Positions 1 to 64,000 of a stretch of DNA of 64,000 nt are shown piece by piece (within the stretch, counting starts at the first letter, position 1; each line of letters opens with the position of its first letter). The DNA is from Candidatus Magasanikiibacteriota bacterium (lineage in GTDB: Bacteria; Patescibacteriota; Patescibacteriia; Magasanikbacterales; GWA2-37-8). The notes under the pieces are model-generated. The model made no database searches. It saw nothing but the letters and a program-made list of their open reading frames with translations, and had not been told where the DNA came from. Both the position numbers and the translations under genes were made by a program. The stretch is from contig JAPLWQ010000001.1 in NCBI GenBank assembly GCA_026396515.1, positions 564-64,563 on the forward strand, given 5' to 3'.

Positions 1-45
1 ACAGCAGATAATTGAGGGAAAGAAGAAATAGTTTATTGTTAAATA

Positions 46-76
46 AAAAAATCCTCAGCCTTGGGCTGAGGATTTT
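46..76. terminator. Rho-independent terminator hairpin, copy 1 of a repeated terminator
   Basis: aaaaaaatcctcagccttgggctgaggattttttt: GC stem flanked by A-run and T-run, immediately 3' of minus ORF 88..462. Near-identical copy at 57172..57202. Confidence 0.6.
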
Positions 77-87
77 TTTGGTATTTT

Positions 88-462
88 TTATCCGGTTTGT
101 TTATATCGTTGCGGTTCATGTTCAATTTCAAACGGCTCATCATCTGTTCCGGTGGCACCGAGTTCAACAGCATTGCTCATATCCACTTCATGTTTTAGAG
201 CGCTGATTTTATCCTTTTGCATTTCAGTAAATGATTTATCCTTTATATTTATCGCTCCTTTGTCAACCATTTCAATACCCTTCGCATTCGGGTCATAATC
301 CAAATTGGTTTTTCTTCCTAAGCTGCTGCGGGAAGTAACGAGACCTTCAAAAGTCGCCTGTGCTGTAGCTTCGTCAACTTGTTTTTCCAGGTCCGTTTCT
401 TTTTTGGAAGTTTTAGCGCGCCATTTTGACCAATCTTGTCCGCCCGTTTCAGGTGTGGGCAT
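88..462 (-). CDS. hypothetical protein (124 aa, K/E-rich)
   Basis: ORF followed by the terminator at 46..76. No recognisable motif. Confidence 0.45.
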   Translation of the reverse strand: MPTPETGGQDWSKWRAKTSKKETDLEKQVDEATAQATFEGLVTSRSSLGRKTNLDYDPNAKGIEMVDKGAINIKDKSFTEMQKDKISALKHEVDMSNAVELGATGTDDEPFEIEHEPQRYKQTG

Positions 463-780
463 AGATTAAATATTAGGTAAACACAAAAGATATTATAGCA
501 CATTTTGGCGTTTTTGTCAACCCTATTAAATAGCCAAGGTTAGCCATTTTTTATTCTTTTTACTTTCGCAATTTTTTAGAATAATATTTAATTATTGAAT
601 AATATTTAACAGGGTCAATGCTCATTTTTGTCTAGTTTCAGCAAAATAATGCTTTCTTTGTATGCCCGGTTTGTCATATATTGACATAAAATCGCGGTTG
701 TGTTAGGTTTAGTCGTTCGGCCTTTGGCCGAAATTTGACCTTTAAACAAAGCAAGAAAAACTTGCGGAAAGGATTGGGAA

Positions 781-2019
781 ATGAGCGAAAAAAAAGTGGG
801 CTTTGCCCGTGATGAAATCATCAGCTTGCTGGTGATGCTCCTCGCGCGCGTGCCACGGCCACCCAACGACGACGATGTGGAGCGACTACTCGGTTTGCTC
901 GAACTCGCCAGCAAGAAGTACGTGGCCCTCCTGTGTGAGGCCATCGGTCACGCACTTCCACAGGCGCGAATCGACAAGAACGATCCGGTTGGGGCGGTCA
1001 CACAGTTCATCACGATGAGTGTGCGTCTCGTGAAAGAAGATCAGGTCGCTTCGTACATTTCTTACATCCTCGAGATCGACAAGGGCTCGGACGAGTACAA
1101 ACCGCTGCAGGAAACAGTCACTCGGCAGATGGCCGGGTCGTCGCCGAAGATCAAGCGCGAACAAGCGCTCGGCGACGCGGAGAAGCAGCGACAGGAGCTG
1201 GACGCGCTGGTCAATAAGATCATGCAGGGCCAGCAGACCATCGAACAGAAGCGTACTGAGCTCGGCGATGTCTATCACCAGATCGAGCAGATGAAGCAGG
1301 ACGTCGACAGCGCAGAGCGCGATGCGATTGCGACCGAGATTCTCGCTCAAGGGAAGCTCGAGGTGGCCACTGCGCGGACCCATCAGGCCGAGGCGAGATT
1401 GCAGGAAGCGGAAATGACCGAGGCAGCAGCCTTCCGCCAGCTGGAGTCGGCCGAGATGCGGATCGTGGCCGCGAATACGGCTGCGGAAAGCGGTCGCATT
1501 CGCGACAACCGCCTGGTCAAACAGGCACTGTCCGAGGTCGGCGTCATCTTCCCTGACAACGAGGCGCTCGCGGCCATGGCCGACGAGGTCAACGAGAACA
1601 ACGCGGTGATCGTAGCGAGACAGCTGGTGAACCAACTGTTGCGCGACGTCATCACCCGTCTGACCCTCGAGACCCGCGATCTGGCCAGCGAACGCGAGGA
1701 TCTGGTCGCCCAGAGCAAGGAGCTCGAGAACCTGCGCGCCACGAAGGCCCGGGTGATGCAGGAGATCAGAGACATCGAGGCGGTGCTTGCCGAACTCTTC
1801 GCGGATCTCTCTTCCCGGCGATCCTCCCTCCAGCAGAAGGAGGACGAGAAGCTGGCTGTCGTGGCCGAGTGTGAGAAGGAGGCCTTCAACCTGCAGAAGG
1901 CGATCGCCGACGCCCAGGCCAGGATGGCCCAGGCTCGGGAGTCCCTGCGTACGACGCTCGAGCAGGAGATCTCTTCAGCGATGACCTCGCTGAAGCAGCA
2001 CGTGCCCGCTAAAGGTTAA
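781..2019 (+). CDS. hypothetical coiled-coil protein, GC-rich (compositionally foreign)
   Basis: ATG at 781 after an AT-rich region. 412 aa with A/E/Q/R/L-rich heptad-like repeats. GCC/CGC/GAG-type codons unlike the flanking genes. Long antisense ORFs typical of high-GC coding. Confidence 0.6.
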   Translation: MSEKKVGFARDEIISLLVMLLARVPRPPNDDDVERLLGLLELASKKYVALLCEAIGHALPQARIDKNDPVGAVTQFITMSVRLVKEDQVASYISYILEIDKGSDEYKPLQETVTRQMAGSSPKIKREQALGDAEKQRQELDALVNKIMQGQQTIEQKRTELGDVYHQIEQMKQDVDSAERDAIATEILAQGKLEVATARTHQAEARLQEAEMTEAAAFRQLESAEMRIVAANTAAESGRIRDNRLVKQALSEVGVIFPDNEALAAMADEVNENNAVIVARQLVNQLLRDVITRLTLETRDLASEREDLVAQSKELENLRATKARVMQEIRDIEAVLAELFADLSSRRSSLQQKEDEKLAVVAECEKEAFNLQKAIADAQARMAQARESLRTTLEQEISSAMTSLKQHVPAKG

Positions 2020-2045
2020 CCGCTTTTTTTCTTGACTTAGAAACC

Positions 2046-2090
2046 CACCCCCTGTACCGCTACTCGGTCCAGGGGGTTTTTATTTTTTTA
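2046..2090 (+). terminator. Rho-independent terminator after the GC-rich ORF
   Basis: cccccctg...cagggggtttttattttttt hairpin plus T-run just 3' of the stop at 2017-2019. Confidence 0.55.
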
Positions 2091-2091
2091 A

Positions 2092-2120
2092 TTGACATTT
2101 TCAGATAAATTGATAATATA
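2092..2120 (+). promoter_or_regulatory. sigma70-like promoter (TTGACA-16-TAATAT)
   Basis: Near-consensus -35/-10 about 30 nt upstream of ORF 2149. Confidence 0.4.
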
Positions 2121-2148
2121 GTGGCACTTGCTAATATAATAATTTTTC

Positions 2149-2658
2149 ATGAATTCAAAACAATTAAAACGGTTGTTTAACTTAATCCGTGAAACAGGTG
2201 ACAGGTTAATAATTGCCGACAATGAATCGGATGATGTTTTTGCCGTTATGTCTCTTCCCGAATATGAAAATTTGGCCCAATTAAGGAAAATGGATTGGAC
2301 TCCGGACGAAGTGCCGGCTCTTATTCCGCGCCAAATTGGCGATTTAAACGAACAGGAAATGTTGGAAAAGATAAACCACGACATTGCTGATTGGAGAGGT
2401 GTGCAAAAGAAAAATGAAGCAGAAATGGCAGTTGAAGACATGGTGGAAAGTAATATCGAAGCAGAGGATGCAGTTGAAGAAATAGCGCCTGATTCAGCCA
2501 AAAAAACAGCAATGCCTAGAATAGCCGACGTGCTAAATGACGAGGTATATCGTGAGCGAAAATTTGATGACAAACCAAGAGTCGGCTGGGTAGAAGAAGA
2601 GGATTTGTCTACTGTCCCGCATGAAGAGGAAAAGTTCTATTTGGAACCGGTTGAGTAA
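2149..2658 (+). CDS. hypothetical acidic protein (169 aa)
   Basis: ATG ORF with promoter upstream. Glu/Asp-rich C-terminal half. No recognisable motif. Confidence 0.5.
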   Translation: MNSKQLKRLFNLIRETGDRLIIADNESDDVFAVMSLPEYENLAQLRKMDWTPDEVPALIPRQIGDLNEQEMLEKINHDIADWRGVQKKNEAEMAVEDMVESNIEAEDAVEEIAPDSAKKTAMPRIADVLNDEVYRERKFDDKPRVGWVEEEDLSTVPHEEEKFYLEPVE

Positions 2659-2674
2659 TCCACAATCCACCCCC

Positions 2675-2702
2675 TTGCCAAATTCCTAAAATCTGCTATA
2701 AT
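2675..2702 (+). promoter_or_regulatory. sigma70-like promoter (TTGCCA-16-TATAAT) upstream of tuf
   Basis: cttgccaaattcctaaaatctgctataat. Followed by a ~145-nt leader before the tuf ATG. Confidence 0.45.
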
Positions 2703-2848
2703 CTTCTAATGTAAATTGGAGTAGACGGCTCTAAAGTTTTTAGTGCCGTATACTGAACAATAATATATTTACATATATATTTAGTGAAGCGGCTGGTCTA
2801 CAAATCTGCGCCGACCACTCGGCGGCAGTGCCGTGAATAATAAACCAT

Positions 2849-4039
2849 ATGGCTGAGTTTGTAAGAACCAAGCCACATGTCAACATTGGTACAATTGGCC
2901 ATGTTGACCACGGTAAGACAACTCTTACCGCTGCGATACTTGCTGTATTGAGCTCTCACGGAATGACTGCTCAAAGCAAAGGCGTTGATGATTTGGATAA
3001 AGCCCCGGAGTCAAAGGCCCGCGGCATTACCATTTCCACCGCCCATGTTGAGTATGAAACAGAAAAGCGCCATTACGCGCACGTAGACTGTCCGGGACAT
3101 GCCGATTATGTGAAGAACATGATTACCGGCGCAGCTCAGATGGACGGTGCTATCTTAGTGGTTTCCGCCGCTGACGGTCCGATGCCGCAGACCCGTGAGC
3201 ACATTGTGCTTGCCCGTCAAGTAGGCGTGCCGTACATTGTTGTGTTTTTGAACAAGGTTGATCAGGTTTCCGACCCGGAATTGATTGACTTGGTTGAAGC
3301 GGAAATTCGAGATTTGCTCAAGAAATATGATTTCCCTGGCGATACAACTCCGATTATCCGCGGCAGCGCCCTGCAAGCTTTGCAGAATCCGACTGATGAA
3401 GCTGCTTCAAAGCCGATTTTAGAATTGATGAAAATCGTTGATGAATATATTCCTGAACCGGTTCGAGCCGTTGACCAGCCGTTTCTTATGCCTGTGGAGG
3501 ATGTTTTCTCCATTGAAGGCAGGGGTACTGTGGTGACCGGACGTATCGATCGTGGCATGGTTCACGTCAATGATGAAGTTGATATTGTCGGTTTGAAAGA
3601 AGAGAAAATGAAAACCGTGGTGACCGGTATTGAAATGTTTAACAAGAGTTTGAAAGAAGGCCGAGCCGGTGATAATGCAGGCATCTTGCTTCGCGGTACC
3701 AAAAAGGAAGAAGTGGAGCGTGGTATGGTATTAGCCAAACCGGGTTCTATCAATCCGCATACCGAATTTGAAGCCCAGGTGGTTGTGCTCACCAAAGAAG
3801 AAGGCGGCCGACACAAACCGTTTTTCAAGGGTTACAAACCGCAGTTTTACATCAGAACTACTGATGTAACCGGCGAAGTGATCCTGCCGGAAGGCACAGA
3901 AATGGTTATGCCGGGCGATACAATTAGTTTCTCGGTGAAATTAATCAAGCCGGTGGCCATTGAAGAAAAAATGAAATTCGCCATCCGCGAAGGCGGTAAA
4001 ACCGTCGGCGCTGGCGTGGTAACAAAAATTAATAAATAA
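2849..4039 (+). CDS. tuf: elongation factor Tu
   Basis: [22 protein letters not shown] GTPase motifs. 396 aa. Confidence 0.97.
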
Positions 4040-4098
4040 GTCCTGACAAGGGGGGTGAAATTTTCACCCCCCTTTGTCGTGGAATAACGTTCTTTACC

Positions 4099-4464
4099 AT
4101 GACTTCAGCAACAGCGACAACTAAAGCTCCGGCACCGGCGGCAGTCAAGAAAGCGGTTGAGGCAACCAGAATCCGCATTAAAATTCGCGCCTATGACAAT
4201 AAGATTATTGATCAGGCGACGCGAGTAATTATTGATACTGCGGTACGAAATGATGCCAAAGTAATCGGACCGGTACCGCTTCCGACGGAAAAAAGCAAAT
4301 TTACAGTTAATCGTTCAACTTTTGTGCATAAAAATGCGCGCGAGCAATTTGAAATGCGCGTGCACAAGCGGTTGATTGACATTATGAACGCTTCGCCAAA
4401 GTGCGTAGATGCTCTTATGAGTTTGAGCCTGCCATCCGGCGTGGATGTTGAGATTAAGATGTAA
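4099..4464 (+). CDS. rpsJ: 30S ribosomal protein S10 (with N-terminal Ala/Thr-rich extension)
   Basis: [17 protein letters not shown]...PLPTEK S10 core. Sits between tuf and L3. Confidence 0.9.
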
Positions 4465-4499
4465 GTTTGTTTTGGCCCGGTAGAGGCCGGGCCAGGGAC

Positions 4500-4528
4500 T
4501 TGACAAGATAGGAGATTTCAAGTAAAAT
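4500..4528 (+). promoter_or_regulatory. promoter-like TTGACA-17-TAAAAT inside the S10-L3 spacer
   Basis: Follows a GC hairpin (4474-4493). Part of an unusual 345-nt structured spacer between rpsJ and rplC. Confidence 0.35.
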
Positions 4529-4730
4529 CGCCACATAGTAATTTGTTGAAAAAACCCAAGTAAATAAGATTTGGCATTTCGACTTTGTCGAAATGGCACT
4601 TGCCTTTTGCGGGTGCGCCCTATGGGCTAAAAAAACATTTAAGCGGGTTTTGGCGACAAGGGGAATAAATATTGAAAAATCAAGTAAACAGGCCATTTTA
4701 ATCCGCAGTTTTTTGACGGATTGTTCATGG

Positions 4731-4783
4731 CTAGAAGCAATAGGATTGAAATATTTTTCAGTATTATTGCTTCTAGTTTTTTG
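4731..4783 (+). terminator. strong hairpin plus T-run (terminator/attenuator-like) about 50 nt upstream of rplC
   Basis: ctagaagcaata...tattgcttctag 12-bp stem followed by ttttttg. Confidence 0.45.
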
Positions 4784-4833
4784 TTAAACTAATCGGTTAT
4801 CTCCGCCAAATGGGATGGGTGCGGAGCAATGAC

Positions 4834-5556
4834 ATGAAAAATATGAAGTTTATTATCGGAAAAAAAATTGGCATGACACAGGTGTTTTCGTCCTTGGGCG
4901 AAATGACTCCGGTTACTCGGGTGAAGGCCGGGCCGTGTCAGATTGTACAGATCAAAAATACGGACAAAAACAATGCCCGTTCAGTTGAGATTGGATTTGG
5001 CGAGATTAAAGATTTTCGCATGAACAAGCCTCGCGCCGGACATCTGAAAGGTTTAACACCGGTACGGGAGTTGCGCTCATTTAATGTTGAAAAAACCGAG
5101 GGATTAGATCGCGGTACCACTATTACAGCGGCAATATTCTCCGTCGGCGACATCGTTACCGTGGAGGGCGTATCTAAAGGAAAAGGTTTTGCCGGCGTGG
5201 TAAAACGGCATCATTTTGCCGGAGCTCCGGCAACACACGGTCACAAGCATGATTTGCGGTCTCCAGGTTCAATCGGAGCGGGTGGTGTCCAGCGCGTTTT
5301 TAAAGGTATGCGTATGGCTGGCCGGATGGGCGGCGCCCCGGTAACTGTGAAGAACTTGGAAATTGTGGAAGTGCATCCGGAAAGCAATGAGCTCTATATT
5401 AAGGGCGCGGTGCCTGGCGCCAGAAATGGAATTTTAGAAATTTATTGTCCGGGCGAGTTGGTTATTGCCAAAACAGAAGATAAACCGTCAGAAGAGCCGG
5501 TAGTTGAAACGGCCGCGGCTGAGACGCCGGCAGAAACTGCTCCGATAAACGAATAA
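4834..5556 (+). CDS. rplC: 50S ribosomal protein L3
   Basis: GMTQVF...KGKGFAGV L3 motifs. ATG at 4834 after gcggag. The ORF-track start at 4810 is a 5' extension. Confidence 0.9.
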
Positions 5557-5558
5557 GT

Positions 5559-6194
5559 ATGAAAATAAAAGTATACAATTTAGAAGGCAAAGAATCTTCC
5601 GAAATGGATTTGGATGATAAAATTTTTGGCGTTAAAATTAAGCCTGAAGTTGTTCACGAGGTTTTTGTCGCTCAAATGAATAACAGCCGTGAACCGTGGG
5701 CAGACACAAAAACACGCGGTGAAGTGCGCGGCGGCGGTAAAAAGCCGTGGCAACAGAAAGGCACCGGGCGCGCGCGCCATGGATCCATTCGTTCGCCGAT
5801 CTGGGTTGGCGGCGGTGTAACTTTTGGCCCGCTTTCTACGCGTAATTATAAAAGCAAAATTAATAAGAATACCCGCCGCGTGGCGCTAAAAATGTGTTTA
5901 AGCGATAAAGCCCAATCCGGCGCTTTGTGGGTGGTTGAAAATTTCTCATTCACTGAACCGAAAACAAAAATTTTCGCTTCTTTCATGAAGAAAATACCCG
6001 TCGCGCAGAAATCATTTTTGATTCTGACCGGCGAGAGTGATGGTCAGGTTTATCGCATGTCAAGAAATTTGAAAAAGATAGAATCCATTCCGGCGCGCGA
6101 GGCGAGTGTTGTTTCAGTATTGAATAAGCAGGCAATCATTACAAGTAAATCCGGTATTGCCGAGTTGGAAAATATTTTATCAAAGAAGGCCTAA
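5559..6194 (+). CDS. rplD: 50S ribosomal protein L4
   Basis: Position in cluster. [13 protein letters not shown]4 motif. Confidence 0.9.
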
Positions 6195-6206
6195 TTGCAA
6201 AGATAT

Positions 6207-6590
6207 ATGGGATTACTCAACCGCAAAAAGAAGGAAGAAAAACCGGTCGAACCGCCGGAAAAGTTTGAAGCACCCGCTGAAATACAAAAGGGTTCCGCTT
6301 CAAGCGTTTCTTCAAGCCGGGTGATCGTGAAACCATTGGTAACTGAAAAGGCCGCCGTGGCCCAGAGCTTAAATAAGTACGCCTTTATTGTGCGCCGGGA
6401 AGCAACAAAAGAACAGATAAAAAAGGCGGTAAATGATATTTATGGAGTGATGCCAGTTTCGGTAAATGTTATCCATGTGGAAGGCAAGGCGCGCCGATAC
6501 GGACAATACACAGGCCGCCGGGGGGATTTTAAAAAAGCGTTTGTTACTTTGCCAAAAGGCAAGACCATCGCCATTCACGAAGGCGTATAA
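6207..6590 (+). CDS. rplW: 50S ribosomal protein L23 (N-terminal extension)
   Basis: L23 core VIVKPLVTEKA...YAFIV. The ORF-track start at 6195 is TTG; first ATG is at 6207. Confidence 0.85.
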   Translation: MGLLNRKKKEEKPVEPPEKFEAPAEIQKGSASSVSSSRVIVKPLVTEKAAVAQSLNKYAFIVRREATKEQIKKAVNDIYGVMPVSVNVIHVEGKARRYGQYTGRRGDFKKAFVTLPKGKTIAIHEGV

Positions 6591-6611
6591 AAAGAGTATA
6601 GAAAAAAGAAT

Positions 6612-7451
6612 ATGCCAATTAGAATTTACAAACCAACTTCACCGGGGCGCCGCCATTCAAGCGTTGACGCTTTTTCAGATATTACAAAATCCGAACCGGA
6701 AAAATCTTTAGTGACGATTTTGCAGCCAAAATCAGGCCGCAATAATCAGGGTGTTATTACCGTACGCCATAAATCCGGCGGAGCAAAAAAATTATATCGC
6801 TTGGTTGATTTTAAGCTTCAAAAATATAATGTTGAAGCAGTGGTTTTGGCGATTGAATACGATCCGAACCGCGGTCCGAGAATTGCGCTGATTCAATATA
6901 GCGATGGCGTGAAATCATACATTCTCTGCCCTGAAGGTTTGAAGGTGGGCGATAAGGTTATTTCTTCCGACCACGCCATTGAAGCAAAAGCCGGGATGAG
7001 AATGTCGCTTGAACACATGCCAATCGGCTTGTTTATACATAATATTGAATTGACGGCCGGAAAAGGCGGGCAGTTGGTGCGCGGAGCAGGTCTTAGCGCT
7101 CAATTGGTCGGTTTTGAAGGTGAATGTGCACAGATAAAATTACCGTCAGGTGAGATTCGCTCGGTACGCAAGCAGTGCGCCGCTTCAATTGGCGCGCTCG
7201 GCAATGCCGATCGCCGTTTAATTCGCTGGGGCAAGGCCGGACGAATGCGCCACCGCGGCATTAAACCGACGGTAAAAGGTAAGAATATGAATCCGGTGGA
7301 TCACCCGCATGGAGGTGGTGAGGGGCATTCTCCAATCGGTCAGAAAAGGGGTCCCCAGACCGTTTATGGTAAAACAGCGCAGGGCGTGCGCACCCGCGGG
7401 AGAAAGAAATGGAGCAATAAATTTATTATTAAATCGCGCCGCAATAAATAA
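6612..7451 (+). CDS. rplB: 50S ribosomal protein L2
   Basis: NPVDHPHGGGEG L2 signature. Confidence 0.95.
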   Translation: MPIRIYKPTSPGRRHSSVDAFSDITKSEPEKSLVTILQPKSGRNNQGVITVRHKSGGAKKLYRLVDFKLQKYNVEAVVLAIEYDPNRGPRIALIQYSDGVKSYILCPEGLKVGDKVISSDHAIEAKAGMRMSLEHMPIGLFIHNIELTAGKGGQLVRGAGLSAQLVGFEGECAQIKLPSGEIRSVRKQCAASIGALGNADRRLIRWGKAGRMRHRGIKPTVKGKNMNPVDHPHGGGEGHSPIGQKRGPQTVYGKTAQGVRTRGRKKWSNKFIIKSRRNK

Positions 7452-7466
7452 GCGCATACTATATAT

Positions 7467-7808
7467 ATGTCCAGAAGTTTGAAAAAAGGCCCTTATATTG
7501 ATCCGCGAGTTCTAAGCAAAGTTTTGGTAATGAAAGCGAGCGGAAAGAAATTGCCGATTAAGACTTGGTCGCGCGCTTGTGTTATTTCACCGGAAATGGT
7601 GAGCACGACTTTCCTTGTCCACAATGGAAAAGATTTTATCAGCGTATATGTGGATGAAAATATGGTCGGGCACCGATTGGGCGAATTTGCATCAACTCGT
7701 AAATTCGTGCGACACGGCGGCAAGATGGCCAAAGAACAAGAGGCCAAGGTAACATCTGCCGGAGCTCCGGCGCCGGCCGCACCGGCAGGTAAAGCCGAGA
7801 AGAAATAA
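7467..7808 (+). CDS. rpsS: 30S ribosomal protein S19 (Ala/Pro-rich C-terminal tail)
   Basis: [13 protein letters not shown]19 N-terminus. Confidence 0.92.
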
Positions 7809-7817
7809 AAAAATAAT

Positions 7818-8210
7818 ATGACACAGGAAGTTAAAGCAAAATTGAAATTTCTGAAAATGGGCCCGCGTAAAGTCCGGCTTGTTGCCGACTCTATGCGCGG
7901 ACATAAGGTGGTTAAGTTGTTGGAGCGTTTGCCTCTTTCACAGAAATGGGCTGCGTATCCATTGCTTAAGCTTTTAAAATCCGCAGTCGCCAATGCGAAG
8001 ACAAATTTTAAATATGAAATGGACACGCTTAGGGTGAAGAGCATCACCGTGGACGGCGGACCGGTGGTAAAACGCTGGATGCCGAAAGCGCATGGCCGTG
8101 CTACACCGATAAGACAGCGTACCTCCCACATCAATTTGGTTTTGATTTCCGAAGAAAAATTGGAAAAAAAACAGAAAGCAAAGAAGGAAAAAAAGGCGGC
8201 TAAAAAATAA
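7818..8210 (+). CDS. rplV: 50S ribosomal protein L22 (Lys-rich tail)
   Basis: Cluster position. SPRKVRLVAD L22 motif. Confidence 0.9.
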   Translation: MTQEVKAKLKFLKMGPRKVRLVADSMRGHKVVKLLERLPLSQKWAAYPLLKLLKSAVANAKTNFKYEMDTLRVKSITVDGGPVVKRWMPKAHGRATPIRQRTSHINLVLISEEKLEKKQKAKKEKKAAKK

Positions 8211-8225
8211 TATTTGCCAACATAT

Positions 8226-8924
8226 ATGGGTCATAAAGTACATCCAAGAATACACCGCACTCCCTACATTTTTGCCTGGGATTCGAAATGGTTTGCCAGA
8301 AATGAAAGCTTGCCGCTTTATCTTAAACAGGAAATCGGCATCCGAACTTATCTTTGCAAGAAATTGAAAGAAGCAGGAGTTGATTCTATTTCTATTGAAC
8401 GCTCTCCGAAAGACATGCAAATCACAATTCTTGCGGCAAAACCGGGTGTGGTAATCGGCCGGTCCGGCCAGGGTTTGGATGTAATCCGAAAAGAAATTGA
8501 GAAAAAATATTTGCAGCAAAAACAAAAAGTTAAATTGAATATTTTACCGGTAAAACAGCCGGCTCTCTCGGCCGCGATTGTGGCCGGAAATTGTGCCGCT
8601 GAAATTGAGAAACGCATGCCTTTCCGCCGGGTGATGAAGCAAGCGATTGAAAAAGTGATGGCTGCCGGGGCTAAAGGCGTGAAAATAAAAATGGCGGGTC
8701 GTCTGAACGGCGTGGAAATTGCCCGCCGTGAAGTATTATCGGCCGGTAAAATGTCGTTAATTACCTTGCGCAGCGACGTTGATTACGCGCTTACCGAAGC
8801 GCAGACCATTTACGGAAAAATCGGCGTCAAGGTTTGGGTCTATCACGGAGAAGCATTCGGACGCCGCGACAAATTTGAGAAGAAAGAAGAAAGTGAAACC
8901 GTAAAGAAGAATTATCAAAATTAA
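8226..8924 (+). CDS. rpsC: 30S ribosomal protein S3
   Basis: [12 protein letters not shown]3 N-terminus and KH domain. The ORF-track start at 8214 is TTG; ATG is at 8226. Confidence 0.9.
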
Positions 8925-8935
8925 ATCCGACAGAT

Positions 8936-9346
8936 ATGTTATTGCCAAAAAAAGTATTACATCGCAAATGGCACAAAGGGCGCCGGCGCGCGAAGGGTAT
9001 TGCCACCAGAGCCAATTGTTTGGCTTTCGGGGAGTTTGGCTTAAAAACGCAGACTCACGGCTGGGTGACCAGCCGGCAGATTGAAGCTGGCCGCCGGGTT
9101 CTTACCCGTTATGTTCGCCGCGGCGGTAAAATTTGGATTCGTATTTTTCCGGATAAGCCGGTAACAAGAAAAGGCAATGAACAGCCGATGGGCGGCGGAA
9201 AGGGCGCTCCGGATCATTATGTTGCCGTAGTAAAACCCGGATCGGTATTGTTTGAAATGGCCGGTATTACAAAAGAATCGGCGGTTGAGGCAATGAAATT
9301 GGCCAGTTATAAATTTGGTTTAAAAACAAAATTTATCGTTAGATAA
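8936..9346 (+). CDS. rplP: 50S ribosomal protein L16
   Basis: MLLPKK..RRRAKG L16 N-terminus. Confidence 0.92.
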
Positions 9347-9356
9347 TTGATTGGTT

Positions 9357-9545
9357 ATGGATTATCAAGAAATAAAAACTAAGAATGTTAACGAAATCAA
9401 GGGGTTGATTTTAGAGAAAAGTGAAGAACTCCGTGATTTGCGTTTTAAATTGCAGAGTCAACAGCTTAAGGCAATGCACAAGATGCAGGATACAAAAAAG
9501 ATGATTGCCCGGCTGCAAACGGCTTTGAGAGCCACTGCGAAATAA
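9357..9545 (+). CDS. rpmC: 50S ribosomal protein L29
   Basis: Small helical protein between L16 and S17. ATG at 9357; the track start at 9351 is TTG. Confidence 0.8.
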   Translation: MDYQEIKTKNVNEIKGLILEKSEELRDLRFKLQSQQLKAMHKMQDTKKMIARLQTALRATAK

Positions 9546-9570
9546 AATAGCGCAAACTAATAAATATATT

Positions 9571-9831
9571 ATGAATTCCGATAACAAAAAAAATACGATT
9601 AGACGCCAATTTTCCGGCACTGTTGTTTCAGCAGCAATGAATAAGACCGTTGTTGTGAATATTGAAAGCCGTAAATTGCATCCAAAATACAAAAAATATT
9701 ACCGGGTAAATAAAAAATACCATGTTCATGATGAGAAAGGTACTGCCAAAACCGGTGATAAGGTTGTATTTGTTGAGTGTCGGCCGATTTCAAAGACAAA
9801 GCGGTGGAGATTGGTAAGCGTAGCGAGCTAA
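9571..9831 (+). CDS. rpsQ: 30S ribosomal protein S17
   Basis: GTVVSAAMNKTVVV S17 OB-fold. Confidence 0.9.
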   Translation: MNSDNKKNTIRRQFSGTVVSAAMNKTVVVNIESRKLHPKYKKYYRVNKKYHVHDEKGTAKTGDKVVFVECRPISKTKRWRLVSVAS

Positions 9832-9856
9832 TTACAATGCCTAATCAGATAATCGT

Positions 9857-10228
9857 ATGATACAACACCGAACAATGTTAAGTGTGGCGGACAATACCGG
9901 CGCTAAGCGCTTGCAGTGCTTGCGCGTTCTTGGCGGCTACAAAAAGAGATATGCCAGGCTTGGCGATATCGTAACTTGTTCAGTTAAGATCGCTGCCCCG
10001 CGAGGCATGGTTAAAAAAGGCGAGGTAGTTCATGCGGTTTTAGTGCGCGGAAGAAAGGAAACCCGCAGAAAAGACGGCACTTATATCCGTTTTGACGAAA
10101 ATGCCGCAGTAGTCATTGATAGAAAAACAAAAGAGCCGCGCGGTTCCCGTATTTTTGGACCGGTGGCGCGCGAATTGCGCACCAAGGGTTTTCAAAAGAT
10201 TATTTCTTTAGCTCCGGAAGTATTGTAA
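9857..10228 (+). CDS. rplN: 50S ribosomal protein L14
   Basis: [18 protein letters not shown]14 N-terminus. Confidence 0.95.
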
Positions 10229-10238
10229 TTATATTTTT

Positions 10239-10547
10239 ATGAAAATTAAGACAAACGACAAGGTGAAAGTGGTCGCCGGAAAAGACCGCGGAAAAGAAGG
10301 AAAAGTAATCCAGGTTTTTCCGTCTGCCAATAAAATTGTGGTTGAAGGAATTAATATCATGAAAAAGCATTTGCGGCCGAAAAAGCACGGTGAAAAGGGG
10401 CAAATTATTGAATTGGCCGCGCCGTTTTCAGCTGCCAACGCCCTCATAATTTGTGAAAAGTGTGGTAAGCCGACCCGGGTGGGTTATCGGCTAGACGGTG
10501 ACAAGAAAAAGAGAATTTGCAGAAAATGCAAAGAATTCATTGCATAA
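10239..10547 (+). CDS. rplX: 50S ribosomal protein L24 with C-terminal CxxC...CxxC zinc-ribbon extension
   Basis: KVKVVAGKDRGKEGKV KOW motif. C-terminal CEKCGKPT...CRKCKEF. Confidence 0.9.
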   Translation: MKIKTNDKVKVVAGKDRGKEGKVIQVFPSANKIVVEGINIMKKHLRPKKHGEKGQIIELAAPFSAANALIICEKCGKPTRVGYRLDGDKKKRICRKCKEFIA

Positions 10548-10554
10548 TAAAAAT

Positions 10555-11097
10555 ATGACTCCAAATTTATACAATTATTACAAAAAGGAAGTGGTGCCGG
10601 CTCTGAAGAAGGAGTTTGGTTTTAAGAATGTGATGCAGGTACCGAAAATTACCAAAGTGGTGATAAATGTTGGAGTTGGTAAATTTCTTAAAGAGCCTAA
10701 CTTTATTGAAAATGTTGAAAAAAATCTGGCGAAGATAACCGGGCAAAAACCGGTGCGCACCAAATCAAAAAAGGCAATTTCAAATTTTAAGATACGTGAG
10801 AATATGGATATTGGCGTGGTTGTTTCATTGAGGGGTGCAAAAATGTATTACTTTTTGGAAAAATTGTTGGATATCACTTTACCGCGTACCCGCGATTTCC
10901 GCGGAATTTCAGACAAGGCCTTTGACGGCCGCGGTAACTATAGCTTGGGCTTTAAAGAAAATGTGGCATTTCCGGAAATTAAAGCGGGGGAAGCTGAAAA
11001 AACCCATGGCATGCAGATTAACATCGCCACTAACGCAAAAAATAAAGAACAGGGAAGAGCGCTGCTTATGAAATTGGGCTTTCCTTTTGTAAAATAA
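10555..11097 (+). CDS. rplE: 50S ribosomal protein L5
   Basis: KITKVVINVGVG, RDFRG L5 motifs. ATG at 10555; the ORF-track 5' extension overlaps rplX. Confidence 0.9.
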   Translation: MTPNLYNYYKKEVVPALKKEFGFKNVMQVPKITKVVINVGVGKFLKEPNFIENVEKNLAKITGQKPVRTKSKKAISNFKIRENMDIGVVVSLRGAKMYYFLEKLLDITLPRTRDFRGISDKAFDGRGNYSLGFKENVAFPEIKAGEAEKTHGMQINIATNAKNKEQGRALLMKLGFPFVK

Positions 11098-11106
11098 TAA
11101 TTGTTT

Positions 11107-11292
11107 ATGGCCACTCAATCACAAATTGCAAAGTCGAATCGTAAAGCGAAATTCTCAACCCGAATTGTTCGACGCTGTTGGAAATGCGGCCGCCAGCACG
11201 GATTTTTTAGAAAGTTTGGCTTGTGCAGAATTTGTTTCAGGGAGTTGGCCAATGACGGTAAGATTCCGGGTGTTAGAAAATCAAGCTGGTAA
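11107..11292 (+). CDS. rpsN: 30S ribosomal protein S14 type Z (zinc-binding)
   Basis: 61 aa. CWKCGR...CRICFRE Cys4. Confidence 0.88.
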
Positions 11293-11349
11293 CCCGCCCG
11301 AGTTAAATAAATATATAAATCAATACATATAAAATAAATTTACTACGCT

Positions 11350-11739
11350 ATGATGACTGATCCTATAGCCGACATGCTCACCAGAATACGCAATGCCTCA
11401 ATGGTCCGCAAAAGCGAGGCGGTTGTTCCATTTTCAAAAATTAAAATGGCTATTGCTGGTATTTTGATTCGCGAAGGATATCTGTTAAAGGCGGAATTGG
11501 TTGATGAAAAGAAACCTCAGATTGCATTATCTCTAAAATATGACGGACGCGAACCGGCTATTCATTCTATTAAGAGAATCAGCAAGCCAGGTCACCGCGC
11601 TTATGTAAAAAATAGCGACATTTCCAAAGTATTAAATGGTTTTGGTTTGGCGATTCTTTCCACGCCCAGGGGTATTATGACCGGTATTCAGGCGAAAAAG
11701 GAAAAAATTGGCGGTGAAATTTTGTGTGAGATATATTAA
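11350..11739 (+). CDS. rpsH: 30S ribosomal protein S8
   Basis: DPIADMLTRIRNA S8 N-terminus. Confidence 0.95.
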   Translation: MMTDPIADMLTRIRNASMVRKSEAVVPFSKIKMAIAGILIREGYLLKAELVDEKKPQIALSLKYDGREPAIHSIKRISKPGHRAYVKNSDISKVLNGFGLAILSTPRGIMTGIQAKKEKIGGEILCEIY

Positions 11740-11765
11740 AATGAACCACATTAACCATAAATAGT

Positions 11766-12314
11766 ATGTCACGAATAGGTAAAAAAATTAGATTGATTCC
11801 GAATGGCGTCACAGCAGAAGTGATAAATGGCGAGCTGATAGTTAAGGGCCCAAAAGGAGAACTTCGTTTGAAATTGCATCCGAGAGTTACTGTGGCAGTG
11901 AAGGGCAGTGAACTCACTTTAACGGTAGCGAACGAAAACCTTAAAAAAGACCGTGCTCTCTGGGGCACATTTTCGAGTATTGCCGGCAATATGTTAAAGG
12001 GCGTATCCGAGGGGTATAAAAAGCAGTTGGAAATAAACGGCGTCGGCTTTAAGGTTAATATGAAAGGCGAAACGCTGGTTTTGGAAGTCGGCTATTCACA
12101 TTCGGTTGAATATGAAGAGCCGAAAGGAATAAAAATTTCTGTTGATAAAAATCTGATTACCGTTGAAGGAGCTGATAAACAGCTGGTTGGTGAAACAGCC
12201 GCTCAAATTAGAAGCATTAAAAAGCCGGAGCCATACAAGGGCAAGGGTATAAAATATATTGACGAGATTGTAAGGCGCAAGGCCGGGAAAACAGCTGCTA
12301 AAACAGCCGCCTAA
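11766..12314 (+). CDS. rplF: 50S ribosomal protein L6
   Basis: MSRIGKK...VKGPKGEL L6. Confidence 0.93.
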   Translation: MSRIGKKIRLIPNGVTAEVINGELIVKGPKGELRLKLHPRVTVAVKGSELTLTVANENLKKDRALWGTFSSIAGNMLKGVSEGYKKQLEINGVGFKVNMKGETLVLEVGYSHSVEYEEPKGIKISVDKNLITVEGADKQLVGETAAQIRSIKKPEPYKGKGIKYIDEIVRRKAGKTAAKTAA

Positions 12315-12337
12315 TTCTCGCAATAAATATTAATTTT

Positions 12338-12718
12338 ATGAAAAGATTGATTACTAAAACCAGAGATGAACGCCGCACCGTGCGCCATAGCCGCGTACGA
12401 GCAGTGTTGAAAGGCACTTCAGCCGTGCCGCGCTTGTCCGTATTTCGTGGTTTGAAGAGTATGACTTTGCAACTTATCGATGATGTCTCCGGCAAAACAA
12501 TTTGCCAAGCGACCACAGCCGAAGTGAAAAAAAGCAAGGTAAAACTGGAAGGCCGTTCCGCAAAAGTAGCTGAGGCTTTTTTGGCCGGCAAGTTGCTCGC
12601 GGAAAAATCGAAAGACAAAAAAATTACCCGAATCGTATTTGATCGCGGCGGATATAAATATCACGGCCGGGTTGCGGCAGCGGCAGAAGGCGCCCGTGAA
12701 GGCGGTTTATCTTTTTAA
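12338..12718 (+). CDS. rplR: 50S ribosomal protein L18
   Basis: RLSVFRG...FDRGGYKYHGRV L18. Confidence 0.92.
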   Translation: MKRLITKTRDERRTVRHSRVRAVLKGTSAVPRLSVFRGLKSMTLQLIDDVSGKTICQATTAEVKKSKVKLEGRSAKVAEAFLAGKLLAEKSKDKKITRIVFDRGGYKYHGRVAAAAEGAREGGLSF

Positions 12719-12748
12719 TCATAATATTTTCCATAAACACAACGCAAT

Positions 12749-13291
12749 ATGAAGCCCACGCGTAGAAAAGACAATAGAGGAAAGGAAGAGCGCAAGGAAT
12801 TTGACCAATACATTCTTGATCTTGCCCGCGTCACCCGCGTCACTGAAGGTGGAAAGCATTTGAGTTTTCGTGCCTGTGTTATCTTGGGAGACCGCGCCGG
12901 ACGCGTGGGTTTTGGCATTGCCAAGGGTAAAGACGTCCAAATTGGTGTTGAAAAAGCAGCCCGGCAGGCTAAGAAAAATATTATCCATGTGCCGATTGTA
13001 AAAGAAACAATTCCTCACGCAGTACTGGCCAAGTTTAAAGCGGCCAGGGTGCTTCTCAAACCGGCCCCGATCGGTTCCGGTATTATTGCCGGCGGTGCTG
13101 TGCGCGTAGTGCTTGATCTCGCCGGCATTCCGAATGTATCGTCAAAAATTTTATCAAAAACAAAAAATAAAATTGTGATTGTTAAGGCTACTTTTGTTGC
13201 TCTCCAAAGTTTTAAGAAGAGCTCGAAGACGGCGGCTGCAGCGGTTAAACCGGCTGAAGTAAAGCCGGTGGTGGCGGAAGAAAATAAATAA
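12749..13291 (+). CDS. rpsE: 30S ribosomal protein S5
   Basis: VTRVTEGGKHLSFRA...GDR S5 dsRBD. Confidence 0.93.
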   Translation: MKPTRRKDNRGKEERKEFDQYILDLARVTRVTEGGKHLSFRACVILGDRAGRVGFGIAKGKDVQIGVEKAARQAKKNIIHVPIVKETIPHAVLAKFKAARVLLKPAPIGSGIIAGGAVRVVLDLAGIPNVSSKILSKTKNKIVIVKATFVALQSFKKSSKTAAAAVKPAEVKPVVAEENK

Positions 13292-13300
13292 GACGAATAT

Positions 13301-13741
13301 ATGAAATTAGCAGTTCATACAATTAAGCCGGCGAAAGGATCTAAGCATACGTCAAAACGCATCGGCCGCGGCAATGCTTCGGGACACGGCACTTATTCCA
13401 CCCGCGGCGGCAAGGGTCAAACGGCCAGAGCCGGTGGCAGCCATCGGCTGCGTTTGAAAGCTTTTAAACGCATGATGCAGTCAACGCCGAAATTGCGCGG
13501 TTTTAAGAGCCATTTCAACAGACCTGCTGAAGTTTACCTTTCAGATTTAGAAAAATATTTTGATAATGGCGCTGTGGTAAATTTGGCCGCTTTGAAAGAA
13601 AAGAAAATTATTAACGCACGCGATTTGACCGCTAAGATTTTACTCAAAGGCGTACTGGAAAAGAAACTGGTTATTGAAGGTGTCTCTTGCACAAAGGCGG
13701 CAAAAGCGGCGATTGAAAAAGCGGGTGGGGAAGTCAAATAA
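13301..13741 (+). CDS. rplO: 50S ribosomal protein L15 (directly follows S5; no L30 gene)
   Basis: GRGNASGHGTYSTRGGKG L15 motif. Confidence 0.93.
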   Translation: MKLAVHTIKPAKGSKHTSKRIGRGNASGHGTYSTRGGKGQTARAGGSHRLRLKAFKRMMQSTPKLRGFKSHFNRPAEVYLSDLEKYFDNGAVVNLAALKEKKIINARDLTAKILLKGVLEKKLVIEGVSCTKAAKAAIEKAGGEVK

Positions 13742-13806
13742 TCATTGTTAAACGAAGATATTGCTGGTATATTACCGATGAAGCCGGCTAAGCATATAAT
13801 GAATAT

Positions 13807-15084
13807 ATGTGGGAAAAAATTCAACAAGTCTGGAAAATTAAAGACATTAGAAAGAATGTTTTAATCGTTCTCGGTCTTTTGGTGATATATCGTCTTGTTG
13901 CCCATATTCCGGTGCCGGGCGTTAATGTACAAGGTTTGCGTGATTTTTTGTCCGGTCAGCAGGTGTTTCAATTGCTTGACGTGTTTTCCGGCGGAACAGT
14001 AAAGAATTTTTCCCTGATCATGCTTGGTGTCGCTCCATACATTACCTCGTCAATTATTTTTCAATTGTTGGCCATGATTGTGCCAAAATTGGAAGAAATG
14101 CAAAAAGAAGGGGAATCGGGACAGGCCAAGATAAATATGTATACCCGCTGGCTGACGGTGCCTTTGGCTTTTTTGCAGTCGTTTGCCATGGTTAAATTTT
14201 TAGCGAATTCTTCACGCGATATTCTTCCGACAAATCTGTCCGGTTTGGATATGTTTACTATCATTGTGAGCATTACCGCCGGAACGATGTTCCTCGTTTG
14301 GATCGGAGAATTGATTTCCGAACGAAAAGTCGGTAATGGCATTTCGCTTTTAATCTTTTCAGGTATCGTGGCATCGTTACCGTCTGCCATTGGGCGAGCA
14401 GTGGTAAATTACACTTCGGCTGATTTTTATACTTTCTTAATGTTTGGCCTTATCGCCATCGCCACTGTGGTAGGCGTAGTGTTTATCAATGAAGGCCAGC
14501 GCCAGATTCCGGTAAATTATGCCAAGCAAGTGCGCGGCTCGCGCGTTTTTGGCGGTGGGTCCACCCACTTGCCTCTTCGTGTCAATATGGCCGGCGTAAT
14601 CCCGATTATCTTCGCCATTTCACTGGTGGTTATTCCGCCAATGGTCGCGCAATTTTTTGTATCTGCAAAGGCGGAGTGGCTTAAAGATGGAGCCGCGTTT
14701 ATTATAAGATTATTTAACAATCAGGCGTTTTACGGCATTTCGTATTTTTTATTGGTTTTTGGATTTACATTTTTTTATACCTCGGTAATTTTTCATCCGC
14801 AAAAAATTGCGGAGAACCTTCAAAAAAATGGCGGGTTTGTTCCAGGCATCCGGCCGGGTAAGGAAACAGAAAGTTATCTGGCGGCGATTGTCAGCCGTAT
14901 AAATTTGATCGGCGCGAGCTTTTTGGGCTTGATTGCAGTACTACCGCTTTTACTTCGGTCAGTTAGCGGATCGCAGGTTTTAACGATCGGCGGCACGTCG
15001 CTTCTTATCGTTGTGTCTGTGGCGATTGAAACAGCCAAACAGCTCGAATCTCAGCTTACCATGCACGAATACGATCATATATAA
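13807..15084 (+). CDS. secY: preprotein translocase subunit SecY
   Basis: 10-TM profile with SecY motifs. Position after L15. Confidence 0.95.
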   Translation: MWEKIQQVWKIKDIRKNVLIVLGLLVIYRLVAHIPVPGVNVQGLRDFLSGQQVFQLLDVFSGGTVKNFSLIMLGVAPYITSSIIFQLLAMIVPKLEEMQKEGESGQAKINMYTRWLTVPLAFLQSFAMVKFLANSSRDILPTNLSGLDMFTIIVSITAGTMFLVWIGELISERKVGNGISLLIFSGIVASLPSAIGRAVVNYTSADFYTFLMFGLIAIATVVGVVFINEGQRQIPVNYAKQVRGSRVFGGGSTHLPLRVNMAGVIPIIFAISLVVIPPMVAQFFVSAKAEWLKDGAAFIIRLFNNQAFYGISYFLLVFGFTFFYTSVIFHPQKIAENLQKNGGFVPGIRPGKETESYLAAIVSRINLIGASFLGLIAVLPLLLRSVSGSQVLTIGGTSLLIVVSVAIETAKQLESQLTMHEYDHI

Positions 15085-15095
15085 AAGATTATTGA

Positions 15096-15132
15096 GATGC
15101 TCCGGCACAATATTTGGCCGGAGCATTTTTTT
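15096..15132 (+). terminator. Rho-independent terminator after secY
   Basis: gatgctccggc...gccggagcatttttttt. Confidence 0.6.
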
Positions 15133-15163
15133 ATACAAATTCGTGACATTAATTATGGCAATA

Positions 15164-15192
15164 TTGAATAAATCCCGCATATTTGATATAAT
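15164..15192 (+). promoter_or_regulatory. sigma70-like promoter TTGAAT-17-TATAAT for adk
   Basis: Consensus -10 located 40 nt upstream of the adk ATG. Confidence 0.5.
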
Positions 15193-15231
15193 AATTACGC
15201 TCAAAATTTGGCTAATTTTAAAGATAAAATA

Positions 15232-15903
15232 ATGAAAAAAATACTATTTTTTGTCGGTCCTCCCGGCTCAGGAAAAGGCACTCAGGCAAAGAAAATTGCG
15301 GAAAAATATCATTATCGGCATGTCTCTACCGGTGACATGATTCGTTCTATAGCGATTGATCCGGATGCCACACCGGAAGAAAAACAAATTCTTCACGATG
15401 TTAACTTTGCCGGCCAGCTGGCGCCCGACTGGTTTATTTGCGGGCTTGTTTTCAGGGCGGTAGAAAAGTTTATCAAAGAAAGAAATTATCACGGTATTGT
15501 TTTTGACGGAGCGGTGCGCACTTTAGAGCAAGCGGAGAGAATAAACCAATATTTGGAAACAAAGGATTTGAACCGTGACACCACTGCCGTCGCAATAGTG
15601 ATCAGCGATGAAGAATCATTTAACCGGTTAACTAAAAGGCGGATTTGCGGCGAATGCAGGGAAATTATTCCATGGCTTAAGGAGACAATGAAGTTGAACG
15701 AATGTCCAAAATGCGGGGGGGCGCTAAAATCAAGGCCGGATGATAAAGAAGAGACTATTAAAGCCCGTATAATTGAACAGGGTAACAGAGCTTTGGCTCC
15801 GATACTTGATTATTATTCGAGATTAGGCATTGTGAAGATTATAGATGGCGAACAAAAAATTGAGAAGGTCGCCGGGGAAGTTGAAAAAGCGGTGGTAAAA
15901 TAG
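15232..15903 (+). CDS. adk: adenylate kinase (zinc-lid type)
   Basis: GPPGSGKGTQA P-loop. CGEC...CPKC lid. The track start at 15208 is TTG. Confidence 0.93.
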   Translation: MKKILFFVGPPGSGKGTQAKKIAEKYHYRHVSTGDMIRSIAIDPDATPEEKQILHDVNFAGQLAPDWFICGLVFRAVEKFIKERNYHGIVFDGAVRTLEQAERINQYLETKDLNRDTTAVAIVISDEESFNRLTKRRICGECREIIPWLKETMKLNECPKCGGALKSRPDDKEETIKARIIEQGNRALAPILDYYSRLGIVKIIDGEQKIEKVAGEVEKAVVK

Positions 15904-15908
15904 TAAAT

Positions 15909-16709
15909 ATGTTAATCAAGAAGCCGGCAGATATTCGAACACTGAAAAAAGGCGGAAAAATTCTCGGCCGTATTTTATCGGACCTGGTAAAAATGTGTAA
16001 ACCCGGCATCTCTACCTGGGAGATAGATCGCGCCGCTGAAGAAATGATTATTAAGGCCGGGGGGCAACCGGCTTTTAAGTACTATAAAAATCATCCGACT
16101 GAGCCGCCGTTTCCGGCCACAATCTGTGCCTCATTCAACGAGGAGATTGTGCATGGAATTCCAAAAAAAGACTTATTGCTGAAAAATGGAGATTTGTTCA
16201 GTATTGATGTCGGCATGGAATATCCGATCGGTAAAAGGACAGTGAGTATGTTTACTGATACGGCAATTACCGTGGTGGTAGGCAAAACAGCAAGGAAAAA
16301 TTACGATTTATTGAACGTCACCTCGCAGGCTCTTGAGGTTGGCATAGAGGCGGTGAAACCTGGTGTAAGCATTTCAGAGATTGGCAGGGCGATAGAGAAT
16401 TACGTAAAATCGCAAGGGAAATATGGTATTATCCGCGACTTATCGGGTCATGGGGTTGGTTATGCCGTTCATGAAGAACCCTGGATACCCAATTATTATG
16501 ATAAGCGTTTGGATAGTTTTATTGTGAAGCCGGGAATGGTGCTCGCTCTTGAGCCAATGATAACGTTGGGCGGTTGGCGGATTGTGACCGCGCCGGACGG
16601 ATGGACGATAAAAACCGCGGACAATTCTCTTTGTGCGCATTTTGAACATACGGTTGTGGTCACGGAAAAAGGCTGCGAAGTTATCACACGAAGACCGGAG
16701 GAAATTTAA
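15909..16709 (+). CDS. map: methionine aminopeptidase type I
   Basis: Pita-bread fold motifs. Follows adk. Confidence 0.92.
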   Translation: MLIKKPADIRTLKKGGKILGRILSDLVKMCKPGISTWEIDRAAEEMIIKAGGQPAFKYYKNHPTEPPFPATICASFNEEIVHGIPKKDLLLKNGDLFSIDVGMEYPIGKRTVSMFTDTAITVVVGKTARKNYDLLNVTSQALEVGIEAVKPGVSISEIGRAIENYVKSQGKYGIIRDLSGHGVGYAVHEEPWIPNYYDKRLDSFIVKPGMVLALEPMITLGGWRIVTAPDGWTIKTADNSLCAHFEHTVVVTEKGCEVITRRPEEI

Positions 16710-16882
16710 CTGTTTATTCTGTCGCTCGCCGAATCGGATATTTGTTCAGACACGGGTCTCCTCGCCAGCGGGCTCGTCGCCCTAACGCTCACTCCGGCTA
16801 TGATGCCGTCGCTCCGCGGTTGTCTTCAACAAAAATCCGATTCGCCTCGCTATCCCATTTATTTCCCTCACCCATTTCGATT

Positions 16883-17251
16883 ATGAACATATTAGCCATA
16901 GATTACGGAACAAAAAATATCGGTTTGGCCTGGTGCAATACCGGTATTGGAGTTGCACTGCCTTTTGGCGCGGCAAAAAATATCGGTGAAATAATAAAAA
17001 TAGTTAGCGATGAAAAAATTGATAAAGTTATTATCGGACTGCCGGTCGGGATCAACGGCAAGGAAAATATGAATACCGAGCGAGTTAGAAAATTCGGTAA
17101 TGATATTAAGCTGGCAACCGAAGTAGAAGTTGAATTTTCTGATGAAAGATTTAGCTCGCAAGCGGCTGACAGAATGGGAGCCGGCGTGAGCCGGGATGAA
17201 AAATCGGCCTTGATTATATTGGATGACTGGTTAAATGCAGCCAAAAAATAA
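16883..17251 (+). CDS. ruvX: putative pre-16S rRNA nuclease / Holliday junction resolvase-like YqgF
   Basis: MNILAIDYGTKNIGLA YqgF N-terminus. The ORF-track start at 16742 is a 47-codon 5' extension through a GC-rich spacer. Confidence 0.8.
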   Translation: MNILAIDYGTKNIGLAWCNTGIGVALPFGAAKNIGEIIKIVSDEKIDKVIIGLPVGINGKENMNTERVRKFGNDIKLATEVEVEFSDERFSSQAADRMGAGVSRDEKSALIILDDWLNAAKK

Positions 17252-17972
17252 TATGCAGGCAATTGTGCTAAAACGGGCAGGTTTTAGGGAATCAGATCAG
17301 ATTGTCACCCTTTTAACATTAGAAAAAGGCAAAGTTACGGCGCTTGCCCGCGGAGTGAAGAAGATTGCCAGCAAGAATTCGGCTTACTTAGAGCCGTTTT
17401 TTTTGATTGAGGCGGAATTGATACCGGGAAAAAATATTAATCACATTACAAAAGTTGTCGGTTTGAACAGTTTTAAAAATATCAGATCTGATTTACAAAA
17501 ATGTATTTTAGCTCAAAAGGCCGTTTCTATGGTAGATAAGTTAATTGAGGAAAATGAACGTGATGCGCCGGTATTCTCATTGCTGCTAAACTGGCTTGAG
17601 ACAGTGAACGAGAAAGATTATGGACGAGGATATTTTTTTGGTTTTGTCGCCAAGTTATTCAAAATTCTTGGATTTTCGCCGGTTCTTGATAAATGCATTG
17701 CATGCGGCAAGATAGTGCCAAAAGAGCAAAAAAATTCGTTCTATGTTTTTTCACCAAAAGATGGCGGTTTAAAATGTGCTGTTTGCAGGCAAAAAAATGA
17801 TGAGGCCTCAGCGGTAAAGTTTAGCATGCCGGATAGGGAGGTTTGGCTAATGTTTCTTAGTAATATTCCTGATCAATGGCCGGGGAAAATATCGCGCGCT
17901 ATGGAATCATCAATCTGGTCTTTTGCTGAATATCATATTGGGAAAAAACTTGCTAAAATTAGCGAAATTTGA
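17235..17972 (+). CDS. recO: DNA repair protein RecO
   Basis: OB-fold N-terminus plus CIACG...CAVC zinc motif. Start may be at 17253. Confidence 0.8.
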
Positions 17973-18003
17973 TACAATTTTTTGGTACTTATTTTCGAAA
18001 TAT

Positions 18004-19296
18004 ATGAATATTTTAACAAAAGATTTATCCGGACATGTTGGTGAAACAATTACCATAAAAGGCTGGCTTTACAATAAGCGCTCATCCGGGCCGATTTCTT
18101 TTTTGGAGTTACGCGACGGCTATGGTTTTGTTCAGGGCGTGGTGGTGCAAAAAGACGCCAGTGAAGCCGTTTGGCAGGCGGCCGAGTCGGTTACTCAGGA
18201 ATCATCGGTTGAGGCGACCGGTGTGGTGACGAAGCATCCCAAGAAGGAAAATGTGTTTGAATTACAGATTAAGGATCTTAAAATTTTACAATTGGCTCAC
18301 GATTATCCGATCGCCAATAAAGAACACGGTCCGGATTTTCTTATGGACAATCGGCATCTTTGGCTCCGGAGCAGTAAGCAATGGGCGATAATGCGGGTGC
18401 GTGACGCTATTATTACGGCGATTAACGAATATTTGCACCAAGAAAATTTTATCAGAGTAGATTCTCCGATTTTTACGCCCAATGCCTGTGAGGGCACGAC
18501 CACTCTTTTTCCAGTGCCATATTTTGATTTGGGCACGGCCTATCTTTCGCAATCCGGACAGTTGTATAGCGAGGCGGCGATAATGTCAGTCGGCCGCTGT
18601 TATGATTTCGGCCCGGTTTTCCGCGCCGAAAAAAGCAAAACCAAACGGCATCTGACCGAATTTTGGATGATGGACGCGGAAGCGGCTTTTGTGGAACATG
18701 ATGAGAATTTGAAAATTCAGGAAGGGCTGGTGCGTTATATTGTTCGTTATTGTCTGGAACGCTGTAAAGAGGAATTAATAATTTTGGAACGGAATACTGA
18801 AAGATTAAAAAAGGCCGACGCGCCGTTTACCCGATATACTTACGACGAGGCGATTAAAAAATTAAATGCCATGGGCTCTGATATAAAATACGGTGATGAT
18901 CTGGGTAATGATGACGAGGGGCTGTTGACTAAAGACAGCGAGGTGCCGGTGTTTATTGAAAAGTGGCCAAAGACAATCAAACCGTTTTATATGAAGCGCG
19001 ATGTCAACAACCCGGATTTGGTTTGCAATGATGATTTGATTGCGACCGATGGCGGGGGCGAACTGATTGGCGGATCCCAGCGCGAGGATGACGCGGAGTT
19101 ATTGTTTGAGAGAATTAAAGTCGAGGGATTGAATGTAGAAGATTATCAATGGTATCTGGATTTGCGAAAATATGGCAGTGTGCCACATTCTGGTTTCGGT
19201 ATTGGCCTTGAGCGGACTGTGCGCTGGATTTGTGGGGTTGAACACGTGCGCGAGACCATCGCTTTTCCCAGAACGATTGGACGATTGAAACCATAG
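18004..19296 (+). CDS. asnS: asparaginyl-tRNA synthetase or archaeal-type aspartyl-tRNA synthetase (class IIb)
   Basis: [21 protein letters not shown] motif 2, C-terminal GFGIGLER, anticodon-binding OB N-terminus. ATG at 18004. Confidence 0.85.
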
Positions 19297-19326
19297 ATGC
19301 CGCAAGATTTGTTTAATTATAAAAAA

Positions 19327-19372
19327 TTCCGCCATTAGTCGGCGGGATTTTTTTGTTAAAAAAAGGCCGCGC
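19327..19372. terminator. pair of bidirectional terminator hairpins between asnS and ORF 19420
   Basis: ccgcc..ggcgggattttttt and ggccgcgct..agcgcgacc. Confidence 0.5.
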
Positions 19373-19419
19373 TAGGTGAGCGCGACCGTGAGAAAAGATC
19401 GTAGTTGGTCATTGAATTT

Positions 19420-20055
19420 CTAAACGAGGCTACTCTTGCGGAAAGGGGGGATGCCTAATTCGTTGCGGCGGCGCCTGACCAGGCGTACCGGCACGTTGGC
19501 GGCGCTTGCAATTGCGGTGTCCGGCAGTTGGCCGAAAAATGGTTCAAGCTTATCTACCTCGCTCGGTTTTTCCGGATGCTGATATTCGATGCCGATTTTC
19601 TTGAAGGCGGCGCCGATACTGCCGAAATGGAAAACGGCCGAGTAGAAGATGGCGCCATGCTCTCTCCGCAGTTCCTCTTTGGTCAGGCTGGGAGAGACAT
19701 CCTGTAACTGTTCAAGCGTTTGCGTGGAACAGTAAAAGTGGTAGCTGATGCGGCCGCCAGATGCGGTTAAGGCCGTGAGTTCAGGCTGAAAACGGTAATT
19801 GCAGACCGGGCACTTTGTGGTGTAATCGAACGGATCGCTCGTGAAGCCCTTGATGATTTCCGCCGGCGTGAGCCGATGCTCGCACCGCGGGCAGACTCCG
19901 TTTGGGTGGTAGTCGCCACCGGTGAGTTGACGGAGCATTTGCTGTTGCCTTCCGATCATGATCTCGAGACAGGCAAGGCTTTGAACCATGGTCAGCCGCT
20001 GTTCCAAGCGCTGTGTCAGTCCCTGCCTCAAACTTGGTCCGAGTCTCATCTCCAT
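19420..20055 (-). CDS. hypothetical protein with Q/L-rich N-terminus (sigma-54 region-I-like) and CxxC...CxxC zinc ribbon, moderately GC-rich
   Basis: ATG at 20055 preceded by gagaaaggaaataca. CPRCEH...CPVCNY. The ORF-track start at 20130 is a 5' extension. Confidence 0.5.
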   Translation of the reverse strand: MEMRLGPSLRQGLTQRLEQRLTMVQSLACLEIMIGRQQQMLRQLTGGDYHPNGVCPRCEHRLTPAEIIKGFTSDPFDYTTKCPVCNYRFQPELTALTASGGRISYHFYCSTQTLEQLQDVSPSLTKEELRREHGAIFYSAVFHFGSIGAAFKKIGIEYQHPEKPSEVDKLEPFFGQLPDTAIASAANVPVRLVRRRRNELGIPPFRKSSLV

Positions 20056-20153
20056 TGTATTTCCTTTCTCGTTTTCCGCACTAATTGCGGTTGGTTTGTA
20101 ATGAACGTACTTGATAGAAAATCTTAGCAAATTATAGGTGTATTGTCAACACC

Positions 20154-21119
20154 CTAGTCAATATTTAATAAAACAATTTCCGGTCTGGCGAACAAGCGCA
20201 GTGGGGCGCCGGATTCGCCGGCGCCAACGGAAGTATAAATTGGGATGTTGTGGAAATAATTCAACCCGCGATAGAAGCTTTTGCCTAAAATTATTTGTGC
20301 GTCGCCGAGCGGACCGAAAAAGGGAATCCATATCTGCCCTCCGTGCGTGTGGCCGGCGAGGATGAGATCCGGTGCCGGCAGATTTGTCGGATAATACAAA
20401 ATGCCGTCCGGATTATGAGTGATATATATTAGTGGAGTTTCATTATCCCAATTTTTTAAATCAGAAAAGTTTGGTTTATATTTCCAAATGTCATCTATGC
20501 CGAAGAGACAAATTTTTTGTCCCTTAATTTCCGGGCAATCAAGCGTATTACGCAAAAGAGGAATGCCGAGAGTCTTCATCCGGTCAATCAAAAGCTGTGA
20601 ACGGTCTCCGGTATATTTTTCCGGTTTGTTCCGTACCGTTCCGCCGATGCCATATTCATGGTTGCCGAGTACATAATACATGGAAAATTTTCCGATCAAT
20701 TTCCGCAGGGGTTCAAGATACTGGCTTTCGTCTTCAAAAGTTGCTTCATTGTCAATTAAGTCGCCGCCGAAAATCACCAGATCCGGATTAGCCGATTCAA
20801 TACGAGCTACTATTTTTTCAACCCAGGCCGTTTTCTTGTGATTACCGACCTGGATATCGCTGATTAAGGCGATTTTTAAATTGTTAATTTTGCTGTTTTG
20901 AAGAGCAACAGATGTTGTTTTTAAGATAAACGGTTCTGTGAGAGTTGAATATATTACCGTCAGAATGCCGACTGCCAGAATGGCAATAAATATTCCGCTA
21001 AAAAATTTATAACGGCCGAAAAATAATTTCGGATTTTTGCGGTCACGAAAAATATACCAGATCACCAGGCCGGCGACTAAGGCATAACCATAAACAATGA
21101 TGAGTAAAACTATATTCAT
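20154..21119 (-). CDS. membrane-anchored calcineurin-like metallophosphoesterase
   Basis: GDLID, GNHEY, GHTHGG motifs. Two N-terminal TM helices. Confidence 0.85.
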   Translation of the reverse strand: MNIVLLIIVYGYALVAGLVIWYIFRDRKNPKLFFGRYKFFSGIFIAILAVGILTVIYSTLTEPFILKTTSVALQNSKINNLKIALISDIQVGNHKKTAWVEKIVARIESANPDLVIFGGDLIDNEATFEDESQYLEPLRKLIGKFSMYYVLGNHEYGIGGTVRNKPEKYTGDRSQLLIDRMKTLGIPLLRNTLDCPEIKGQKICLFGIDDIWKYKPNFSDLKNWDNETPLIYITHNPDGILYYPTNLPAPDLILAGHTHGGQIWIPFFGPLGDAQIILGKSFYRGLNYFHNIPIYTSVGAGESGAPLRLFARPEIVLLNID

Positions 21120-21170
21120 AGTGACGATATTTTACTACAGGCAGGCCATTATTTCAATATAAAATGAAAA

Positions 21171-21205
21171 GCCGGCGAACTGAACGCTCGCCGGCCTGAA
21201 TGTGC
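21171..21205 (-). terminator. Rho-independent terminator 3' of the GC-rich ORF 21238..21543
   Basis: gccggcga...tcgccggc with a T-run on the minus strand. Confidence 0.5.
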
Positions 21206-21237
21206 GGGTATATTTTTTTATCAAGGTGCGGCGGGCG

Positions 21238-21543
21238 TCAAGCGCATATTCTAGCTTCGTGTTCCTTGAAGAGAAAAACGCGCCCGTTTTTGGGGTAGCC
21301 GTGGTCTGTCCACCATCGAGCAGCTTCGGGCGCCATTTCGGACAGCGCGGCGATGGCTTCGTGCTGCGCCACAGCCCGAGCATTCTGGTAGCCTGTCGCC
21401 AGTTTACCGGAGAGCACTTCGACTGAGTGACTTCCTGTTCCGTCGATATACTGGCAGGGTAGCACCAACCCTACCCATTTTCGCCGTACCTCGAGTGGGG
21501 CCTCGCCGTCTGGAATCTCAGTGATTTCAATCAGGCATCTCAT
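21238..21543 (-). CDS. hypothetical protein (101 aa), GC-rich, abutting the tRNA-Leu 3' end
   Basis: GC-rich codons. Lies between tRNA-Leu (minus) and a terminator. No motif recognised. Confidence 0.45.
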   Translation of the reverse strand: MRCLIEITEIPDGEAPLEVRRKWVGLVLPCQYIDGTGSHSVEVLSGKLATGYQNARAVAQHEAIAALSEMAPEAARWWTDHGYPKNGRVFLFKEHEARICA

Positions 21544-21603
21544 TTTGCCGCACCTCCTTTGTTTGTTCGTTTTTTACAGGAACACACTGTGAGTGGCTAC
21601 TTG

Positions 21604-21685
21604 TGCCCGAGGAGAGAATCGAACTCTCATGGCCGAAGCCGCACGATTTTGAGTCGTGTTCGTCTACCAATTCCGACACCCGGGC
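21604..21685 (-). tRNA. tRNA-Leu (anticodon CAA), class II with long variable arm
   Basis: Manual fold: acceptor GCCCGGG/CTCGGGC, anticodon loop CTCAAAA, T-arm GAGAG-TTCGATT-CTCTC, variable hairpin. Confidence 0.8.
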
Positions 21686-21759
21686 AAAATGTGCTCACAT
21701 TGTAGTAAATATAGGACCTTTTGTCAAATATTGGCCAATAAATGAACAATAATTTCTCT

Positions 21760-21787
21760 TTGATTAAATATATATTTATGGTACAAT
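21760..21787 (+). promoter_or_regulatory. promoter-like TTGATT-16-TACAAT upstream of parA
   Basis: Sequence match 10 nt before the parA ATG. Confidence 0.4.
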
Positions 21788-21798
21788 AATACCTAATT

Positions 21799-22563
21799 AT
21801 GCCTCCGGTAATATCAATTGTCAATCAAAAAGGCGGGGTGGGGAAGACCACTACTGCTGTTAATCTGGCCGCCGGTTTGTCTGAAGCCGGTAAGTTTGTT
21901 TTATTGGTTGATCTGGACCCTCAAGGCAATGCCACTTCCGGCTTGGGAGTGAAAATTGATGAGATTGAAGAGGGTTTATATCATACGATCGTCGGCACTT
22001 CCCGCATTCATGATATTGTGCGAAATACGGCGCACACCGGTTTGCGGGTGGCACCGGCAACGCCCGATTTAGCAGGTGCCAATGTTGAATTGGTAAATAT
22101 GGAAGGCAGAGAATCAAAATTGACCGATGTCTTATCCGAAGCGAAGCATGCCTATGATTACATTATTATTGATTGTCCGCCCTCGCTTGGCCTTTTAACT
22201 TTGAACGGTCTGGTTGCAGCCGACCATGTGCTCATTCCGGTTCAGGCTGAATACTATGCCCTTGAAGGGTTGGGTCAGCTATTAAAAACAATTGATTTGG
22301 TGCGAACAAATATTAAGCCGGAAATAAATGTATTGGGCGCTGTCTTGACCATGTTTGATTCCCGCAATCGTCTGTCGGAAGAAGTATTGCATGAGCTCTA
22401 CAAATACTTTCCTAATAATATATTCCGCTCCGTTATTCCTCGTACTGTTCGTTTGGCCGAAGCGCCGAGCTATGGTCAGAGTATATTTCATTATGAACCG
22501 AGCGGGAAGGGAGCAAAAGCGTATGAGCGTTTAACTCGTGAATTTTTAGAGCGTTTTGAATAA
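21799..22563 (+). CDS. parA: chromosome partitioning ATPase ParA/Soj
   Basis: KGGVGKTTTAVNLA deviant Walker A. Confidence 0.92.
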   Translation: MPPVISIVNQKGGVGKTTTAVNLAAGLSEAGKFVLLVDLDPQGNATSGLGVKIDEIEEGLYHTIVGTSRIHDIVRNTAHTGLRVAPATPDLAGANVELVNMEGRESKLTDVLSEAKHAYDYIIIDCPPSLGLLTLNGLVAADHVLIPVQAEYYALEGLGQLLKTIDLVRTNIKPEINVLGAVLTMFDSRNRLSEEVLHELYKYFPNNIFRSVIPRTVRLAEAPSYGQSIFHYEPSGKGAKAYERLTREFLERFE

Positions 22564-22580
22564 TACTATTTTTTTATTTT

Positions 22581-23444
22581 ATGTCATTAGGCCGCGGACT
22601 GGGGGCGCTTATCACCCCGATATCAAGGCAAAAAAAGGAGTATGAAACAGGAACCAGGCAAAGTCCTGTGGCAGACTCTTCAAAAATTTGGACTATTCCG
22701 GTGTCTGAAATTTTAGCAAACGCCAAACAGCCGCGTACGCATTTTGATCCGGAGGCATTGCAGGAATTGTCAGTTTCGATAAAGGAATATGGCATATTGC
22801 AACCGATACTTGTGGCTGAAAAGCGCGATGGCGGATATGAGCTTATTGCCGGTGAAAGGCGCTGGCGGGCGGCAAAATTGGCTGGGTTGTCTACTGTGCC
22901 GGCTTTGGTTAAACAACTGCCGGAGCTGGCTAAATTGGAAATTTCCCTGATAGAGAATATTCAGCGGGCTGATTTAAATTCTATTGAGGAAGCGTTTGCT
23001 TATAAGCGTCTGACTGATGAATTTAATTTGACTCAACAACAGGTGGCGGATAAGATCGGAAAAAGCCGGCCGGCGGTGGCTAATACTATCCGCTTGCTTG
23101 AGTTGCCGGATGAAGTGCAGAAGGCCTTAATTGAAAAAAGAATTAACACGGGTCAAGCCCGCGCCTTGCTGTCGTTAAAAAATGAAAAGGAACAGCTTGA
23201 TGCTTTGTCTTCAATGTTAGGCCAAAAAATTTCAGTGCGTGAATTGGAAAAAGTTGTGCAAAAAATGAAACCGAATGGTTTTGCCCGCCGTGATCCGAAT
23301 TTGGCGTATATTGAACAAAAACTTCGTGCTACTCTTGGCACAAAAGTGAATATATCGCAAAAAGGAGAGCGGGGGATAGTGGCGATAAACTATTACTCAA
23401 AGGAAGAGCTGGCAAGAGTGATAAAAAAAATTATTGGAGAATAA
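22581..23444 (+). CDS. parB: chromosome partitioning protein ParB/Spo0J
   Basis: GLGRGL N-terminus. LIAGERRWRAAKLAG ParB box. HTH. Confidence 0.92.
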   Translation: MSLGRGLGALITPISRQKKEYETGTRQSPVADSSKIWTIPVSEILANAKQPRTHFDPEALQELSVSIKEYGILQPILVAEKRDGGYELIAGERRWRAAKLAGLSTVPALVKQLPELAKLEISLIENIQRADLNSIEEAFAYKRLTDEFNLTQQQVADKIGKSRPAVANTIRLLELPDEVQKALIEKRINTGQARALLSLKNEKEQLDALSSMLGQKISVRELEKVVQKMKPNGFARRDPNLAYIEQKLRATLGTKVNISQKGERGIVAINYYSKEELARVIKKIIGE

Positions 23445-23450
23445 AAAAAT

Positions 23451-23482
23451 CGCCCCGACGTATGTAGGGGCGATTTTAAATT
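23451..23482. terminator. bidirectional terminator between parB and rel
   Basis: atcgcccc...ggggcgatttt. Confidence 0.55.
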
Positions 23483-25007
23483 ATTTCTTTAGCGGCATTG
23501 GCAGGATCGTCGCCAGCCAATGTTTTTTTTGTGTGTTGAAGTATTGTCTGATATGCTGTTTAGCCACATGAGTTTTGACAAATTTCAGCCAGTCGCGGCT
23601 CGGGCCTTTGCGGTTTTTATCGACAATAACCTCAACTACATCGCCGCTTCGAAGCGCGGTATCAAGCGACACCATTTGATCGTTCACCAGTGAGCCGTTG
23701 CATTTATTTCCGATATCGGTGTGAATATGATAGGCAAAATCAACCGGTGTGGCATTTTCCGGCAAATCTATAACATCGCCGTTCGGGGTAAAAACAAAAA
23801 TCCTATTCTGAAAAAAATCAATTTTTAAAGAATCTAAGTCGGAAAGATTATTTAATACCTCCTTTTGAATTCGCGCCAGTTCTTTCGCCCAGCCGACATC
23901 TTTAGCCGAGGCTCTCGGCGGTCCTTTCTTTTCGTCATAATGCCAATGTGCAGCGATGCCGAATTCAGCCTCCTCATGCATTCCCAAAGTGCGAATTTGG
24001 AATTCCACTACTCTACCGTCATCGCAAAAAACAGTTGTGTGAAGTGATTTGTATCCGTTTGGTTTCGGTTGGGAAATAAAGTCCTTTATTCTTCCTTTCA
24101 GAGGCCGCCAAAGTTTATGAATAATACCAAGGGCAGCATAGCAGTCGCTGATTTCCGGAACCAATACGCGCACAGCAACAATGTCGTGAATTTGGTCGAC
24201 TTCCCAGTTTCTTTGCTTAAGTTTTTGAAAAAAACTGTACAATTTTTTCTTTCGTCCGTGAATATCGATCACTTTTAATCCGGCTTTCTTCAATTCGTTT
24301 TTTGTTTCCACCATTATTTTTTCCAAATACGGGCCCTCTTCAGCAATGGTTGCGTCGCTAAGTTCCTTAACTTTTTCGTATTCTTTCGGAAAAACATATT
24401 TAAATGATAAGTCCTCCAGTATGCCTTTGAATTCGCCCATGCCCAGACGGTTGGCAATCGGCGCATAAATCTCCAAACTTTCCAACGCTATCCGGTATTG
24501 CTTATTTGGCGGCTGAGCTTCGAGAGTAAGCAAATTGTGGATGCGGTCGGCAAATTTAATAATCATCACTCTGATGTCCTCGGCCATGGCCACAAACATT
24601 TTGCGCAGATTTTCGAGATAGCGTTCCACTCCGCGGTATTTTAGTTTTCCCAACTTGGTTATTCCCTTCACCATGTTGGCCACATCTTGGCCGAATTTTT
24701 TTTCAATTTCATCCAAGGTGATCCCGGTGTCTTCCGGAACGTCGTGCAATAGAGCGGCAATAATGATGCTGATATCGATGCGCATCAAGGCAAGAATGAA
24801 AGCGGCTGTCAGCGGGTGGATAATGTATGGCTCTCCATTGAAGCGCAATTGTCCCTTATGAGCGTCTGCCGCGAAATCATAAGCCAACCGTACCATTTCC
24901 AGGTCGGATTTTACGCAGTATTTTTTTAGTTCGTCGATTAAAGAATCAAGCGAAACATTTTTTGGCAGTACGATTTGATTTTTCATATGCCTTAAAATTG
25001 AAGCCAT
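23481..25007 (-). CDS. relA: bifunctional (p)ppGpp synthetase/hydrolase Rel/SpoT homolog (short form with TGS)
   Basis: HD domain HDVPEDT, synthetase domain, C-terminal TGS. ATG at 25007; the track start at 25052 is TTG. Confidence 0.88.
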   Translation of the reverse strand: MASILRHMKNQIVLPKNVSLDSLIDELKKYCVKSDLEMVRLAYDFAADAHKGQLRFNGEPYIIHPLTAAFILALMRIDISIIIAALLHDVPEDTGITLDEIEKKFGQDVANMVKGITKLGKLKYRGVERYLENLRKMFVAMAEDIRVMIIKFADRIHNLLTLEAQPPNKQYRIALESLEIYAPIANRLGMGEFKGILEDLSFKYVFPKEYEKVKELSDATIAEEGPYLEKIMVETKNELKKAGLKVIDIHGRKKKLYSFFQKLKQRNWEVDQIHDIVAVRVLVPEISDCYAALGIIHKLWRPLKGRIKDFISQPKPNGYKSLHTTVFCDDGRVVEFQIRTLGMHEEAEFGIAAHWHYDEKKGPPRASAKDVGWAKELARIQKEVLNNLSDLDSLKIDFFQNRIFVFTPNGDVIDLPENATPVDFAYHIHTDIGNKCNGSLVNDQMVSLDTALRSGDVVEVIVDKNRKGPSRDWLKFVKTHVAKQHIRQYFNTQKKHWLATILPMPLKK

Positions 25008-25045
25008 ATATGGCCCATTTTTTATTCTATCCTTAATTCCGGGTC

Positions 25046-25074
25046 TTGACAAGATGGATAATTTGTGCTATAGT
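25046..25074 (+). promoter_or_regulatory. consensus sigma70 promoter TTGACA-17-TATAGT reading away from rel
   Basis: Perfect -35, 17-nt spacer, TATAGT. A terminator follows about 40 nt later at 25109-25137. Confidence 0.55.
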
Positions 25075-25108
25075 ATTCGCGTGATGTAAAGAACTTAGTG
25101 CTGCAAAA

Positions 25109-25137
25109 CTCCGTGCCCTCTGGACACGGGGTTTTTG
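25109..25137 (+). terminator. Rho-independent terminator (ccgtgccctctggacacgg + T-run)
   Basis: Hairpin plus ggtttttgcttttt. Together with the promoter at 25046 it delimits a transcript of about 55 nt. Confidence 0.5.
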
Positions 25138-25238
25138 CTTTTTAGGCTTATTTAGCGGTAAATGAAATGTGCCGGACCCGGGGGAAAGTGGATCCTTTAT
25201 AATTTGACGACATTTTATCGCCATGTTATATTATATCC

Positions 25239-25535
25239 GCAGCAGGCTTGGGCACATGTCGTAGCTCGGTTCTGTCCGTGGCGCCTCCTCCTGTTCTGTC
25301 AGCGCGTTCCTTTACATAGGCACAGCCCAAACCCGGGGCGTGTGCTCCTGACCCCTCCTCTCAAGGGGCTTGAAAGATTGCGCATGTTCTCGCATCAACT
25401 GATCATGGGGGTCGAAGAAGAAGGCTCCCATGAGCATCTGCCCTGCCCTCAAGCTTCGGCAAAAAAGATTTCTGTTCCTCGAGACATGTAACGGGTAGCG
25501 GCTCCTCGCCTTTGGGGGAGCCGCGTTTTTATTTT
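25239..25535 (+). ncRNA. candidate structured ncRNA (unassigned), GC-rich, with own promoter and terminator
   Basis: TTGACG-17-TATATT promoter at 25204-25232. About 295 nt of GC-rich sequence with many local hairpins and no plausible ORF (the 109-aa track ORF has junk composition). Strong terminator gcggctcctcgcc...ggagccgcgttttt at 25498-25535. Confidence 0.35.
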
Positions 25536-25654
25536 AGTCCGTCGCGATTGCATCCTTGATTAATTGAGTAAAACGTGCTATATTGTTATTTGCAGGCGGC
25601 AATCGGCCCTTTGCATCACCATAGGCATTAAGGTTCGCCTTTTGCCCCTGCAAT

Positions 25655-25688
25655 TAAAAAACCATTACTTTTTGTAATGGTTTTTTAA
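25655..25688. terminator. bidirectional terminator 3' of topA
   Basis: aaaaaaccattac..gtaatggtttttt. Confidence 0.55.
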
Positions 25689-25699
25689 TTGATAACTAT

Positions 25700-27913
25700 T
25701 TATTTTTTTGCCGGGCATTCCTTGTTTGAACAAACCGTGCTTCCTTTTTTACCGAATACCATTGGCTTTTTGCACGTCGTGCAGGCCTCACCATTCGGGC
25801 GGTCCCATAGAGCGAAGTCGCAATCCGGGTATCGGTTGCAGCCGTAAAATTTCTTACCGCGCTTGGTTTTTCTTTCAATGATTTCTCCAGTACCGCATTT
25901 TGGGCATTTTAGGTTCAGCTTGATTTCAATATTTTTAATATTTTTACATTTCGGGTAAGCGCTGCAGCTGATAAACGGACCGAAACGGCCGATTTTTCTC
26001 ACCATCGGAGCACCGCATTTGTCGCAGGCTTCATTGATTGGCTCTGCAGCCGGGGAAGCTTCTGCGCCCTCTTCTCCCGGTAATGGTTTTGTGTTTTTAC
26101 ATTTCGGATAGCCGGAGCAGGCCATAAATTTACCAAATCTGCCAACCTTGATAACCATCGGGGAACCGCATTTGTCGCAGACCTCGTCTGTTTTTTCCTC
26201 GGTCAATTCCTTTTTTGACAATTCTTTATCCTTAATTATAAGATTGTCCTTAAATGGCTTATAAAAATCAGCAATTATCGGTTGCCACTTTTTTTCGCCA
26301 TCGGCGATCTGGTCCAAATCTTCTTCCATCTGCGCGGTAAATTTAAAGTCAACGATATTGGGGAAGTGAGCGACCAGTAAATCATTTACCAGATAAGCGA
26401 TTTCGCGCGGAAAAAGTTTTTTCTTTTCGTCGCGCTCAACGTAGCCGCGGTCTTCAATGGTGGCGATGGTTGGAGCGTATGTGGAAGGGCGGCCAATACC
26501 GAATTCTTCCAACGCCTTTACCAGCGTTGCATCCGAATATCGTCCCGGCGGTTCGGTAAAATGCTGTTCCGGCTTTAGTTCCTTACAGTCTACTGCGGCG
26601 CCATTTTCAACTTTCGGCAAAAGATTTTCTTTGGTTTTTTCCGGGTACAATTTTAAAAATCCTTCAAACACAATATTTTGCCCGTTGGCGCGGAATGTAT
26701 AATTATTTTTTGATTCAATGTCAATGACGGCGTTATTTATTTTTGCCGGCGCCATTTGTGTAGCGAGCGCCCGGCGCCAAATGAGATCGTATAGTCTGTA
26801 TTGGTGGCTATCCAAAAAATCTTTTATTGTTTCCGGATCGCGGGCCGCTTCGGTTGGCCTGACCGCTTCATGAGCTTCCTGCGCATTTTTGCTTTTTGTT
26901 TTGAAAACGCGCGCTTCGCCGTTGTAATATTTTTCGCCAAACTCGCCGGAGATAGCAGTTTTTGCATCTTGCAGAAATTTTTCCGATAAATTCATTGAGT
27001 CCGTGCGCATGTAAGTGATTAAACCGACAGAACCTTCGGGCCCGAGCTCAACACCCTCGTATAATTGCTGAGCTACACGCATGGTTTGTTTTGCCGAAAA
27101 TCCCAAGCGGTGGTTAGCTTCCTGCTGCAGAGTGGAAGTGGTAAATGGAGGAGAGGGTTGGCGACTGGTCAGTTTTTCTTCGGTATTGGAAATCGCGTAA
27201 GATGCTCCTTTAAGGTCAGCCAATATTACATCAACAGCCGCTTGGTTTTTTAAATCCATTTTATCCAGCTTGCCTTTTGGCGTGGAGGTAAGTTTAGCGG
27301 CGAACGGATCTGTTTTTGCGGCGGAAAATTCCCCCTCAACGGACCAGTATTCTTCATGATTGAAATTTTTTATTTCACGCTCTCGCTCAACAACCAGCCG
27401 AACTGCCACTGATTGTACGCGTCCGGCCGATAGTCCTTTGGCAATTTTACGCCAGAGAAAAGGGGATAATTCGTAGCCGACCAAGCGGTCAAGAACACGG
27501 CGCGCTTGTTGCGCGTCCACCATTTTCATATCAAGTTTACGCGGGTTCTCCAGCGCTTTTTCAATGGCGTCCTTGGTAATTTCATGAAATGCAATACGGC
27601 TGACTTTTTTCGGATCAATGCCAAGCACAATTGAAAGATGCCAAGAGATAGCTTCGCCTTCGCGGTCCTCATCAGTTGCGAATAAGACCTTATCAACTTT
27701 AGCCGCCGCTGTTTTCAACTCTTTAACTATTTTCATTTTTTCCCGGCTGACCGTATATTGCGGTTCAAAATTATTTTCAATATCAATACCAAGTTCGCGT
27801 TTCGGTAGGTCGCGAATATGGCCAAATGAAGATTTGACCACATACTTGCTGCCAAGATATTTGGATATTGTTTTGGCTTTTGCCGGAGACTCAACGATTA
27901 CAAGTGTTTTCAT
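25700..27913 (-). CDS. topA: DNA topoisomerase I with C-terminal zinc ribbons
   Basis: TOPRIM N-terminus MKTLVIVESPAKAK. Three C-terminal C4 ribbons. Confidence 0.95.
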   Translation of the reverse strand: MKTLVIVESPAKAKTISKYLGSKYVVKSSFGHIRDLPKRELGIDIENNFEPQYTVSREKMKIVKELKTAAAKVDKVLFATDEDREGEAISWHLSIVLGIDPKKVSRIAFHEITKDAIEKALENPRKLDMKMVDAQQARRVLDRLVGYELSPFLWRKIAKGLSAGRVQSVAVRLVVEREREIKNFNHEEYWSVEGEFSAAKTDPFAAKLTSTPKGKLDKMDLKNQAAVDVILADLKGASYAISNTEEKLTSRQPSPPFTTSTLQQEANHRLGFSAKQTMRVAQQLYEGVELGPEGSVGLITYMRTDSMNLSEKFLQDAKTAISGEFGEKYYNGEARVFKTKSKNAQEAHEAVRPTEAARDPETIKDFLDSHQYRLYDLIWRRALATQMAPAKINNAVIDIESKNNYTFRANGQNIVFEGFLKLYPEKTKENLLPKVENGAAVDCKELKPEQHFTEPPGRYSDATLVKALEEFGIGRPSTYAPTIATIEDRGYVERDEKKKLFPREIAYLVNDLLVAHFPNIVDFKFTAQMEEDLDQIADGEKKWQPIIADFYKPFKDNLIIKDKELSKKELTEEKTDEVCDKCGSPMVIKVGRFGKFMACSGYPKCKNTKPLPGEEGAEASPAAEPINEACDKCGAPMVRKIGRFGPFISCSAYPKCKNIKNIEIKLNLKCPKCGTGEIIERKTKRGKKFYGCNRYPDCDFALWDRPNGEACTTCKKPMVFGKKGSTVCSNKECPAKK

Positions 27914-27985
27914 AAGCGAAAGCAGGTGAGTAGAATGTCCGTAGAAGGCGGATATTTCCGAGCAGAGGAGTTCATATATGATCTT
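27914..27985 (-). promoter_or_regulatory. conserved 5'-leader element, copy A (topA)
   Basis: About 70 nt immediately upstream of the topA ATG. About 85% identical to the sequence upstream of the dprA ATG (29149-29220). Contains an imperfect hairpin. Confidence 0.5.
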
Positions 27986-28028
27986 TCGGCCTTTGCCGCA
28001 GGGTCAATATATATGTTTGATGCCCATT

Positions 28029-28058
28029 ATATTAGCCGAGAGGGGAGAATATGTCAAA
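28029..28058 (-). promoter_or_regulatory. sigma70-like promoter for topA (TTGACA-18-TAATAT on the minus strand)
   Basis: Sense strand tttgacatattctcccctctcggctaatataatg, about 110 nt upstream of the topA ATG. Confidence 0.45.
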
Positions 28059-28065
28059 TTTAGCC

Positions 28066-29148
28066 CTATACTTTTATATAACTCGCATTTCCAATTCCCT
28101 TAGCCAGCCCTTTTATTTCCAGCATTGATAATGCAGAGCTTACCTCATTTCCCGGCCTGCCGGAATCCGCCGCAATTCTATCAATGGTTTTCGCTTCAGA
28201 GCTTAAAATTTGATAGATGGCCGACTGGTCGGGCGGCAATTCTGACTGGATTGCTTCGTTAGGCCTTTTTTCAAAAACAATCGCTATATTTAATGTTTCC
28301 AAAACGTCAGATGCTTCGCTTACCAATCGTGCACCTTGTTTAATTAGCCGGTTGTTACCTTCCCCGTTTATTACGCCTATCGGATGTGGTACGGCCAAAA
28401 CTTCTCGGTTATAGTCCAAAGCCATCCGGGCGGTGATAAGCGCACCCGACCCCTCGGGCGCTTCAATAACCAAAGTGCCCAGCGTCAGACCGGCAATAAT
28501 ACGGTTGCGGGCGGGAAATGTATATGGTGTCGGTTTGAAACCAGGAGGATACTCGGAAACAATCGCACCGCCGGAAGCAATGATGCGCTCGGAAAGAGAA
28601 CGGTGGCTGGCCGGATACAAAGTATTGCGGTCAATGCCGCCGCCAAGCACGGCGACAGTTATGCCGCCAACTTTCAGTGTTTCTTCGTGAGCTAAACCGT
28701 CAAGCCCAAGAGCGAGACCGCTCACAATAATCATGCCGGACTTAGCGAGGGGTGGTACAATCGCCGCGCAGGCGGCTGCGCCATATGGTGAAATTCTTCG
28801 CGTGCCTACCACACCCAGCGACGGACAACTTTCATCTGGCAGTGTTCCGCGCACAAAAATAGTATATGGCGGGTCGGAAATTTGTTTGAGCAGTACAGGG
28901 TAGGCCGGCTCGTCAATCGACACAGGCCAAATGCCTTCCTGCTCCAGAATAACAGCGGCTTTTTCGGCGGGGAAATTTTCGCGCCAGCTGACAAATTCAT
29001 GAGCCACGCCATCTTCCCAGCCGGCTTGGACCAAATCGCTGAATTCAGCTGCTCCAATTTGTGAATAGTCGGAAAAATAATCCGCCAGTTGTTTCAACCG
29101 GCGGTTAGTTATTTTTGGGAAGAAAGAGAAATTAACCAGTGGGTTCAT
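28066..29148 (-). CDS. dprA: DNA processing protein DprA (Smf)
   Basis: Rossmann-like DprA core GVVGTRRISPYG...LGLDG. Start taken at ATG 29148 because the region upstream matches the noncoding topA leader. The ORF track extends to 29256 with a TTG start. Confidence 0.8.
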   Translation of the reverse strand: MNPLVNFSFFPKITNRRLKQLADYFSDYSQIGAAEFSDLVQAGWEDGVAHEFVSWRENFPAEKAAVILEQEGIWPVSIDEPAYPVLLKQISDPPYTIFVRGTLPDESCPSLGVVGTRRISPYGAAACAAIVPPLAKSGMIIVSGLALGLDGLAHEETLKVGGITVAVLGGGIDRNTLYPASHRSLSERIIASGGAIVSEYPPGFKPTPYTFPARNRIIAGLTLGTLVIEAPEGSGALITARMALDYNREVLAVPHPIGVINGEGNNRLIKQGARLVSEASDVLETLNIAIVFEKRPNEAIQSELPPDQSAIYQILSSEAKTIDRIAADSGRPGNEVSSALSMLEIKGLAKGIGNASYIKV

Positions 29149-29220
29149 AAGCGAACGCAGGTGAGCGAAATATCCGCTAACGGCGGATATTTCCGAGCCA
29201 AGGAGGTAATATATGCCGCA
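29149..29220 (-). promoter_or_regulatory. conserved 5'-leader element, copy B (dprA), with 12-bp perfect hairpin
   Basis: cggaaatatccgc/gcggatatttcg inverted repeat. Paralogous to 27914-27985. Confidence 0.5.
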
Positions 29221-29294
29221 GCACGATTCCACGGCAGCCTCATAGATTAAATTCAATAATTTTTTTTACTGTGCGGATCCGGTTGTGTAGGTAT

Positions 29295-29819
29295 CTATAG
29301 CGACTGCAAAAGTTTATCGGTCGCGTCCGGTAATATTTCATCAAGTTTTTGTTTTTCATTTTTTGAGATTTTTCCAAGCACGTAATCGGCCGTATCAGAA
29401 ATTTGTTTTAATGGCTTAATACCGAGGCGAAGACGGAAAAAATTTTGTGTTCCCAGATGATCAATAATTGATTGCACACCGTTGTGTCCGGCCGAAGACC
29501 GGTTAAACTGTATTTTGTATTCACCCAAAGCAATATCTTTGTCATCGTGCGCCACAATAATATCCGACGGTTTAATTTTGAAAAAATTAATTATAGCTTG
29601 TACGCTTTTTCCAGATTCATTCATAAAAGTCAGCGGTTTAGCAAGAATAATTTTCTTTCTTCCGATTTTTGCTTCGGCTATTTCCGCGTTGAATTTTTTG
29701 TTATTACTAAAAGAAACTCCGAATTTTCCGGCCATCATATTGGCGGCGATAAATCCGACGTTGTGGCGTGTGTCTGAATATTCGACGCCTGGGTTGCCTA
29801 AACCAACTACAAGTTTCAT
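29295..29819 (-). CDS. pth: peptidyl-tRNA hydrolase
   Basis: VGLGNPG..Y..TRHNVGF Pth motifs. Confidence 0.92.
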   Translation of the reverse strand: MKLVVGLGNPGVEYSDTRHNVGFIAANMMAGKFGVSFSNNKKFNAEIAEAKIGRKKIILAKPLTFMNESGKSVQAIINFFKIKPSDIIVAHDDKDIALGEYKIQFNRSSAGHNGVQSIIDHLGTQNFFRLRLGIKPLKQISDTADYVLGKISKNEKQKLDEILPDATDKLLQSL

Positions 29820-29929
29820 ATTTACCCTGCTAAAAATAATCTTACAAAATATTTATTTTTTGAATTTTCTTAACCGCTATCAAATAATTTCCTGTTTCTT
29901 TGTAAACTATTTAACAGGGTTAATCGGGT

Positions 29930-31303
29930 TTATTTTTTTACCTTTCGCAATTTGATAATAATTGGTGAAGCAAAAAAACCGAATTGTTCCCGTAGTCGAT
30001 GTTTTAGGAAGTGGATATATGACTGGTGTAAAGAGGTTTTGTGTTTGATGACCGCTTCGAATACCGGCGGGTCAGAGGCGATTTGTGTGAAACTCAGAAT
30101 TTTTGGATGGCGAACGCCCTTGCCTCGCGCAGGTTTGTGCAGATTGGTGACATGCTTAAAGAAATTATTAAGGTCGGCTGCGGGTATTTCCATTCTTTTT
30201 TCCGATGCCGCCCGTTCAATAATCGGGAAAATTTGATGAACGCGGTATTCGGTAAGGGCGCTTACGAAAACTATCGGTGCGTAGCTTAAGTGAGGAAAGT
30301 ATTTATAAATTCTTTGCCTGACATCATTGCGGAAACTGTCCTCGTTGTCTTCTGACAGATCCCATTTGTTTACAACGATAATCGCGCTTTTTGCGTGTTC
30401 TTCCAGAAAGCCGCCGAGCTGCTTGTCCTGGTCGGTGATTGGTTCTCCTGCGTCGATTACAAAAAGTACGATATTCGCCCTTTTAATTGCATCTAAACTT
30501 TTTCCAATTCCTTGTCTTTCAAGATCCCCGGATACTTTTGTTTTGCGGCGGATGCCGGCAGTATCAACAAAAATAATATACGAACCGTCAATCTCAATCA
30601 ATGTGTCGTGAGGTTCGCGCGTGGTGTGCGGCATATCCGAAACAATAACGCGCGGTTCGCCGATGAGTTTATTAAAAAGCAATGATTTGCCGACATTTGG
30701 CTTGCCGATAATTGCGACTTTGAGCGCATTTTTCTCCGTGATTTTTTTTGGACGCTTTTTGCTCTTGCGAAGATATTTGTATATTACGTCAATCAGGTCG
30801 CCGATATTGCTTCCATTCGCCGCCGACACCGGGATCGGCTCGCCCAGGCCTAGTTTTTTCCATTCGGCGTTGTAAATATTTTGCCTGTCGGCCGCTGAAT
30901 CGGCTTTATTGCCGACCAAAATTATTTGCTTTTTACCGCGGTATTTTGTCAGTAATTTTTTAGCCAGCTCTTTTTCCTGCGGCAACAGTTCATCCTGAAG
31001 ATCGACAATAAATAGAATCAGGTCGGCTCCTTTTATCGCTGTTTCAGTTTGTCCGATAATGTCCTTTTCCAAAGGCACGGCTTCGTCAAAAGTTAAACCG
31101 CCGGTATCCACCAGTTGAAAGGTTTTTCCGCGCCAACGAACAGCGCCTACGTTCCTGGTCCGCGTGGTGCCGGGGATTTTAGAAACCAAAGCGTGCGTCG
31201 TTTCCGTTAGGCGGTTAAACAATGTTGATTTGCCGACATTAACCCGACCGACGAGAACCGCGGTTGGAGCATTTGTCTCAATTATTTTTGCCGGTGTTGC
31301 CAT
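29930..31303 (-). CDS. der: ribosome-associated GTPase Der (EngA)
   Basis: Two tandem G domains (GRVNVGKSTLFN, GKPNVGKSLLFN) plus a KH-like C-terminus. Confidence 0.93.
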   Translation of the reverse strand: MATPAKIIETNAPTAVLVGRVNVGKSTLFNRLTETTHALVSKIPGTTRTRNVGAVRWRGKTFQLVDTGGLTFDEAVPLEKDIIGQTETAIKGADLILFIVDLQDELLPQEKELAKKLLTKYRGKKQIILVGNKADSAADRQNIYNAEWKKLGLGEPIPVSAANGSNIGDLIDVIYKYLRKSKKRPKKITEKNALKVAIIGKPNVGKSLLFNKLIGEPRVIVSDMPHTTREPHDTLIEIDGSYIIFVDTAGIRRKTKVSGDLERQGIGKSLDAIKRANIVLFVIDAGEPITDQDKQLGGFLEEHAKSAIIVVNKWDLSEDNEDSFRNDVRQRIYKYFPHLSYAPIVFVSALTEYRVHQIFPIIERAASEKRMEIPAADLNNFFKHVTNLHKPARGKGVRHPKILSFTQIASDPPVFEAVIKHKTSLHQSYIHFLKHRLREQFGFFASPIIIKLRKVKK

Positions 31304-31313
31304 AAGGTTGTGG

Positions 31314-32915
31314 TTATTCCGTGGAGTCCGCTCCCAGAATTATTAAAATATCCGTGTCAGGATTAAATTTCGCTCCCATTTCGTTTTCCATTGTCTTTGA
31401 ATCATCATAATCATCATGCAACCAATCGGGCAATGACATATCCAGTTTGCCGCGAACTTGTTTTGATAAATAGTTAACCACTTCATTTGAGACCGATTGG
31501 TTGATCAGATAAATTGTGGTGGTGGCGATTGGCCGCCGTATGCTGTTCCCGACAGTAATGATATTAAAACCCTGATCGGCCAAACGGCTTTGAAGACGGC
31601 TGGCCAGACCTGCGCGCCAGGTGCCGTTTTGGATTTCAATTTTTGCTTCAGATACAAAATCAAGGCGCTGACCGGTGTTTGATTCGGTACTCGTTGGTAT
31701 GCGGTCGCTCTGTGCGGTGCCGCTCGCCGCCAAAGCGGAATTTGCCGGTTTTTCTGAAGCCGTCGCCATAATTTCAATTGGAACGGACGGCACGAAAGAC
31801 GGTTCAAAAATATTAGCGATAGCCAAATTTATTGCATTGAGATTTCCTCCTTTTGGCGCGAGCATAAAAGCTCCGCTTTGGGCGATATATGAATACAGAT
31901 ACCCGGTGGGGCCGCTGTCAAGGACAAGATTTTTTACTTTGCCGGTATCAATATTTCTTGCCAAAGAAGCCATATAGAGCATCTGGCTGAATTCCAGATT
32001 TGTGGCAATGTTGTTGCTTAGCGAACTCCAAATTTTTTGCAGAGTAGACGGGCTGGTAATTGTTCCGAAAGAAAAAACTTTTTCTTTTAGAGCGGAGATT
32101 ATTTGTTGCTGTCTTCGTGAACGGGCAAAATCGGAGTTTTCCCCGTTGGTTCCGTGGCGCGAGCGCGAGTATTGAAGAGCGCGAGTGCCGTCCATATGTT
32201 GCGTGCCGGAAGCAAAAGATACTGTTTGGTATGAATAGTCCGGACCGGGGAATGAATAATCGGTAAACGGTTTTGTTACTTCGATATCGACACCGCCGAC
32301 AGCATTGACCAACTGTTCAAAGGCGTTAAAATTCACGCGCACATAATAGGGTATATCCAAATTGAATGTTTCGGAAAATACTTTTCTGGCGTACTCGCCC
32401 CCTTGATCAGGGTATTTGCTTTCACCGAGTGCGTCCGCATAGTTTATGCGGTAGACGCCGTAGTCGTCAATTTTGACGCCCAAATCGCGAGGAATAGAAA
32501 TCATTGCCACCTCTTTTGTACTTGGCTTGACGCTTACGATAATATTGGTATCGCTTAGATACGGGCCATCGTGCCCAGGCCCGCCGATACCGAGAAGCAA
32601 AATATTTATTCGGTCATTTTCTTCGCCGATGACCGGATTATCCTGGGCAAAAAGAAAGTTTTTTACAGTTTGAAAAAAACCGATTTTTTTCGGCCGGAGC
32701 AGGTCGGTTGGTGCATTTGTGTCATTTTGCTGTGAGGCCATTAAGGTGCGCGCGCCAAGCACCATCAGCATGACAGCGAATAATCCCAGCAGAAAATAAA
32801 GCAGCCAGGGCCTATTTTTTCCTGGCTTGGCTGCGTCGTTCGGAACCAATAATTTCTTTTCATTGCCTGGCGACAGAAAGTCCACTGATGGTTTTTCCTG
32901 TTTCAGTTCTTTCAT
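31314..32915 (-). CDS. LytR-CpsA-Psr (LCP) family envelope protein with extra C-terminal domain
   Basis: N-terminal TM. LCP core INILLLGIGG...DTNIIVS..ISIPRD. Start ATG at 32915; the track start at 32960 is TTG. Confidence 0.8.
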   Translation of the reverse strand: MKELKQEKPSVDFLSPGNEKKLLVPNDAAKPGKNRPWLLYFLLGLFAVMLMVLGARTLMASQQNDTNAPTDLLRPKKIGFFQTVKNFLFAQDNPVIGEENDRINILLLGIGGPGHDGPYLSDTNIIVSVKPSTKEVAMISIPRDLGVKIDDYGVYRINYADALGESKYPDQGGEYARKVFSETFNLDIPYYVRVNFNAFEQLVNAVGGVDIEVTKPFTDYSFPGPDYSYQTVSFASGTQHMDGTRALQYSRSRHGTNGENSDFARSRRQQQIISALKEKVFSFGTITSPSTLQKIWSSLSNNIATNLEFSQMLYMASLARNIDTGKVKNLVLDSGPTGYLYSYIAQSGAFMLAPKGGNLNAINLAIANIFEPSFVPSVPIEIMATASEKPANSALAASGTAQSDRIPTSTESNTGQRLDFVSEAKIEIQNGTWRAGLASRLQSRLADQGFNIITVGNSIRRPIATTTIYLINQSVSNEVVNYLSKQVRGKLDMSLPDWLHDDYDDSKTMENEMGAKFNPDTDILIILGADSTE

Positions 32916-33048
32916 ATATAATAACAGGGGGATTATATCACAGGGTTTCGCTGTTTTCAACTGGGGTATTGATTTTTTGTAATTTGCGTGTTATACTCTA
33001 TATAACCTAATAAAAATGGCCGTTTTTGAAGGATCGGCCTTGTTAATC

Positions 33049-33124
33049 GGCCACTTGGCTCAGTTGGTTAGAGCGCTTCGTTCACATCGAAGAGGCCACA
33101 GGTTCGAGTCCTGTAGTGGCCACC
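33049..33124 (+). tRNA. tRNA-Val (anticodon CAC)
   Basis: Manual cloverleaf: acceptor GGCCACT/AGTGGCC, anticodon loop TTCACAT, T-arm ACAGG-TTCGAGT-CCTGT. Confidence 0.75.
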
Positions 33125-33146
33125 GGGTTAATTTTTTTCTTAAACT

Positions 33147-33653
33147 ATGCCGCAAGATTTACTAAAACAAGATGTAAATTTTGGCAATGTTGTTTACAGC
33201 TGGTCTTTTAGGGAATACGAAAAATTCAACCGTGGAAAGCGTTGGTATTGGATAACCGGATTGCTCGCCGCTTTGTTGATCGCCTATGCTGTCTATACCG
33301 CCAATTACCTATTTGCGCTTATCATTGTGCTGTTTGGTATTATTATTTTTTTGCAGGACATGAATGAACCGGCGGAATTGGACTTTGCTCTTACTGACAC
33401 CGGTATCGTAGTGGGCACAAAATATTATCCGTTCAGCGAGTTGGAAAAATATTGGATTGTATACAACCCGCCAATGGTAAAGGTTTTGTACTTTGAACCA
33501 AAGAGTACGTTGAAGCACAGGTTGCATATCCCGCTTTTGGATACGGATCCTCTTACCCTGCGCGATTATTTGAATCAGTTTTTAATTGAGGATCTGGAAA
33601 AAGAAGATGAACCCCTTAGCGACCGCCTTGGACGGATGTTCAAGATTCAATAA
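33147..33653 (+). CDS. hypothetical membrane protein (168 aa, 2 TM)
   Basis: ORF between two tRNAs. Hydrophobic segment LLAALLIAYAVY...IIVLFGIIIFL. Confidence 0.5.
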   Translation: MPQDLLKQDVNFGNVVYSWSFREYEKFNRGKRWYWITGLLAALLIAYAVYTANYLFALIIVLFGIIIFLQDMNEPAELDFALTDTGIVVGTKYYPFSELEKYWIVYNPPMVKVLYFEPKSTLKHRLHIPLLDTDPLTLRDYLNQFLIEDLEKEDEPLSDRLGRMFKIQ

Positions 33654-33667
33654 TTTGTGTTTATGCC

Positions 33668-33696
33668 GCCTCTCACCTGCGGGTGAGATATTTTTT
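33668..33696 (+). terminator. Rho-independent terminator
   Basis: cctctcacctgcgggtgagatattttttt. Confidence 0.6.
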
Positions 33697-33710
33697 TCCA
33701 CAATATATTC

Positions 33711-33782
33711 GACCTCGTCGTTCAATGGATAGGACACTAGCCTGCGAAGCTGGAGATCAAGGTTCGACTCCTTGCGGGGTCA
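33711..33782 (+). tRNA. tRNA-Arg (anticodon read as GCG; verify)
   Basis: Manual cloverleaf: acceptor GACCTCG/CGGGGTC, D GTTC/GGAC, anticodon stem CTAGC/GCTGG with loop CTGCGAA, T-arm CAAGG-TTCGACT-CCTTG. No encoded CCA. Confidence 0.7.
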
Positions 33783-33784
33783 CA

Positions 33785-33816
33785 AAAAAATACGCCGGAA
33801 AGGCGTGTTTTTTAAA
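33785..33816 (+). terminator. terminator hairpin directly after tRNA-Arg
   Basis: aaaaaaatacgccggaaaggcgtgtttttt. Confidence 0.55.
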
Positions 33817-34002
33817 CCTCAGATTTTTGCTTATTTTAGCTAAAAAATAGGGCATTTTTTATAAGTTTATGTTTGAAGTATTGTTATTGACAAAAATACC
33901 ACTTTATGCTATTTTTCTCTATTCCTCAAGTATGTTGCTTGAGGGTAATAAAAATTGCGTTTTTTCACAATTTACCAACAATTCACCAAAGGAGGTGAAA
34001 GG

Positions 34003-34551
34003 ATGACCGTATTTATCTGCATCATGGTGGTCGGCTTCGTTGTGCTCGGAGCTTCGCTGCTTTTTGGCGAGATATTCGAGCACGGAGGCGACATCGCTCA
34101 TGACATCGCTGTCGAGCACGACGTGCTCGGTCAGGGCGGTGACGTGGAGCATTCTCAGGGCGGGCCGAGCTTCCTCAGCTTGCGCATGCTCGCCAGTTTC
34201 GCCACCGGTTTCGGAGGCGGCGGAGCGATCGGGCGCTACCTCGACTTCGGCTATGTGGCGAGTTCGCTTTTCGGGCTCGCTTTGGCCGTGGCGGTGGCAG
34301 CGGTCGTCTACTTCATCGTCGCGTTCCTCTACAAACAGCAGGCGACGAGCGGGGTTACCACAAGCGAATGTCTGAACAAGCAGGCGATCGTCTGTGTTGC
34401 GATTCCGGATAACGGGATGGGCCAGGTGACGCTCACACTCAAGGGCGCGACCCTGACCAAGATGGCCAAGTCGGAGGACGGCAAATCGCGTGAAAACGGT
34501 GCGACGGTTCTGATCAAGCAGATCGTCGGCGATTACATCATCGTCGGCTGA
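34003..34551 (+). CDS. NfeD-like (YuaF-type) membrane protein, flotillin operon partner; GC-rich
   Basis: aaaggaggtgaaagg SD then ATG at 34003. Two N-terminal TM helices plus a C-terminal OB-fold-like soluble domain. Immediately upstream of the flotillin gene, as in the Bacillus yuaF-floT operon. Confidence 0.7.
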   Translation: MTVFICIMVVGFVVLGASLLFGEIFEHGGDIAHDIAVEHDVLGQGGDVEHSQGGPSFLSLRMLASFATGFGGGGAIGRYLDFGYVASSLFGLALAVAVAAVVYFIVAFLYKQQATSGVTTSECLNKQAIVCVAIPDNGMGQVTLTLKGATLTKMAKSEDGKSRENGATVLIKQIVGDYIIVG

Positions 34552-34593
34552 AAACGGACTAACGGTCCAAAACAAAGAAAAAGGAGAAAACAG

Positions 34594-36420
34594 ATGAAAA
34601 CACTGTCCGGTTTCGCCGCCATGTTTGCAGCCATGTTCTTCGCGGGCAACTTGCTCGCGGCCGAAGGCGGGAACGCCGCGGCCGGCAACTTGCCCTTCGA
34701 TCTCGGGGGGCTCTTCATTCCGGTCATCGTCGTGGTCTGCGTGCTCGCTATCCTCATCGCCCTCTCGCTCTTCCTGCGGAATTACATCAAGGTTCCGCCG
34801 AACCAGGTGGCGGTCATCTCTGGACGGAAACACAGGCTCGACACCGGCGAGGCAATCGGGTTCAGACTCGTCCGCGGCGGCGCCACCTTCAAGTGGCCAT
34901 TGCTCGAACGGGTCGACTATCTCGATCTCGGAGTGCTGAGCATCCCGGTGCAGATCAAGAAGGCAATCACCAAAGAAGGTGTGCCGCTCAACGTGGCCGC
35001 CATTGCCAACGTCAAGTTCGGTAGCGACGATGTGTCGCTGCGCAACGGCGCTGAGCGGTTCCTGGGTATGAGCCCGGGAGCGATGCGGGAAATCATTCTC
35101 AATACGCTCGAGGGGCATTTGCGTTCGATCTGCTGCACCCTGAAGGTGGAGGAGATCAACAGTGATCGCCAGAAGTTCGCCCAACAGATGGTGAGCGAAG
35201 CGGCGGTCGACTTGGGGCGTTTGGGCTTCGTAATTGATGCCCTGGTCGTCCAGCACATCGAGGACGAGCAGCAATACCTCAACTCCCTCGGCCTCAAGCG
35301 TACGGCCGAGGTCAAACGTGACGCGAAGATCGGCGAAGCCGAAGCGACGCGCGACGCGGACATCAGGACGGCGGAAGCGACGCGCACCGCAACGATTGAA
35401 TCGACCAACGCCCAGCGCGAAGGCGCGGTGGCCAAGAACGAAAACCTGGCCAAGATCGCCGCGGCCGAGCGCGACCTCAAGACGAAGGAGGCGGGATTCG
35501 CCGCCGAAGTCGCTCAAGCCGAAGCCACGCGCGACCAAGCCGGTCCCAAGGCCAAGGCCTTGGCCGAGAAGGATGTGCTCGTCGCCCAGGTCGCGGCCCA
35601 AGAGGCCAAGGCCTTGGCGGAAATCTCTCTCCAGCAGAAGCTGGCCGAGCGCAAGAAGGCCGAGCTCAACGCCACGGTGATCCAGGGTGCTGAAGCCGAA
35701 AAGCAGAAGCAGGTCATCGAGGCGGAAGCCGCGGCCGCGGCCGCGGTGAAGCGGGCAGAAGGCGCGCGCGACGCCGCGGTCAGGACGGCCGAGGGTCAGC
35801 GCGATGTCGCCATCCGCGAAGGCGAAGGCGAGGCCTCCAAGACCAAGGCGGTTGGCCTGGCAGAAGCTGATGCCAACAAGGCAAAGTTGCTCGCCCAGGC
35901 AGAAGGCGAGGCCGCCAAGGTCCGCCAGATGGGTCTGGCCGAGGGCGAGGCCATCCAGGCCAAGCTGCTGGCCGAGGCCGCCGGCGTGCTCAAGAAGGCC
36001 GAGGCCTATCAGAAGCTCGACGAGGCAGGCAAGTTCATGTTCATCCTCGAGAAGGCCCCGCAGATCATCGAGGCGCTCGGCGACGCTGCCTCCAAGGCCC
36101 TTACCCCGGCGTTCGATGCCGTTGGGCGCGGGCTGGCCAACGTGGACAACATCACCATCGTCGACACCGGGTCGGGGGATGGCAAATCGGCGGTCGGGCG
36201 CTTCGCCAATACCGCCCCCACGATTTTCTTCGAGTTCATGCAGAAGGCGAAGGCCCTGGGGATCGACCCGACCGATCTGCTCAAGAAGGTCGGTGTCAAG
36301 GTGATCCCCGGTTCGGCAGCGTTCGGCGCTCTCGACACCGGAGGACAGGACGAGGCGGCATCACCCGCCGCAGACGCCGCCGCCGGCAAGCCGCCGGCTG
36401 ACGCGCCGGCCAAGAAGTAG
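34594..36420 (+). CDS. floT: flotillin (FloT/YuaG-type SPFH/Band-7 protein); GC-rich
   Basis: aaaaaggagaaaacag SD. N-terminal TM. SPFH domain with the LEGHLRSI motif. Long EA-repeat coiled coil. C-terminal ITIVDTGSGDG. Collinear with B. subtilis FloT. Confidence 0.88.
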   Translation: MKTLSGFAAMFAAMFFAGNLLAAEGGNAAAGNLPFDLGGLFIPVIVVVCVLAILIALSLFLRNYIKVPPNQVAVISGRKHRLDTGEAIGFRLVRGGATFKWPLLERVDYLDLGVLSIPVQIKKAITKEGVPLNVAAIANVKFGSDDVSLRNGAERFLGMSPGAMREIILNTLEGHLRSICCTLKVEEINSDRQKFAQQMVSEAAVDLGRLGFVIDALVVQHIEDEQQYLNSLGLKRTAEVKRDAKIGEAEATRDADIRTAEATRTATIESTNAQREGAVAKNENLAKIAAAERDLKTKEAGFAAEVAQAEATRDQAGPKAKALAEKDVLVAQVAAQEAKALAEISLQQKLAERKKAELNATVIQGAEAEKQKQVIEAEAAAAAAVKRAEGARDAAVRTAEGQRDVAIREGEGEASKTKAVGLAEADANKAKLLAQAEGEAAKVRQMGLAEGEAIQAKLLAEAAGVLKKAEAYQKLDEAGKFMFILEKAPQIIEALGDAASKALTPAFDAVGRGLANVDNITIVDTGSGDGKSAVGRFANTAPTIFFEFMQKAKALGIDPTDLLKKVGVKVIPGSAAFGALDTGGQDEAASPAADAAAGKPPADAPAKK

Positions 36421-36432
36421 AGCTGGCGCGCC

Positions 36433-36894
36433 ATGGCGAACGATTTCACGTACGAGAGTAAGATCCCATGGAAAGCGGAGCGGAAGGCCAACACATTGGT
36501 CATCCACTGCAGCGCTTTTGACCTCAGACCGTACTTCGCCGATTTCGCGGCGAACGGCCTGAAGCTCGCGGAATATGACCTGGTGGCTGTCCCCGGCGGC
36601 GTTCAGATGCTGACGGTGGCCCATTACATCGCGAAGGTGCGCGTACTCATGCGCAAGTGGCTGGGCTTCCTGGTCGAGCATCATAACCTGACCAAGGTGG
36701 TGATCATCGGCCACGACGACTGCTCCTGGTATAAGGACTTTCGTTTCGGTCCGATCCATATCGATCTGAAGCAGCGGCAGATAGCTGACCTCAAAGAAGT
36801 TGCCGCTATCTTGCGCGAGGAGATGAAGGTCGGCGTGGACATCTACTTCGCCCACATCAAAGACAACAAGGTTTCTTTCACTCGGGTCAGCTGA
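36433..36894 (+). CDS. hypothetical protein with beta-carbonic-anhydrase-like Cys/Asp-Arg/His-x-x-Cys motifs; GC-rich
   Basis: LVIHCSAFDLR and VVIIGHDDCSW parallel the CxDxR and HxxC zinc-ligand motifs of beta-class carbonic anhydrases. Third gene of the island. Confidence 0.45.
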   Translation: MANDFTYESKIPWKAERKANTLVIHCSAFDLRPYFADFAANGLKLAEYDLVAVPGGVQMLTVAHYIAKVRVLMRKWLGFLVEHHNLTKVVIIGHDDCSWYKDFRFGPIHIDLKQRQIADLKEVAAILREEMKVGVDIYFAHIKDNKVSFTRVS

Positions 36895-37027
36895 CAACTG
36901 GCCGAAGTTCTTTCCAAATACATCTCGCCGATCGGTTAGTCACCGATCGGCAAATTCAATAAAACATCATTATCAATGGTGTTTTTTTGATATATTTTTC
37001 CTTTGGCTTTTTGTTGTTTATGCTATA

Positions 37028-39139
37028 ATGATACAAACAAGAACTATGGATTTTTCTACACCAATAATAAAACTTAATCGCGTCGGAGCAACACTTGCCC
37101 GGCGTTTTGGGCGTTTAGGCGTGAAAACCGCCGGTGATTTGTTAAACTGGTTTCCTTTCCGATACGAAGATTATCGCCGCATCATACCTATCGGGAAAAT
37201 AGTTGAGGGAGAAGCCATTACCGTTTGCGGTCGGTTGGAACTTATCGCCAACAGGCGCAGTTTTCGCAGCAGAAAAATAATTACTACTGCCATGGTTTCC
37301 GATGAAAGCGGCAGTGTGCGCGTGGTTTGGTTTAATCAGCCGTATATCACTAAAAATTTGAAGCCGGGCGACATGATTTTTTTATCCGGCAAGGTTAAGG
37401 CGGATATGCTTGGCCCGCAGTTTGTCAGCCCGATGTACGAAAGAATGAATAACGCAGAGACAACGCATACGGCGCGGATGGTACCGATATATCCCTTAAC
37501 CGACGGCATTACTCAAAAGCAAATACGTTTCTTGATGTCCCAAGTAATGCCCCTGGCGCAATCTGCCGATGATTGGCTGCCTGATGAGATTTTGGAGCGG
37601 TTTGACCTTGCTCCGCTTAAGGATGCCTTGCAGGGAATTCATTTACCAAAAGATGAAATTGATTTAAAACAATGCACCGACCGGTTAAAATTCAATGAAT
37701 TATTCGTTCTTCAATTTAAAGCCGAATTAGCGCGCCGGGAAATGAGCTCAACCAAGGCCCCGGCCATGGAATTTAAGGAGGACGCTATCAAAAAATTCGT
37801 TGCCGGTTTGCCGTTTAAACTGACCAAGGGGCAGAAAGTAGCGGCTTGGGAAATTTTGAAAGATCTGCAAAATAATGCGCCGATGAATCGCTTGTTGTCG
37901 GGCGACGTTGGCTCCGGGAAAACGGTTATCGCGGCAATCGCCATATTAAATACGGTTTTAAATGGTTATCAGGCGATACTGATGGCGCCGACAGAAATTT
38001 TGGCGCGGCAGCACTTTGAATCATTTAAGAAATTATTTGGCGGGAAAATACAAATTGGGCTTCAGACCAGGTCACAGATATTTGTCGGAGAAGAAGAATT
38101 AACAAAGAAAAAAATGGCTCAATTTATCAGTCGGGGGGAAGTAAAAATAATTATCGGAACGCACGCCTTGCTTTCAGAGAAAATATTATTTAGCGATGTA
38201 GGCTTAATAGTTGTGGATGAACAGCATCGTTTTGGCGTGGCCCAAAGAAAAGCGATTAAAGATAAAACCGACGACGTGTCTGCCCATTATTTAAGCATGA
38301 CCGCCACACCGATTCCCCGGTCGCTCGCTTTAATGATTTACGGAGATTTGGATTTATCGGCGATAAATGAAATGCCGGCGGGACGCAAGCCGATTATTAC
38401 CAGATTGGTTGAGCCGAAAAATAGGGAAAAGGCGTATGAATTTATTTGTGGTCAGGTGAAGCAGGGGAGGCAAATATTTGTAATTTGTCCGCTGATAGAA
38501 CAGGCGCCAACTGAAGATTTTATACCGATAAATTATGATTTTACTTGGGCGGGTCAAAGCGACAAAAAAACCGTCATGAATGAATTCACGAAGTTATCTG
38601 AAGAAATTTTTCCAGATTTTTTGGTGGGATATTTGCACGGCAAACTTAAGCCCGCGGAAAAAGAGGCGACAATGAAAAAATTTCAAAATAATGAAATAAA
38701 TATTCTTGTTTCTACTTCTGTTGTGGAAGTTGGAATCGATATCCCCAACGCGTCTGTGATGATGATTGAAGGAGCGGACCGTTTCGGTTTGGCACAGCTT
38801 CATCAGTTTCGCGGACGCGTCGGCCGGTCGGTTTATCAATCATATTGTTTTTTATTTACCGGTTCTGAATCGGAAAAAGTTAAAGATCGGCTGACTTTTT
38901 TTGAACAAAATCTAAATGGTTTTAATTTGGCGGAAAAGGATCTGGAAACGCGTGGCCCCGGAGAAGTATATGGAACCGCCCAAAGCGGGCTCGCTAACTT
39001 AAGGTTGGCTAAGCTAACGGATAAAGAGGTAATTGTGAAGACAAGAAGCGCGGCTGTATTCGTGGCTCAAAATCTAAAAAAATTCCCTAAAATTAGGCAT
39101 TTCATTGCCAAATGGGAGAAGGGCGTGCATTTAGAGTAA
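37028..39139 (+). CDS. recG: ATP-dependent DNA helicase RecG
   Basis: Wedge/OB N-terminus, DEAD-box helicase motifs (GDVGSGKT, DEQH), C-terminal domain. The first ATG overlaps a TATAAT box, so an alternative start at 37046 is possible. Confidence 0.9.
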   Translation: MIQTRTMDFSTPIIKLNRVGATLARRFGRLGVKTAGDLLNWFPFRYEDYRRIIPIGKIVEGEAITVCGRLELIANRRSFRSRKIITTAMVSDESGSVRVVWFNQPYITKNLKPGDMIFLSGKVKADMLGPQFVSPMYERMNNAETTHTARMVPIYPLTDGITQKQIRFLMSQVMPLAQSADDWLPDEILERFDLAPLKDALQGIHLPKDEIDLKQCTDRLKFNELFVLQFKAELARREMSSTKAPAMEFKEDAIKKFVAGLPFKLTKGQKVAAWEILKDLQNNAPMNRLLSGDVGSGKTVIAAIAILNTVLNGYQAILMAPTEILARQHFESFKKLFGGKIQIGLQTRSQIFVGEEELTKKKMAQFISRGEVKIIIGTHALLSEKILFSDVGLIVVDEQHRFGVAQRKAIKDKTDDVSAHYLSMTATPIPRSLALMIYGDLDLSAINEMPAGRKPIITRLVEPKNREKAYEFICGQVKQGRQIFVICPLIEQAPTEDFIPINYDFTWAGQSDKKTVMNEFTKLSEEIFPDFLVGYLHGKLKPAEKEATMKKFQNNEINILVSTSVVEVGIDIPNASVMMIEGADRFGLAQLHQFRGRVGRSVYQSYCFLFTGSESEKVKDRLTFFEQNLNGFNLAEKDLETRGPGEVYGTAQSGLANLRLAKLTDKEVIVKTRSAAVFVAQNLKKFPKIRHFIAKWEKGVHLE

Positions 39140-39247
39140 AAAAGTATTGACTTTTTGGCTGAGTCATGCTATTCTCTCGTCATGTTTTTACCGTCTGTGC
39201 GGATGTTCCGCGCCGGTAGAACAGGGCTTTCATCAAGGAGAAGAGGC

Positions 39248-39652
39248 ATGAAAAACAGATTGGAAGAGGGAACGGCCAAGGGCTCCAAAGAGGGGGACAA
39301 GGATTTCGTCAAGGTATTCGTACAGCGGGCGGGGAAGACCGGTTTCGAACCGTTTTTCTCGCGTCGTACGCCGCTGCGTCTCAACGGCCACACGGTGACG
39401 GTGTTCGGTAGGACCGAGCGGGGCGCGTCCGACAGGAACGTGGAGGCCTGCGAGGTCATTTTCCGGAAGATCGATGATCTGGAGCAGATTTACGACTGCG
39501 ACGCCAGCATCACCTGTTCGCGGATGAGGGTGCAGGAGAAGGTTCCTGACATCGGGCGCGTACGCCGCCATATCGCGACGAAGATCTCCGAGCACCCCTG
39601 CATCAAGGTCGACGAGAAGAAGTTCATCGAGGTCTTGAGCCACCGCGTTTAG
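39248..39652 (+). CDS. hypothetical protein (134 aa), GC-rich singleton
   Basis: aaggagaagagg SD plus ATG at 39248. High GC relative to recG and radA. The ORF-track start at 39155 is TTG. Confidence 0.5.
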   Translation: MKNRLEEGTAKGSKEGDKDFVKVFVQRAGKTGFEPFFSRRTPLRLNGHTVTVFGRTERGASDRNVEACEVIFRKIDDLEQIYDCDASITCSRMRVQEKVPDIGRVRRHIATKISEHPCIKVDEKKFIEVLSHRV

Positions 39653-39682
39653 CGCTGCCAACATGCTTATTCTTCTTTGATT

Positions 39683-39722
39683 GAAAAAGCCGCCAAGGAT
39701 TTATTCCAAGGCGGCTTTATTT
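39683..39722. terminator. bidirectional terminator between ORF 39248 and radA
   Basis: aaaaagccgccaagg...ccaaggcggctttattttttt. Confidence 0.6.
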
Positions 39723-39737
39723 TTTTACTCTGATAGT

Positions 39738-41093
39738 TTAAGTGTGCTTAATAATTTCCTGAATATTTTTTATATCCACTATTTTAAGTATTTTCATTGT
39801 TAAACCGGCGCTCTTTTTTCCTAAATTGGTCAGGGCGCGCTTTAGCCCAAGCTGTTCGCATTCTTTAAGGCGTTTTTCAGTAAATGAAACAGGCCGTACT
39901 TCGCCCGATAATCCGATTTCTCCGAAAGCGGCCATATCAGAACCAAGCGGCTTATCTTTATACGCGCTGGCTATGGCTAGTGCCGCGGCGAGGTCAGCTG
40001 CCGGTTCATCGGCGGAAAGACCGCCAACCACATTTAAGTGAATATCATATTGGCTGAGTGTTAATCCGGCACGGCGTTCAAGCACGGCTACTAGCATGTG
40101 CAGGCGATTGAGGTCAAAGCCGCTTGATTTGCGCACCGGATAGCCAAAAGATGTTTTACTCACCAGTGCCTGCACTTCGCAGAGGATGGGGCGCGATCCT
40201 TCCATTAAACAAGCTACTACATTGCCTGGAGCGTTTTCCGCCCGTTCACCCAAAAAAGCGGCTGATGGATTTTTTACTTCCTGTAAGCCGTTTTCCTCCA
40301 TGGAAAAAACTCCGACTTCATCGGTTGAACCAAAACGGTTTTTGGCGGCGCGTAGTATTCTGAATTGATGAAAGCGGTCGCCCTCTAAATATAAGACAGT
40401 ATCAACCAAATGCTCTAAAGTTTTTGGTCCGGCGACAGTTCCTTCCTTGGTCACTTGCCCGATGAGTACAACTGTTAAGCGCTCGCTTTTCGCCAGATCC
40501 ATCAGTTTCACTGTGCAGGCGCGCACTTGCGCCAGATTTCCGGCTTCACCTATGGAGTCGGCAGAATAAACTGTTTGAATCGAATCGACAATCGTCAGAG
40601 CAGGCCGCTCTTTTTTTATGGTTGCGATAATTATATCAATATTTGATTCATTGCCGATTTTAAGTTTCTGCGCTTTAATGCTTAGTCTGTCGGCGCGCAA
40701 CTTGGTTTGTTCAGCCGATTCTTCGCCGGAGAGATAAAGGGCGGTTGGTAAAAAAGAAGCGAGTTGTAACGCCAGCGTTGATTTGCCGATACCCGGTTCA
40801 CCACCAAGTAAAATTAAACTTCCCGGTACAAGCCCGCCGCCAAGCACGCGGTCCAGTTCTCCGATATTCGTTTTCACCCGTGCGAAATCTTCGCTTTTAA
40901 TATCTGAAAGTGTGGAAATTTTCGCCGGCGCAAGTTCTTGAGCATCATCATTTTTTACAGACACCGTTGTCGGATTTTTATCAATCGTGCCCCATTGTCC
41001 GCATTCTAAACAGCGCCCAACCCATTTTTGGAATTGCGCGCCGCAGTGAGAGCAGGAATAAACAATATTTTGTCTGATATTTATTGAGCGCAT
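39738..41093 (-). CDS. radA: DNA repair protein RadA (Sms)
   Basis: N-terminal C4 zinc ribbon. RecA-like GGEPGIGKST Walker A. Lon-like C-terminus. Confidence 0.93.
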   Translation of the reverse strand: MRSINIRQNIVYSCSHCGAQFQKWVGRCLECGQWGTIDKNPTTVSVKNDDAQELAPAKISTLSDIKSEDFARVKTNIGELDRVLGGGLVPGSLILLGGEPGIGKSTLALQLASFLPTALYLSGEESAEQTKLRADRLSIKAQKLKIGNESNIDIIIATIKKERPALTIVDSIQTVYSADSIGEAGNLAQVRACTVKLMDLAKSERLTVVLIGQVTKEGTVAGPKTLEHLVDTVLYLEGDRFHQFRILRAAKNRFGSTDEVGVFSMEENGLQEVKNPSAAFLGERAENAPGNVVACLMEGSRPILCEVQALVSKTSFGYPVRKSSGFDLNRLHMLVAVLERRAGLTLSQYDIHLNVVGGLSADEPAADLAAALAIASAYKDKPLGSDMAAFGEIGLSGEVRPVSFTEKRLKECEQLGLKRALTNLGKKSAGLTMKILKIVDIKNIQEIIKHT

Positions 41094-42667
41094 TTTTTTA
41101 TCGAGTTCAAGTAGGTTTTAATATATGTCTCACCGCCAGCGACAGCAGCACATCCTTGTCCATCACGGGTGCCCCCTTGACAAAAACCAATTCTGCCTTT
41201 TGGAGAAAATGCCGGTTGTTCGCAAGCCCCAGTCGCCGATTTACAGCATAAAGGCGCTGTTTTTTCACTATTTGGAGGACAATCAAACCCTCTTTTTTGA
41301 TTTGCGAGCGGCCAAGTTACCGGTGGAATGCATGATTGTTTCAATATATCCTCCGCACTGGTGGTTTTAAGCATTGTTAACAGTGCATTTTCGTCAAAAC
41401 TTTTCGGTTGACAACCCGTACGGCTGACATAGCTTTTCCAACTCGCCAGACCCATGCCATAGACAGCGGCCCCAGCAACGGGATTGGCGGCGCCCTTCAA
41501 TGCGTTTTTTTTAATCATGGCGGCCAATATTAAGTTGCCTTCTGCGTCGGAGTTTAACCAAGAGATATAGACACCGTCCGAATCGCCTGATTTTGGACAT
41601 AAAGGGCATCCCTGAGAGTGAATTGACACTATCTCAGCTCTTCTTTTGCTAAGTAAAGTTTTTGCGTTGCTCAACATTATTTGGCCTAGACCATGGCAAC
41701 ACCCCGTGCTATTACTGACTTTCCAATTTGATTCCTTTCCTATCTGCGTGGAAAATAAACAGCCATTAATTCCTAGTTTAAAGGCAACTTCCTGAGCCGT
41801 TTTTTCAAGTGCGGGGTTTGATGAAGCTGATGAGCCTTCATTTTCCAGTCCAATATAATTTTCGTCGAACTCAATAACCTCCTCCTCGATGTAGTGGACT
41901 TGTAAAGATTTGAAAGTAGTTAAATTCGGGTTAATAGTATACATGATGAAGTATGACCCCCAGGCGAGCAGGAGTCCGATTACCGCTTGCGATATTCTTT
42001 TATTTCCGGCCGCTTTTGCCGGCCCGCCGGCCGAAGTAATAATTTGCGCTCCGGCAACGATAATCATGACAACGGCCACAATGCTTAGCGTCACTACTAA
42101 AAAATTGTAAATAGCTTTGATGTATTCAGCCAGCCAGGGAATATATATATTTCCTTCAGCGTCGGCTTCAGTTGGAGGCGGGCTGAATTGTAGGTTGGGG
42201 ATAGATATTCCCAAAACAACGTCTTTGAGTTTTAATTCCTCTTCCAGTTTTGTCATTGTTGGCGCCTTATTACATTCTTCTGGATAACTTGCCCTTGTAC
42301 ATGGTTTCCCGAATTCGCCGTGAGAGTTGCATTCACTTTGATCGCGTATCACTTCGCCATTGGCATTGCGCGGAACTGATTTATTAGCGCCATCGGTGCA
42401 GACGCAGCACCAATTGAGCATTTCGGTATCGATAGGGTTTGTGGTGCAGCCCGGATTATCATGGATACTACACGGTGTTCCCCATGAGCCATGATCTCCG
42501 CATTCCATCATATCGTAAATTTGCTGTCCACTTGCACCCACAGGGATAGTGGCACTATCGCCGCTACCGCAAACACAACACACTGCGGCTCGTGTTGCTG
42601 CCGGTGCAAAAAAAACGGTTGCAAATAATATTGTTGAAATTGTTAAAAATTTTCGGAGTCTGGTCAT
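41081..42667 (-). CDS. secreted cysteine-rich protein with tandem CCxC modules, two-TM hairpin and SLT (lytic transglycosylase)-like motif
   Basis: Signal peptide. Two repeats of CCVC..x20..EC..HG..G.PC. Hydrophobic hairpin LVVTLSIVAVVMIIVAGAQIITSAGG. KESNWKVSNSTGCCHGLGQIM resembles the ES...GLMQ family-1 LT motif. About 26 Cys. Overlaps the radA start by 13 nt. Confidence 0.55.
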   Translation of the reverse strand: MTRLRKFLTISTILFATVFFAPAATRAAVCCVCGSGDSATIPVGASGQQIYDMMECGDHGSWGTPCSIHDNPGCTTNPIDTEMLNWCCVCTDGANKSVPRNANGEVIRDQSECNSHGEFGKPCTRASYPEECNKAPTMTKLEEELKLKDVVLGISIPNLQFSPPPTEADAEGNIYIPWLAEYIKAIYNFLVVTLSIVAVVMIIVAGAQIITSAGGPAKAAGNKRISQAVIGLLLAWGSYFIMYTINPNLTTFKSLQVHYIEEEVIEFDENYIGLENEGSSASSNPALEKTAQEVAFKLGINGCLFSTQIGKESNWKVSNSTGCCHGLGQIMLSNAKTLLSKRRAEIVSIHSQGCPLCPKSGDSDGVYISWLNSDAEGNLILAAMIKKNALKGAANPVAGAAVYGMGLASWKSYVSRTGCQPKSFDENALLTMLKTTSAEDILKQSCIPPVTWPLANQKRGFDCPPNSEKTAPLCCKSATGACEQPAFSPKGRIGFCQGGTRDGQGCAAVAGGETYIKTYLNSIKKCAQ

Positions 42668-42669
42668 AG

Positions 42670-43341
42670 CTAATATTTCTTTATCAGCTCGGTGAGAAAA
42701 GCATCAATATCAACCTCTGTTAAATAATTTACTTTCCGGTTATTAACAAAAATTTCCGGCGCTTTTTTCAGCCCAAGAGCTTCAGCTAAAGACACGGCTG
42801 ATTCAATGCGAGCTTTTGCCTCTGATGAATCCAAACAGATTTTTAAAGTTGTTGTGTTGAGTTTCACCACTTCCGCGACAGCCAGTAGCGTTTTCTCCTC
42901 GTTGAACCCTTTTCTGTATTTCATCAACTCATTCAGATATGGCCAAAATTTCTTACTATCTTGTTTTTGCGCGCAAAAAGCGGCATAGTGCGGCCGGTAA
43001 TTACTTGATGAAAAAAACCCTTTGTCAGGATAATCCTTGAATATCAGGCGAATTTCAGTGGGGTGTTCTTCAATAAATTTTGCCAATTTTTGATGCGCTT
43101 GCCGGCTTTCAGTTGAATTAATATCGACAAATTCTACGATGGTCATAGGCGCCCCCTGATTTCCAAGCAGGGGATCATTTATATCCAGCGGAATCATTAC
43201 CGAAGTTGGTTCAATAAGCGGCCGCTCGCTTTTTTCCACAGATACTTTATTAAATATGGAGAGCTGGCGCGCCAACATCAGGGCTGTAATAACCACAGCG
43301 ACAATCAGCAAAATTATAAATTTTTTGAATCCCGAAGTCAT
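42670..43341 (-). CDS. membrane-anchored DsbA/BdbD-like thioredoxin-fold protein with CxxC replaced by SxxS (predicted redox-inactive)
   Basis: GNQGAPMTIVEFVDINSTES aligns with G.ADAPVTVVEFGDYKCPSC of BdbD. The cis-Pro loop KAPEIFVNN is retained. Confidence 0.6.
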   Translation of the reverse strand: MTSGFKKFIILLIVAVVITALMLARQLSIFNKVSVEKSERPLIEPTSVMIPLDINDPLLGNQGAPMTIVEFVDINSTESRQAHQKLAKFIEEHPTEIRLIFKDYPDKGFFSSSNYRPHYAAFCAQKQDSKKFWPYLNELMKYRKGFNEEKTLLAVAEVVKLNTTTLKICLDSSEAKARIESAVSLAEALGLKKAPEIFVNNRKVNYLTEVDIDAFLTELIKKY

Positions 43342-43343
43342 AA

Positions 43344-44615
43344 TTATAGTTTTACTTCGAAAACGCCGCTTTGCGACGGGTCGGTAAATAATAAGCGGTT
43401 ATTCGTGTCGTCAACAGATAAATTATTGATTGAATAATCACCGCCGGTACTAATCGTAGTTTTCAAGCCGGTTATTAAATCAATTTTATACAGATCGTCG
43501 GTTGTACCGGCTGCTATTCCCGGTTTGATGCCGGCGCCTTGCGGCAGAGTGCGAGGTACGGCGCAGTACATTGTTGAATCGCCGCTGAAAGTGCATTTTT
43601 CCGCCCAGGTGGCCAGACCAAGGTTCTGCCGTCCGGATCCGATTTCCTGGCCGTATGAATTTACCACCCAAAGCTCGGGTTTGAAGTCACTTCGGTCGCT
43701 ATAAACACTGTAAGCCAATTTTTTTCCGGTCGGTGACCATTTTGGTTCAAAGCCTAGACCCTCCACGATTGTAGATTTAAAATTTTCACCATTCAAGCCG
43801 ACAAAGAATATTTCTTTGCGGTACATTCCTATACCGCGGGCGGTCAGGGCGAAAGCTACCGCCTGCTTGCTGGGCGACCAGTCGACAATTACTTTGTCCT
43901 GGTTTTCTCCCATTGGTTCAACTAATTTGGTGCCGGAACCGTCATCGTTTATTGTGACCAACCATCTGTTTTCCGGAGACAACCCCACCGCTTTGGCAGC
44001 CACTTCTTTGCTGTCCGCAGAAAAAGAAAAATCCTCCCAGTGCTTTGGTATGGTAACCTGTTTTTGAGTTTCAAAGTTATATATTATTTTTGAACCGTCA
44101 GGATATTCCAATACCGCCTTGTCCGCGCTGTTCGCCCAGGTCGTTTTGCTGACATTATAAAACGCTTGATCACTTAATGTTTTAACGGTTCCGTCAGGTA
44201 ATATGCGATAAAATTTTCCGTCTGTCGCGTCATAATAGCGATAGTTGCCGTTTTGGGCGAGTGATGGGTAAGTGGTAACAGTGTTGGTAATTTTTGTAAC
44301 CGCTTCGGTACGGTAATAACTCGGTTGTACGCCGGGAATATATCCGGCTACCGGTAAAGTGGTAGTGACTTCTCCGCTCGGAAGAGTGGTAGTGACACGA
44401 CCGCCGGAAGGCGGCAGCCCGCCCGGTACGGTTGGCGTGGCAGTTGGTGTAGGCAGAATTCCGGCCAGCGGCCCGGCTTTTTTAAATAAGTAGTATAGCG
44501 CGAAGGCAAGAAGCGCTGTCACGGCCAGAAGCGCGACAACGAGCAATATCCTTTTTGTTCTATCAGACATATTAAGATAAGCGTTTTTAATATTTAAAAG
44601 ATGTTTTTGCGCCAA
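43344..44615 (-). CDS. membrane-anchored PD40/TolB-like beta-propeller protein
   Basis: N-terminal TM, Pro/Thr-rich linker, repeated WSP..K..A(F/Y) PD40-like motifs. Confidence 0.55.
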   Translation of the reverse strand: MAQKHLLNIKNAYLNMSDRTKRILLVVALLAVTALLAFALYYLFKKAGPLAGILPTPTATPTVPGGLPPSGGRVTTTLPSGEVTTTLPVAGYIPGVQPSYYRTEAVTKITNTVTTYPSLAQNGNYRYYDATDGKFYRILPDGTVKTLSDQAFYNVSKTTWANSADKAVLEYPDGSKIIYNFETQKQVTIPKHWEDFSFSADSKEVAAKAVGLSPENRWLVTINDDGSGTKLVEPMGENQDKVIVDWSPSKQAVAFALTARGIGMYRKEIFFVGLNGENFKSTIVEGLGFEPKWSPTGKKLAYSVYSDRSDFKPELWVVNSYGQEIGSGRQNLGLATWAEKCTFSGDSTMYCAVPRTLPQGAGIKPGIAAGTTDDLYKIDLITGLKTTISTGGDYSINNLSVDDTNNRLLFTDPSQSGVFEVKL

Positions 44616-45408
44616 GATTTGATAATTGGTTAATTTGACGATTTATTCTCAGGAGCTGTTGGCGTAACGGTCTGGCACGTTGATCGCGTTGTTTTTCCAG
44701 GGTTTTGCGGAGTGTTTTCAATTTATTTTCTAAAGACTGTGTTTTCAGTGACGGGGCCCCCATACTGATTCCGGCAAGCCATAATAGTCCGATCGTCATA
44801 ATGCCGAGTATGGAAAGAAGCGGTAAAACTATAGTGTACCAAAGAGCAAAACCCCCAGCACAGATTCTTATCCATTTTACGGCATTTTTAGTCCGGTCGG
44901 TTGCCTTTGAAATAAAAATCTGTTTATTTATTGGAGAAAGTCCTTTTTCCACTTCTTTTTGCAACCCTTGCATTTGGCGATTAATTTTTAAACTGGCTGT
45001 TCGCAGCTCATTAATTTTCGGTTGGCCCGCCCGTGCGCGCTGCTCTAAACCGCCGGCCATCTGTTCCTGGGCCATCATGGCTTGCTCTTCTTCGCTACCT
45101 TCTTCTTCTCCGCCTTCTTCGCCCTCCCTTCCACCCCTTTCTTCCGCACCCTCTTCGCCTTCTTCGGCCTGCTCTTCCTCTGTTGGTTTTTCCGGCAATT
45201 CGCCGATTTCCGGATGTTCCATACCGGCGAATTCAGTTGCCGGACCGACATCTTGCTTCGCCAGATAGTCGGGTTCTTTTTTTGCTCTTTTTTCTATTGC
45301 CCTGCGTCTTTGCAATTCAGTGGCACGTCTTTCAAGGTCGGTGGGCTCGTCGTCATAAGGCGACCTGGCATTAGAATCAATAGTATCTTGTGGCGCTGGA
45401 TTGGCCAT
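44587..45408 (-). CDS. hypothetical membrane protein with Glu/Gly-rich acidic low-complexity region
   Basis: EEGEEGAEERGGREGEEGGEEEGSEEE tract. Two TM helices. First gene of a four- to five-gene minus-strand operon ending in radA. Confidence 0.5.
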   Translation of the reverse strand: MANPAPQDTIDSNARSPYDDEPTDLERRATELQRRRAIEKRAKKEPDYLAKQDVGPATEFAGMEHPEIGELPEKPTEEEQAEEGEEGAEERGGREGEEGGEEEGSEEEQAMMAQEQMAGGLEQRARAGQPKINELRTASLKINRQMQGLQKEVEKGLSPINKQIFISKATDRTKNAVKWIRICAGGFALWYTIVLPLLSILGIMTIGLLWLAGISMGAPSLKTQSLENKLKTLRKTLEKQRDQRARPLRQQLLRINRQINQLSNLGAKTSFKY

Positions 45409-45412
45409 AGAT

Positions 45413-47941
45413 TTATTTCAGATTAATGGTGGATCCGAATTCGGCGATTAGTGCGTAAGATTTTTTTGGCTTGCTTTTTAAAATTATGTCCGCCATTATT
45501 TTTTCCACCTCGGCCCGTATTTTTTGCCGGATATCTCGGGCATTGATATTTTTTTCTTCCAGTCCTTTTATTAGTTCATGCATAGTTACTCCATCAGCGG
45601 AAATTTTTGTTTGGTATTTTTTAAGCTGACGGTTTAACGAATCGATTTCTAAAAACGCAATTTTCGCCAAATCATTTATTGACAGTTCATTAAATACACA
45701 GACGCAGTCAAGACGGTTTATCAGTTCGGGGGAGAATCGTTCTTTGAGTTTTTCCCGTATCTTTGTACGGCTTTCTTTTGCCATTAGATTGCCCGGCGTG
45801 AAACCAAACGCGCCTTTTTTCAGCTCATCGGCGCCGTAGGATGTGGTTAATATTATTATAGCATGTTTTAGGGATATTTTCTTGCCTGTTGAGTCGGTAA
45901 TGCGCCCCTCTTCCAGTATTTGCAGGAGCAATTTCAATATGTCCGGATGCGCCTTATCTATTTCGTCAAAAAGTACCACAGAATATGGCTGGAGTTTGAG
46001 CCGGTCGGTGAATTGGTTGGCCTCCTTATAACCTATATATCCGGCCGGAGAACCGAGCAATTTTGACGCGCCGTATGATTCGCTGAATTCCGACATGTCC
46101 AGCCGGATTAAAGCATCTTGTCCCGGGTAAAGCGCTTCAGAGAGTGATTTACCCAGTTCCGTTTTTCCCACGCCCGAAGATCCGACAAATAGAAAAGAGG
46201 CGATCGGCTTGTCCGGGCTGGAAAGACCGAGTTCGGCACGCCGGATTAATCCGACCACCTGATCAATGGTTTCATCCTGGCCGATAATTCTCTGCCCGAG
46301 TTCTTTGGAGAGTTTAATAAATTTTTGGCCGCTGTTAGAGGTCAATTCCGAGGGCTCCACGCCGGTCATTTTCGCGACCTGCGCCAGAACATCGTGAGCG
46401 GTTACAACACCGAGGATTGCGATGCCCTTTTTACTTACAGTTTTTTCCATTTTTTCAATTTCCACAGCCAGCTGCGCTTCTCTTTCTTTAAGTTTTAAGG
46501 CCTCGTCAAACCGGTCGTCAAAGGCCGCGGTTTCCTTGTTGGCACGGACTTTTTTTAACTCGTCGCGGAGTGCAAAAAGCGTTTCTTCATCAGGAGAATT
46601 TCTTACTGAAAGTCTTTTTGCAGCTGCGGTTTCGTCGATTAAATCAATCGCCTTATCCGGCAAAAATTTTCCTGAAACATACCGGGCGGATAATGTTACA
46701 GCCGCGTCGGCGGCCTTGTCTTCAATTTTCACCTGGTGGAACGATTCAAAATTTTTCTTTATGCCTCTCAATATTTTTTCCGCCTCGGCAATATTCGGTT
46801 CGCGCACTATAATCGGCATAAATCGCCGTTCCAGCGCCGCGTCGCTTTCAAAAAATTTCTTGTACTCCGCCGGCGTAGTGGAGCCGATGCAGTGAATTTG
46901 TCCGCGGGCAAGAGCCGGTTTTAGCAGATTGGCCGCGTCCATTGAGCCCTGCGATGAGCCGGCACCGACAATATTGTGAATTTCGTCAATGAAAAGAATT
47001 ATTTCCGAATCGGCAACCGCCTCGTCAATTAAATCTTTCAGGCGCGACTCAAATTCTCCGCGGTAAATTGTGCCGGCTACTAGCAGCCCCAGATCCACTG
47101 AATATATTTTTTTTCGGCGCAGTTTGTCCGGTACGGCTCCCTCGATAATTTTTTTTGCCAGTCCTTCAACAATTGCTGTTTTTCCCACGCCCGGATCGCC
47201 AAGGAGAATCGGATTATTTTTTGTTCTGCGCGACAATATTTGTATCAGACGTTCAACTTCCTGTTCGCGCCCGACCAGCGGATCAATATTTTTTTGGTTG
47301 TCAGGGTCGGTGAGATTGACGGCAAAATATTCCAGCGCCGAATCGGAGTTTTTCTCATTTTTTCGCTTGCTTTTACGCGGTTTCCGCACCGGCTGTGCCG
47401 TTGATGGTCCTAATAGATTTTCCTGAATGTGTTCGGCTGCCTCGGCCACATCGTCTAGGCCGGGGAATTGTGAAGCGTTGGCGAGTATTGAATCAATTTC
47501 TTTAGTGATGGCCTCAATTTTTAAATTACTCACCTTAAAAAACTCTTTCAATTTAATATCGTCCAAATCTAAAAGTGCGGCGAGCAGGTGCTCGGAACCG
47601 AGATAATTATGTCCGTTTTTTTGCGCCACAATCAGCGCTTTTTCCAAGGCGATTTTTGACAGCGCGGAAAGAGGAGGAATTTGTGCAGAAGCAATTGATT
47701 TGTCCAATAAAATTTTTTCCGCTCCCGGTTCTGTCGGCACGGCAAATATCATCTGCTCTAAAATTTTTACGTCCGGTTTAGCATGGCTGATAATTTCTGC
47801 CGCCACTGAACCCTTTTCATTAATTAGAGCGAACAGCAAATGTAGCGGTTCAATTTCACGGTGTTTTAATTCCGAGGCGATTTGCATCGCCTTAGCTAAA
47901 ATTTCTTTTAAGTGAGTGGAAAATCGGTCAAGAATGTCCAT
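45413..47941 (-). CDS. clpC: Clp ATPase (ClpC/ClpB family AAA+ chaperone, two NBDs, double Clp_N)
   Basis: Two Clp_N repeats. Walker A GDPGVGKTAIVEGLA and GSSGVGKTELGK. ATG at 47941. Confidence 0.85.
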   Translation of the reverse strand: MDILDRFSTHLKEILAKAMQIASELKHREIEPLHLLFALINEKGSVAAEIISHAKPDVKILEQMIFAVPTEPGAEKILLDKSIASAQIPPLSALSKIALEKALIVAQKNGHNYLGSEHLLAALLDLDDIKLKEFFKVSNLKIEAITKEIDSILANASQFPGLDDVAEAAEHIQENLLGPSTAQPVRKPRKSKRKNEKNSDSALEYFAVNLTDPDNQKNIDPLVGREQEVERLIQILSRRTKNNPILLGDPGVGKTAIVEGLAKKIIEGAVPDKLRRKKIYSVDLGLLVAGTIYRGEFESRLKDLIDEAVADSEIILFIDEIHNIVGAGSSQGSMDAANLLKPALARGQIHCIGSTTPAEYKKFFESDAALERRFMPIIVREPNIAEAEKILRGIKKNFESFHQVKIEDKAADAAVTLSARYVSGKFLPDKAIDLIDETAAAKRLSVRNSPDEETLFALRDELKKVRANKETAAFDDRFDEALKLKEREAQLAVEIEKMEKTVSKKGIAILGVVTAHDVLAQVAKMTGVEPSELTSNSGQKFIKLSKELGQRIIGQDETIDQVVGLIRRAELGLSSPDKPIASFLFVGSSGVGKTELGKSLSEALYPGQDALIRLDMSEFSESYGASKLLGSPAGYIGYKEANQFTDRLKLQPYSVVLFDEIDKAHPDILKLLLQILEEGRITDSTGKKISLKHAIIILTTSYGADELKKGAFGFTPGNLMAKESRTKIREKLKERFSPELINRLDCVCVFNELSINDLAKIAFLEIDSLNRQLKKYQTKISADGVTMHELIKGLEEKNINARDIRQKIRAEVEKIMADIILKSKPKKSYALIAEFGSTINLK

Positions 47942-48015
47942 ATTTATTTGATAATTATTTGCGGCTATTATATAATGAATAACACTTGAAGTCAAAGCTA
48001 ATTTTTCTCTAAACT

Positions 48016-49380
48016 ATGAGCATTCCGAACATTTTTAAGGCCTACGATGTGCGTGGGGTTTACCCCGATGAATTGAATGAAGAGATGGTCGAAAAAATCG
48101 CCCGAGCTTTTGTGTTTTTAAGAAAAGACGAGCTGAAAAAAAATGGGCTTAAGGTTGTGGTCGGCCGCGACATGCGCCTATCTTCGCCGTCTCTCCGTAA
48201 CGCGGTTATTCGAGGACTAACTGATCAAGGCGCTGATGTAATTGACGTGGGCTTGGTTTCCGCCCCGACTTTTTATTTTGCCATCTGCCGTCTCAAAGCT
48301 GACGGCGGCCTAATGGTCTCCGCTTCTCACAATCCCAAAGAGTACAATGGTATAAAAATTACGCGGGAAAATGCTAAACCTCTCGGCGCGGGAAATGGAA
48401 TGGAGGAAATTAAACAAATGACCGAGGCTGGTGGTTTTTCTGAGCCGGAGAAAAAGGGCGAAGTTGAATTGCGCGAAGGAGTTTTGGACGAGCAGGTTAA
48501 ATATGAAGAGCAGGGGATTGATCTGAAACAAATTCGCAAATTTAAAATTGTGGCTGACCCGGCCAATGCGATGGGAGCGCAATATTTGGAAGCCCTGTTT
48601 AAAGATCTGCCACAGTTGGAACTTTTCAAAATGAATTTTGAACTTGACGGCACTTTTCCGGCGCATCAGGCCGATCCTTTTCAGGATAAAAATGTCGCGG
48701 ATTTAAAGAAAAAAGTTTTGGCGGAAAAGGCAGATCTGGGTATTGCCACCGACGGCGACGGCGACCGGATATTTTTTATTGACAACGAGGGTGAGCTGCT
48801 GGAACCGGCAATTTTGCGCGGTATTATGGCCAAAATTTTCCTTCGTGAGTTTCCGGGTGCGACCATTTGCTACGATATCCGGCCGGGAAAAATTACCGAG
48901 GATATGATTTTGGAAAACGGCGGTGTGCCATCGGTTACTCGCGTCGGGCACTCGCTTATCAAAAAGCAGATGCTGGAAGTGGGGGCCGTATTTGGCGGAG
49001 AATCATCCGGGCATTTTTTCGTAAAATTTCCGCACGGAGTTTATGAAGCGCCGATGCTGGTGGTTTTGAAATTACTTTTGGAATTAACGGAGACGGATAA
49101 AAATTTGGCCGATTATGCCAGGCCGCTCCGCAAATATTTTCATTCGGGCGAGATAAATTTTAAGGTGGAGGATAAAGCGGGGGTTTTGGCGCGAGTGAGT
49201 GAAAAATATTCAGACGCTGAATTAAACGAACTGGATGGATTGACTTTCACTTATCCGAATTATTGGTTTAACGTACGTTTGAGCAACACCGAATCATTGG
49301 TAAGGTTGAATTTGGAAGCGACGAGCAAAGAATTAATGGAGGAAAAAACAAAAGAAGTCAGTGGTATTATTAATTTGTAA
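48016..49380 (+). CDS. phosphoglucomutase/phosphomannomutase (alpha-D-phosphohexomutase)
   Basis: SASHNPKEYNGIK active-site loop. GDGDR metal loop. Confidence 0.88.
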   Translation: MSIPNIFKAYDVRGVYPDELNEEMVEKIARAFVFLRKDELKKNGLKVVVGRDMRLSSPSLRNAVIRGLTDQGADVIDVGLVSAPTFYFAICRLKADGGLMVSASHNPKEYNGIKITRENAKPLGAGNGMEEIKQMTEAGGFSEPEKKGEVELREGVLDEQVKYEEQGIDLKQIRKFKIVADPANAMGAQYLEALFKDLPQLELFKMNFELDGTFPAHQADPFQDKNVADLKKKVLAEKADLGIATDGDGDRIFFIDNEGELLEPAILRGIMAKIFLREFPGATICYDIRPGKITEDMILENGGVPSVTRVGHSLIKKQMLEVGAVFGGESSGHFFVKFPHGVYEAPMLVVLKLLLELTETDKNLADYARPLRKYFHSGEINFKVEDKAGVLARVSEKYSDAELNELDGLTFTYPNYWFNVRLSNTESLVRLNLEATSKELMEEKTKEVSGIINL

Positions 49381-49384
49381 TATT

Positions 49385-49726
49385 ATGTCCGTAAAACAAC
49401 ACAGCCGCGGAGGAAATGTCGACCGTTCATGGCAAAAGCGCCGGGCCGATGCCTTTGGGAAAGTCAGTGATGGGTTGGTGGATGTGGCTAATGCCAAAAA
49501 ACAAAAAATTTCTGACCGGCTCAAAGCCACCGGTCTGAAAGAGAAAAAAGTATATAAGGCAAAATTGGGCGATGATATGCGCGCATTCGAATATGCCGTA
49601 ACGAAAATCGACCGGCTGGAAGGCGATGTTTGGCTCAAGTCCGAACGCGGAAAAGTACGCAAAGCAAGGGTGTTTGACGCGATTTTCGGGCCGGTCGAGC
49701 GGCCGAAACACAAAGGAAAAAAGTAA
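49385..49726 (+). CDS. hypothetical small basic protein
   Basis: ORF with a downstream terminator. Start uncertain (track 49361). About 50% GC. Confidence 0.4.
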   Translation: MSVKQHSRGGNVDRSWQKRRADAFGKVSDGLVDVANAKKQKISDRLKATGLKEKKVYKAKLGDDMRAFEYAVTKIDRLEGDVWLKSERGKVRKARVFDAIFGPVERPKHKGKK

Positions 49727-49744
49727 GATAAAAGTATTAAACAA

Positions 49745-49770
49745 GCGGGCCACCACGGCCCGCTTTTTTA
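49745..49770 (+). terminator. Rho-independent terminator
   Basis: gcgggccaccacggcccgctttttt. Confidence 0.6.
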
Positions 49771-49792
49771 TTGATTCCGCCCTTCGGCGGGA

Positions 49793-49821
49793 TTGACAGT
49801 TGCACACTTTTGTGCTACAAT
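49793..49821 (+). promoter_or_regulatory. consensus sigma70 promoter TTGACA-17-TACAAT
   Basis: Perfect -35, 17-nt spacer. Followed by an aaaggagg SD and ATG at 49861. Confidence 0.55.
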
Positions 49822-49860
49822 TCTGCTTTCCGTCCACAATGACGCAAAGGAGGCAATTGC

Positions 49861-50112
49861 ATGGGGAGCAGACAAGAAGAGGCAAAGCGGGAGGAATCGG
49901 TCTATGTTCCAAGGTTTGACGGTTTAGCCGGCGAGAGAAACGCGAAAAGCGGAAGCAGGCGCAATGTTCACGTTCGCGCCACGTCGGAAGAGCAGTCCCA
50001 AATGGCTGAAGAGCGCCGGTATCGGCGCGCACTCGAAGACCCGCCGGAACTGCGGGGAGAGGAGAGGCGCATTGTTGACCAGTTATCCCGGTTGACACGG
50101 CGCGGAAGGTAA
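49861..50112 (+). CDS. hypothetical small highly charged protein (83 aa), GC-rich singleton
   Basis: Strong promoter plus SD. Arg/Glu-rich. Terminator follows. Confidence 0.5.
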   Translation: MGSRQEEAKREESVYVPRFDGLAGERNAKSGSRRNVHVRATSEEQSQMAEERRYRRALEDPPELRGEERRIVDQLSRLTRRGR

Positions 50113-50147
50113 ATGTCCAAGAAGAATTAGCTCATTCGTAGCTTAAA

Positions 50148-50179
50148 GAGCCACCCTCGGGTGGCTCATTGTTTTTTTA
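50148..50179. terminator. bidirectional terminator (gagccaccc tcg ggtggctc + T-run)
   Basis: Between ORF 49861 (+) and htpX (-). Confidence 0.6.
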
Positions 50180-51082
50180 GACGCCCATTGTTCGCAATTT
50201 TCGTATTCTTTCTTCAACCGGCGGGTGAGTGGAAAAAAGCGAAGCGAATTTTTTTCGCCCGCCTTTAAAGGGGTTGGAAATAAACATGTGAGCAGTGGCG
50301 GTAGATGCTTTTCGCATCGGCATATTTTCATTGGCAATTTTTTCCAGGGCGCTCGCCAAGCCGTCGGGATAGCGCGTTAAAAGCGCGCCCGAAGCGTCGG
50401 CCAGATATTCGCGCTTGCGGGAAATTGCCAATTTTATCAGTTCAGCAATAAATGGTGAAAGAATAGCCAATATGATGCCGACAATCATCAGAATAGCAAA
50501 AAGTTGTGAACCGCCTTCGCGATCATTGCTTTTTCCTCCGCGAAACAGTCCGCCGGAGCGGAGCATAAAATCGGCCATAATGGTAATGGCGCCCACCATT
50601 ACAGCCACCAGCATCATAAAACGGATGTCGTAATTTTTTATGTGTGACAGTTCGTGAGCGACTACGCCTTCCAGCTCTTCATTGGTAAGTTTTTCAATTG
50701 CCCCGCGGGTTACGGCAATGGAAGCGTTCTTCGGATTGCGCCCGGTGGCGAAAGCGTTGATTGCCGGATCCTCAATTAAATATATTTTTGGCATCGGCAC
50801 GCCGGCAGTAATACAGAGGTTTTCCACCAGGTGATAGATATATTTGTTTTCGTCGTGCGCGATCGGTTTGGCCCCGGAAACAGACAAAGCGATTTTGTCA
50901 CCGGAAAAATATGAGATGGCGGCCATGCCGAGCGAAAACAATATGGCGATAGTCAATCCGGTATAGGTTCTTCCTTCGCCGTACACTTGGTCAAAAATCC
51001 AGCCGAGCAAAATAATCATGGCGATAAAAATCATTGCCAGAAAAATTGATTTGCGCGTATTTGATGCAATTTCAGAGTACAT
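50177..51082 (-). CDS. htpX: zinc metalloprotease HtpX (M48)
   Basis: HELSH HExxH motif. Four TM helices. Paired with lemA. Confidence 0.9.
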   Translation of the reverse strand: MYSEIASNTRKSIFLAMIFIAMIILLGWIFDQVYGEGRTYTGLTIAILFSLGMAAISYFSGDKIALSVSGAKPIAHDENKYIYHLVENLCITAGVPMPKIYLIEDPAINAFATGRNPKNASIAVTRGAIEKLTNEELEGVVAHELSHIKNYDIRFMMLVAVMVGAITIMADFMLRSGGLFRGGKSNDREGGSQLFAILMIVGIILAILSPFIAELIKLAISRKREYLADASGALLTRYPDGLASALEKIANENMPMRKASTATAHMFISNPFKGGRKKFASLFSTHPPVEERIRKLRTMGV

Positions 51083-51125
51083 ATATAAATATCAAACGAC
51101 CCCGTAGCCGGGGCCGTTTTTTCAT

Positions 51126-51692
51126 TTAGAATTTTACCTGCACATTCTGTTTTTCTCCATCGGCCGCCTGGAAGAAATCGTATTTTGTGAATTTCAGAGC
51201 GCCGGCGATCATATTGGTTGGGAACACCTGAATTTTGGTGTTGAAGTCGCGGACATTGCCGTTGTAAAATCTGCGGGCAGCTTGAATCTTGTTTTCAGTA
51301 TCGGATAGTTCATCTTGCAATTGCAAGAAATTCTGACTGGCTTTTAAATCAGGATAATTTTCTGAAACGGCAAACAAAGATTTCAGAGTGCTGGAAAGCA
51401 TGTTTTCCGCTTGTTCGCGCTGGGCCAAAGTAGCGTCTTTGTTATCATGTACAGCCATGGCCGAGGTGCGTGCTTCAGTCACTTTGGTGAGCGTACCTTG
51501 CTCATGTGTCATATAACCCTTTACTGTTTCCACTAAATTCGGTATCAGGTCATAGCGGCGTTTAAGTTGGACGTCAATGTCGCTGTATGCCTCATCCACT
51601 TGGTTTTTTCCCTTAACCAAGCCATTATATGTGGCAATCAGCCAAACGGCCACTATTGCCAATACAATGAGAATAATGTAAGATATACCCAT
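51126..51692 (-). CDS. lemA: LemA family protein
   Basis: N-terminal TM plus LemA-type helical domain. Classic lemA-htpX pair. Confidence 0.85.
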   Translation of the reverse strand: MGISYIILIVLAIVAVWLIATYNGLVKGKNQVDEAYSDIDVQLKRRYDLIPNLVETVKGYMTHEQGTLTKVTEARTSAMAVHDNKDATLAQREQAENMLSSTLKSLFAVSENYPDLKASQNFLQLQDELSDTENKIQAARRFYNGNVRDFNTKIQVFPTNMIAGALKFTKYDFFQAADGEKQNVQVKF

Positions 51693-51770
51693 ATATTGTA
51701 TAAATTAGAGGTTAATTAATGTTAACCTTTTTATATTTTAGCTTATCTGTGTAAAAAGTAAAGATGCGCT

Positions 51771-53066
51771 ATGGTAACTCTTCTTATCTTCATTGCCGTA
51801 CTTGCCGTCTTGGTAATTACTCATGAACTCGGGCATTTTATTGCCGCGCGAAAAAGCGGTATAGCCGCACCGGAATTCGGTTTTGGTTTTCCACCGAGAA
51901 TTTTTGGCATTCAGGTGAAAAAAAATTTAAAGCTGGAAAAAATTTCAGAGCAGGAAAGCATCTCGGTTCAGATTGATCGCGGCCAAAACGAATTTGGAGA
52001 AGACGTGGTGCAGGAAACTATTATTGACGAAAAAAAAGAGATTGATATTATAAAATCAAAAAGAAAATGGCGTTTCGTCTGGGGCAACCGCGAGTTAAAC
52101 GAGGAAGATGAAAAATTCGGCACGGTTTATTCTTTAAACTGGCTGCCGCTCGGCGGATTTGTAAAAATTAAGGGGGAAAATGGTGAAAGTGTTGAAGCGG
52201 ACAGCTTCATGGTGCAGAAGACCTGGAAGAAAGCAATCGTAATTGTGGCTGGCGTGGCTATGAATGTGGTTTTGGCCGCAGTATTATTTTCTATCGGTTA
52301 TATGATCGGTCTGCCGACTTTGGTGGATAATATGGGTGATGTGAGCCAAGTGAAAGACCGCAAGCTGACAATCATGCAAGTTTTACCGGGCAAACCGGCT
52401 GAACTGGCCGGATTAAAAAGTGAAGATATAATTGTTAAAATTGGCGATTTGGAAAATCCGCGGTTATCGGAAATGCAGAAATATGTTGACGACCACAAGA
52501 GCGAAGAAATAAATATTTCCATAAAACGCGGCGAAGAAATTATCGAACAGAAGATCAAGCCGATAATATATGAAGAAACCGGTAAAGGAGGAATTGGCGT
52601 GGGCATTGCCGAACTGGGCACGGTTAAGTATCCGTGGTACCAGGCCATCTGGCGGGGTTTTATCGATACCTTCGTTTATATCAAAGAAATATTTATTGCT
52701 TTTTATTTTTTAATAGTCGGATTATTTGCCGGCCGAGGAGCGGGAGAAGCCGTATCCGGTCCTATTGGCATTGCGGTTATGACTGGGCAGGTGGCAAAAA
52801 TGGGCTTTATCTATTTATTGCAGTTTACAGCTATTTTGTCTTTAAATCTTGCAGTGATAAATATTTTGCCAATTCCGGCGCTCGACGGCGGTCGATTGCT
52901 GTTTTTGTTTTTAAACAAATTTAAAAAAATTAATTTTGCCAAATACGAACAGACCGCGCACGCCGTTGGCTTTATGCTCCTTATGCTTTTGGTACTGGTA
53001 GTGACAGTCAGAGATGTCGGAAATTTTAGGGATGTTTTTATCGGATTTTTTAAGCGAATTTTTTGA
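51771..53066 (+). CDS. rseP: RIP metalloprotease RseP (site-2 protease, M50) with PDZ
   Basis: HELGHFIAARK HExxH in TM1. PDZ. LDGG motif. Confidence 0.9.
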   Translation: MVTLLIFIAVLAVLVITHELGHFIAARKSGIAAPEFGFGFPPRIFGIQVKKNLKLEKISEQESISVQIDRGQNEFGEDVVQETIIDEKKEIDIIKSKRKWRFVWGNRELNEEDEKFGTVYSLNWLPLGGFVKIKGENGESVEADSFMVQKTWKKAIVIVAGVAMNVVLAAVLFSIGYMIGLPTLVDNMGDVSQVKDRKLTIMQVLPGKPAELAGLKSEDIIVKIGDLENPRLSEMQKYVDDHKSEEINISIKRGEEIIEQKIKPIIYEETGKGGIGVGIAELGTVKYPWYQAIWRGFIDTFVYIKEIFIAFYFLIVGLFAGRGAGEAVSGPIGIAVMTGQVAKMGFIYLLQFTAILSLNLAVINILPIPALDGGRLLFLFLNKFKKINFAKYEQTAHAVGFMLLMLLVLVVTVRDVGNFRDVFIGFFKRIF

Positions 53067-53216
53067 TTTTAAAATATGCCTCGTAGAGAAATTTTGAACG
53101 ATTTTGCCATGCGGGCAAAATCAAAAGAATTATCGCGGAGCAATTAGAAATGATTTAAGTTAAAGAAAAATATTTATTTTTAATAGAGCACTTAATTAAA
53201 AATTCTTCTACGGGGT

Positions 53217-54248
53217 ATGAACGATAAAATTTTGAAAATTAAGCAGGTGGCGCTTGAGGCAATCCGCGAAGCAAAAGACCGGGAGGCTTTACGCGATGTT
53301 GAAAATGAATATTTTAGCCGGAAAGCAGGCGTGCTGACTGAAATGATGAAAAGCATTAAAGATTTGTCAGTTGAAGAAAAAAAGAAAGTTGGCCAGCTGG
53401 CCAATGAGACAAAGCAGGAAATTGAAAAAGCAATTGTTGAAAAAAATTATGAATTGAGTGAGGAAGATTGGGCGAACAGTTTGGCGGTTGAGAAAATTGA
53501 CCTGACTGCGCCGGTTCTGCCCCATGCGGAGCGAGGACATCTGCATCCGGTGTCCATTGTGCAAAAAGAGCTGGAAGAATTTTTTTCTTCAATGGGTTTT
53601 ATTATTGCCGACGGTCCGGAGTTGGAAAGCGATTATTTTAATTTTTCTTCTTTAAATATTCCGGCCGATCATCCGGCGCGCGATTCGCAGGATACTTTTT
53701 ACATAAAAAATCATCCCGACTGGGTGATGCGCACGCATACTTCGTCGCTCCAGGTCCGTTCAATGCAAAAATACGGCGTGCCGCTTCGAGTAATCATGCC
53801 TGGCAAGTGCTACCGCAATGAAGCGACCGACGCGCGACATGAACACACATTTTATCAGCTGGAAGGGCTGGTTATAAATGAAGCTATCACTATGGCGCAT
53901 ATGAAGGGAGTGTTGGAAGCGGTGGCAAAACATCTTTACGGGCCGGAGACACAAGTTCGGTTGCGTCCGAAATTTTATCCGTTTGTCGAGCCGGGCGTGA
54001 ATGGCGAAGTGACATGTTTCTTGTGCGACGGCGCCGGTTGCAAGGTGTGCAAAAATACCGGCTGGATGGAAATATTCGGCGCCGGCATGATTCATCAGAG
54101 TGTATTAAAAGAAGGAGGAATCGATCCGGAAAAATATCAGGGTTTTGCTTTCGGTTTCGGATTAACTCGTTTGGTCATGCTTAAATATGGCATTGAGGAT
54201 GCCCGCATTTTACAGAGCGGTGACTTGAGGTTTATTAAACAGTTTTAA
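53217..54248 (+). CDS. pheS: phenylalanyl-tRNA synthetase alpha subunit
   Basis: Class II motifs. FYP..EPG. Confidence 0.95.
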   Translation: MNDKILKIKQVALEAIREAKDREALRDVENEYFSRKAGVLTEMMKSIKDLSVEEKKKVGQLANETKQEIEKAIVEKNYELSEEDWANSLAVEKIDLTAPVLPHAERGHLHPVSIVQKELEEFFSSMGFIIADGPELESDYFNFSSLNIPADHPARDSQDTFYIKNHPDWVMRTHTSSLQVRSMQKYGVPLRVIMPGKCYRNEATDARHEHTFYQLEGLVINEAITMAHMKGVLEAVAKHLYGPETQVRLRPKFYPFVEPGVNGEVTCFLCDGAGCKVCKNTGWMEIFGAGMIHQSVLKEGGIDPEKYQGFAFGFGLTRLVMLKYGIEDARILQSGDLRFIKQF

Positions 54249-54251
54249 GAT

Positions 54252-56720
54252 ATGAAACTCTCATTTAATTGGCTTAAACAATACGTAAATTTGCCAGATT
54301 CGGTTTCAGCCTTGGAAGTGGCGGAAAAATTGAAAATGGCCACGGTTGAAGTGGAGGAGATAGATCGGCAAGACGCCCTGCTTGATAATGTTGTTATTGG
54401 AAAAGTACTAAAAGTAGAGAAACACCCGGAAGCCGATAAATTGAAACTTTGCGAGGTGGATATAAAAAATGAGAAACTTCAAATTGTTTGCGGCGGTTCA
54501 AATGTGCGGGAGGGTATGCTTGTGGCTCTCGCCAAAGTTGGCGCAAAAGTTAAGTGGCACGGACAGGAAGATCTGCTTGAATTAAAACCGACAGCCATCC
54601 GTGGCGTTGAATCGTTTGGTATGATTTGCAGCGCATCGGAAATCGGTTTGGATACTTTTTTTCCGGCCAAAGAACAAAAGGAGATTATTGATTTGACCGG
54701 CCGGATTTCGGAAAAGCAAGTGGGCAAGCCGCTGGCGGACGCTTTGGAGCTCAATGACGTTATTTTTGACATAGACAATAAGTCACTTAGTCATCGGCCG
54801 GATCTTTGGGGGCATTACGGAATGGCGCGTGAAGTGGCTGTGTTATTTGGAAAATCACTTAAAGAGTATGGCGCCGTCAAAATAAAGGAGCCTAAAAAAG
54901 ATTTTTTCGGTTTGAAAGTGGAAGTTAAAGACAAAAAATTATGTCCACGGTATATGGCAGCGGTATTGCGCGGTGTGAAAGTGGAAGAATCTCCAAATTG
55001 GCTGAAGGCAAAATTGATTTCCGCGGGATTCCGCCCGATAAATAATATTGTTGATATCACTAATTATGTCTTGCTTGATTTGGGCCAACCGATGCATGCG
55101 TTTGACATGGAACAATTGGCCGGAAACAAGGAACAGCTGGCCAAGATAATTGTGCGTCGCGCCGAGAGCGGTGAAATGATTAAATTACTCGACGAAAATG
55201 TAATTGAATTGGTTTCGGAAGACCTGATAATCGCGGATGCGGAAAAACCGCTGGCGCTCGCCGGTGTTATGGGTGGAGAACATAGCGGTATTACCGAAAA
55301 AACAACGACAATAATTTTTGAATCAGCCAATTTCAATGCTTCGTCGATCAGAAAAAGTTCGACTCGTCACGGGCTGCGCACTGATTCGTCGGCCAGGTTT
55401 GAAAAAAGTTTGGACCCGAATTGGTGCGAGATCGCGCTAAATAAAGCGGTTGAATTGGCGCATAAATTTTGTGCCACAGCTGAATTGGCCGATAAGATTT
55501 CCGATATCTCCGACTTTACTTTGGCGGTCGGGCCGATAGTGATGCAAAAAAATATATTTGAAAAAAAACTCGGCGAAAAAATCCCGGAAAAAGAAATCAC
55601 AAAAATATTAACCGGGCTTGGTTTTAAGGTCTCGGCGCAAAGCGACAAGTGGGCGGTAGAAATTCCCACCTGGCGTGCCACAAAAGATGTATCCGGTGCC
55701 GAAGATTTAATAGAGGAGGTGGCCAGGATTTGGGGTTACGAACAAATTGCCTCCGCCATGCCGGAATTTGGCATCACAGCGCCTGAAAAAAATAAATTGA
55801 GCGCTTTAGAACATGACCTGCGCGATATTTTTGCCGGCAGCTTCTCATTTGATGAGGTATATAATTACTCATTTGTCAGCCCGTCTCAAATAGAGCGCCT
55901 TGGCGATAAGGGCGAGTACACGGAGCTTGATAATCCGCTTTCAAAGGAAAAACCATATTTGCGGCGCTCGCTTTTGCCGAATATGATGGAAAACGCGGTA
56001 AAAAATATTGAGTTTTTTGATACAGTAAGAATTTTTGAAATTGGCAAAGTTTTTTGGCCGGATATGGCCGGTGCCAGAGTGGATAGCAATGGCTCCGAGT
56101 TGCTGCCCCGGCAAGACACTTATCTTTCGGCACTTTATTGTGAAAAAAAAGATGAAGCGCCTTTTTCGGCTGTACGCCGATCGGTTGAAAGAATGGGTGA
56201 GGTTTTAAATTTGGATTTCAAAATTAACGCGCTATCGCACGTTGCCCCATGGATGCATCCGACACGGGCCGGGGAAATTATTTGTGATGGTATTTTTGTA
56301 GGAGTGATATATGAGGTCAATCCGTTTATTGCGAAAAAATTCGGTTTGGATTGTCGCGTTTCATTTTTGGAAATTAATTTGGAGACCTTGGTTGAAATCG
56401 GCGAAAAAGCAAAGAAGGCAACCTATCGGAAGGTGCCGGATTTTCCTTCGGTAGTCCGCGACCTGGCTTTTGTGGTTGATGGCGACATCACCCACGCTCA
56501 GGTTGAAGAATGTTTGAAATCAATTGACCCGCTGGTTGAAAGCGTGGAGTTGTTTGATGTTTATATTGGCGACGCTGTTTCCGAAGGAGAGAAAAGTATG
56601 GCTTATCGGCTTACTTTATCACGGCCGGATAAAACTCTGAGTTCCTCTGAAGTGGACGCGGTATTGATTAAGGCGGGTAGCGCGCTCAAGAAAAAATTTG
56701 GAGCAGAGGTAAGAAGATAG
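54252..56720 (+). CDS. pheT: phenylalanyl-tRNA synthetase beta subunit
   Basis: tRNA-binding N-terminus, B3/4, B5, FDX-ACB domains. Directly follows pheS. Confidence 0.95.
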   Translation: MKLSFNWLKQYVNLPDSVSALEVAEKLKMATVEVEEIDRQDALLDNVVIGKVLKVEKHPEADKLKLCEVDIKNEKLQIVCGGSNVREGMLVALAKVGAKVKWHGQEDLLELKPTAIRGVESFGMICSASEIGLDTFFPAKEQKEIIDLTGRISEKQVGKPLADALELNDVIFDIDNKSLSHRPDLWGHYGMAREVAVLFGKSLKEYGAVKIKEPKKDFFGLKVEVKDKKLCPRYMAAVLRGVKVEESPNWLKAKLISAGFRPINNIVDITNYVLLDLGQPMHAFDMEQLAGNKEQLAKIIVRRAESGEMIKLLDENVIELVSEDLIIADAEKPLALAGVMGGEHSGITEKTTTIIFESANFNASSIRKSSTRHGLRTDSSARFEKSLDPNWCEIALNKAVELAHKFCATAELADKISDISDFTLAVGPIVMQKNIFEKKLGEKIPEKEITKILTGLGFKVSAQSDKWAVEIPTWRATKDVSGAEDLIEEVARIWGYEQIASAMPEFGITAPEKNKLSALEHDLRDIFAGSFSFDEVYNYSFVSPSQIERLGDKGEYTELDNPLSKEKPYLRRSLLPNMMENAVKNIEFFDTVRIFEIGKVFWPDMAGARVDSNGSELLPRQDTYLSALYCEKKDEAPFSAVRRSVERMGEVLNLDFKINALSHVAPWMHPTRAGEIICDGIFVGVIYEVNPFIAKKFGLDCRVSFLEINLETLVEIGEKAKKATYRKVPDFPSVVRDLAFVVDGDITHAQVEECLKSIDPLVESVELFDVYIGDAVSEGEKSMAYRLTLSRPDKTLSSSEVDAVLIKAGSALKKKFGAEVRR

Positions 56721-56782
56721 TCGCGAGTTTTTGTGATTAGTGGTATAATATTACTTGTAATTAATATTAACTTTGGAGGGGT

Positions 56783-57169
56783 ATGATAGAAAATTCAAAA
56801 GACATTTTATACATCGTTATTTCTTTCTGTATTATTTGGGCAACTGTGTTTCTTTGCTGGATGTTTTATTACGCCGGGAGAATATTAAAAAATACCAATC
56901 AGATTATTGAAGAATTTCGCGTGCGTTTGCAGGCATTATCCGAGGCGATTAGCTATATTCAGGAAAAAGTTGAGAGTATGTCATTTTTAATGAGCACGGC
57001 GATGAAAGGGGCGGGTACGGCGGTGAAGGATATAATAAAATCAAAGGCCAAGACATGGATGGAAAAAAAATCGGACGATTTTAACCGGACAGCGAAAGAA
57101 GCGGTAGATAAAGCAGTAGATGCAACTGCCGCCGGTATGAAGAAAGCGGCAAATAGAATAAAGAAATAA
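56783..57169 (+). CDS. hypothetical small membrane protein (128 aa)
   Basis: One TM plus helical Lys/Ala-rich C-terminus. Followed by repeated terminator copy 2. Confidence 0.5.
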   Translation: MIENSKDILYIVISFCIIWATVFLCWMFYYAGRILKNTNQIIEEFRVRLQALSEAISYIQEKVESMSFLMSTAMKGAGTAVKDIIKSKAKTWMEKKSDDFNRTAKEAVDKAVDATAAGMKKAANRIKK

Positions 57170-57171
57170 AA

Positions 57172-57202
57172 AAAATCCTCAGCCCTGGGCTGAGGATTTT
57201 TT
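57172..57202. terminator. Rho-independent terminator, copy 2 of the repeat at 46..76
   Basis: aaaaaaaatcctcagccctgggctgaggattttttt. Confidence 0.6.
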
Positions 57203-58716
57203 TAATCGATAAGTTTGAGCAAATAATTGTCAGTCGGCGCGAAGTCATCGGTGAGAACAGGCAAATCATCGCCAATTGGTTTTATCCAGCGATAACTTAG
57301 AAGCGTGGCCATTTGAGCATCATCGCTGTTCCAATCGACACGCGGTTTTTTCATAGCGACAATTATCAAGTTTTGAACCCGAAATCCGCTGTCCGTCTTT
57401 CTTACTGTGAATAATTGGACATCGGGGAAAACAGATTTATATGTTTTGTATTCCGCCCGAAGGAATTCACCCTTATCGCCGTCGATGGCAGAAATAATAT
57501 TTACAAGAGCAATGCCGTCGTCGCTTAAACTGTTATACATTTTTTCAACTGCTTCTTTGGTGGTTAGCTGGTGTGGCGGCGAAAATGATTTAAAAGCGTC
57601 GCCGAAAATCAGATCAAATTTTTCTTCATTACGGTTTAAAAATACTCGGCCGTCCTCATGAACAATTCTTATGCGGGGGTCGTCGGTCAAACGAAAATAT
57701 TTTTTTGCTAATTCGGTTATTTTCGGGTCAATTTCCGCTACGGTCATTTTTGTGCCGGAGGTTGTTTGTAGAAAATGGCGCGGATAGGTATAGGCGGCGC
57801 CGCCGATCATCAGCGCGTTTTTTGCGTCCGGATTCAGATATTTGTGTAAATCAAAAAATTTTGTGTATTCAAAAACCAGATCGTCGCCGTCTAAAAACAT
57901 GCCGGATTGAGTGGAGAAATTATCGGTTCTCAAAAATCTTGCCTCGCGGTTTGTATCTTGATATTCTCCGTCGAATATTTGTATTCGTTGATACGCTGAA
58001 TCAGTGTCCACCAGACCCCTTTGCGCTGCGAATATTTGTATAGCTGAAGAAAAGGAGCCAAAGCAAATCAAAATTACTATTGTAGTGATTTTTGCCTTTA
58101 ATTCAGCTTTGCTGAATGAGGCGATTGAAACAACTATCAGTGAAATCGCTAAAATATAAAGAATCTTTGTCGTGCCGAATGTGGCGAGAAGATAAAAACC
58201 GGCCAGGAATGTGCCGAAAATACTGCCCAAAGTTGAAATGGCATACAGATTGCCGACGGTTTTCCCGGAGTTTTGAACGTCATGGATTTTTAGCCTTACC
58301 GCGTATGGTGATACCATGCCGAGCATTAAGCTGGCCGGGACAAATAGAATGCAGGTTGAAACAATAGAGTTTGTTCTGATGTTTTTTATTATTTCCTGAA
58401 GTGTGATGAGTATCGGTTCTTTAAAAATTGCTGTCAGACCGATAAAAATGGCAGCTAAAAAAATTATGCCGGAAAAAGTTTTCCAGTTGGGCAATTTATC
58501 GGCGATTTTTCCGCCCCACCAATAGCCAAAACTCAAAGCGCCGAGAATTAAACCGATTAAACTGGACCAGACAATCAGTGATGTGCCAAGATATGGCGCC
58601 ATGACGCGTGAACCGGCAAGTTCAAGGATCATCACTACTGCGCCACAAATAAAAACGATTATTTCCAATAGATACTTTTTCATAAAAATGTGATTATTGT
58701 GATGTAATTCTATCAA
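57202..58716 (-). CDS. spermidine synthase-like aminopropyltransferase fused to an N-terminal multi-TM domain
   Basis: About 7 TM helices, then a PABS-like domain (MIGGAAYT, DLIFGDAF). Confidence 0.55.
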   Translation of the reverse strand: MIELHHNNHIFMKKYLLEIIVFICGAVVMILELAGSRVMAPYLGTSLIVWSSLIGLILGALSFGYWWGGKIADKLPNWKTFSGIIFLAAIFIGLTAIFKEPILITLQEIIKNIRTNSIVSTCILFVPASLMLGMVSPYAVRLKIHDVQNSGKTVGNLYAISTLGSIFGTFLAGFYLLATFGTTKILYILAISLIVVSIASFSKAELKAKITTIVILICFGSFSSAIQIFAAQRGLVDTDSAYQRIQIFDGEYQDTNREARFLRTDNFSTQSGMFLDGDDLVFEYTKFFDLHKYLNPDAKNALMIGGAAYTYPRHFLQTTSGTKMTVAEIDPKITELAKKYFRLTDDPRIRIVHEDGRVFLNRNEEKFDLIFGDAFKSFSPPHQLTTKEAVEKMYNSLSDDGIALVNIISAIDGDKGEFLRAEYKTYKSVFPDVQLFTVRKTDSGFRVQNLIIVAMKKPRVDWNSDDAQMATLLSYRWIKPIGDDLPVLTDDFAPTDNYLLKLID

Positions 58717-58788
58717 ACTGCGCCAAATTAATCAATCATAATTCCGGCTTGCTATTGCTTAAAATCTACGGTAATATAAGCCGATAAT

Positions 58789-61700
58789 ATGAGTAATTTC
58801 GTTCACCTCCACGTTCATAGCCATTACTCCTTGCTCGATGGTCTGCCAAAGATTGACGAGCTGGTTAAGGCCGCAAAAAAACGCGGTTTTTCGGCTTTGG
58901 CTTTGACCGATCACGGCAATATGTATGGGGCGATTGAGTTTTATGAACAATGTTTGAAACAGGAAATCAAACCGATTATCGGTATGGAGGCGTATGTCGC
59001 GCCAGGGTCGCGCTCTGAAAAAAACGGACCGGATAATAAATATTATCATTTAGTACTTTTAGCGCTTGATTACAACGGGTACAAAAATTTAATGAAACTG
59101 TCATCGCTCGCGCATCTGGAAGGGTTTTACTATAAACCGCGCGTTGATAAAGAACTGTTGAGAGAATTGCACGAAGGCCTTGTTGCCACTTCCGCCTGTA
59201 TGGGCGGGGAAATAGCGCGTGCCATTGTGAAGGAAAATAATTACGAAAAAGCTAAGGCGGTTGCTTTGGAATATCAGGATATTTTCGGACCCGGCAATTT
59301 CTATTTGGAACTTATGGACTTGCCGGCCTTGGAAGGTCAGGCCGATTTAAACAATACTTTGCTTCAACTCTCCAAAGATACCGGTATTCCGGCCATAGTA
59401 TCGCGTGATGTCCACTATTTGAATACCGAAGATGCCGAAGCACAGGATATTTTAACCTGTATTCGCGACGGCACAACCATTGATCAGCCGAATCGGATGA
59501 CATCGGCAGGCATTGATTGTTCAATGGCAACCGGAGAGGAAATTGCGAAAAGATTTAAGCACGCGCCTGAAGTTCTGGAAAACACGGTTAAAATAGCCGA
59601 ACGCGTTGATTTAAAAATAGAGCTTAATAAATGGCATTTTCCGCCGATTGAATTGCCTCAAGGGAAAACAGCGGATGAATATTTACGCGAGCAAGTTTAT
59701 GAGCACTTGCCGAAATTGATTGAAATGACCGACGAAGTAAAAAAACGCGCCGATTATGAACTGGAGACTATTACAAAAAAGGGTTATTCACCATATTTTA
59801 TCGCGGTAGCCGACTATGTCGGTTACGCACGTGAGCACGGAATAATTGAAACCACCCGCGGCTCGGCCGCCGGATCCATTGTGTCTTACGCTATGGGAAT
59901 CGTGTCGGTGAATCCGTTATTTTTCAAGTTGCCTTTCGAGCGATTTTTAAATCCGTTCCGTCCCAGCCCGCCTGATATTGATGCGGATTTTGCCGATGAC
60001 CGGCGTGATGAGATGATCGCCTATGTGACGCAAAAATATGGGGCTGATAAGGTCGCGCAGATTATCACTTTTGGTACAATGATGGCCCGCGGTGCAGTGC
60101 GTGATGTCGGCCGGGCCTTGGGCTACGCATATTCTTTTTGCGATCAGGTGGCGAAACTTATGACTGCCGGCGCGCAAGGTTTTCAGGTGACCATTGCTAC
60201 GGCCATGGAAAAGGAAGAGGATCTCAAAAAAATGTATAATGAGAATCCGCAGGTGCACCGGTTGTTGGATTTGGCGCAAAAAATTGAGGGTTGTGCCAGG
60301 CACACCTCCATTCATGCTGCCGGCGTGGTTATTGCACCGAGCGCTTTAACTGATTTTACCCCGGTTCAGCGTGAGACAGGAGGGGACAGAATCGTGACGC
60401 AATATGAAATGCACGCTGTGGAAGCGGCCGGCGTTTTGAAAATGGATTTTTTAGGTATACGCAACTTGTCTATCTTGGGACATGCAGTGGAAATTATTGA
60501 AAAAACCACCGGGACTAAAATTGATATTACCAAATTGCCTTGGAACGATAAAAAAACGTATGACATGCTGGCCCACGGCGACACGGTCGGCGTTTTTCAA
60601 CTTTCCGGTTCCGGCATGACGCGTTATCTGAAAGAGCTGAAGCCGGCTTCAATTTTTGACATCATGGCCATGGTGGCGCTGTTTCGTCCGGGTCCGATGG
60701 AAGTTATTCCTGAATATATTAATCGTCGCCATCATCCGGAACTGATTGAATATCTTGATCCGAGGATGAAAGATTATTTGGATCAGTCATTAGGCCTGAT
60801 CGTTTATCAGGATGATGTTTTGCTCACCGCCATTAATTTGGCGGGCTATAATTGGGAAGAGGCGGATAAATTCCGCAAAGCCATGGGTAAAAAAATTCCG
60901 GAGGAAATGATGAAGCAGCAGGATAAATTTTTCAAGGGCTGCCGCGAGGTCGGTAAGCTGCCTGAGGCGAAAATAAATACCCTTTGGGAGCGCATTAAGC
61001 CATTTGCCGCCTATGGTTTTAACAAAGCGCATGCGGCGAGCTACGCGGTGGTGGCGTATCAAACAGCGTATCTCAAAGCGAATTATCCGATTCAATACAT
61101 GACGGCGATTCTTATCGCCGAGTCGGGCGATATTGATAAAGTGCCTCCGGTGATTCATGAGTGTGAAAAAATGGGACTTAAAGTATTGCCGCCGGAAGTA
61201 AATGAGAGTTTCAAAAATTTCGCCATGGTCGGCTGGGAAGAGGGAAAAGAGGCGCATATTCGTTTCGGTTTGAACGGTATAAAAAATTTGGGTGAGCACA
61301 TTGCCGAGACAATATATCGCGAGAGAAAAAATAACGGAACATATCAAGATCTGGAAGATTTTTTGCGGCGTGTGCAGGATAAAGATTTAAATAAGAAATC
61401 TTTGGAATCGCTCGTTAAGTGCGGCGCCATGGACTCGTTTGGTTATGATCGCGGGGTGCTTCTTGCCAACACGGATAATTTGCTTGCTTTCAGTAAAACA
61501 GTGCATGAAAATTCCGCGGCTAAACAAGACTCTCTTTTTTCCGGAACGCAAATTGATTTTACTCAAAAAGTGCGTATTAATCCGGCGCAGCCGGCCACTC
61601 AGGAAGAAAAGATTTTGTGGGAAAAAGAATTGCTGGGGCTTTATGTCACCGCACATCCGTTTGCGCCGCTTGAGAAAATATTGCGCCGGGTGATTACGCC

Positions 61701-62277
61701 TTTGAATGAACTTTCGCATAAAGGGCGCGGCGAATGGGTAGTGGTCGGCGGTGTGATAGACAGCGCCAAGAAAAAAATTACCCGCAAGGGAGACACTATG
61801 ATGTTTGTCACTATTCAGGATTTGAGCGGGTCTTTGGAATTATTGGTTTTTCCACGAACCTATGAAACAACAAAAGATGTATGGGTGGAGGGGCGGATGG
61901 CTTGCGTGGTGGGTAGAACTTCGGAAGAAGAGGGTGACGACAAGTTGTTTGTGGAAAAAGCGTTTGATTTAAATGAAAACAATGCGCCGATGATTGCCGT
62001 ACAGATGGATATGGGGGCGCATCATGAACATTCGCCAAAATATGAGGGTGAACCAAACCAATATCCGGAATCCGGCCTGCTTATAACGCTTTCATCCGCG
62101 GAAGTGAAAGAAAAAGCCGATGCTGTAAAAGCGGTTTTAGCGCGTCATCCCGGTGACAAGGTGGTGTATTTGTCTGTAGGCGGAAAGCGGGTAAAGACAT
62201 CATATAAGGTTTCAATGCCGCCGGAATTGCTTATTGAATTGGAGGCATTAGTAGGGAAGGGTAGGTTGAAATACTAA
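58789..62277 (+). CDS. dnaE: DNA polymerase III alpha subunit
   Basis: PHP domain HLHVHSHYSLLDG, polymerase core, OB fold. 1162 aa. Confidence 0.95.
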   Translation: MSNFVHLHVHSHYSLLDGLPKIDELVKAAKKRGFSALALTDHGNMYGAIEFYEQCLKQEIKPIIGMEAYVAPGSRSEKNGPDNKYYHLVLLALDYNGYKNLMKLSSLAHLEGFYYKPRVDKELLRELHEGLVATSACMGGEIARAIVKENNYEKAKAVALEYQDIFGPGNFYLELMDLPALEGQADLNNTLLQLSKDTGIPAIVSRDVHYLNTEDAEAQDILTCIRDGTTIDQPNRMTSAGIDCSMATGEEIAKRFKHAPEVLENTVKIAERVDLKIELNKWHFPPIELPQGKTADEYLREQVYEHLPKLIEMTDEVKKRADYELETITKKGYSPYFIAVADYVGYAREHGIIETTRGSAAGSIVSYAMGIVSVNPLFFKLPFERFLNPFRPSPPDIDADFADDRRDEMIAYVTQKYGADKVAQIITFGTMMARGAVRDVGRALGYAYSFCDQVAKLMTAGAQGFQVTIATAMEKEEDLKKMYNENPQVHRLLDLAQKIEGCARHTSIHAAGVVIAPSALTDFTPVQRETGGDRIVTQYEMHAVEAAGVLKMDFLGIRNLSILGHAVEIIEKTTGTKIDITKLPWNDKKTYDMLAHGDTVGVFQLSGSGMTRYLKELKPASIFDIMAMVALFRPGPMEVIPEYINRRHHPELIEYLDPRMKDYLDQSLGLIVYQDDVLLTAINLAGYNWEEADKFRKAMGKKIPEEMMKQQDKFFKGCREVGKLPEAKINTLWERIKPFAAYGFNKAHAASYAVVAYQTAYLKANYPIQYMTAILIAESGDIDKVPPVIHECEKMGLKVLPPEVNESFKNFAMVGWEEGKEAHIRFGLNGIKNLGEHIAETIYRERKNNGTYQDLEDFLRRVQDKDLNKKSLESLVKCGAMDSFGYDRGVLLANTDNLLAFSKTVHENSAAKQDSLFSGTQIDFTQKVRINPAQPATQEEKILWEKELLGLYVTAHPFAPLEKILRRVITPLNELSHKGRGEWVVVGGVIDSAKKKITRKGDTMMFVTIQDLSGSLELLVFPRTYETTKDVWVEGRMACVVGRTSEEEGDDKLFVEKAFDLNENNAPMIAVQMDMGAHHEHSPKYEGEPNQYPESGLLITLSSAEVKEKADAVKAVLARHPGDKVVYLSVGGKRVKTSYKVSMPPELLIELEALVGKGRLKY

Positions 62278-62282
62278 ACGAT

Positions 62283-63095
62283 ATGCCTGAATTGCCCGAA
62301 GTTGAAACAATTAAGCGTCAGCTTAATCGTGAAATCACCGGTAAGAAAATCACCGGCGTTGAAGTGCTGGCGGTAAGAACTTTGCGCACGTCGAAAGCGC
62401 AATTTTTGGAGGGCGTGGTCGGCGCGAAAATAAAAAGCGTGGAACGCCGCGCTAAACTTTTGATTTTAAATTTAAACAATGGCAGCTCTATTTTGACGCA
62501 CCTGAAAATGACCGGCCAATATGTTTACGACGGCGAGGCGCACAAGCACACCCGGGTAATTTTTTCTTTCGGCCCGAAATTGAAAATTATGTTTAACGAT
62601 ATGCGCCGGTTCGGCTATTTGAAACTGGTAAAGACGGTGGACTTGCCAAAATTTTTGGCCAATGAATACGGGCCGGAGCCATTGGAAAAAAGTTTTACGG
62701 TGCAAAAACTCTCCGAGATTTTGAAGCGCCGGCCGAATATGAAAATCAAACAGTCACTGATGGAACAGAAGCTGATTGCCGGTATCGGAAATATCTACGC
62801 GCAGGAGGCGTGCTTTATGGCGCGGGTTTTGCCGACTAGATCGGCAAAAAGTCTGAAACCGGATGAGATACAAAAAATCTACGACAGCATTCGTAAAGTA
62901 ATGACCGAGGCGATTAAATACGGTGGGAGTTCGGCTGAAAATTATTTGAATCTTTATGGCAAAGAAGGCGGGTTTGTACCGCATCTAAAAGTTTACGGCC
63001 GTGGGAAAGAAAAATGCCGCCGTTGCGGCAGCATTTTGAAAACTATTAAACTCGGGGGTAGGGGAACTGTATATTGTGAAAAATGTCAGAAGTGA
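62283..63095 (+). CDS. mutM: formamidopyrimidine-DNA glycosylase
   Basis: MPELPEVE catalytic N-terminus. H2TH. C-terminal C4 zinc finger. Confidence 0.92.
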   Translation: MPELPEVETIKRQLNREITGKKITGVEVLAVRTLRTSKAQFLEGVVGAKIKSVERRAKLLILNLNNGSSILTHLKMTGQYVYDGEAHKHTRVIFSFGPKLKIMFNDMRRFGYLKLVKTVDLPKFLANEYGPEPLEKSFTVQKLSEILKRRPNMKIKQSLMEQKLIAGIGNIYAQEACFMARVLPTRSAKSLKPDEIQKIYDSIRKVMTEAIKYGGSSAENYLNLYGKEGGFVPHLKVYGRGKEKCRRCGSILKTIKLGGRGTVYCEKCQK

Positions 63096-64000
63096 TTATC
63101 TTCCCAGTTCCCAATTCGGGTCAGCGGATAGTTTACGCCAGTCGGCGTATTCTTTTTTTTGCGCTTTTTGGTAACCGGCAATAGCGATCATGGCTGCATT
63201 GTCCATGCAGTAAGAAAGCGCCGGAGTAAGAAATTCTGATTTTGTTGAAATTTTTTTAACCGCCGTACCCAGGGTTTCGCGAAGTTTCCTGTTCGCGCTG
63301 ACACCGCCACAGAGAATTACGGTTTTTGGTTTGAATTTTTTTATGGCACGGGTCATTTTGCCAACAAGGGTATCTACGATGGCCTGTTCAAATGAAGCGC
63401 AGAAATCAGCCTTATTAACCTTTGGATTGTCCCGATAATAATACAAAGCGGAAGTTTTTAAACCGGCAAATGAAAAATCGTAATCATTGCTGTCCAGCAT
63501 CGGACGTGGAAATTTTATCGCCTTTGCACTTCCTTTGAGCGCCAGTTTGGAAATTTGTGGACCGCCCGGATAAAGCAGCCCCAAAAGTTTTGCTACTTTA
63601 TCAAAACATTCGCCGGCAGCATCATCGCGCGTGGCACCGATCATTTTGTATTTTCCCGGAGCCGATATTTTAATGATTTCGGTGTGTCCACCTGAAACAA
63701 TTAGTGCCAATGCCGGATATCCAATGCTTTTGACTTTTGACTTTTGACTTTTGACTTCGACCGAATGAATATGACCGGCCATGTGGTTTACGCTGATTGC
63801 CGGGATTTTCCACGCTGCTGATAGCGTCCGCGCGGCTTCAACACCGACGATAAGACCGGTAATTAACCCTGGACCGGAAGCAATAGCAATAGCGTCCGGT
63901 TTTTTGCCATTCAGGGCGTGTTCAATTAGCGGAACGATTTTTTCCGCATGCATGCGCCCGGCGATCTCCGGCACAACGCCGCCATATTTTTTGTGTATGG
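63096..64000 (-). CDS. tsaD: tRNA N6-adenosine threonylcarbamoyltransferase TsaD (Kae1/YgjD), 5' end beyond window
   Basis: HMAGH metal-binding motif. Gene runs off the window edge. Contains a 7-mer tandem repeat insertion at about 63725-63750. Confidence 0.85.
   Translation of the reverse strand, partial: IHKKYGGVVPEIAGRMHAEKIVPLIEHALNGKKPDAIAIASGPGLITGLIVGVEAARTLSAAWKIPAISVNHMAGHIHSVEVKSQKSKVKSIGYPALALIVSGGHTEIIKISAPGKYKMIGATRDDAAGECFDKVAKLLGLLYPGGPQISKLALKGSAKAIKFPRPMLDSNDYDFSFAGLKTSALYYYRDNPKVNKADFCASFEQAIVDTLVGKMTRAIKKFKPKTVILCGGVSANRKLRETLGTAVKKISTKSEFLTPALSYCMDNAAMIAIAGYQKAQKKEYADWRKLSADPNWELGR
63725..63750. repeat. (TTTTGAC)x3 tandem heptamer inside tsaD
   Basis: ttttgacttttgacttttgacttcgacc. 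Encodes a KSQKSKVKS insertion while preserving the frame. Confidence 0.6.

Follow-up and report, generated by a model that had tools for sequence, protein, structure and literature searches.

Phage morons are independent units, each with its own promoter and terminator, that lie between genes adjacent in relatives, differ from their neighbours in GC content and spread horizontally without a dedicated recombinase (Juhala/Hendrix 2000; Cumby et al., 2012, PMC3594210). We find these properties in a set of GC-rich units within a window of 64,000 nucleotides of DNA from a small, uncultured Candidatus Magasanikiibacteriota bacterium. Unlike morons, the units are situated among ribosomal and DNA-repair genes of a CPR chromosome and not in a phage or prophage, their slots are reused clade-wide with an allelic series, and the deviation in GC is consistently upward and long-lasting.

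Integron cassettes are likewise small and modular, usually comprise one gene and can accumulate side by side at a single site. [quoted passage not shown] This cassette resembles a classical tRNA-linked island in that its operon lies 95 nt from tRNA-Arg, deviates in composition and is missing in the nearest relatives; it differs in lacking an integrase, a duplicated tRNA 3' end and direct repeats, and the mobile segment extends no further than the operon, its promoter and its terminators. Rodriguez-Valera and colleagues have reportedly described flexible genomic islands in marine and other bacteria, 'additive' ones adjacent to tRNA genes and 'replacement' ones. Fixed positions with content varying among relatives, very divergent alleles in some slots and the stacking of cassettes in one slot beside a tRNA gene (in relative L096) are shared with such islands. 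The cassettes, in contrast, are tiny (0.4–3 kb, mostly one gene), have neither integrase nor, at the flotillin unit, att repeats, and carry small cytoplasmic proteins instead of surface-glycan clusters.

The GC content of the window is 45.6%. A core reference set of 55 of its genes has GC 0.444 ± 0.030 (maximum 0.50) and third-position GC (GC3) 0.445 ± 0.039 (maximum 0.52). An earlier note had listed five inserts as compositionally foreign, namely the flotillin operon and four ORFs. All five fall outside the core range in GC3, but the list overlooked a sixth member, the reverse-strand ORF 19420–20055. Scored as GC3 z against the core set, the outliers have GC3 0.59–0.82 and z 3.7–9.7. On the forward strand these are ORFs 781–2019 (GC 0.61, GC3 0.79, z 8.8), 39248–39652 (0.59, 0.81, 9.5) and 49861–50112 (0.59, 0.62, 4.5) and the three flotillin-operon genes (GC3 0.74–0.82); on the reverse strand they are 21238–21543 (GC 0.57, GC3 0.59, z 3.7) and 19420–20055 (GC3 0.67, z 5.9). 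The 21238 and 49861 ORFs are moderate, not extreme, outliers, and much of the GC excess of the former reflects an amino-acid composition typical of its family. With ribosomal-protein genes as the reference, the codon adaptation index (CAI) of the GC-rich ORFs is 3.5–5.4 SD below that of the other core genes. In 781, 39248 and all three genes of the flotillin operon, GC content peaks at the third codon position and is lowest at the second, a pattern absent from 21238 and 49861; GC1 and GC2 are likewise elevated in most units. The excess ends at the CDS borders, the adjoining intergenic DNA having a GC content of 0.30–0.49, and no GC3 gradient was seen in the neighbouring genes.

The GC-rich ORFs form cassettes, each an autonomous transcription unit made up of a promoter, a 5' leader, one to three genes and an intrinsic terminator. 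A hairpin with a T-run (−21 to −32 kcal/mol) closes every unit, as had been claimed, and each ORF is preceded by a Shine–Dalgarno sequence and ATG. The companion claim of a private promoter holds for all units except 21238, which rides on the promoter of tRNA-Leu. The private promoters are sigma-70-like, and those of 39248, 49861, the flotillin operon and 19420 conform to TTGACA/TTGACT-17-TAnnnT. The encoded proteins are under purifying selection, with invariant residues preserved, dN/dS of 0.10–0.22 and confident AlphaFold models. Pfam, NCBIfam, PHROGs and PADLOC returned no domain for 781, 21238, 39248 or 49861, although the last three do belong to families, and the cassettes gave no phage or defence match in PHROGs and PADLOC and none in viral contigs, phages or plasmids. 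The suggestion of functionally related cargo fares poorly: the four ORF proteins are mutually unrelated, and six upstream regions compared by eye displayed no evident shared motif beyond a generic sigma-70 promoter.

Cassette A (681–2090, forward) precedes a gene for a 178-aa protein and that for EF-Tu. Its promoter-like elements, TTGACA at 681–686 and TAGGTT at 704–709 with a 17 nt spacer, were read from the sequence; the −10 element is weak and the promoter was not called by a consensus scan. The 5' leader is conserved. The CDS (781–2019) encodes a domain-free coiled-coil protein of 412 aa and is followed by a hairpin and T-run at about 2047–2090. Among 5.8 billion proteins the family has only two members, the second being at the identical site in L002. 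The two copies share 62–63% amino-acid identity with dN/dS 0.22 and dS 1.18, a value similar to that of the flanks and in line with simple vertical descent after the split from L002. The L002 copy has GC3 0.68 compared with about 0.40 in its own core.

Cassette B (39147–39727, forward) fills the gap between recG and radA, with the promoter TTGACT-17-TATTCT at 39147–39175, a CDS for 134 aa at 39248–39652 and a hairpin with T-run at 39686–39727. The protein represents a small conserved family with invariant Asp19, Gly29, Phe53-Gly54-Arg55, Asp62, Asp77, His116-Pro117 and Phe126. Positional homologues occupy the same gap in L003, L004, L006, L007, L101 and L103, and L005 shows a weak match. The homologues have GC3 0.55–0.87 against a core of about 0.3–0.6. 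In L101 the cassette is not GC-rich relative to its own core, so the excess is not universal. The AlphaFold model (pLDDT 84) has no convincing structural neighbour.

Cassette C (49793–50180, forward) has the promoter TTGACA-17-TACAAT at 49793–49821, a CDS at 49861–50112 for an Arg/Glu-rich protein of 83 aa and a hairpin with T-run at 50148–50179. This too is a small conserved family, with positional homologues in L003, L006 and L004 (28–33% identity) and invariant Tyr15, Pro17, Arg18, Gly21, Arg33, Arg39, Leu64, Glu67 and Glu68.

The flotillin cassette (about 33878–37000, forward) is an NfeD/SPFH membrane-scaffold operon. In keeping with the earlier note it follows tRNA-Arg(GCG) (33711–33783, forward), which has its own terminator and marks the left edge of a variable slot limited on the right by recG. 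The promoter TTGACA-17-TATTTT (33887–33915) is succeeded by genes for an NfeD-like membrane protein (34003–34551), an SPFH/flotillin protein (34594–36420; Band_7, E 4.5e-23) and a 153-aa protein (36433–36894) with only a sub-threshold Pro_CA_2 match, and by two terminator hairpins (36927–36990). The yuaF-floT operon of B. subtilis is of the NfeD–flotillin (SPFH) type, and here also an NfeD-like membrane protein precedes a Band_7/SPFH protein whose coiled-coil tail is rich in Ala and Glu. Unlike FloT, the flotillin protein scores 196 bits against a FloT equivalog cut-off of 700, and the operon has the additional 153-aa gene and is carried on a mobile cassette of a CPR genome. None of the 71 RadA-anchored relatives has the operon. 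L003 and L006 have nothing in the slot, L004 and L005 carry an ORF of 136–142 aa there, and in L096 it contains the flotillin operon together with two further cassettes.

The flotillin cassette and cassette C have a history incongruent with that of the core genes. Compared with L096/L098 the two give dS 0.32–0.52 and 85–92% amino-acid identity, while the genes flanking them give dS of at least 1.9 and 63–81%. The flotillin cassette is 87.8% identical in nucleotide sequence to that of L096 across exactly 33878–37000, between unalignable flanks (operon dS 0.38–0.52, with recG saturated). The L098 copy of cassette C is 90% identical (dS 0.32; flanks 1.9–2.2), with nucleotide identity of about 90% beginning at the −35 box. 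In both, identity sets in just 5' of this box; the boundaries of the exchanged DNA are defined at both ends of the flotillin cassette, the right one being the terminator T-run, and at the left end of cassette C. In L003, the closest core relative, the tRNA-Arg/recG site is vacant and the cassette C allele is only about 30% identical. These comparisons involve two cassettes and one lineage pair, and the L096–L099 contigs are short metagenome assemblies from one run each. As related lineages have exchanged at least two of the units, these point to a mobile accessory gene pool and not to random foreign debris or assembly error. The self-contained nature of the units, put forward in the earlier note, is borne out, and horizontal movement is real in the case of the 49861 ORF and the flotillin operon.

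In composition the cassettes do not follow the chromosome: in most lineages examined, L101 excepted, their GC3 lies well above that of the host core. In a census of 63 related loci, none of the 547 ORFs conserved in more than three other loci exceeded core GC by 0.08, compared with 21.5% of lineage-specific ORFs; the ORF calls were crude, and the latter class is inflated because GC-rich DNA more readily yields long spurious ORFs. Cassettes A, B and C have GC-rich positional homologues in related Magasanikbacteria even beyond the synonymous saturation of neighbouring genes, which a single old, slowly decaying acquisition cannot explain. Per branch, synonymous sites have kept an S/W memory of 0.45 (L002/L003) or 0.10–0.35 (L004, L006, L007). 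Simple amelioration from one acquisition would therefore demand that the four-fold sites of the ancestor had more than 100% GC, a numerical impossibility. For GC to stay this high, the cassettes must either be re-seeded continually from a pool richer in GC or be subject to a force that favours GC.

We lean towards the idea that these are moron-like cassettes of a clade-wide flexible pool, swapping at fixed chromosomal slots of the Magasanikbacteria. Such cassettes would fill intergenic positions between conserved core genes of the CPR/Patescibacteria chromosome: tRNA-Arg to recG, recG to radA, before an M48 peptidase gene, and before the 178-aa gene and EF-Tu. Depending on the lineage, a slot would be empty or hold very divergent alleles of one small protein or unrelated cassettes, and exchange between Magasanikbacteria lineages would occasionally replace or add whole units. 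Exchange might need no more than DNA import and the recombination machinery of the cell itself (the window codes for DprA, RecO, RadA and RecG and for no integrase), and short generic stretches, ATTGACA or T-runs for example, may serve as junctions.

The earlier note offered repeated acquisition from a high-GC donor as one possibility. Independent and fairly recent gains from unrelated organisms, e.g. neighbouring Proteobacteria or Actinobacteria, with donor composition kept through incomplete amelioration, would account for the strongly deviant GC3, the low CAI and a flotillin operon adjoining tRNA-Arg yet missing in the closest relatives; the DNA that reaches a genome of 45% GC from its surroundings will on average be richer in GC, and for Patescibacteria both horizontal transfer and genomic islands are on record (PMC12455944). 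We consider this unlikely. Homologues of 781, 39248 and 49861 occur only at the matching slot of other Magasanikbacteria-like genomes, no GC-rich donor homologue or contig was found, copies diverged past saturation remain GC-rich, the decay calculation calls for an impossible ancestral GC, and promoters, leaders and terminators look native and travel with the gene. An external donor may nevertheless apply to the flotillin operon. The earlier observation is confirmed and extended, its interpretation supported in part. A chimeric assembly or binning artefact, joining a GC-rich contaminant to a CPR contig, might be suspected from abrupt shifts in a metagenome-assembled genome, but is hardly credible (the earlier note had called it less likely): across the junctions of the 781, 19420 and 21238 units the Logan assembly of run SRR20698648 matches at 100% identity, homologous cassettes fill the same slots in several other genomes, and the transitions coincide exactly with promoters and terminators.

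Lassalle in 2015 and Raghavan in 2012 are said to have tied recombination or selection to higher bacterial GC3. The units could be native, vertically inherited, fast-evolving genes of incidental mobility, with GC maintained by GC-biased gene conversion at recombination-prone loci or by selection, for instance on the structure or stability of the mRNA, on how strongly the gene is expressed or on its robustness against AT-rich stop codons. Conserved positions across the clade, the equal dS of cassette A and its flanks, an excess that outlasts saturation and the raised GC1 and GC2 of most units agree with this. It is made rather improbable by a flotillin cassette and cassette C five-fold younger than their flanks, a GC3 excess of +0.15 to +0.35, far above reported gene-conversion effects, and the lack of a GC3 gradient at the ends of the flanking genes, to which heteroduplex would extend as well; moreover, GC3 is not high in ribosomal-protein genes, so translation has no preference for GC-ending codons. 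Structured non-coding RNAs with spurious ORFs are a very unlikely explanation. Such RNAs are typically GC-rich in AT-leaning genomes, and stretches of 250–1240 nt with their own promoter and terminator and long ORFs on both strands, one of them (21238) unannotated in the NCBI record, would suit them. Rfam, however, gave no match even at E up to 1, translation signals precede every ORF, codon periodicity is clear in 781, 39248 and the flotillin-operon genes, and protein-level conservation persists despite saturated synonymous sites with dN/dS well below 1; antisense ORFs are an expected by-product of high GC3.

The two reverse-strand units differ in organization. The 19420 cassette (20149–19355) has the promoter TTGACA-17-TAAGAT at 20149–20121, a CDS (19420–20055) for 211 aa with two CxxC pairs and a hairpin with T-run at about 19387–19355. 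A single homologue was identified (P0004, 37% identical), and Pfam gives only weak zinc-ribbon hints. The 21238 unit (21160–21543) consists of a CDS for 101 aa (21238–21543) and a terminator at about 21196–21160. It belongs to a widespread family of uncharacterized small proteins, which accounts for most of 462 representative-cluster matches. As previously noted, it abuts tRNA-Leu(CAA) (21603–21685, reverse; ARAGORN; Rfam 51.7 bits), with which it is probably co-transcribed: the ORF starts 59 nt past the tRNA 3' end, and the promoter TTGACA-17-TACAAT lies upstream of the tRNA at 21727–21699. The placement of ParA beside tRNA-Leu is conserved in the distant relative L015, where different genes lie downstream.

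The window has a GC content of 45.6%, and its 55 ordinary genes are tightly grouped, with GC 0.444 ± 0.030 (range 0.38–0.50) and third-codon-position GC (GC3) 0.445 ± 0.039 (range 0.34–0.52). Outside both ranges lie the four ORFs that an earlier note on this DNA had described as compositionally foreign, namely 781–2019 (+ strand, GC3 0.79, z 8.8), 39248–39652 (+, 0.81, z 9.5), 49861–50112 (+, 0.62, z 4.5) and 21238–21543 (−, 0.59, z 3.7). They are joined by the three genes of the flotillin operon, which are an NfeD-like ORF at 33955–34551 (+, GC3 0.74 for the ORF taken from 33955, the probable ATG being at 34003), the flotillin gene at 34594–36420 (+, 0.82, z 9.7) and 36433–36894 (+, 0.78, z 8.6), and by one stand-alone GC-rich unit missing from the earlier list, 19420–20055 (−, 0.67, z 5.9). 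With EF-Tu and the ribosomal-protein genes as reference, codon adaptation of the GC-rich ORFs is 3.5–5.4 SD below that of the other core genes. Per-gene GC3 and codon adaptation, the comparison that had been proposed, place every listed ORF beyond the core range (GC3 z 3.7–9.7 over all units); the observation is real, and the statistics behind it are strong. The excess ends at the CDS borders; the intergenic DNA on both sides has a GC content of 0.30–0.49.

Chimeric assembly had been thought the less likely explanation, and the Logan contigs of run SRR20698648, which may be the MAG's own reads, agree: they are 100% identical to the window over the 781, 19420 and 21238 junctions. The 412-aa product of 781–2019 is identical to NCBI 'hypothetical protein NTW66_00015 [Candidatus Magasanikbacteria bacterium]', and the window carries the str/S10/spc ribosomal cluster, parAB, topA, dprA, recG and radA. 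On these grounds the window is a chromosomal contig of a CPR/Patescibacteria organism.

That the GC-rich stretches might be structured non-coding RNAs was rejected for the lack of any Rfam covariance-model match in the cassette regions, together with the evidence for coding. With E allowed up to 1, three tRNAs alone reach threshold in the window. Among the codon positions, GC3 ranks highest and GC2 lowest for 781, 39248 and the three flotillin-operon genes, and not for 21238 or 49861. The cassette products are under purifying selection (dN/dS 0.10–0.22), invariant residues are kept in the family alignments, and the AlphaFold models of 21238 and 39248 are confident (pLDDT 93 and 84). Long antisense ORFs also occur; they sit in the codon-aligned frame, in which antisense GC1 equals sense GC3, and are an expected by-product of high GC3.

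Every unit is preceded by a Shine–Dalgarno sequence and closed by a hairpin with a T-run (−21 to −32 kcal/mol). Promoters of the form TTGACA/TTGACT-17-TAnnnT precede 39248, 49861, the flotillin operon and 19420, the last with its promoter near 20149 and its terminator near 19365. The earlier description of each insert as bracketed by a promoter-like sequence and its own terminator is therefore accurate save in two cases. The 781 promoter, TTGACA-17-TAGGTT, has a weaker −10, and 21238 is without a promoter of its own, starting 59 nt past the 3′ end of tRNA-Leu(CAA) (21603–21685, − strand; called by ARAGORN, with an Rfam score of 51.7 bits against a gathering score of 29), whose promoter, TTGACA-17-TACAAT, is predicted to serve it. 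The positions of the two inserts said to abut tRNA 3′ ends are confirmed, the flotillin unit lying 95 nt from the end of tRNA-Arg(GCG).

Two details of the leader and junction sequences deserve mention. The stretch AACAAAGCAAGAAAAACTTGCGGAAAGG in the 781 leader is identical at window 740–780 and at 9960–10000 of L002, a locus of a related genome, beside a gene whose synonymous sites differ between the two at dS ~1.2; it may be a regulatory element. At window 49727–49792, after the terminator of the preceding gene and before the −35 box of the 49861 cassette, there is an extra 18-nt hairpin, TTCCGCCCTTCGGCGGGA, with ATTGA on each side. It is absent from L098, a contig of another lineage, and constitutes a short insertion or duplication right at the left junction of the cassette.

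The evidence for movement comes from that other lineage, represented by Logan contigs of runs SRR23086384 and SRR23086375 (L096/L097 and L098/L099). Its core genes flanking the cassettes are 63–81% identical to those of the window in amino acids, with four-fold sites near random (0.27–0.52 identical) and dS from 1.9 to saturated. The three genes of the flotillin operon in L096 are 85–92% identical (four-fold identity 0.76–0.86, dS 0.38–0.52), and the 49861 homologue in L098 is 90% identical (0.78, dS 0.32). The nucleotide match to L096, at 87.8%, covers window 33878–37000 and nothing else, running from a few bases 5′ of the −35 box to the T-run of the terminator. Against L098, ~90% identity begins at ATTGACA, whereas the gene upstream of 49861 and its terminator are 39–63% identical; the right end of the exchanged unit cannot be placed because it passes without a break into the conserved end of the following gene. 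In the alignments to the exchanged copies there is no shared sequence beyond either end of the flotillin unit or the left end of the 49861 unit. L096 and L097 are identical, as are L098 and L099, and L001/L100 are identical to the window, and hence there are no SNPs for polarisation.

The history of these cassettes is incongruent with that of the core, since near-identical cassettes are carried by a lineage whose core genes are no closer to the window than those of L003, and in L003 itself the flotillin site is empty and the alleles diverge strongly. For these two cassettes the moving unit is shown to be the whole transcription unit, and the horizontal movement suggested earlier is borne out.

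The places that the units occupy are themselves conserved. We compared the window with 71 loci from a RadA-anchored scan, mostly Magasanikbacteria; the closest by RadA is L003 (90%), which lies on one contig with L002. The only 781 homologue is at the equivalent site in L002, ahead of the gene for a 178-aa protein and EF-Tu; it encodes 412 aa at 62–63% identity and has GC3 0.68 against ~0.40 in its neighbours. Homologues of 39248 occur between recG and radA in L003 (38% identity), L004, L006, L007, L101 and L103, with a weak match in L005. Their GC3 is 0.55–0.87 against a core GC3 of ~0.3–0.6; the contrast is extreme in L004 (0.66–0.68 versus 0.30), and the homologue in L101 is the exception in not being a composition outlier. 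Small-ORF homologues of 49861 (28–33% identity) fill the equivalent gap of L003, L004 and L006, each with its own TTGACA promoter, AGGAGG and terminator. The earlier note had proposed to check for these ORFs in other genomes, and homologues of the three cassettes do occur there at the corresponding positions.

Elsewhere the same slots are empty or differently filled. Over the clade the recG–radA gap is either 7–140 bp, as in 13 relatives, or contains a small ORF that is frequently unrelated and frequently GC-rich. Where the window has its flotillin operon, between tRNA-Arg and recG, L003 and L006 have an empty gap; L004 and L005 have an ORF of 136–142 aa there, and homologues of this ORF directly precede recG in L096, L101 and L103. 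The flotillin genes have no match among the 71 loci. In L096 two more GC-rich cassettes, of 116 aa (GC3 0.85) and 138 aa (GC3 0.67), stand between the flotillin unit and recG, and the recG–radA gap holds a different, unrelated 83-aa ORF (GC3 0.87); the cassette ORFs are at 3475–3825, 4039–4455 and 6791–7042 of that contig. We also note that the recurrent family upstream of recG in L004, L005, L096, L101 and L103 (136–148 aa) has an N-terminal consensus of roughly IP.LP...L...F.RIRP.MRF and is absent from the window.

How the cassettes remain GC-rich is a separate matter. Repeated import from a high-GC donor, as had been proposed, predicts foreign DNA that is still ameliorating towards the composition of its host, and the composition of the units today fits that picture. 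The calculation does not. Judged by G-or-C versus A-or-T differences at 2817 four-fold core-gene sites, the fraction of a starting deviation in composition that survives on each branch since the split is 0.45 for L002/L003, 0.35 for L006, 0.23 for L007 and 0.10 for L004, and the core GC3 of these lineages has itself drifted between ~0.30 and 0.55. The four-fold GC of 781 is 0.82 in the window and 0.73 in L002, and simple amelioration fails because it would require an ancestral four-fold GC of 1.0 or more; the value required for 39248 is even less possible. An external high-GC donor finds no support for 781, 39248 or 49861; the flotillin operon may have had one. Either the cassettes are supplied anew from a GC-richer pool or something maintains their GC-richness in place. 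A regional gene-conversion hotspot is unlikely to be the sole cause, because the flanking gene ends are unaffected and we found no GC3 gradient towards the cassettes in the ends of neighbouring genes. Translational selection is likewise unlikely, since the ribosomal-protein genes are not GC3-rich.

A census suggests that the excess extends beyond the units described here. Crude ORF calls were made in 63 RadA-anchored loci and the GC of each ORF was compared with the median of the conserved ORFs of its own locus. An excess above 0.08 was seen in 0% of ORFs found in more than three other loci (n = 547), in 8.2% of those found in one to three (n = 207) and in 21.5% of those found in none (n = 237; 13.5% exceed 0.12), the last class being partly spurious antisense calls from the same stretches, as GC-rich DNA easily yields long ORFs. 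A deficit of 0.08 or more relative to core GC is found in only 4.2% of the lineage-specific ORFs. Accessory genes are usually AT-richer than the core, and the direction here is still the opposite, the caveat notwithstanding.

Several known systems resemble these units. A phage moron has its own promoter and terminator, lies between genes that are adjacent in relatives, deviates in GC and spreads by horizontal transfer (PMC3594210). The cassettes share the promoter and factor-independent terminator (with the qualifications made for 781 and 21238), the insertion between otherwise adjacent genes (the empty tRNA-Arg/recG site of L003 and L006, the short recG–radA gaps) and the sharply bordered difference in composition. 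They do not share residence in a phage or prophage: their neighbours are EF-Tu, ribosomal proteins, recG, radA, parAB and topA, and PHROGs, viral-contig and phage comparisons gave no match. As units of a bacterial chromosome without phage context they are therefore not members of that class. The flotillin cassette resembles a tRNA-linked integrative island in lying on the 3′ side of a tRNA and being absent from close relatives, but it lacks an integrase and att direct repeats. No att site or duplicated tRNA end flanks it, all direct repeats being inside the flotillin coding region; its content is confined to the NfeD-like, SPFH and 153-aa genes, with no integrase or recombinase gene, and no integrase-like ORF was seen in the slots. 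Integron cassettes are promoterless and carry attC with intI nearby; the units here have their own promoters and no intI, and no attC-like repeat brackets the flotillin cassette, the one unit searched for repeats. The units are also like flexible genomic islets of the additive (tRNA-adjacent) and replacement kinds, but far smaller. Horizontal transfer and genomic islands in Patescibacteria are already documented (PMC12455944); what is new here is the unit structure, the reuse of slots and the persistent GC excess.

The comparisons show complete transcription units at fixed slots, whole-unit exchange between lineages for two cassettes, and no recombinase or att features. The cassettes could enter through DNA uptake and the action of the cell's recombination proteins, with junctions possibly at short generic sequences such as ATTGACA and T-runs. 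The window encodes DprA (28066–29256, −), RecO (17235–17972, +), RecG (37028–39139, +) and RadA (39738–41093, −), the set needed to integrate imported DNA and so relevant to exchange without an integrase. We tentatively suggest, as a reading with rather less than an even chance of being correct, that Magasanikbacteria, and perhaps other CPR bacteria, maintain a clade-wide pool of promoter-to-terminator 'chromosomal morons', swapped, added and lost at fixed slots without a dedicated recombinase and with junctions at generic promoter and terminator sequences, their own GC-rich set-point being kept by a GC-favouring process. Of the earlier interpretation, the modularity, the horizontal movement and the absence of chimerism stand; repeated import from a high-GC donor does not, and the proposed functional link among the GC-rich genes we judge to be wrong.

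Little is known of how CPR bacteria, with their tiny genomes, acquire and exchange genes. Here entire transcription units are seen to cross lineages at fixed slots, no mobile-element machinery having turned up, and the case offers a concrete, testable picture of the CPR flexible genome. Accessory genes whose GC-richness outlasts synonymous saturation bear on the old question of how bacteria hold their GC content in the face of AT-biased mutation. Should the effect prove general, island finders that rely on composition, and amelioration clocks, would misdate events in these lineages.

The products, as small, fast-evolving and horizontally traded proteins, are candidates for roles in host or phage interaction. 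That of 781–2019 is a coiled coil with weak SMC-like similarity and exactly one homologue among 5.8 billion proteins. The 39248 family is small (~10 representatives), with invariant FGR, D, HP and F positions, and its AlphaFold model found no credible structural neighbour. The 49861 product is small and Arg/Glu-rich, with a conserved Y-x-P-R...G motif and a C-terminal L-x-x-E-E motif. The 211-aa product of 19420–20055 has two CxxC pairs, an Arg-rich C-terminus and one distant homologue (P0004, 37% identity). A match to a 2189-aa tick protein (P0017, 16 matched stretches) was set aside as spurious, this eukaryotic protein being repetitive and its Pfam domains unrelated. Scanning all the cassette proteins with PHROGs and PADLOC gave nothing useful; neither viral-contig scans with flotillin, 781 and the 21238 family nor tblastn of 21238 against phage and plasmid sequences gave a match.

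The flotillin unit encodes an NfeD-like protein, an SPFH/Band_7 protein and a 153-aa protein. Band_7 (PF01145) is matched at E 4.5e-23 (82.6 bits, cut-off 23.6), and the FloT equivalog NF058507 at 196 bits against a cut-off of 700; by these profile scores the SPFH protein is a distant flotillin-like protein rather than a FloT equivalog. A scan of the flotillin protein against genome contigs found no relative. The NfeD-like gene of the window had no hit in the Pfam search, and the tentative assignment comes from a weak precomputed match to PF25842 (NfeD_TM) on the 85%-identical L096 protein.

A 650-nt gap at 25053–25699, between a RelA/SpoT-like gene and topA, is without a credible gene; ORF 25162–25491 looks spurious. 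Resemblance by eye to RNase P RNA at 25240–25500 (−) was rejected, with no Rfam hit at E up to 10 and a fold z-score of −1.4. On its plus strand the gap has, near 25047, a promoter-like TTGACA-17-TATAGT; it also contains several hairpins resembling terminators, and its core, at ~25240–25500, is GC-rich.

The model of 21238 gave weak matches to SH3-like barrels in a structure search, and the family may be loosely associated with tRNAs. In the related locus L092 (5799–6258) a member lies ~120 nt downstream of tRNA-Tyr, echoing the tRNA-Leu layout at window 21543–21685, and in L078/L079 a tRNA-Gln is convergent with a gene of this family.

Follow-up and report, generated by a model that had tools for sequence, protein, structure and literature searches.

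A repeat set against the start codons of topA and dprA in a Patescibacteria genome is probably a small non-coding mobile element

The genes topA and dprA lie one after the other on the minus strand of a 64-kb stretch of Magasanikbacteria DNA, which is referred to here as the window, and the sequences that precede their start codons resemble each other. The original prediction took this resemblance for a cis-regulatory RNA or operator shared by two linked genes of DNA metabolism. The question raised by the locus is whether the repeat is a regulatory module of the host or a mobile insertion.

The repeat itself is present where it had been described. A repeat search within the 64 kb paired positions 27900–27980 with 29135–29215 (80% over 81 nt), and local blastn of the topA against the dprA upstream regions gave 65 identical nucleotides out of 81 (E = 9e-18). 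Its 17-mer and 20-mer cores occur at only two places in the 64 kb, with averages of 0–0.33 matches in shuffled sequences; the repeat is far above chance expectation. The last 14 nt of the 81-nt match are coding sequence (ATGAAAACACTTGT vs ATGAACCCACTGGT), and because dprA orthologues that lack the element already start ATGAAYCC.YT.GT, they represent an old N-terminal similarity that lies outside the repeat. The repeat proper, as delimited by covariance-model matches, comprises 67 nt (27914–27980 and 29149–29215), and each copy adjoins the ATG of its minus-strand gene. The strong likeness announced earlier was confirmed, with a measured identity of 80–81% and a length of 67 nt instead of about 85% and 70 nt. 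In addition, an independent Logan assembly (L016) is identical to the window over the 1.5 kb compared (27851–29350), which indicates that the arrangement is not an assembly artefact. The matching Logan contig stops within the window.

Orthologous loci from seven Magasanikbacteria/Patescibacteria (L001, L003, L005, L006, L013, L014, and L015) were compared with the window. The site between pth and dprA (site B) is filled only in the window and in the identical strain L016, and is empty in all seven relatives. In six of them pth overlaps dprA by 4 nt, and in L015 it directly abuts dprA; the 150-nt insertion found here in the window is therefore lineage-specific. The stop codon of pth in the window is now a TAG formed at the insertion end, which replaces the ancestral TGA of the ATGA overlap. 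The site in the topA leader (site A) is filled in the window, L001, and L003, with a possible diverged copy in L006, and it is empty in L005, L013, L014, and L015 (4/7), although the topA promoter is kept in all. A third copy (site C) is located in genome L009, at positions 6328–6438, beside an unrelated membrane-protein gene. It appears there as a precise 111-nt alignment gap in comparison with the empty loci of L020 and L017 (108 nt plus a possible TAT duplication); the three genomes have the same promoter and start codon at this site, and the L009 copy is inverted relative to the adjacent gene when compared with the window copies. At each of these three independent sites, comparison with empty loci shows that the element was inserted. 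We consider that the topA and dprA leaders are probably two copies of a mobile insertion element, and not a host regulatory leader.

Features of the topA–dprA–pth region, in positions of the window
Feature	Positions	Strand	Details
topA	25700..27913	-	737 aa; start MKTLVIVESPAKAK conserved
TTCAT, candidate targeting motif	27909..27913	+	directly 5′ of copy A; reverse complement of topA start ATGAA
Copy A of the element	27914..28014	+ (E+)	101 nt; from alignment with relatives lacking it (L005, L013, L014, L015) and carrying it (L001, L003), and from HMM and covariance-model matches
Hairpin P2, copy A	27933..27957	+	GAATGTCCGT / AGAAG / GCGGATATTT; 10 bp, including 3 plus-strand G.U pairs
Right-end hairpin region P1, copy A	27974..28014	+	includes terminal ATATAT
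topA promoter	28029..28057	-	TTGACA-17-TAATAT; kept in all 8 orthologous loci; outside the element
dprA	28066..29148	-	360 aa; start ATG 29148
TTCAT, candidate targeting motif	29144..29148	+	directly 5′ of copy B; reverse complement of dprA start ATGAA
Copy B of the element	29149..29298	+	150-nt insertion, from pth stop to dprA ATG; boundaries from comparison with relatives
Hairpin P2, copy B	29167..29193	+	GAAATATCCGC / TAACG / GCGGATATTTC; perfect stem, 11–12 bp
pth	29295..29819	-	174 aa

Copy A begins with AAGCGAAAGCAGGTGAG and occupies nearly the whole topA 5′ leader; its boundaries assume that no target was duplicated, and a 2-nt AT duplication would shift them by 2 nt. Copy B comprises 95 nt that are homologous to the other copies (29149–29243) and 55 nt of extra DNA (29244–29298), which also ends in ...TCTAT and has no significant match in the window, in the compared loci or in the flank of copy A. 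As this extra DNA is unlike the flank of copy A, the donor of copy B was probably another copy.

Read on the plus strand (E+), the left end of the element is AAGCGAAMGCAGGTGAG; the conserved hairpin P2 follows 17–18 nt from this end, the variable hairpin P1 is located towards the right end, and the terminus is ...YAT. The copies have 95–108 nt, and the overall size of the element is about 95–110 nt. Its best conserved part is the outermost 17 nt on the 5′ side. Terminal inverted repeats are absent in all six versions, for which the comparison of the first 30 nt with the reverse complement of the last 30 gave p = 0.15–0.99 against shuffles. Every copy has a P1, whose distance from the terminus ranges from a few nucleotides to about 16 nt; it is unlike P2 in sequence, is not conserved, and has no strand preference. 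The right halves of copies A and B, which contain P1, are unrelated.

The hairpin P2 had been described as a perfect 12-bp stem in the dprA copy and an imperfect one in the topA copy; this difference stands, with stems that measure 11–12 bp and 10 bp, respectively. On E+, 48 of 49 cells of P2 are paired (98%) and four of the ten pairs are altered on both sides, a result that only 2 of 500 shuffles equalled; the pairing is kept through compensatory changes. On the opposite strand, which is that of the topA and dprA mRNAs, 41 of 50 cells pair (82%). The three plus-strand G.U pairs of copy A become A.C mismatches on the mRNA strand, all eight wobble cells are G.U on E+, and in 6/6 copies E+ gives the more stable fold of the full repeat. 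P2 forms better on the very strand on which TTCAT or TCTAT precedes the left end.

Six-frame translations of the element revealed no conserved ORF or coding frame. The plus-strand mini-ORFs of the two window copies, said earlier to encode unrelated peptides, are unrelated beyond the repeat, and none has the character of a protein-like reading frame. An antisense small protein was also considered and rejected: between the two copies, 8 of the 24 residues of the open antisense frame are different, and no similarity is left past the repeat.

The presence of the element bears on the annotation of its neighbours. The choice of position 29148 as the dprA start, in preference to a TTG extension, proved correct, as none of the best 119 homologues aligns through the extension. 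Nearly all of these 119 have 357–367 aa and cover 86–91% of the 396-aa query (the closest are 55–79% identical), and the extension crosses DNA that is missing from every relative examined. The relative P0122 was tried as an N-terminally extended DprA and discarded, its extra length being an internal duplication. Because the ORFs continue through the element, gene callers were misled at these loci and gave DprA 388 aa and, in relatives, TopA 762 and 752 aa.

No Shine-Dalgarno (SD) motif precedes the ATG of topA or of dprA, as had been noted together with CCTCC strings in both leaders. The absence is real and has no special meaning: SD-like motifs precede only about 5 of the 59 window genes, and in a genome so poor in them neither the missing SD nor the CCTCC strings are specific to topA and dprA. 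An anti-SD or SD-sequestering leader was ruled out on the same ground, since the genome is generally without SD sequences.

The position of the copies may be related to a target motif. The 5′ flanks on E+ at the three independent sites are TTCAT and TTCAT in the window and TCTAT in L009, two of which may reflect start-codon context. TTCAT is the reverse complement of ATGAA, and this would explain why copies are placed at start codons. On the other hand, ATGAA starts 14 of the 59 window genes, so the two TTCAT flanks are weak evidence if insertions were merely selected beside start codons. Empty and filled sites are compatible with no duplication, the element ending in ..AT, or with a 2-nt AT duplication; with a TA duplication, the left ends at the different sites would be 2 nt out of step.

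The element is a small non-coding insertion in Magasanikbacteria-like Patescibacteria, and is best read, as the most likely assignment, as a non-autonomous element of the PATE type (IS200/IS605-like). PATEs are palindrome-associated transposable elements, non-autonomous derivatives of IS200/IS605, and include the HqIRS families of Haloquadratum walsbyi and the PATE-like elements of Geobacillus stearothermophilus. That the element also moves by an IS200/IS605-like mechanism is a tentative proposal, which we hold possible and stop short of calling probable. Such movement would require a Y1 transposase, provided in trans, that recognises the near-end hairpins on one DNA strand, and the single-stranded element would be inserted 3′ of a pentanucleotide target, without duplication. 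At a gene that begins with Met-Lys or Met-Asn, such an insertion would leave the element flush against the ATG, in antisense orientation, with the ORF intact. Insertions adjacent to start codons are probably tolerated because SD sequences play so little part in this genome. Throughout the window the plus strand has positive GC skew, which would place E+ on the presumed lagging-strand template (n = 2); this template is the usual one for the IS200/IS605 family.

Further copies and possible relatives of the element were searched for at several scales. With nhmmer and a covariance model, about 160 kb of window and locus sequence yielded no copies beyond the two of the 64-kb window and the one within 8 kb of L009. 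The number of insertion sites stands at three, too few to establish a multi-copy family. A weak match in L015 (7374–7400) turned out to be the topA terminator. An exact-pattern scan with CTCACCTGCNTTCGCTTAT retrieved one true match (L009) and four chance matches among GTDB species genomes, only one chance match in a coding region among JGI metagenomes, and none in IMG/VR; plasmid and phage collections searched by blastn with copy B gave no match. At the protein level, a six-frame translation profile of five copies found nothing at E <= 10 among 5.8 billion proteins, and a profile of the two in-frame window peptides found nothing at E <= 0.001 among 1.84 billion representatives, both searches being underpowered for 25-residue matches. 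The whole window has no Rfam match at gathering thresholds, and the interval 27800–29400, searched to E = 10, gave only three chance-level matches, outside the repeat. A consensus scan of both strands detected no conserved internal promoter, the weak matches differing between copies, and no transposase domain was recognised among 30 window ORFs.

A host module that places topA and dprA under common control, as a leader RNA or an operator, would fit several observations: each copy stands against the ATG of one of two linked DNA-metabolism genes and forms part of its mRNA, a conserved topA promoter lies upstream of copy A, L001 and L003 retain the stretch beside the topA ATG, and P2 shows compensatory changes. 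This reading is nevertheless largely refuted by the orthologous loci, absence from which had been named in advance as grounds for rejecting it: the motif is missing at dprA in 7/7 and at topA in 4/7. The third copy stands in reverse orientation at an unrelated gene of L009. P2 is weaker on the mRNA strand, as its paired cells indicate, and the covariation of its arms at 4 of 10 pairs means that pairing was kept and half-site sequence was not, which argues against an operator. The Rfam searches gave no support to a regulatory family, and in the 64-kb window recG, fpg, dnaE, and a radA-like ORF (one with KaiC/DnaB_C/Lon_C domains, read as radA) have no copy. We judge common control of this kind very unlikely.

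Two other origins were considered. In a one-off local duplication, a copy of the topA leader would have arisen before dprA through template switching or illegitimate recombination, at a TCGCT(T)ATGAA microhomology common to both sites, without transposition. The ancestral pth/dprA junction (..TCGCTATGAACCCACTGG) is in fact closely similar to the end of the topA leader with the gene start (..TCGCTTATGAAAACACTTG), the two sites are just 1.2 kb apart, and copy A is the nearest relative of copy B (81%). Such an event leaves the precise third-site insertion in L009 unexplained, as it does the unrelated P1 halves and the 55 extra nt of copy B, which match nothing near topA; moreover, A and B are as diverged as A and its L003 orthologue (79%), though B is the younger insertion. 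Local duplication is unlikely. A MITE dependent on an ordinary DDE transposase, which would enter YTATGR targets in either orientation and duplicate the 2 bp AT, agrees with a duplicated start-codon AT at all three sites (gene-sense targets TT[AT]G once and CT[AT]G twice) and with the varying orientation to the gene. It is improbable to a similar degree, given the absence of terminal inverted repeats, the left ends 2 nt apart that a TA duplication of the IS630/Tc1 type would produce, and the strand-specific hairpin, for which it offers no reason.

For the mobile element read as PATE-like, some consequences for the host may be considered. The topA leader would have been lengthened from about 20–30 nt to about 108 nt, about four-fold, and dprA would have been deprived of its 4-nt overlap with pth and of the presumed translational coupling. 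The 55 nt adjoining the topA ATG are 63–79% identical between species whose DprA proteins are just 78–79% identical; this conservation is unexpected for a decaying selfish copy and hints at a function in place. As these 55 nt stay so similar, one may imagine a mobile family of SD-less Patescibacteria that homes to start codons and whose topA copy was adopted by the host as a structured leader or a source of antisense RNA, an idea that we regard as unlikely. If true, the element would be a portable leader that re-wires topA expression and uncouples dprA from pth in this lineage. Few small mobile elements have been described in the small, dense genomes of Patescibacteria, and this one would show that mobile DNA can persist at a tolerated spot, against a start codon, where SD sequences are not needed. 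The insertion broke an ancestral pth–dprA overlap, and it reveals no new regulatory system. If the IS200/IS605-type mechanism is right, it would be a clean example of a target motif that dictates gene-proximal insertion.

In relation to known systems, cis-regulatory 5′ leader RNAs (riboswitches, attenuators, and protein-binding leaders) share with the element a 5′ UTR hairpin with compensatory changes and its presence at two linked genes. Unlike them, the element is not kept at orthologous loci, has no fixed orientation to the gene, forms the better structure on the antisense strand, and matches no Rfam family. Classical MITEs (Correia of Neisseria, RUP, and IS630-derived elements) are likewise non-coding, about 100–150 nt long, intergenic, and variably present among relatives, and they are often co-transcribed with their neighbours and able to alter their expression; however, they have clear terminal inverted repeats, which the element lacks, and a regular target duplication (TA or another), of which the TA form disagrees with the left ends of the element and an AT form would agree. 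REP/BIME sequences, mobilised by RAYT, are imperfect palindromes between genes as well, and HUH Y1 enzymes recognise them in the form of single-stranded hairpins. REPs measure 20–40 nt, are very numerous, have a conserved GTAG-type head, and lie mostly downstream of genes, whereas the element has about 100 nt, is rare, and stands against start codons.

PATEs are defined by the lack of inverted terminal repeats, near-terminal palindromes, no target duplication, and a targeting sequence of 4–6 nt, the palindrome being set farther in at the 5′ side than at the 3′ side (PMC3119063). In G. stearothermophilus, the motifs adjacent to IS200/IS605 transposons include TTCAT (ISGst5) and TTTAT (ISGst2) (PMC10055086). 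The element departs from this group in some respects: its P1 and P2 differ, whereas the end hairpins of IS200/IS605 usually resemble each other; its copy number looks low; neither a cognate tnpA nor an IS sharing its ends was seen in the 64-kb window and the locus pieces; and its 5′-terminal 17 nt are so well conserved, while in PATEs the terminal sequence outside the palindrome is reported to vary (PMC3119063). As in PATEs, terminal inverted repeats are absent, copies are heterogeneous, and structure is strand-specific; the hairpins near its ends, farther from the 5′ than from the 3′ end, may correspond to the PATE palindromes; and the element, at 95–108 nt too short to encode a transposase, is inserted 3′ of a T-rich pentanucleotide.

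The repeat that the original prediction placed before topA and dprA was confirmed, directly upstream of both ATG codons and with 80% identity over 81 nt (27900-27980 versus 29135-29215; repeat search of the window). Aligned by local blastn, the regions before the two genes share 65/81 positions (E = 9e-18), and the core 17-mer and 20-mer have no other occurrence in the 64 kb, for which shuffles give about 0-0.3 expected matches. The final 14 nt of the 81 are the opening codons of the two genes (MKTLV, MNPLV), and since dprA orthologues without the element already start with ATGAAYCC.YT.GT, these represent old N-terminal similarity; the repeat proper is 67 nt. An independent Logan assembly matches positions 27851-29350 identically (1.5 kb compared).

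The pth-dprA-topA locus was compared in seven relatives, with DprA identities to that of the window from 79% down to 55%. The genes pth and dprA overlap by 4 nt (ATGA) in six of the seven and are directly adjacent in the other, whereas 146 nt separate the pth stop from the dprA ATG in the window. On the plus strand, the ancestral junction of GGGTTCAT with AGCGACTG is split by 150 nt, the last bases of which furnish a new pth stop, TAG. The topA promoter (TTGACA-17-TAATAT) is common to all eight loci. The stretch between it and the ATG is about 25-30 nt in L005, L013, L014 and L015; it is longer by about 100 nt, including the repeat, in the window, L001 and L003, and by about 65 nt of only loose resemblance to the repeat in L006. 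The dprA copy is thus peculiar to the lineage of the window and the topA copy restricted to its closest relatives, a distribution that does not support the proposed role as a regulatory element shared by the two genes.

Coordinates and lengths of the features discussed
Feature	Position	Strand	Length (nt)
topA	25700-27913	minus	
dprA	28066-29148	minus	
Repeat proper, topA	27914-27980		67
Repeat proper, dprA	29149-29215		67
topA promoter	28057-28029		
Insertion between pth and dprA, versus the relatives' junction	29149-29298		150
Additional segment of copy B	29244-29298		55
Element, copy A (topA)	27914-28014		101
Element, copy B (dprA)			95
Element, L003			101
Element, L001			98
Element, L009			108
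Paired palindromes	45-79; 57169-57203		
Tandem coding repeats	35824-35979		
SPFH/Band-7 gene	34594-36420		
tRNA-Leu(CAA)	21603-21685		

A search of the GTDB species genomes for the exact pattern CTCACCTGCNTTCGCTTAT returned one relevant match, in a Magasanikbacteria MAG (L009). There the element separates the promoter (TGATATAAT) from the ATG of a gene for a thrombospondin-type-3-repeat membrane protein, the start of which is backed by homologues (MAEEN / MADEK / MATEN), and it is inverted, the sense strand of this gene being the strand antisense to topA and dprA in the window. L020 and L017, two relatives without the element, share this promoter and start codon, and their alignment with L009 leaves a precise 111-nt gap at AATCTAT/GGC. 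Three independent sites, each with filled and empty states and sharp boundaries, are therefore the signature of an insertion element. The homologue P0122, from a relative, owes its 273 aa to a duplicated internal segment of about 55 residues (..EELISSPEQ.R..LL.AGVEQSV.DKISD..), with no N-terminal extension.

Read on the plus strand of the window (E+), antisense to topA and dprA, all copies begin with AAGCGAAMGCAGGTGAG, followed by a left hairpin, P2, with an outer part GAAAT...ATTTC and a variable inner stem. A purine-rich GAGGAG or GAAGAG, then ATATATG or TAAATG, precede a second hairpin, P1, of a different sequence in each copy, and the right end is ...YAT. Terminal inverted repeats and protein-like reading frames were absent from the copies. 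Rfam held no family matching the element, exact-pattern scans of metagenome and viral collections gave no further true copy, and neither the translated copies against protein databases nor blastn against plasmids and phages gave a match. Beyond the homologous part, copy B carries a segment ending in TCTAT that matches nothing in the window or any locus compared and may be flanking DNA of the donor site that moved with the element; it contains GGATCC and an A8 run (minus strand), and its TCTAT end is like a second right end.

In five copies, P2 forms standard pairs on E+ in 48/49 cells, with both sides changed in four of the ten pairs, values equalled by 2 of 500 column shuffles; sliding the partner columns lowers the pairing to 21-51%. 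On the mRNA strand of topA and dprA 41/50 cells are paired. Every one of the eight wobble cells is a G.U on E+ that becomes A.C on the mRNA strand (none the other way); because some share ancestry, they are counted as at least five independent events. The whole repeat also folds more stably on E+ in 6/6 copies, while P1 showed no strand preference. P2 is therefore a structure kept on the strand antisense to both genes, and the co-variation of its arms counts against a sequence-specific operator. An intrinsic terminator 3' of topA in the distant relative L015 (7374-7400; ACGTCCGC-AAATA-GCGGATGT-TTTTT) is like the P2 core (TCCGC...GCGGA), which is taken as chance.

In the 67-nt core, copy A shares 79% identity with L003 and 63% with L001, and copy B is 81% identical to copy A. 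This is more conservation than would be expected of neutral DNA between species whose DprA proteins are 78-79% identical, and it may reflect either some role at the site or recurrent insertion into a hot spot. As to the site itself, the 5' flanks on E+ are TTCAT for the topA and dprA copies and TCTAT in L009. On the opposite strand TTCAT reads ATGAA, so that an insertion 3' of it sits directly 5' of an ATG; in a gene starting with Met-Lys or Met-Asn, the element would adjoin the ATG, antisense to the gene, and leave the reading frame intact. In L009 it is the gene's own strand that carries the motif, and the ATG is rebuilt by the terminal AT of the element. Because ATGAA starts 14 of 59 window genes, the two TTCAT flanks weigh less if selection alone confines surviving insertions to start-codon positions. 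Empty and filled sites are compatible with zero duplication or with a 2-nt AT duplication; a TA duplication would put the left ends 2 nt out of register.

By its DprA homologues the window belongs to Patescibacteria, close to Candidatus Magasanikbacteria, and its genes include a ribosomal protein cluster, parAB, relA/spoT, topA, dprA, pth, der, lytR, recG, clpB, pheST, dnaE and fpg, besides an ORF with KaiC/DnaB_C/Lon_C domains read as radA. In only about 5 of the 59 genes does an SD-like motif lie 30 nt or less from the start. The lack of an SD and the CCTCC strings noted before topA and dprA thus hold as a genome-wide trait and are not specific to these two genes. Many of the 59 starts lie a few bases past a TAATAT-type -10 box, and leaders are therefore very short or absent. 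The predicted dprA start at ATG 29148 was upheld, since the best 119 homologues, nearly all of 357-367 aa, align to 86-91% of the 396-aa query and in no case across the TTG extension. The public call of this protein (P0001) runs into the element (388 aa instead of 360), as do the TopA calls of L001 (6192-8480, 762 aa) and L003 (3062-5320, 752 aa), instead of 737. Transcription of topA from the conserved promoter would have to cross copy A, which would make the leader about 108 nt long, compared with about 20-30 nt in relatives, and copy B would part dprA from pth and abolish the overlap, so that dprA would now have to be initiated on its own.

Elsewhere in the window, two near-identical (34/35) palindromes 57 kb apart, each an A-run, GC hairpin and T-run (AAAAAAATCCTCAGCC(T/C)TGGGCTGAGGATTTTTTT), look like bidirectional terminators, the second lying between convergent genes, though their near-identity points to another small repeat family. 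The gene of a 608-aa SPFH/Band-7 protein contains three tandem 39-nt repeats in its coding sequence (Glu/Ala/Lys-rich), at the GC peak of the window (0.525), and the 560-aa ORF opposite this gene is probably spurious. ARAGORN detected a tRNA-Leu(CAA) that is missing from the Rfam gathering-threshold scan, which gave only the tRNAs at 33049 and 33711.

The best explanation of the repeat is a small insertion element like the palindrome-associated transposable elements (PATEs), non-autonomous derivatives of IS200/IS605. Such an element would come to lie against start codons through its target preference combined with selection in a dense genome without SD motifs. The IS200/IS605 family prefers the lagging-strand template, and, from the positive GC skew that the plus strand shows over the window, this is presumably where E+ of both copies (n = 2) lies. 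Among 30 window ORFs, none was identified as a transposase. The PATEs of Haloquadratum are defined by palindromes near the termini, no inverted terminal repeats, no target duplication, a 4-6 nt targeting sequence and a length too short for a transposase gene, and the distance from terminus to palindrome is longer at the 5' end than at the 3' end (PMC3119063). IS200/IS605 elements have top-strand palindromic ends close to the termini, and a transposon-adjacent motif flanks the left end on its 5' side; two such motifs from G. stearothermophilus, a species that also has PATE-like derivatives, are TTCAT (ISGst5) and TTTAT (ISGst2) (PMC10055086). The element described here differs from both in that P1 does not resemble P2, and it fits either no duplication, as in PATEs, or one of 2 nt (AT). 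Like PATEs, it lacks terminal inverted repeats and an ORF and has heterogeneous copies. Its hairpins near both ends, the 5' one farther in, would match PATEs as well, with the right one (P1) variable in sequence and showing no strand preference; as in PATEs and IS200/IS605, a T-rich pentanucleotide lies on the same strand as the better hairpin.

Follow-up and report, generated by a model that had tools for sequence, protein, structure and literature searches.

A pilin-like hairpin fused to a putative peptidoglycan hydrolase in the clpC-to-radA gene run of Magasanikbacteria-type Patescibacteria

VirB2-like pilins and arrays of their genes are widespread in the Patescibacteria, and a recognisable VirB1 is missing from most of the genomes that carry them (PMC12102498). 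In the class ABY1, comF, recG, and radA are neighbours of the type IV secretion system (T4SS) loci, and functional coordination has been suggested (PMC12102498). The pilin array of Southlakia epibionticum is essential (PMC10633639), and comEC-dependent competence in Southlakia is separable from the essentiality of the T4SS (PMC12857230). Typical pilins of this kind (PF18895, T4SS_pilin) are 100–220 aa in length and consist of a hairpin alone. To our knowledge, pilus formation by PF18895 proteins is putative. The VirB1-type hydrolases, such as PrgK of pCF10, TraG of pIP501, and CwlT of ICEBs1, are membrane-anchored proteins that cut peptidoglycan outside the cytoplasmic membrane and make an opening in the wall for a surface machine. 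The clpC operon of Bacillus subtilis has the gene order ctsR-mcsA-mcsB-clpC-radA-disA. It encodes repair and competence proteins, according to Kruger 1997 as cited in PMC4786428. Patescibacterial VirB2-like pilins are thus known already; in the locus described here, the pilin hairpin is fused to a likely wall hydrolase.

The locus is part of a 64-kb window, this being the whole stretch of DNA that was analysed. Four ORFs are tightly packed on the minus strand at 44587–45408 (273 aa), 43344–44570 (408 aa), 42670–43341 (223 aa), and 41081–42667 (528 aa). If the second starts at the TTG at 44615 (423 aa) it overlaps the first by 29 nt, and if it starts at the ATG at 44570, as chosen by other gene callers, the gap is 16 nt. 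The two remaining gaps are 2 nt each, and the 3' end of the 528-aa gene, at its stop region, overlaps radA/sms (39738–41093, minus strand) by 13 nt, so that the packing described in the earlier note is borne out. Overlooked there was clpC (45413–47941, minus strand), which encodes an AAA+ unfoldase of 842 aa counted from the ATG. It ends 4 nt upstream of the 273-aa gene and the run is therefore a clpC-to-radA run, the genes of which are probably co-transcribed. A promoter-like site (TTGACT, 17 nt, TATAAT; 47967–47995, minus strand) lies between the divergent pgm and clpC genes, a short distance before the ATG of clpC at 47941, with 11 of 12 consensus matches, in a consensus-only scan that gave total site counts not clearly above those of shuffled controls. 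The arrangement recalls the B. subtilis clpC operon in that clpC precedes radA on the same strand within a single tight run. Here, however, the two are separated by four envelope genes, no ctsR, mcsA, mcsB, or disA is seen in the window locus, and the run is flanked by the divergent pgm upstream and the convergent recG (37028–39139, plus strand) downstream. The latter is a conserved locus boundary in relatives.

The 273-aa protein (44587–45408, minus strand) is, as had been proposed, a Glu-rich membrane protein. Glu makes up 12.8% of its residues, the top value among the window proteins, and a long acidic N-terminus is followed by a hydrophobic hairpin (aa 180–219) and a basic coiled-coil-like tail. 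The charge distribution suggests an N-in/C-in topology. This gene slot is hyper-divergent among relatives, at 230–840 aa. In the next protein (43344–44570, minus strand), a membrane anchor at the N-terminus is joined by a linker rich in Pro and Thr to a PD40-type beta-propeller-like domain, in which two Cys are invariant. Its assignment as a PD40 propeller has moderate support, since all six orthologues match PF07676 (best 1.9e-5), and other beta-propeller families as well, but the window protein itself scores 17.4 bits, below the cut-off of 20.9. The third (42670–43341, minus strand) is a membrane-anchored protein of the DsbA/Thioredoxin_4 fold (7.4e-16) and is the presumably redox-dead DsbA that was anticipated. 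The CxxC motif is replaced by STES (nt 43105–43116); the corresponding motif is CPFC or CKKC in relatives and CPYC in DsbA-type proteins of the PDB. Two further Cys and the cis-Pro (P195) do not vary. The CxxC is kept in 49 of 64 orthologues. The loss of both active-site Cys suggests that the window protein is at most a binding or chaperone subunit.

The 528-aa protein, already named 'pilin' by NCBI, contains 26 Cys, the number noted before, which is 4.9% of its residues compared to 0.79% in the 40 other window proteins (binomial P ~4e-13). A putative signal peptide (aa 1–27; 42587–42667, minus strand) has the sequence features MTRLRK, a hydrophobic stretch, and ATRA|AV, and the AlphaFold2 model has a helix at aa 2–19. 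The tandem duplication reported earlier is real: two six-Cys modules (aa 28–74 and 85–132; 42272–42586, minus strand) have the pattern CCVC...EC..HG..PC...C and are 42% identical over 43 ungapped residues (pairwise E 3e-13), with low model confidence (pLDDT 33–71). These modules are a variable cassette and cannot be aligned at the DNA level with the closest relative. The conserved scaffold (41921–42271, minus strand) consists of a linker (aa 133–176), with an invariant I156-P157 in an IPNL motif, and a two-helix hairpin (aa 177–249), with the short basic loop GGPAKAAGNKR and an invariant N246-P247 in an NPNL motif. The hairpin is modelled at pLDDT 84–91 (aa 177–245). PF18895 is matched by 23 of 29 family members (best 1.3e-8), and the window protein is below the threshold (17.5 against 26.6 bits). 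A profile search with the scaffold found 117 proteins at E<=1e-5, all of 100–222 aa, of which about 80% have a precomputed PF18895 match. The pilin-like hairpin suggested from the sequence is therefore a member of PF18895.

The C-terminal half contains a lytic-transglycosylase-like domain of the GH23/SLT fold (aa 283–450; 41318–41821, minus strand) with the motifs E312-S313, G326-L-G-Q329, and Y403-G-M-G. The domain is modelled at pLDDT 94.2. The top 50 Foldseek matches in the PDB are all lytic transglycosylases, goose-type lysozymes, or GH23 chitinases, with probabilities up to 1.0 and rmsd of 2.4–3.0 Å over ~120–130 residues, although the E-values for the SLT-type domain are weak at 0.005–0.1. 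Where named, essentially all of the top 50 viral matches are of the lytic transglycosylase, endolysin, or lysozyme type (best E 4.6e-3, rmsd 2.1 Å over 128 columns). The Glu of the ES pair is invariant (E30 of the domain alignment, corresponding to E312) and aligns with that of a solved lytic transglycosylase. Pfam SLT does not match the window protein itself; PF01464 is matched by 2 of 13 relatives of the domain family (best 5.9e-6). Taken together these results uphold the SLT-like fold claimed in the earlier note, as does the count of 14 Cys in the final 246 aa for the Cys-rich C-terminus. The last part of this (aa 451–528, 7 Cys; 41084–41317, minus strand) is a beta-rich subdomain with a confident model that matches no known fold. 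The domain may cut the glycan strands of peptidoglycan through Glu312.

The fold, the ES...GL(M/G)Q...Y-x-x-G pattern, and the single catalytic Glu are those of family-1 lytic transglycosylases (Slt70, MltE, MltF, phage LT_GEWL endolysins, PRD1 P7). In contrast to these GH23 proteins, the domain is below Pfam SLT detection, belongs to a family with only 14 representatives among 1.84 billion clusters, and has seven additional Cys in its catalytic region as well as the 78-residue Cys-rich beta subdomain. Going by description, the protein resembles VirB1-type hydrolases, which likewise include many hydrolase types (SLT, CHAP, NlpC/P60, LytM; PMC12102498 and general knowledge). Its anchor is a VirB2-like hairpin where theirs is a single N-terminal helix, and it also differs in having one catalytic domain, a very high Cys content, and a housekeeping-operon location. 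With the PF18895 pilins of the Southlakia array and of those in PMC12102498 it shares the signal peptide, the hydrophobic hairpin, and the short basic loop; divergent tandem arrays are common to both, as is co-location with recG and radA in ABY1. It differs in its size (528 aa, with relatives of ~390 to >900 aa), in carrying Cys-rich modules on the N-terminal side of the hairpin and a putative peptidoglycan hydrolase on the C-terminal side, in its dedicated DsbA-like and propeller neighbours, and in lacking a nearby virB4.

Synteny was compared in 80 related species representatives. The order pgm / clpC / variable gene / propeller / DsbA-like / 1–4 pilin fusions / radA / recG is near-universal, and the conservation next to radA on which the earlier interpretation depended is seen in virtually all related genomes whose flanking DNA is long enough. 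Between species, conservation of the pilin gene is confined to its linker and hairpin. The domains at the C-terminal end, the 'warheads', fall into at least 20 classes, and those identified are all peptidoglycan hydrolases: SLT (9e-9), Amidase_2 (1e-19), M15/VanY (M15_4, 2e-6), NlpC/P60 (1e-8), CHAP (2e-7), and C39-like, with M15_4, C39_2, and VanY added by precomputed matches. The enzyme type of the window is found in 1 of 91 fusions among the species representatives. In the closest representative (radA 90% identical in amino acids) the DNA is collinear at 76–81% outside the 528-aa gene and inside it aligns only over 41900–42257, and in relatives with radA 79–90% identical this slot, likewise single-copy, is occupied by enzymes of unrelated classes. 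The fusion architecture is present in 93 independent ORFs, therefore assembly or annotation chimeras are unlikely.

The module may be seen as a conserved chromosomal envelope unit inside the clpC-to-radA run of Magasanikbacteria-type Patescibacteria. We would put at about even the chances that it is a wall-breaching surface enzyme on a pilin scaffold, with exchangeable cassettes and with DsbA-like and propeller partners. The 528-aa protein would be exported by Sec and held in the cytoplasmic membrane by its PF18895 VirB2-type hairpin with both ends outside, the N-terminal end being a pair of small disulfide-knotted modules and the C-terminal end a disulfide-rich GH23 domain. The DsbA-fold protein and the membrane-anchored propeller would be its extracytoplasmic partners, the former perhaps ancestrally a CxxC oxidase for these Cys-rich proteins and since reduced to SxxS in the window clade. 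The N-terminal modules and the warhead would be cassettes replaced by recombination. As hydrolases of any bond specificity seem to be acceptable (glycosidase, amidase, DD-, LD-, or DL-peptidase), the task is likely to be a local breach of the wall at the cell surface or at a cell-cell interface. This would be a VirB1-like function fused to a VirB2-like scaffold, as part of a T4SS-related surface apparatus. The diversification of the warheads suggests that the wall encountered is often not the cell's own.

It is possible, if rather doubtful, that the protein is instead a self-directed autolysin with the hairpin as a mere anchor, one of the growth, division, or 'space-maker' hydrolases of the cell, controlled by the propeller and DsbA-like protein and co-expressed with housekeeping genes. 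Only ~33 residues separate the hairpin from the enzyme domain, and so short a spacer would confine the enzyme to the wall of its own cell, barring release of the protein or its polymerisation into a pilus. The chromosomal surroundings are housekeeping throughout, no T4SS genes were found in the 64-kb window, and there are no immunity genes. Even reduced genomes need some autolysin, and 1–4 copies with differing bond specificities would be comparable to the autolysin sets of monoderm bacteria. The PF18895-type hairpin also anchors unrelated non-hydrolase domains in housekeeping contexts, and therefore may be a generic membrane anchor. However, unrelated enzymes in one slot and replaced N-terminal modules with sharp boundaries are unusual for housekeeping autolysins with a stable self substrate. 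Two genomes (L024 and L078) retain clpC, propeller, DsbA, and radA and lack the pilin gene at the locus, and in a sister lineage virB4-like (1e-26), PrgI (1e-9), and comF-like genes are 3–9 kb from the module.

The earlier note favoured a DNA-uptake module that opens the wall for ComB-like, T4SS-related import and is co-regulated with RadA, which would process the incoming DNA. Its wall-breaching part is well supported; the function drawn from radA is not, and DNA uptake is judged improbable. In its favour are the 13-nt overlap, the adjacency of pilin fusions and radA kept in ~70 species, the comF that adjoins virB4 and recG in the sister lineage, the co-localisation described for ABY1, and dprA 12 kb away in the window. 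However, clpC heads the run and the clpC-radA linkage is an old Gram-positive arrangement that predates the module; the DsbA and pilin-hydrolase unit occurs without radA in another lineage (with a second pair also in L017); radA stays in place in the two genomes without the pilin gene; and SLT is not fixed in the slot. Each of these weakens functional inference from radA. Among the scanned window ORFs (150 aa or longer), comEC, comEA, and type IV pilus genes were not found, competence and T4SS essentiality are separable in Southlakia, and warhead polymorphism would be unexpected for a DNA port in the cell's own wall. The adjacency is thus considered mainly inherited gene order, combining the clpC-radA operon with the T4SS-comF-recG-radA neighbourhood of ABY1. 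A classical polymorphic toxin against competing bacteria, with a conserved N-terminal delivery domain and exchangeable peptidoglycan-degrading toxin domains, would account for the fixed scaffold, swappable C-terminal hydrolases, sharp recombination boundaries, and tandem arrays, as in Rhs, CDI, LXG, and T6SS peptidoglycan effectors, but is very improbable given that the fusions lie directly against one another or against radA with no cognate immunity ORFs, that the Pfam scans gave no recognisable delivery domain (LXG, Rhs, PT-TG, and the like), and that the 528-aa protein is membrane-anchored rather than secreted, with all identified warheads acting on peptidoglycan.

The conserved slot beside radA, in which wall-cutting domains are swapped on a pilin scaffold, therefore points to a tool of the cell surface or of host contact, rather than to a partner in DNA repair.

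The 528-aa gene (41081–42667) is the last gene before radA (39738–41093) in a minus-strand run that is headed by clpC (45413–47941, counted from its ATG), a gene missed by the earlier note. Between clpC and the 528-aa gene are a 273-aa gene (44587–45408), a gene for 408 or 423 aa (43344–44570 or 43344–44615) and a 223-aa gene (42670–43341). The spacings from clpC to radA are, in order, 4, +16 (or -29), 2, 2 and -13 nt; clpC and radA are on the same strand and the whole run is joined by 2–16 nt gaps or overlaps. A promoter-like site near the consensus lies just 5' of clpC (47967–47995) and is the only one suitably placed. Since the counts in the promoter and terminator scan were not clearly above those of shuffled controls, this site alone is reported, as the suggestive result of a scan. 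Operons of the Firmicute type have ctsR, mcsA and mcsB upstream of clpC and disA downstream. The run in the window resembles these in its tightly packed, co-oriented clpC and radA, but differs in that ctsR, mcsA and mcsB are absent 5' of it and disA is absent 3' of it; a divergent pgm is found upstream and a convergent recG downstream instead.

The remainder of the window is housekeeping in character, with tuf, a ribosomal protein cluster, secY, adk, map, ruvX, recO, parAB, relA, topA, dprA, der, an LCP protein, flotillin, recG, pgm, dnaE, fpg and tsaD, as well as M48/LemA/M50 and pheST, names which were taken from the gene tables of related loci rather than from the ORF scan of the window. 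The 64 kb yielded neither a T4SS, comEC or type IV pilus gene nor a second pilin hairpin. Genes of recombination, repair and replication crowd the window (ruvX, recO, topA, dprA, recG, radA, dnaE and fpg, within 16742–17972, 25700–29256, 37028–41093 and 58789–63095). With such an unusual local density of 'DNA' genes, the fact that an envelope gene adjoins one of them therefore tells little. The flotillin-like gene (34594–36420, plus strand) encodes a 608-aa SPFH/Band7 protein with a long, repetitive, Ala/Glu-rich coiled-coil, and has a GC content of ~0.62 against ~0.45 for the genome, imperfect tandem repeats at 35320–35385 and 35820–35920, and long spurious antisense ORFs. Its GC skew may reflect foreign origin or may be a product of amino-acid composition. 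A 412-aa ORF (781–2019, plus strand) with 10.9% Glu and no Pfam match occupies the left edge of the window, where GC is higher (0.515 over 1–2000).

A Candidatus Magasanikbacteria MAG encodes a protein, labelled 'pilin' by NCBI, that matches the 528-aa ORF at 100% identity; this places the window in class ABY1 of the Patescibacteria. The 528-aa protein begins with a signal peptide (aa 1–27), followed by two 6-Cys modules (aa 28–132), a linker with an invariant I156-P157 in an IPNL motif (aa 133–176), a helical hairpin that has a short basic loop and ends at the invariant N246-P247 of an NPNL motif (aa 177–249), an acidic spacer (aa 250–282), a helical enzyme domain (aa 283–450) and a Cys-rich beta subdomain (aa 451–528). 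The richness in cysteine noted earlier holds up statistically, at 26 Cys (4.9%) compared with 0.79% in 40 other proteins of the window (P ~4e-13), and the two modules are a true duplication (42% identity over 43 ungapped residues, E 3e-13). In the full-length AF2 model the Cys modules reach a pLDDT of 33–71 only, and Foldseek with this model returned lytic-transglycosylase matches and nothing further. From the cleaved signal peptide and the positively charged loop, both large domains of the protein should lie outside the membrane on the extracytoplasmic side, with which the 26 cysteines agree.

The hairpin consists of helices 177–211 and 216–245 (AF2 pLDDT 84–91), with a hydrophobic stretch and the loop GGPAKAAGNKR. 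The protein itself scores below threshold against PF18895 (T4SS_pilin, VirB2-like; E 0.0044, 17.5 vs 26.6 bits), but of the 29 members of its family 23 do match, the best at 1.3e-8. A profile of the scaffold, that is of linker plus hairpin, was searched for a census of fused architectures and gave only short proteins, 117 of them at E<=1e-5, all of 100–222 aa and ~80% with a precomputed PF18895 match. The pilin-like hairpin belongs to this family. Profile homology and the succession of a signal peptide and two hydrophobic helices with a short basic loop are shared with the PF18895 pilins. These are typically single-domain proteins of ~100–220 aa, however, whereas the 528-aa protein has ~150 aa before the hairpin and ~280 aa after it. 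Their virB4/T4SS neighbours are likewise absent from the 64-kb window, yet present in a sister lineage (loci L074–L090). L092 (2290–4224), another patescibacterial locus, has between ruvA and a Mur ligase gene an ORF that joins a PF18895 hairpin to a Calx-beta domain and to a long region rich in Pro and Cys. Patescibacteria seem to use the 'pilin' hairpin generally, as an anchor for surface domains of diverse kinds.

The C-terminal domain is a near-orphan: an exhaustive phmmer search of 1.84 billion cluster representatives found 14 relatives, all of the same architecture. It matches nothing in NCBIfam or in Pfam (in the latter at E<=10), and its profile gives no significant match to the PDB. 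Because these searches with the window domain failed, the fold was assigned through AF2 and Foldseek. The model, built from 13 sequences, has a pLDDT of 94.2 and a pTM of 0.89. All of the best 50 PDB matches are GH23 proteins, including Slt70, Slt, MltE, MltF, MltD, phiKZ gp144, goose-type lysozymes and a GH23 chitinase, with probabilities up to 1.0 and an rmsd of 2.4–3.0 A over ~120–130 residues, at weak E-values of 0.09–2. The viral library gave LT_GEWL proteins, endolysins and PRD1 P7 (best E 4.6e-3). In the family alignment E312 of the ES motif is invariant (13/13), S313 nearly so, and the G326-L-G-Q329 and Y403-G-M-G motifs are conserved. A weak, non-significant profile match to the lytic transglycosylase 9vi7_A (E 1.3) aligns these motifs with IESSF...GLMQI and the ES glutamate with its Glu. 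Two of the 13 relatives reach PF01464 independently, the best at 5.9e-6. The fold matches, the motif conservation and these two relatives support the SLT-like reading that had been made from the ES...GLGQ motif, and point to a GH23/SLT-like lytic transglycosylase fold for the modelled domain. With the family-1 lytic transglycosylases of GH23 it shares the lysozyme-like fold, the E-S glutamate, GLxQ and a third motif containing Y. The last 78 residues form a Cys-rich subdomain with no fold match.

In homologues of the N-terminal and middle parts the C-terminal domain is a different one, for instance M15_4, C39_2 or VanY. A total of 93 fusion ORFs have C-terminal extensions of 160–490 aa, which BLAST groups into at least 20 clusters. 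Named by Pfam, these exchangeable enzyme domains, or warheads, comprise VanY/M15-like (17 members), canonical SLT (PF01464, 9e-9; 13), C39_2-like (9), a second SLT-like class (8), Amidase_2 (1e-19; 7), M15_4 (5 in one cluster and a separate single-member cluster in L028), NlpC/P60 (1) and CHAP (1); a P0018-type with 10 members and several other classes have no assignment. The warhead type of the window occurs once, in locus L083. The five closest relatives (radA 72–90% identical) have four warhead classes, none of them that of the window. Compared with the closest representative, L011, the DNA is collinear at 76–81% from pgm through the DsbA-like 223-aa gene and again at radA and recG. Within the pilin gene only 41900–42257, encoding the linker and hairpin, aligns (80%), and no alignment could be made over the Cys modules or the enzyme domain. 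The warheads vary independently of the N-terminal modules: the SLT+Cys warhead is found with one, two or zero CCxC modules, and the double CCVC module with C39_2 or M15_4. The enzyme domain behaves as a cassette.

The same neighbourhood was found at seven loci retrieved through protein identity. When the species representatives of GTDB were scanned with radA as the anchor, 80 loci from Magasanikbacteria and Falkowbacteria-like genomes were obtained, with radA 52–90% identical. In those with enough upstream DNA, local hmmsearch found a near-universal order of pgm (opposite strand), clpC, a hyper-variable gene, the propeller gene, the DsbA-like gene, one to four pilin fusions, radA and recG (opposite strand). 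The operon noted beside radA is thus conserved there in relatives, in nearly all adequately sampled loci of the 80. A Falkowbacteria-like subgroup is without clpC and without the DsbA-like gene. Loci L024 and L078 keep clpC, propeller, DsbA-like gene and radA with no pilin fusion between the last two (the DsbA-like gene ends at ~9990 and radA starts at ~9985). Many of the public MAGs, among them those of L012, L019, L021, L023 and L024, bear the record title 'uncultured Gammaproteobacteria bacterium', and one is called 'Candidatus Udaeobacter sp.', apparently a mislabelling of taxonomy, the locus being clearly patescibacterial.

The 223-aa protein has the Thioredoxin_4/DsbA fold (PF13462 7.4e-16, 59.2 vs 23.2 bits; PF01323 4.8e-9), with 3gyk, BdbD and ScsC-type proteins as PDB relatives. 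As had been read from its sequence, it is a DsbA without the redox site, having STES in place of the CKKC or CPFC of relatives and the CPYC of solved homologues. It is like the DsbA/Thioredoxin_4 oxidoreductases in fold and in its cis-Pro, P195, which is invariant in the alignment along with two other Cys, but unlike them in having no CxxC. The CxxC is retained in 49 of 64 orthologues and lost in 15, counting that of the window, its clade and several scattered lineages; the fusions remain Cys-rich (median ~15). A DsbA-like gene precedes pilin fusions also away from radA, in L009, L010 and L091, all of another lineage, and in a second pair of L017. No other functional link is as robust as this pairing. 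The ancestral role of the DsbA-like protein was probably disulfide formation in the pilin fusions. The window protein, as its residues predict, cannot carry out disulfide chemistry through the canonical site, and for this reason it is proposed that it may persist as a binding or chaperone partner. In L017 the off-slot pair (17428–19656, minus strand) has a DsbA-like copy without CxxC (LGDAASK), and the copy at the radA locus has one (FKCPNCQ). In L009 (6237–12677) and L091 (6059–11377) a DsbA (CPFC) precedes an array that is made up of genes for pilin-like Cys-rich proteins and of fusions to hydrolases (SLT-like, M15-like, weak NlpC/P60 and a faint 3D domain). This array is flanked by rpoC and by a phosphatase-family gene (Exo_endo_phos, PF03372) with a leuS-type tRNA synthetase gene beyond it, with no radA or clpC.

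The 408/423-aa protein was proposed to be a PD40 propeller, for which support is moderate: it scores below threshold itself (17.4 vs 20.9 bits), and PF07676 is matched by six of six orthologues (best 1.9e-5), which also match the WD40, THOC3 and DPPIV_N propeller families. Its profile gave only insignificant matches to the PDB. It is strongly conserved among relatives (46–88% identity). The TolB equivalog of Tol-Pal was rejected for it (TIGR02800, 17.4 bits against a cut-off of 343), and a 341-aa gene of L009, considered as an orthologue, is a further pilin-like Cys-rich protein. The 273-aa product is indeed Glu-rich, its 12.8% Glu being the maximum of the window, with one hydrophobic hairpin. 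An acidic N-terminus and a basic tail flank this hairpin, so both termini are probably cytoplasmic. In L011–L090 the slot between clpC and the propeller gene is occupied wherever clpC is present, by hyper-divergent genes of 230–840 aa that are acidic, of low complexity and without Pfam match. The product of this slot may link cytoplasmic ClpC with the envelope proteins.

In eight loci of the sister lineage a VirB4-like ATPase gene lies 2–9 kb from the module. In L077 (14250–21126, minus strand) the block consists, in order, of recG, a gene for 164 aa, a ComF-like gene, one for 198 aa, the VirB4-like gene (P-loop_TraG 1e-26), one for 225 aa, PrgI (1.4e-9) and one for 521 aa; all share a strand, and they converge with propeller, pilin and radA. 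Similar ComF-like/VirB4-like/PrgI (VirB3-like) blocks ending in recG are seen in the Falkowbacteria-like loci L074, L076, L082, L084, L087, L089 and L090. The L077 type of block agrees with the published location of ABY1 T4SS loci near comF, recG and radA (PMC12102498). VirB2-like pilins are widespread, often as divergent arrays, and a recognisable VirB1 is mostly missing (PMC12102498); in Southlakia the pilin array is essential and the T4SS is without coupling protein and relaxase (PMC10633639, PMC12857230). No description of a PF18895-type scaffold fused to peptidoglycan hydrolases, or of its cassette behaviour, was found in the literature searched. Patescibacterial VirB2-like pilins are known; the fusion to hydrolase cassettes is the variant here, and is biologically suggestive.

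All that is said of function at this locus we infer. The preferred reading, to which we give an even chance, is that the 528-aa protein breaches walls as an enzyme of a T4SS-related surface apparatus, built on a pilin scaffold and stabilised by disulfides, with cassettes swapped as the wall it meets varies. A VirB1-like function would here be fused to a VirB2-like core, and cassette exchange would follow variation in the wall or surface met, which most plausibly belongs to host cells. The strongest alternative, less probable though a real contender, is a self-directed autolysin for which the hairpin is merely an anchor. The short tether and the housekeeping context favour this, as does the absence of immunity genes: no cognate immunity gene lies directly downstream, and tandem fusions in relatives are contiguous (e.g. 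four in L046).

It is rather unlikely, taken as one joint claim, that the hairpin is a true pilin core, that the proteins are built into a T4SS-related pilus or sit at its tip and that they act as pilus-borne 'drill bits' against the host wall. Exchangeable N-terminal Cys-knot modules would then recognise the host surface and exchangeable warheads (glycosidase, amidase or peptidase) would breach its wall. If this were true, the cassette locus next to radA would help to determine the host range of episymbiotic Patescibacteria, and the 'missing VirB1' of their T4SS would be supplied in fused form.

A DNA-uptake role coupled to RadA, drawn by the earlier note from a presumed co-transcription with radA, appears improbable. 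The observation underlying that note was confirmed and its interpretation is supported in part; the step from adjacency to function is the weak part. The adjacency is best read as inherited gene order, because clpC-radA is reportedly a classical Gram-positive operon arrangement (Kruger 1997), because the DsbA-pilin unit occurs without radA, and because radA holds its place where the pilin gene is absent. Least probable of all is a classical polymorphic toxin, which has the same constant N-terminal region and exchangeable C-terminal domains but is down-weighted because there is no immunity gene 3' of the 528-aa gene, which overlaps radA instead.

How ultrasmall Patescibacteria contact and exploit their hosts is a central open question in their biology. 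Their T4SS, with its VirB2-like pilins, is essential in the sole species tested, has no known substrate and usually has no recognisable VirB1. The locus is a caution against inferring function from the radA/recG adjacency noted in the literature, and is of relevance to specialists in CPR biology and secretion systems. It also provides a natural experiment on how surface enzymes are built and controlled, in which one scaffold carries at least 20 classes of warhead and the DsbA CxxC has been lost repeatedly. Across the whole order, the 'pilin' next to radA would be a pilin-scaffolded peptidoglycan hydrolase that recombines cassettes at either end and has a DsbA-like protein and a propeller as its dedicated partners, and the locus offers concrete candidates for wall breaching and host specificity.
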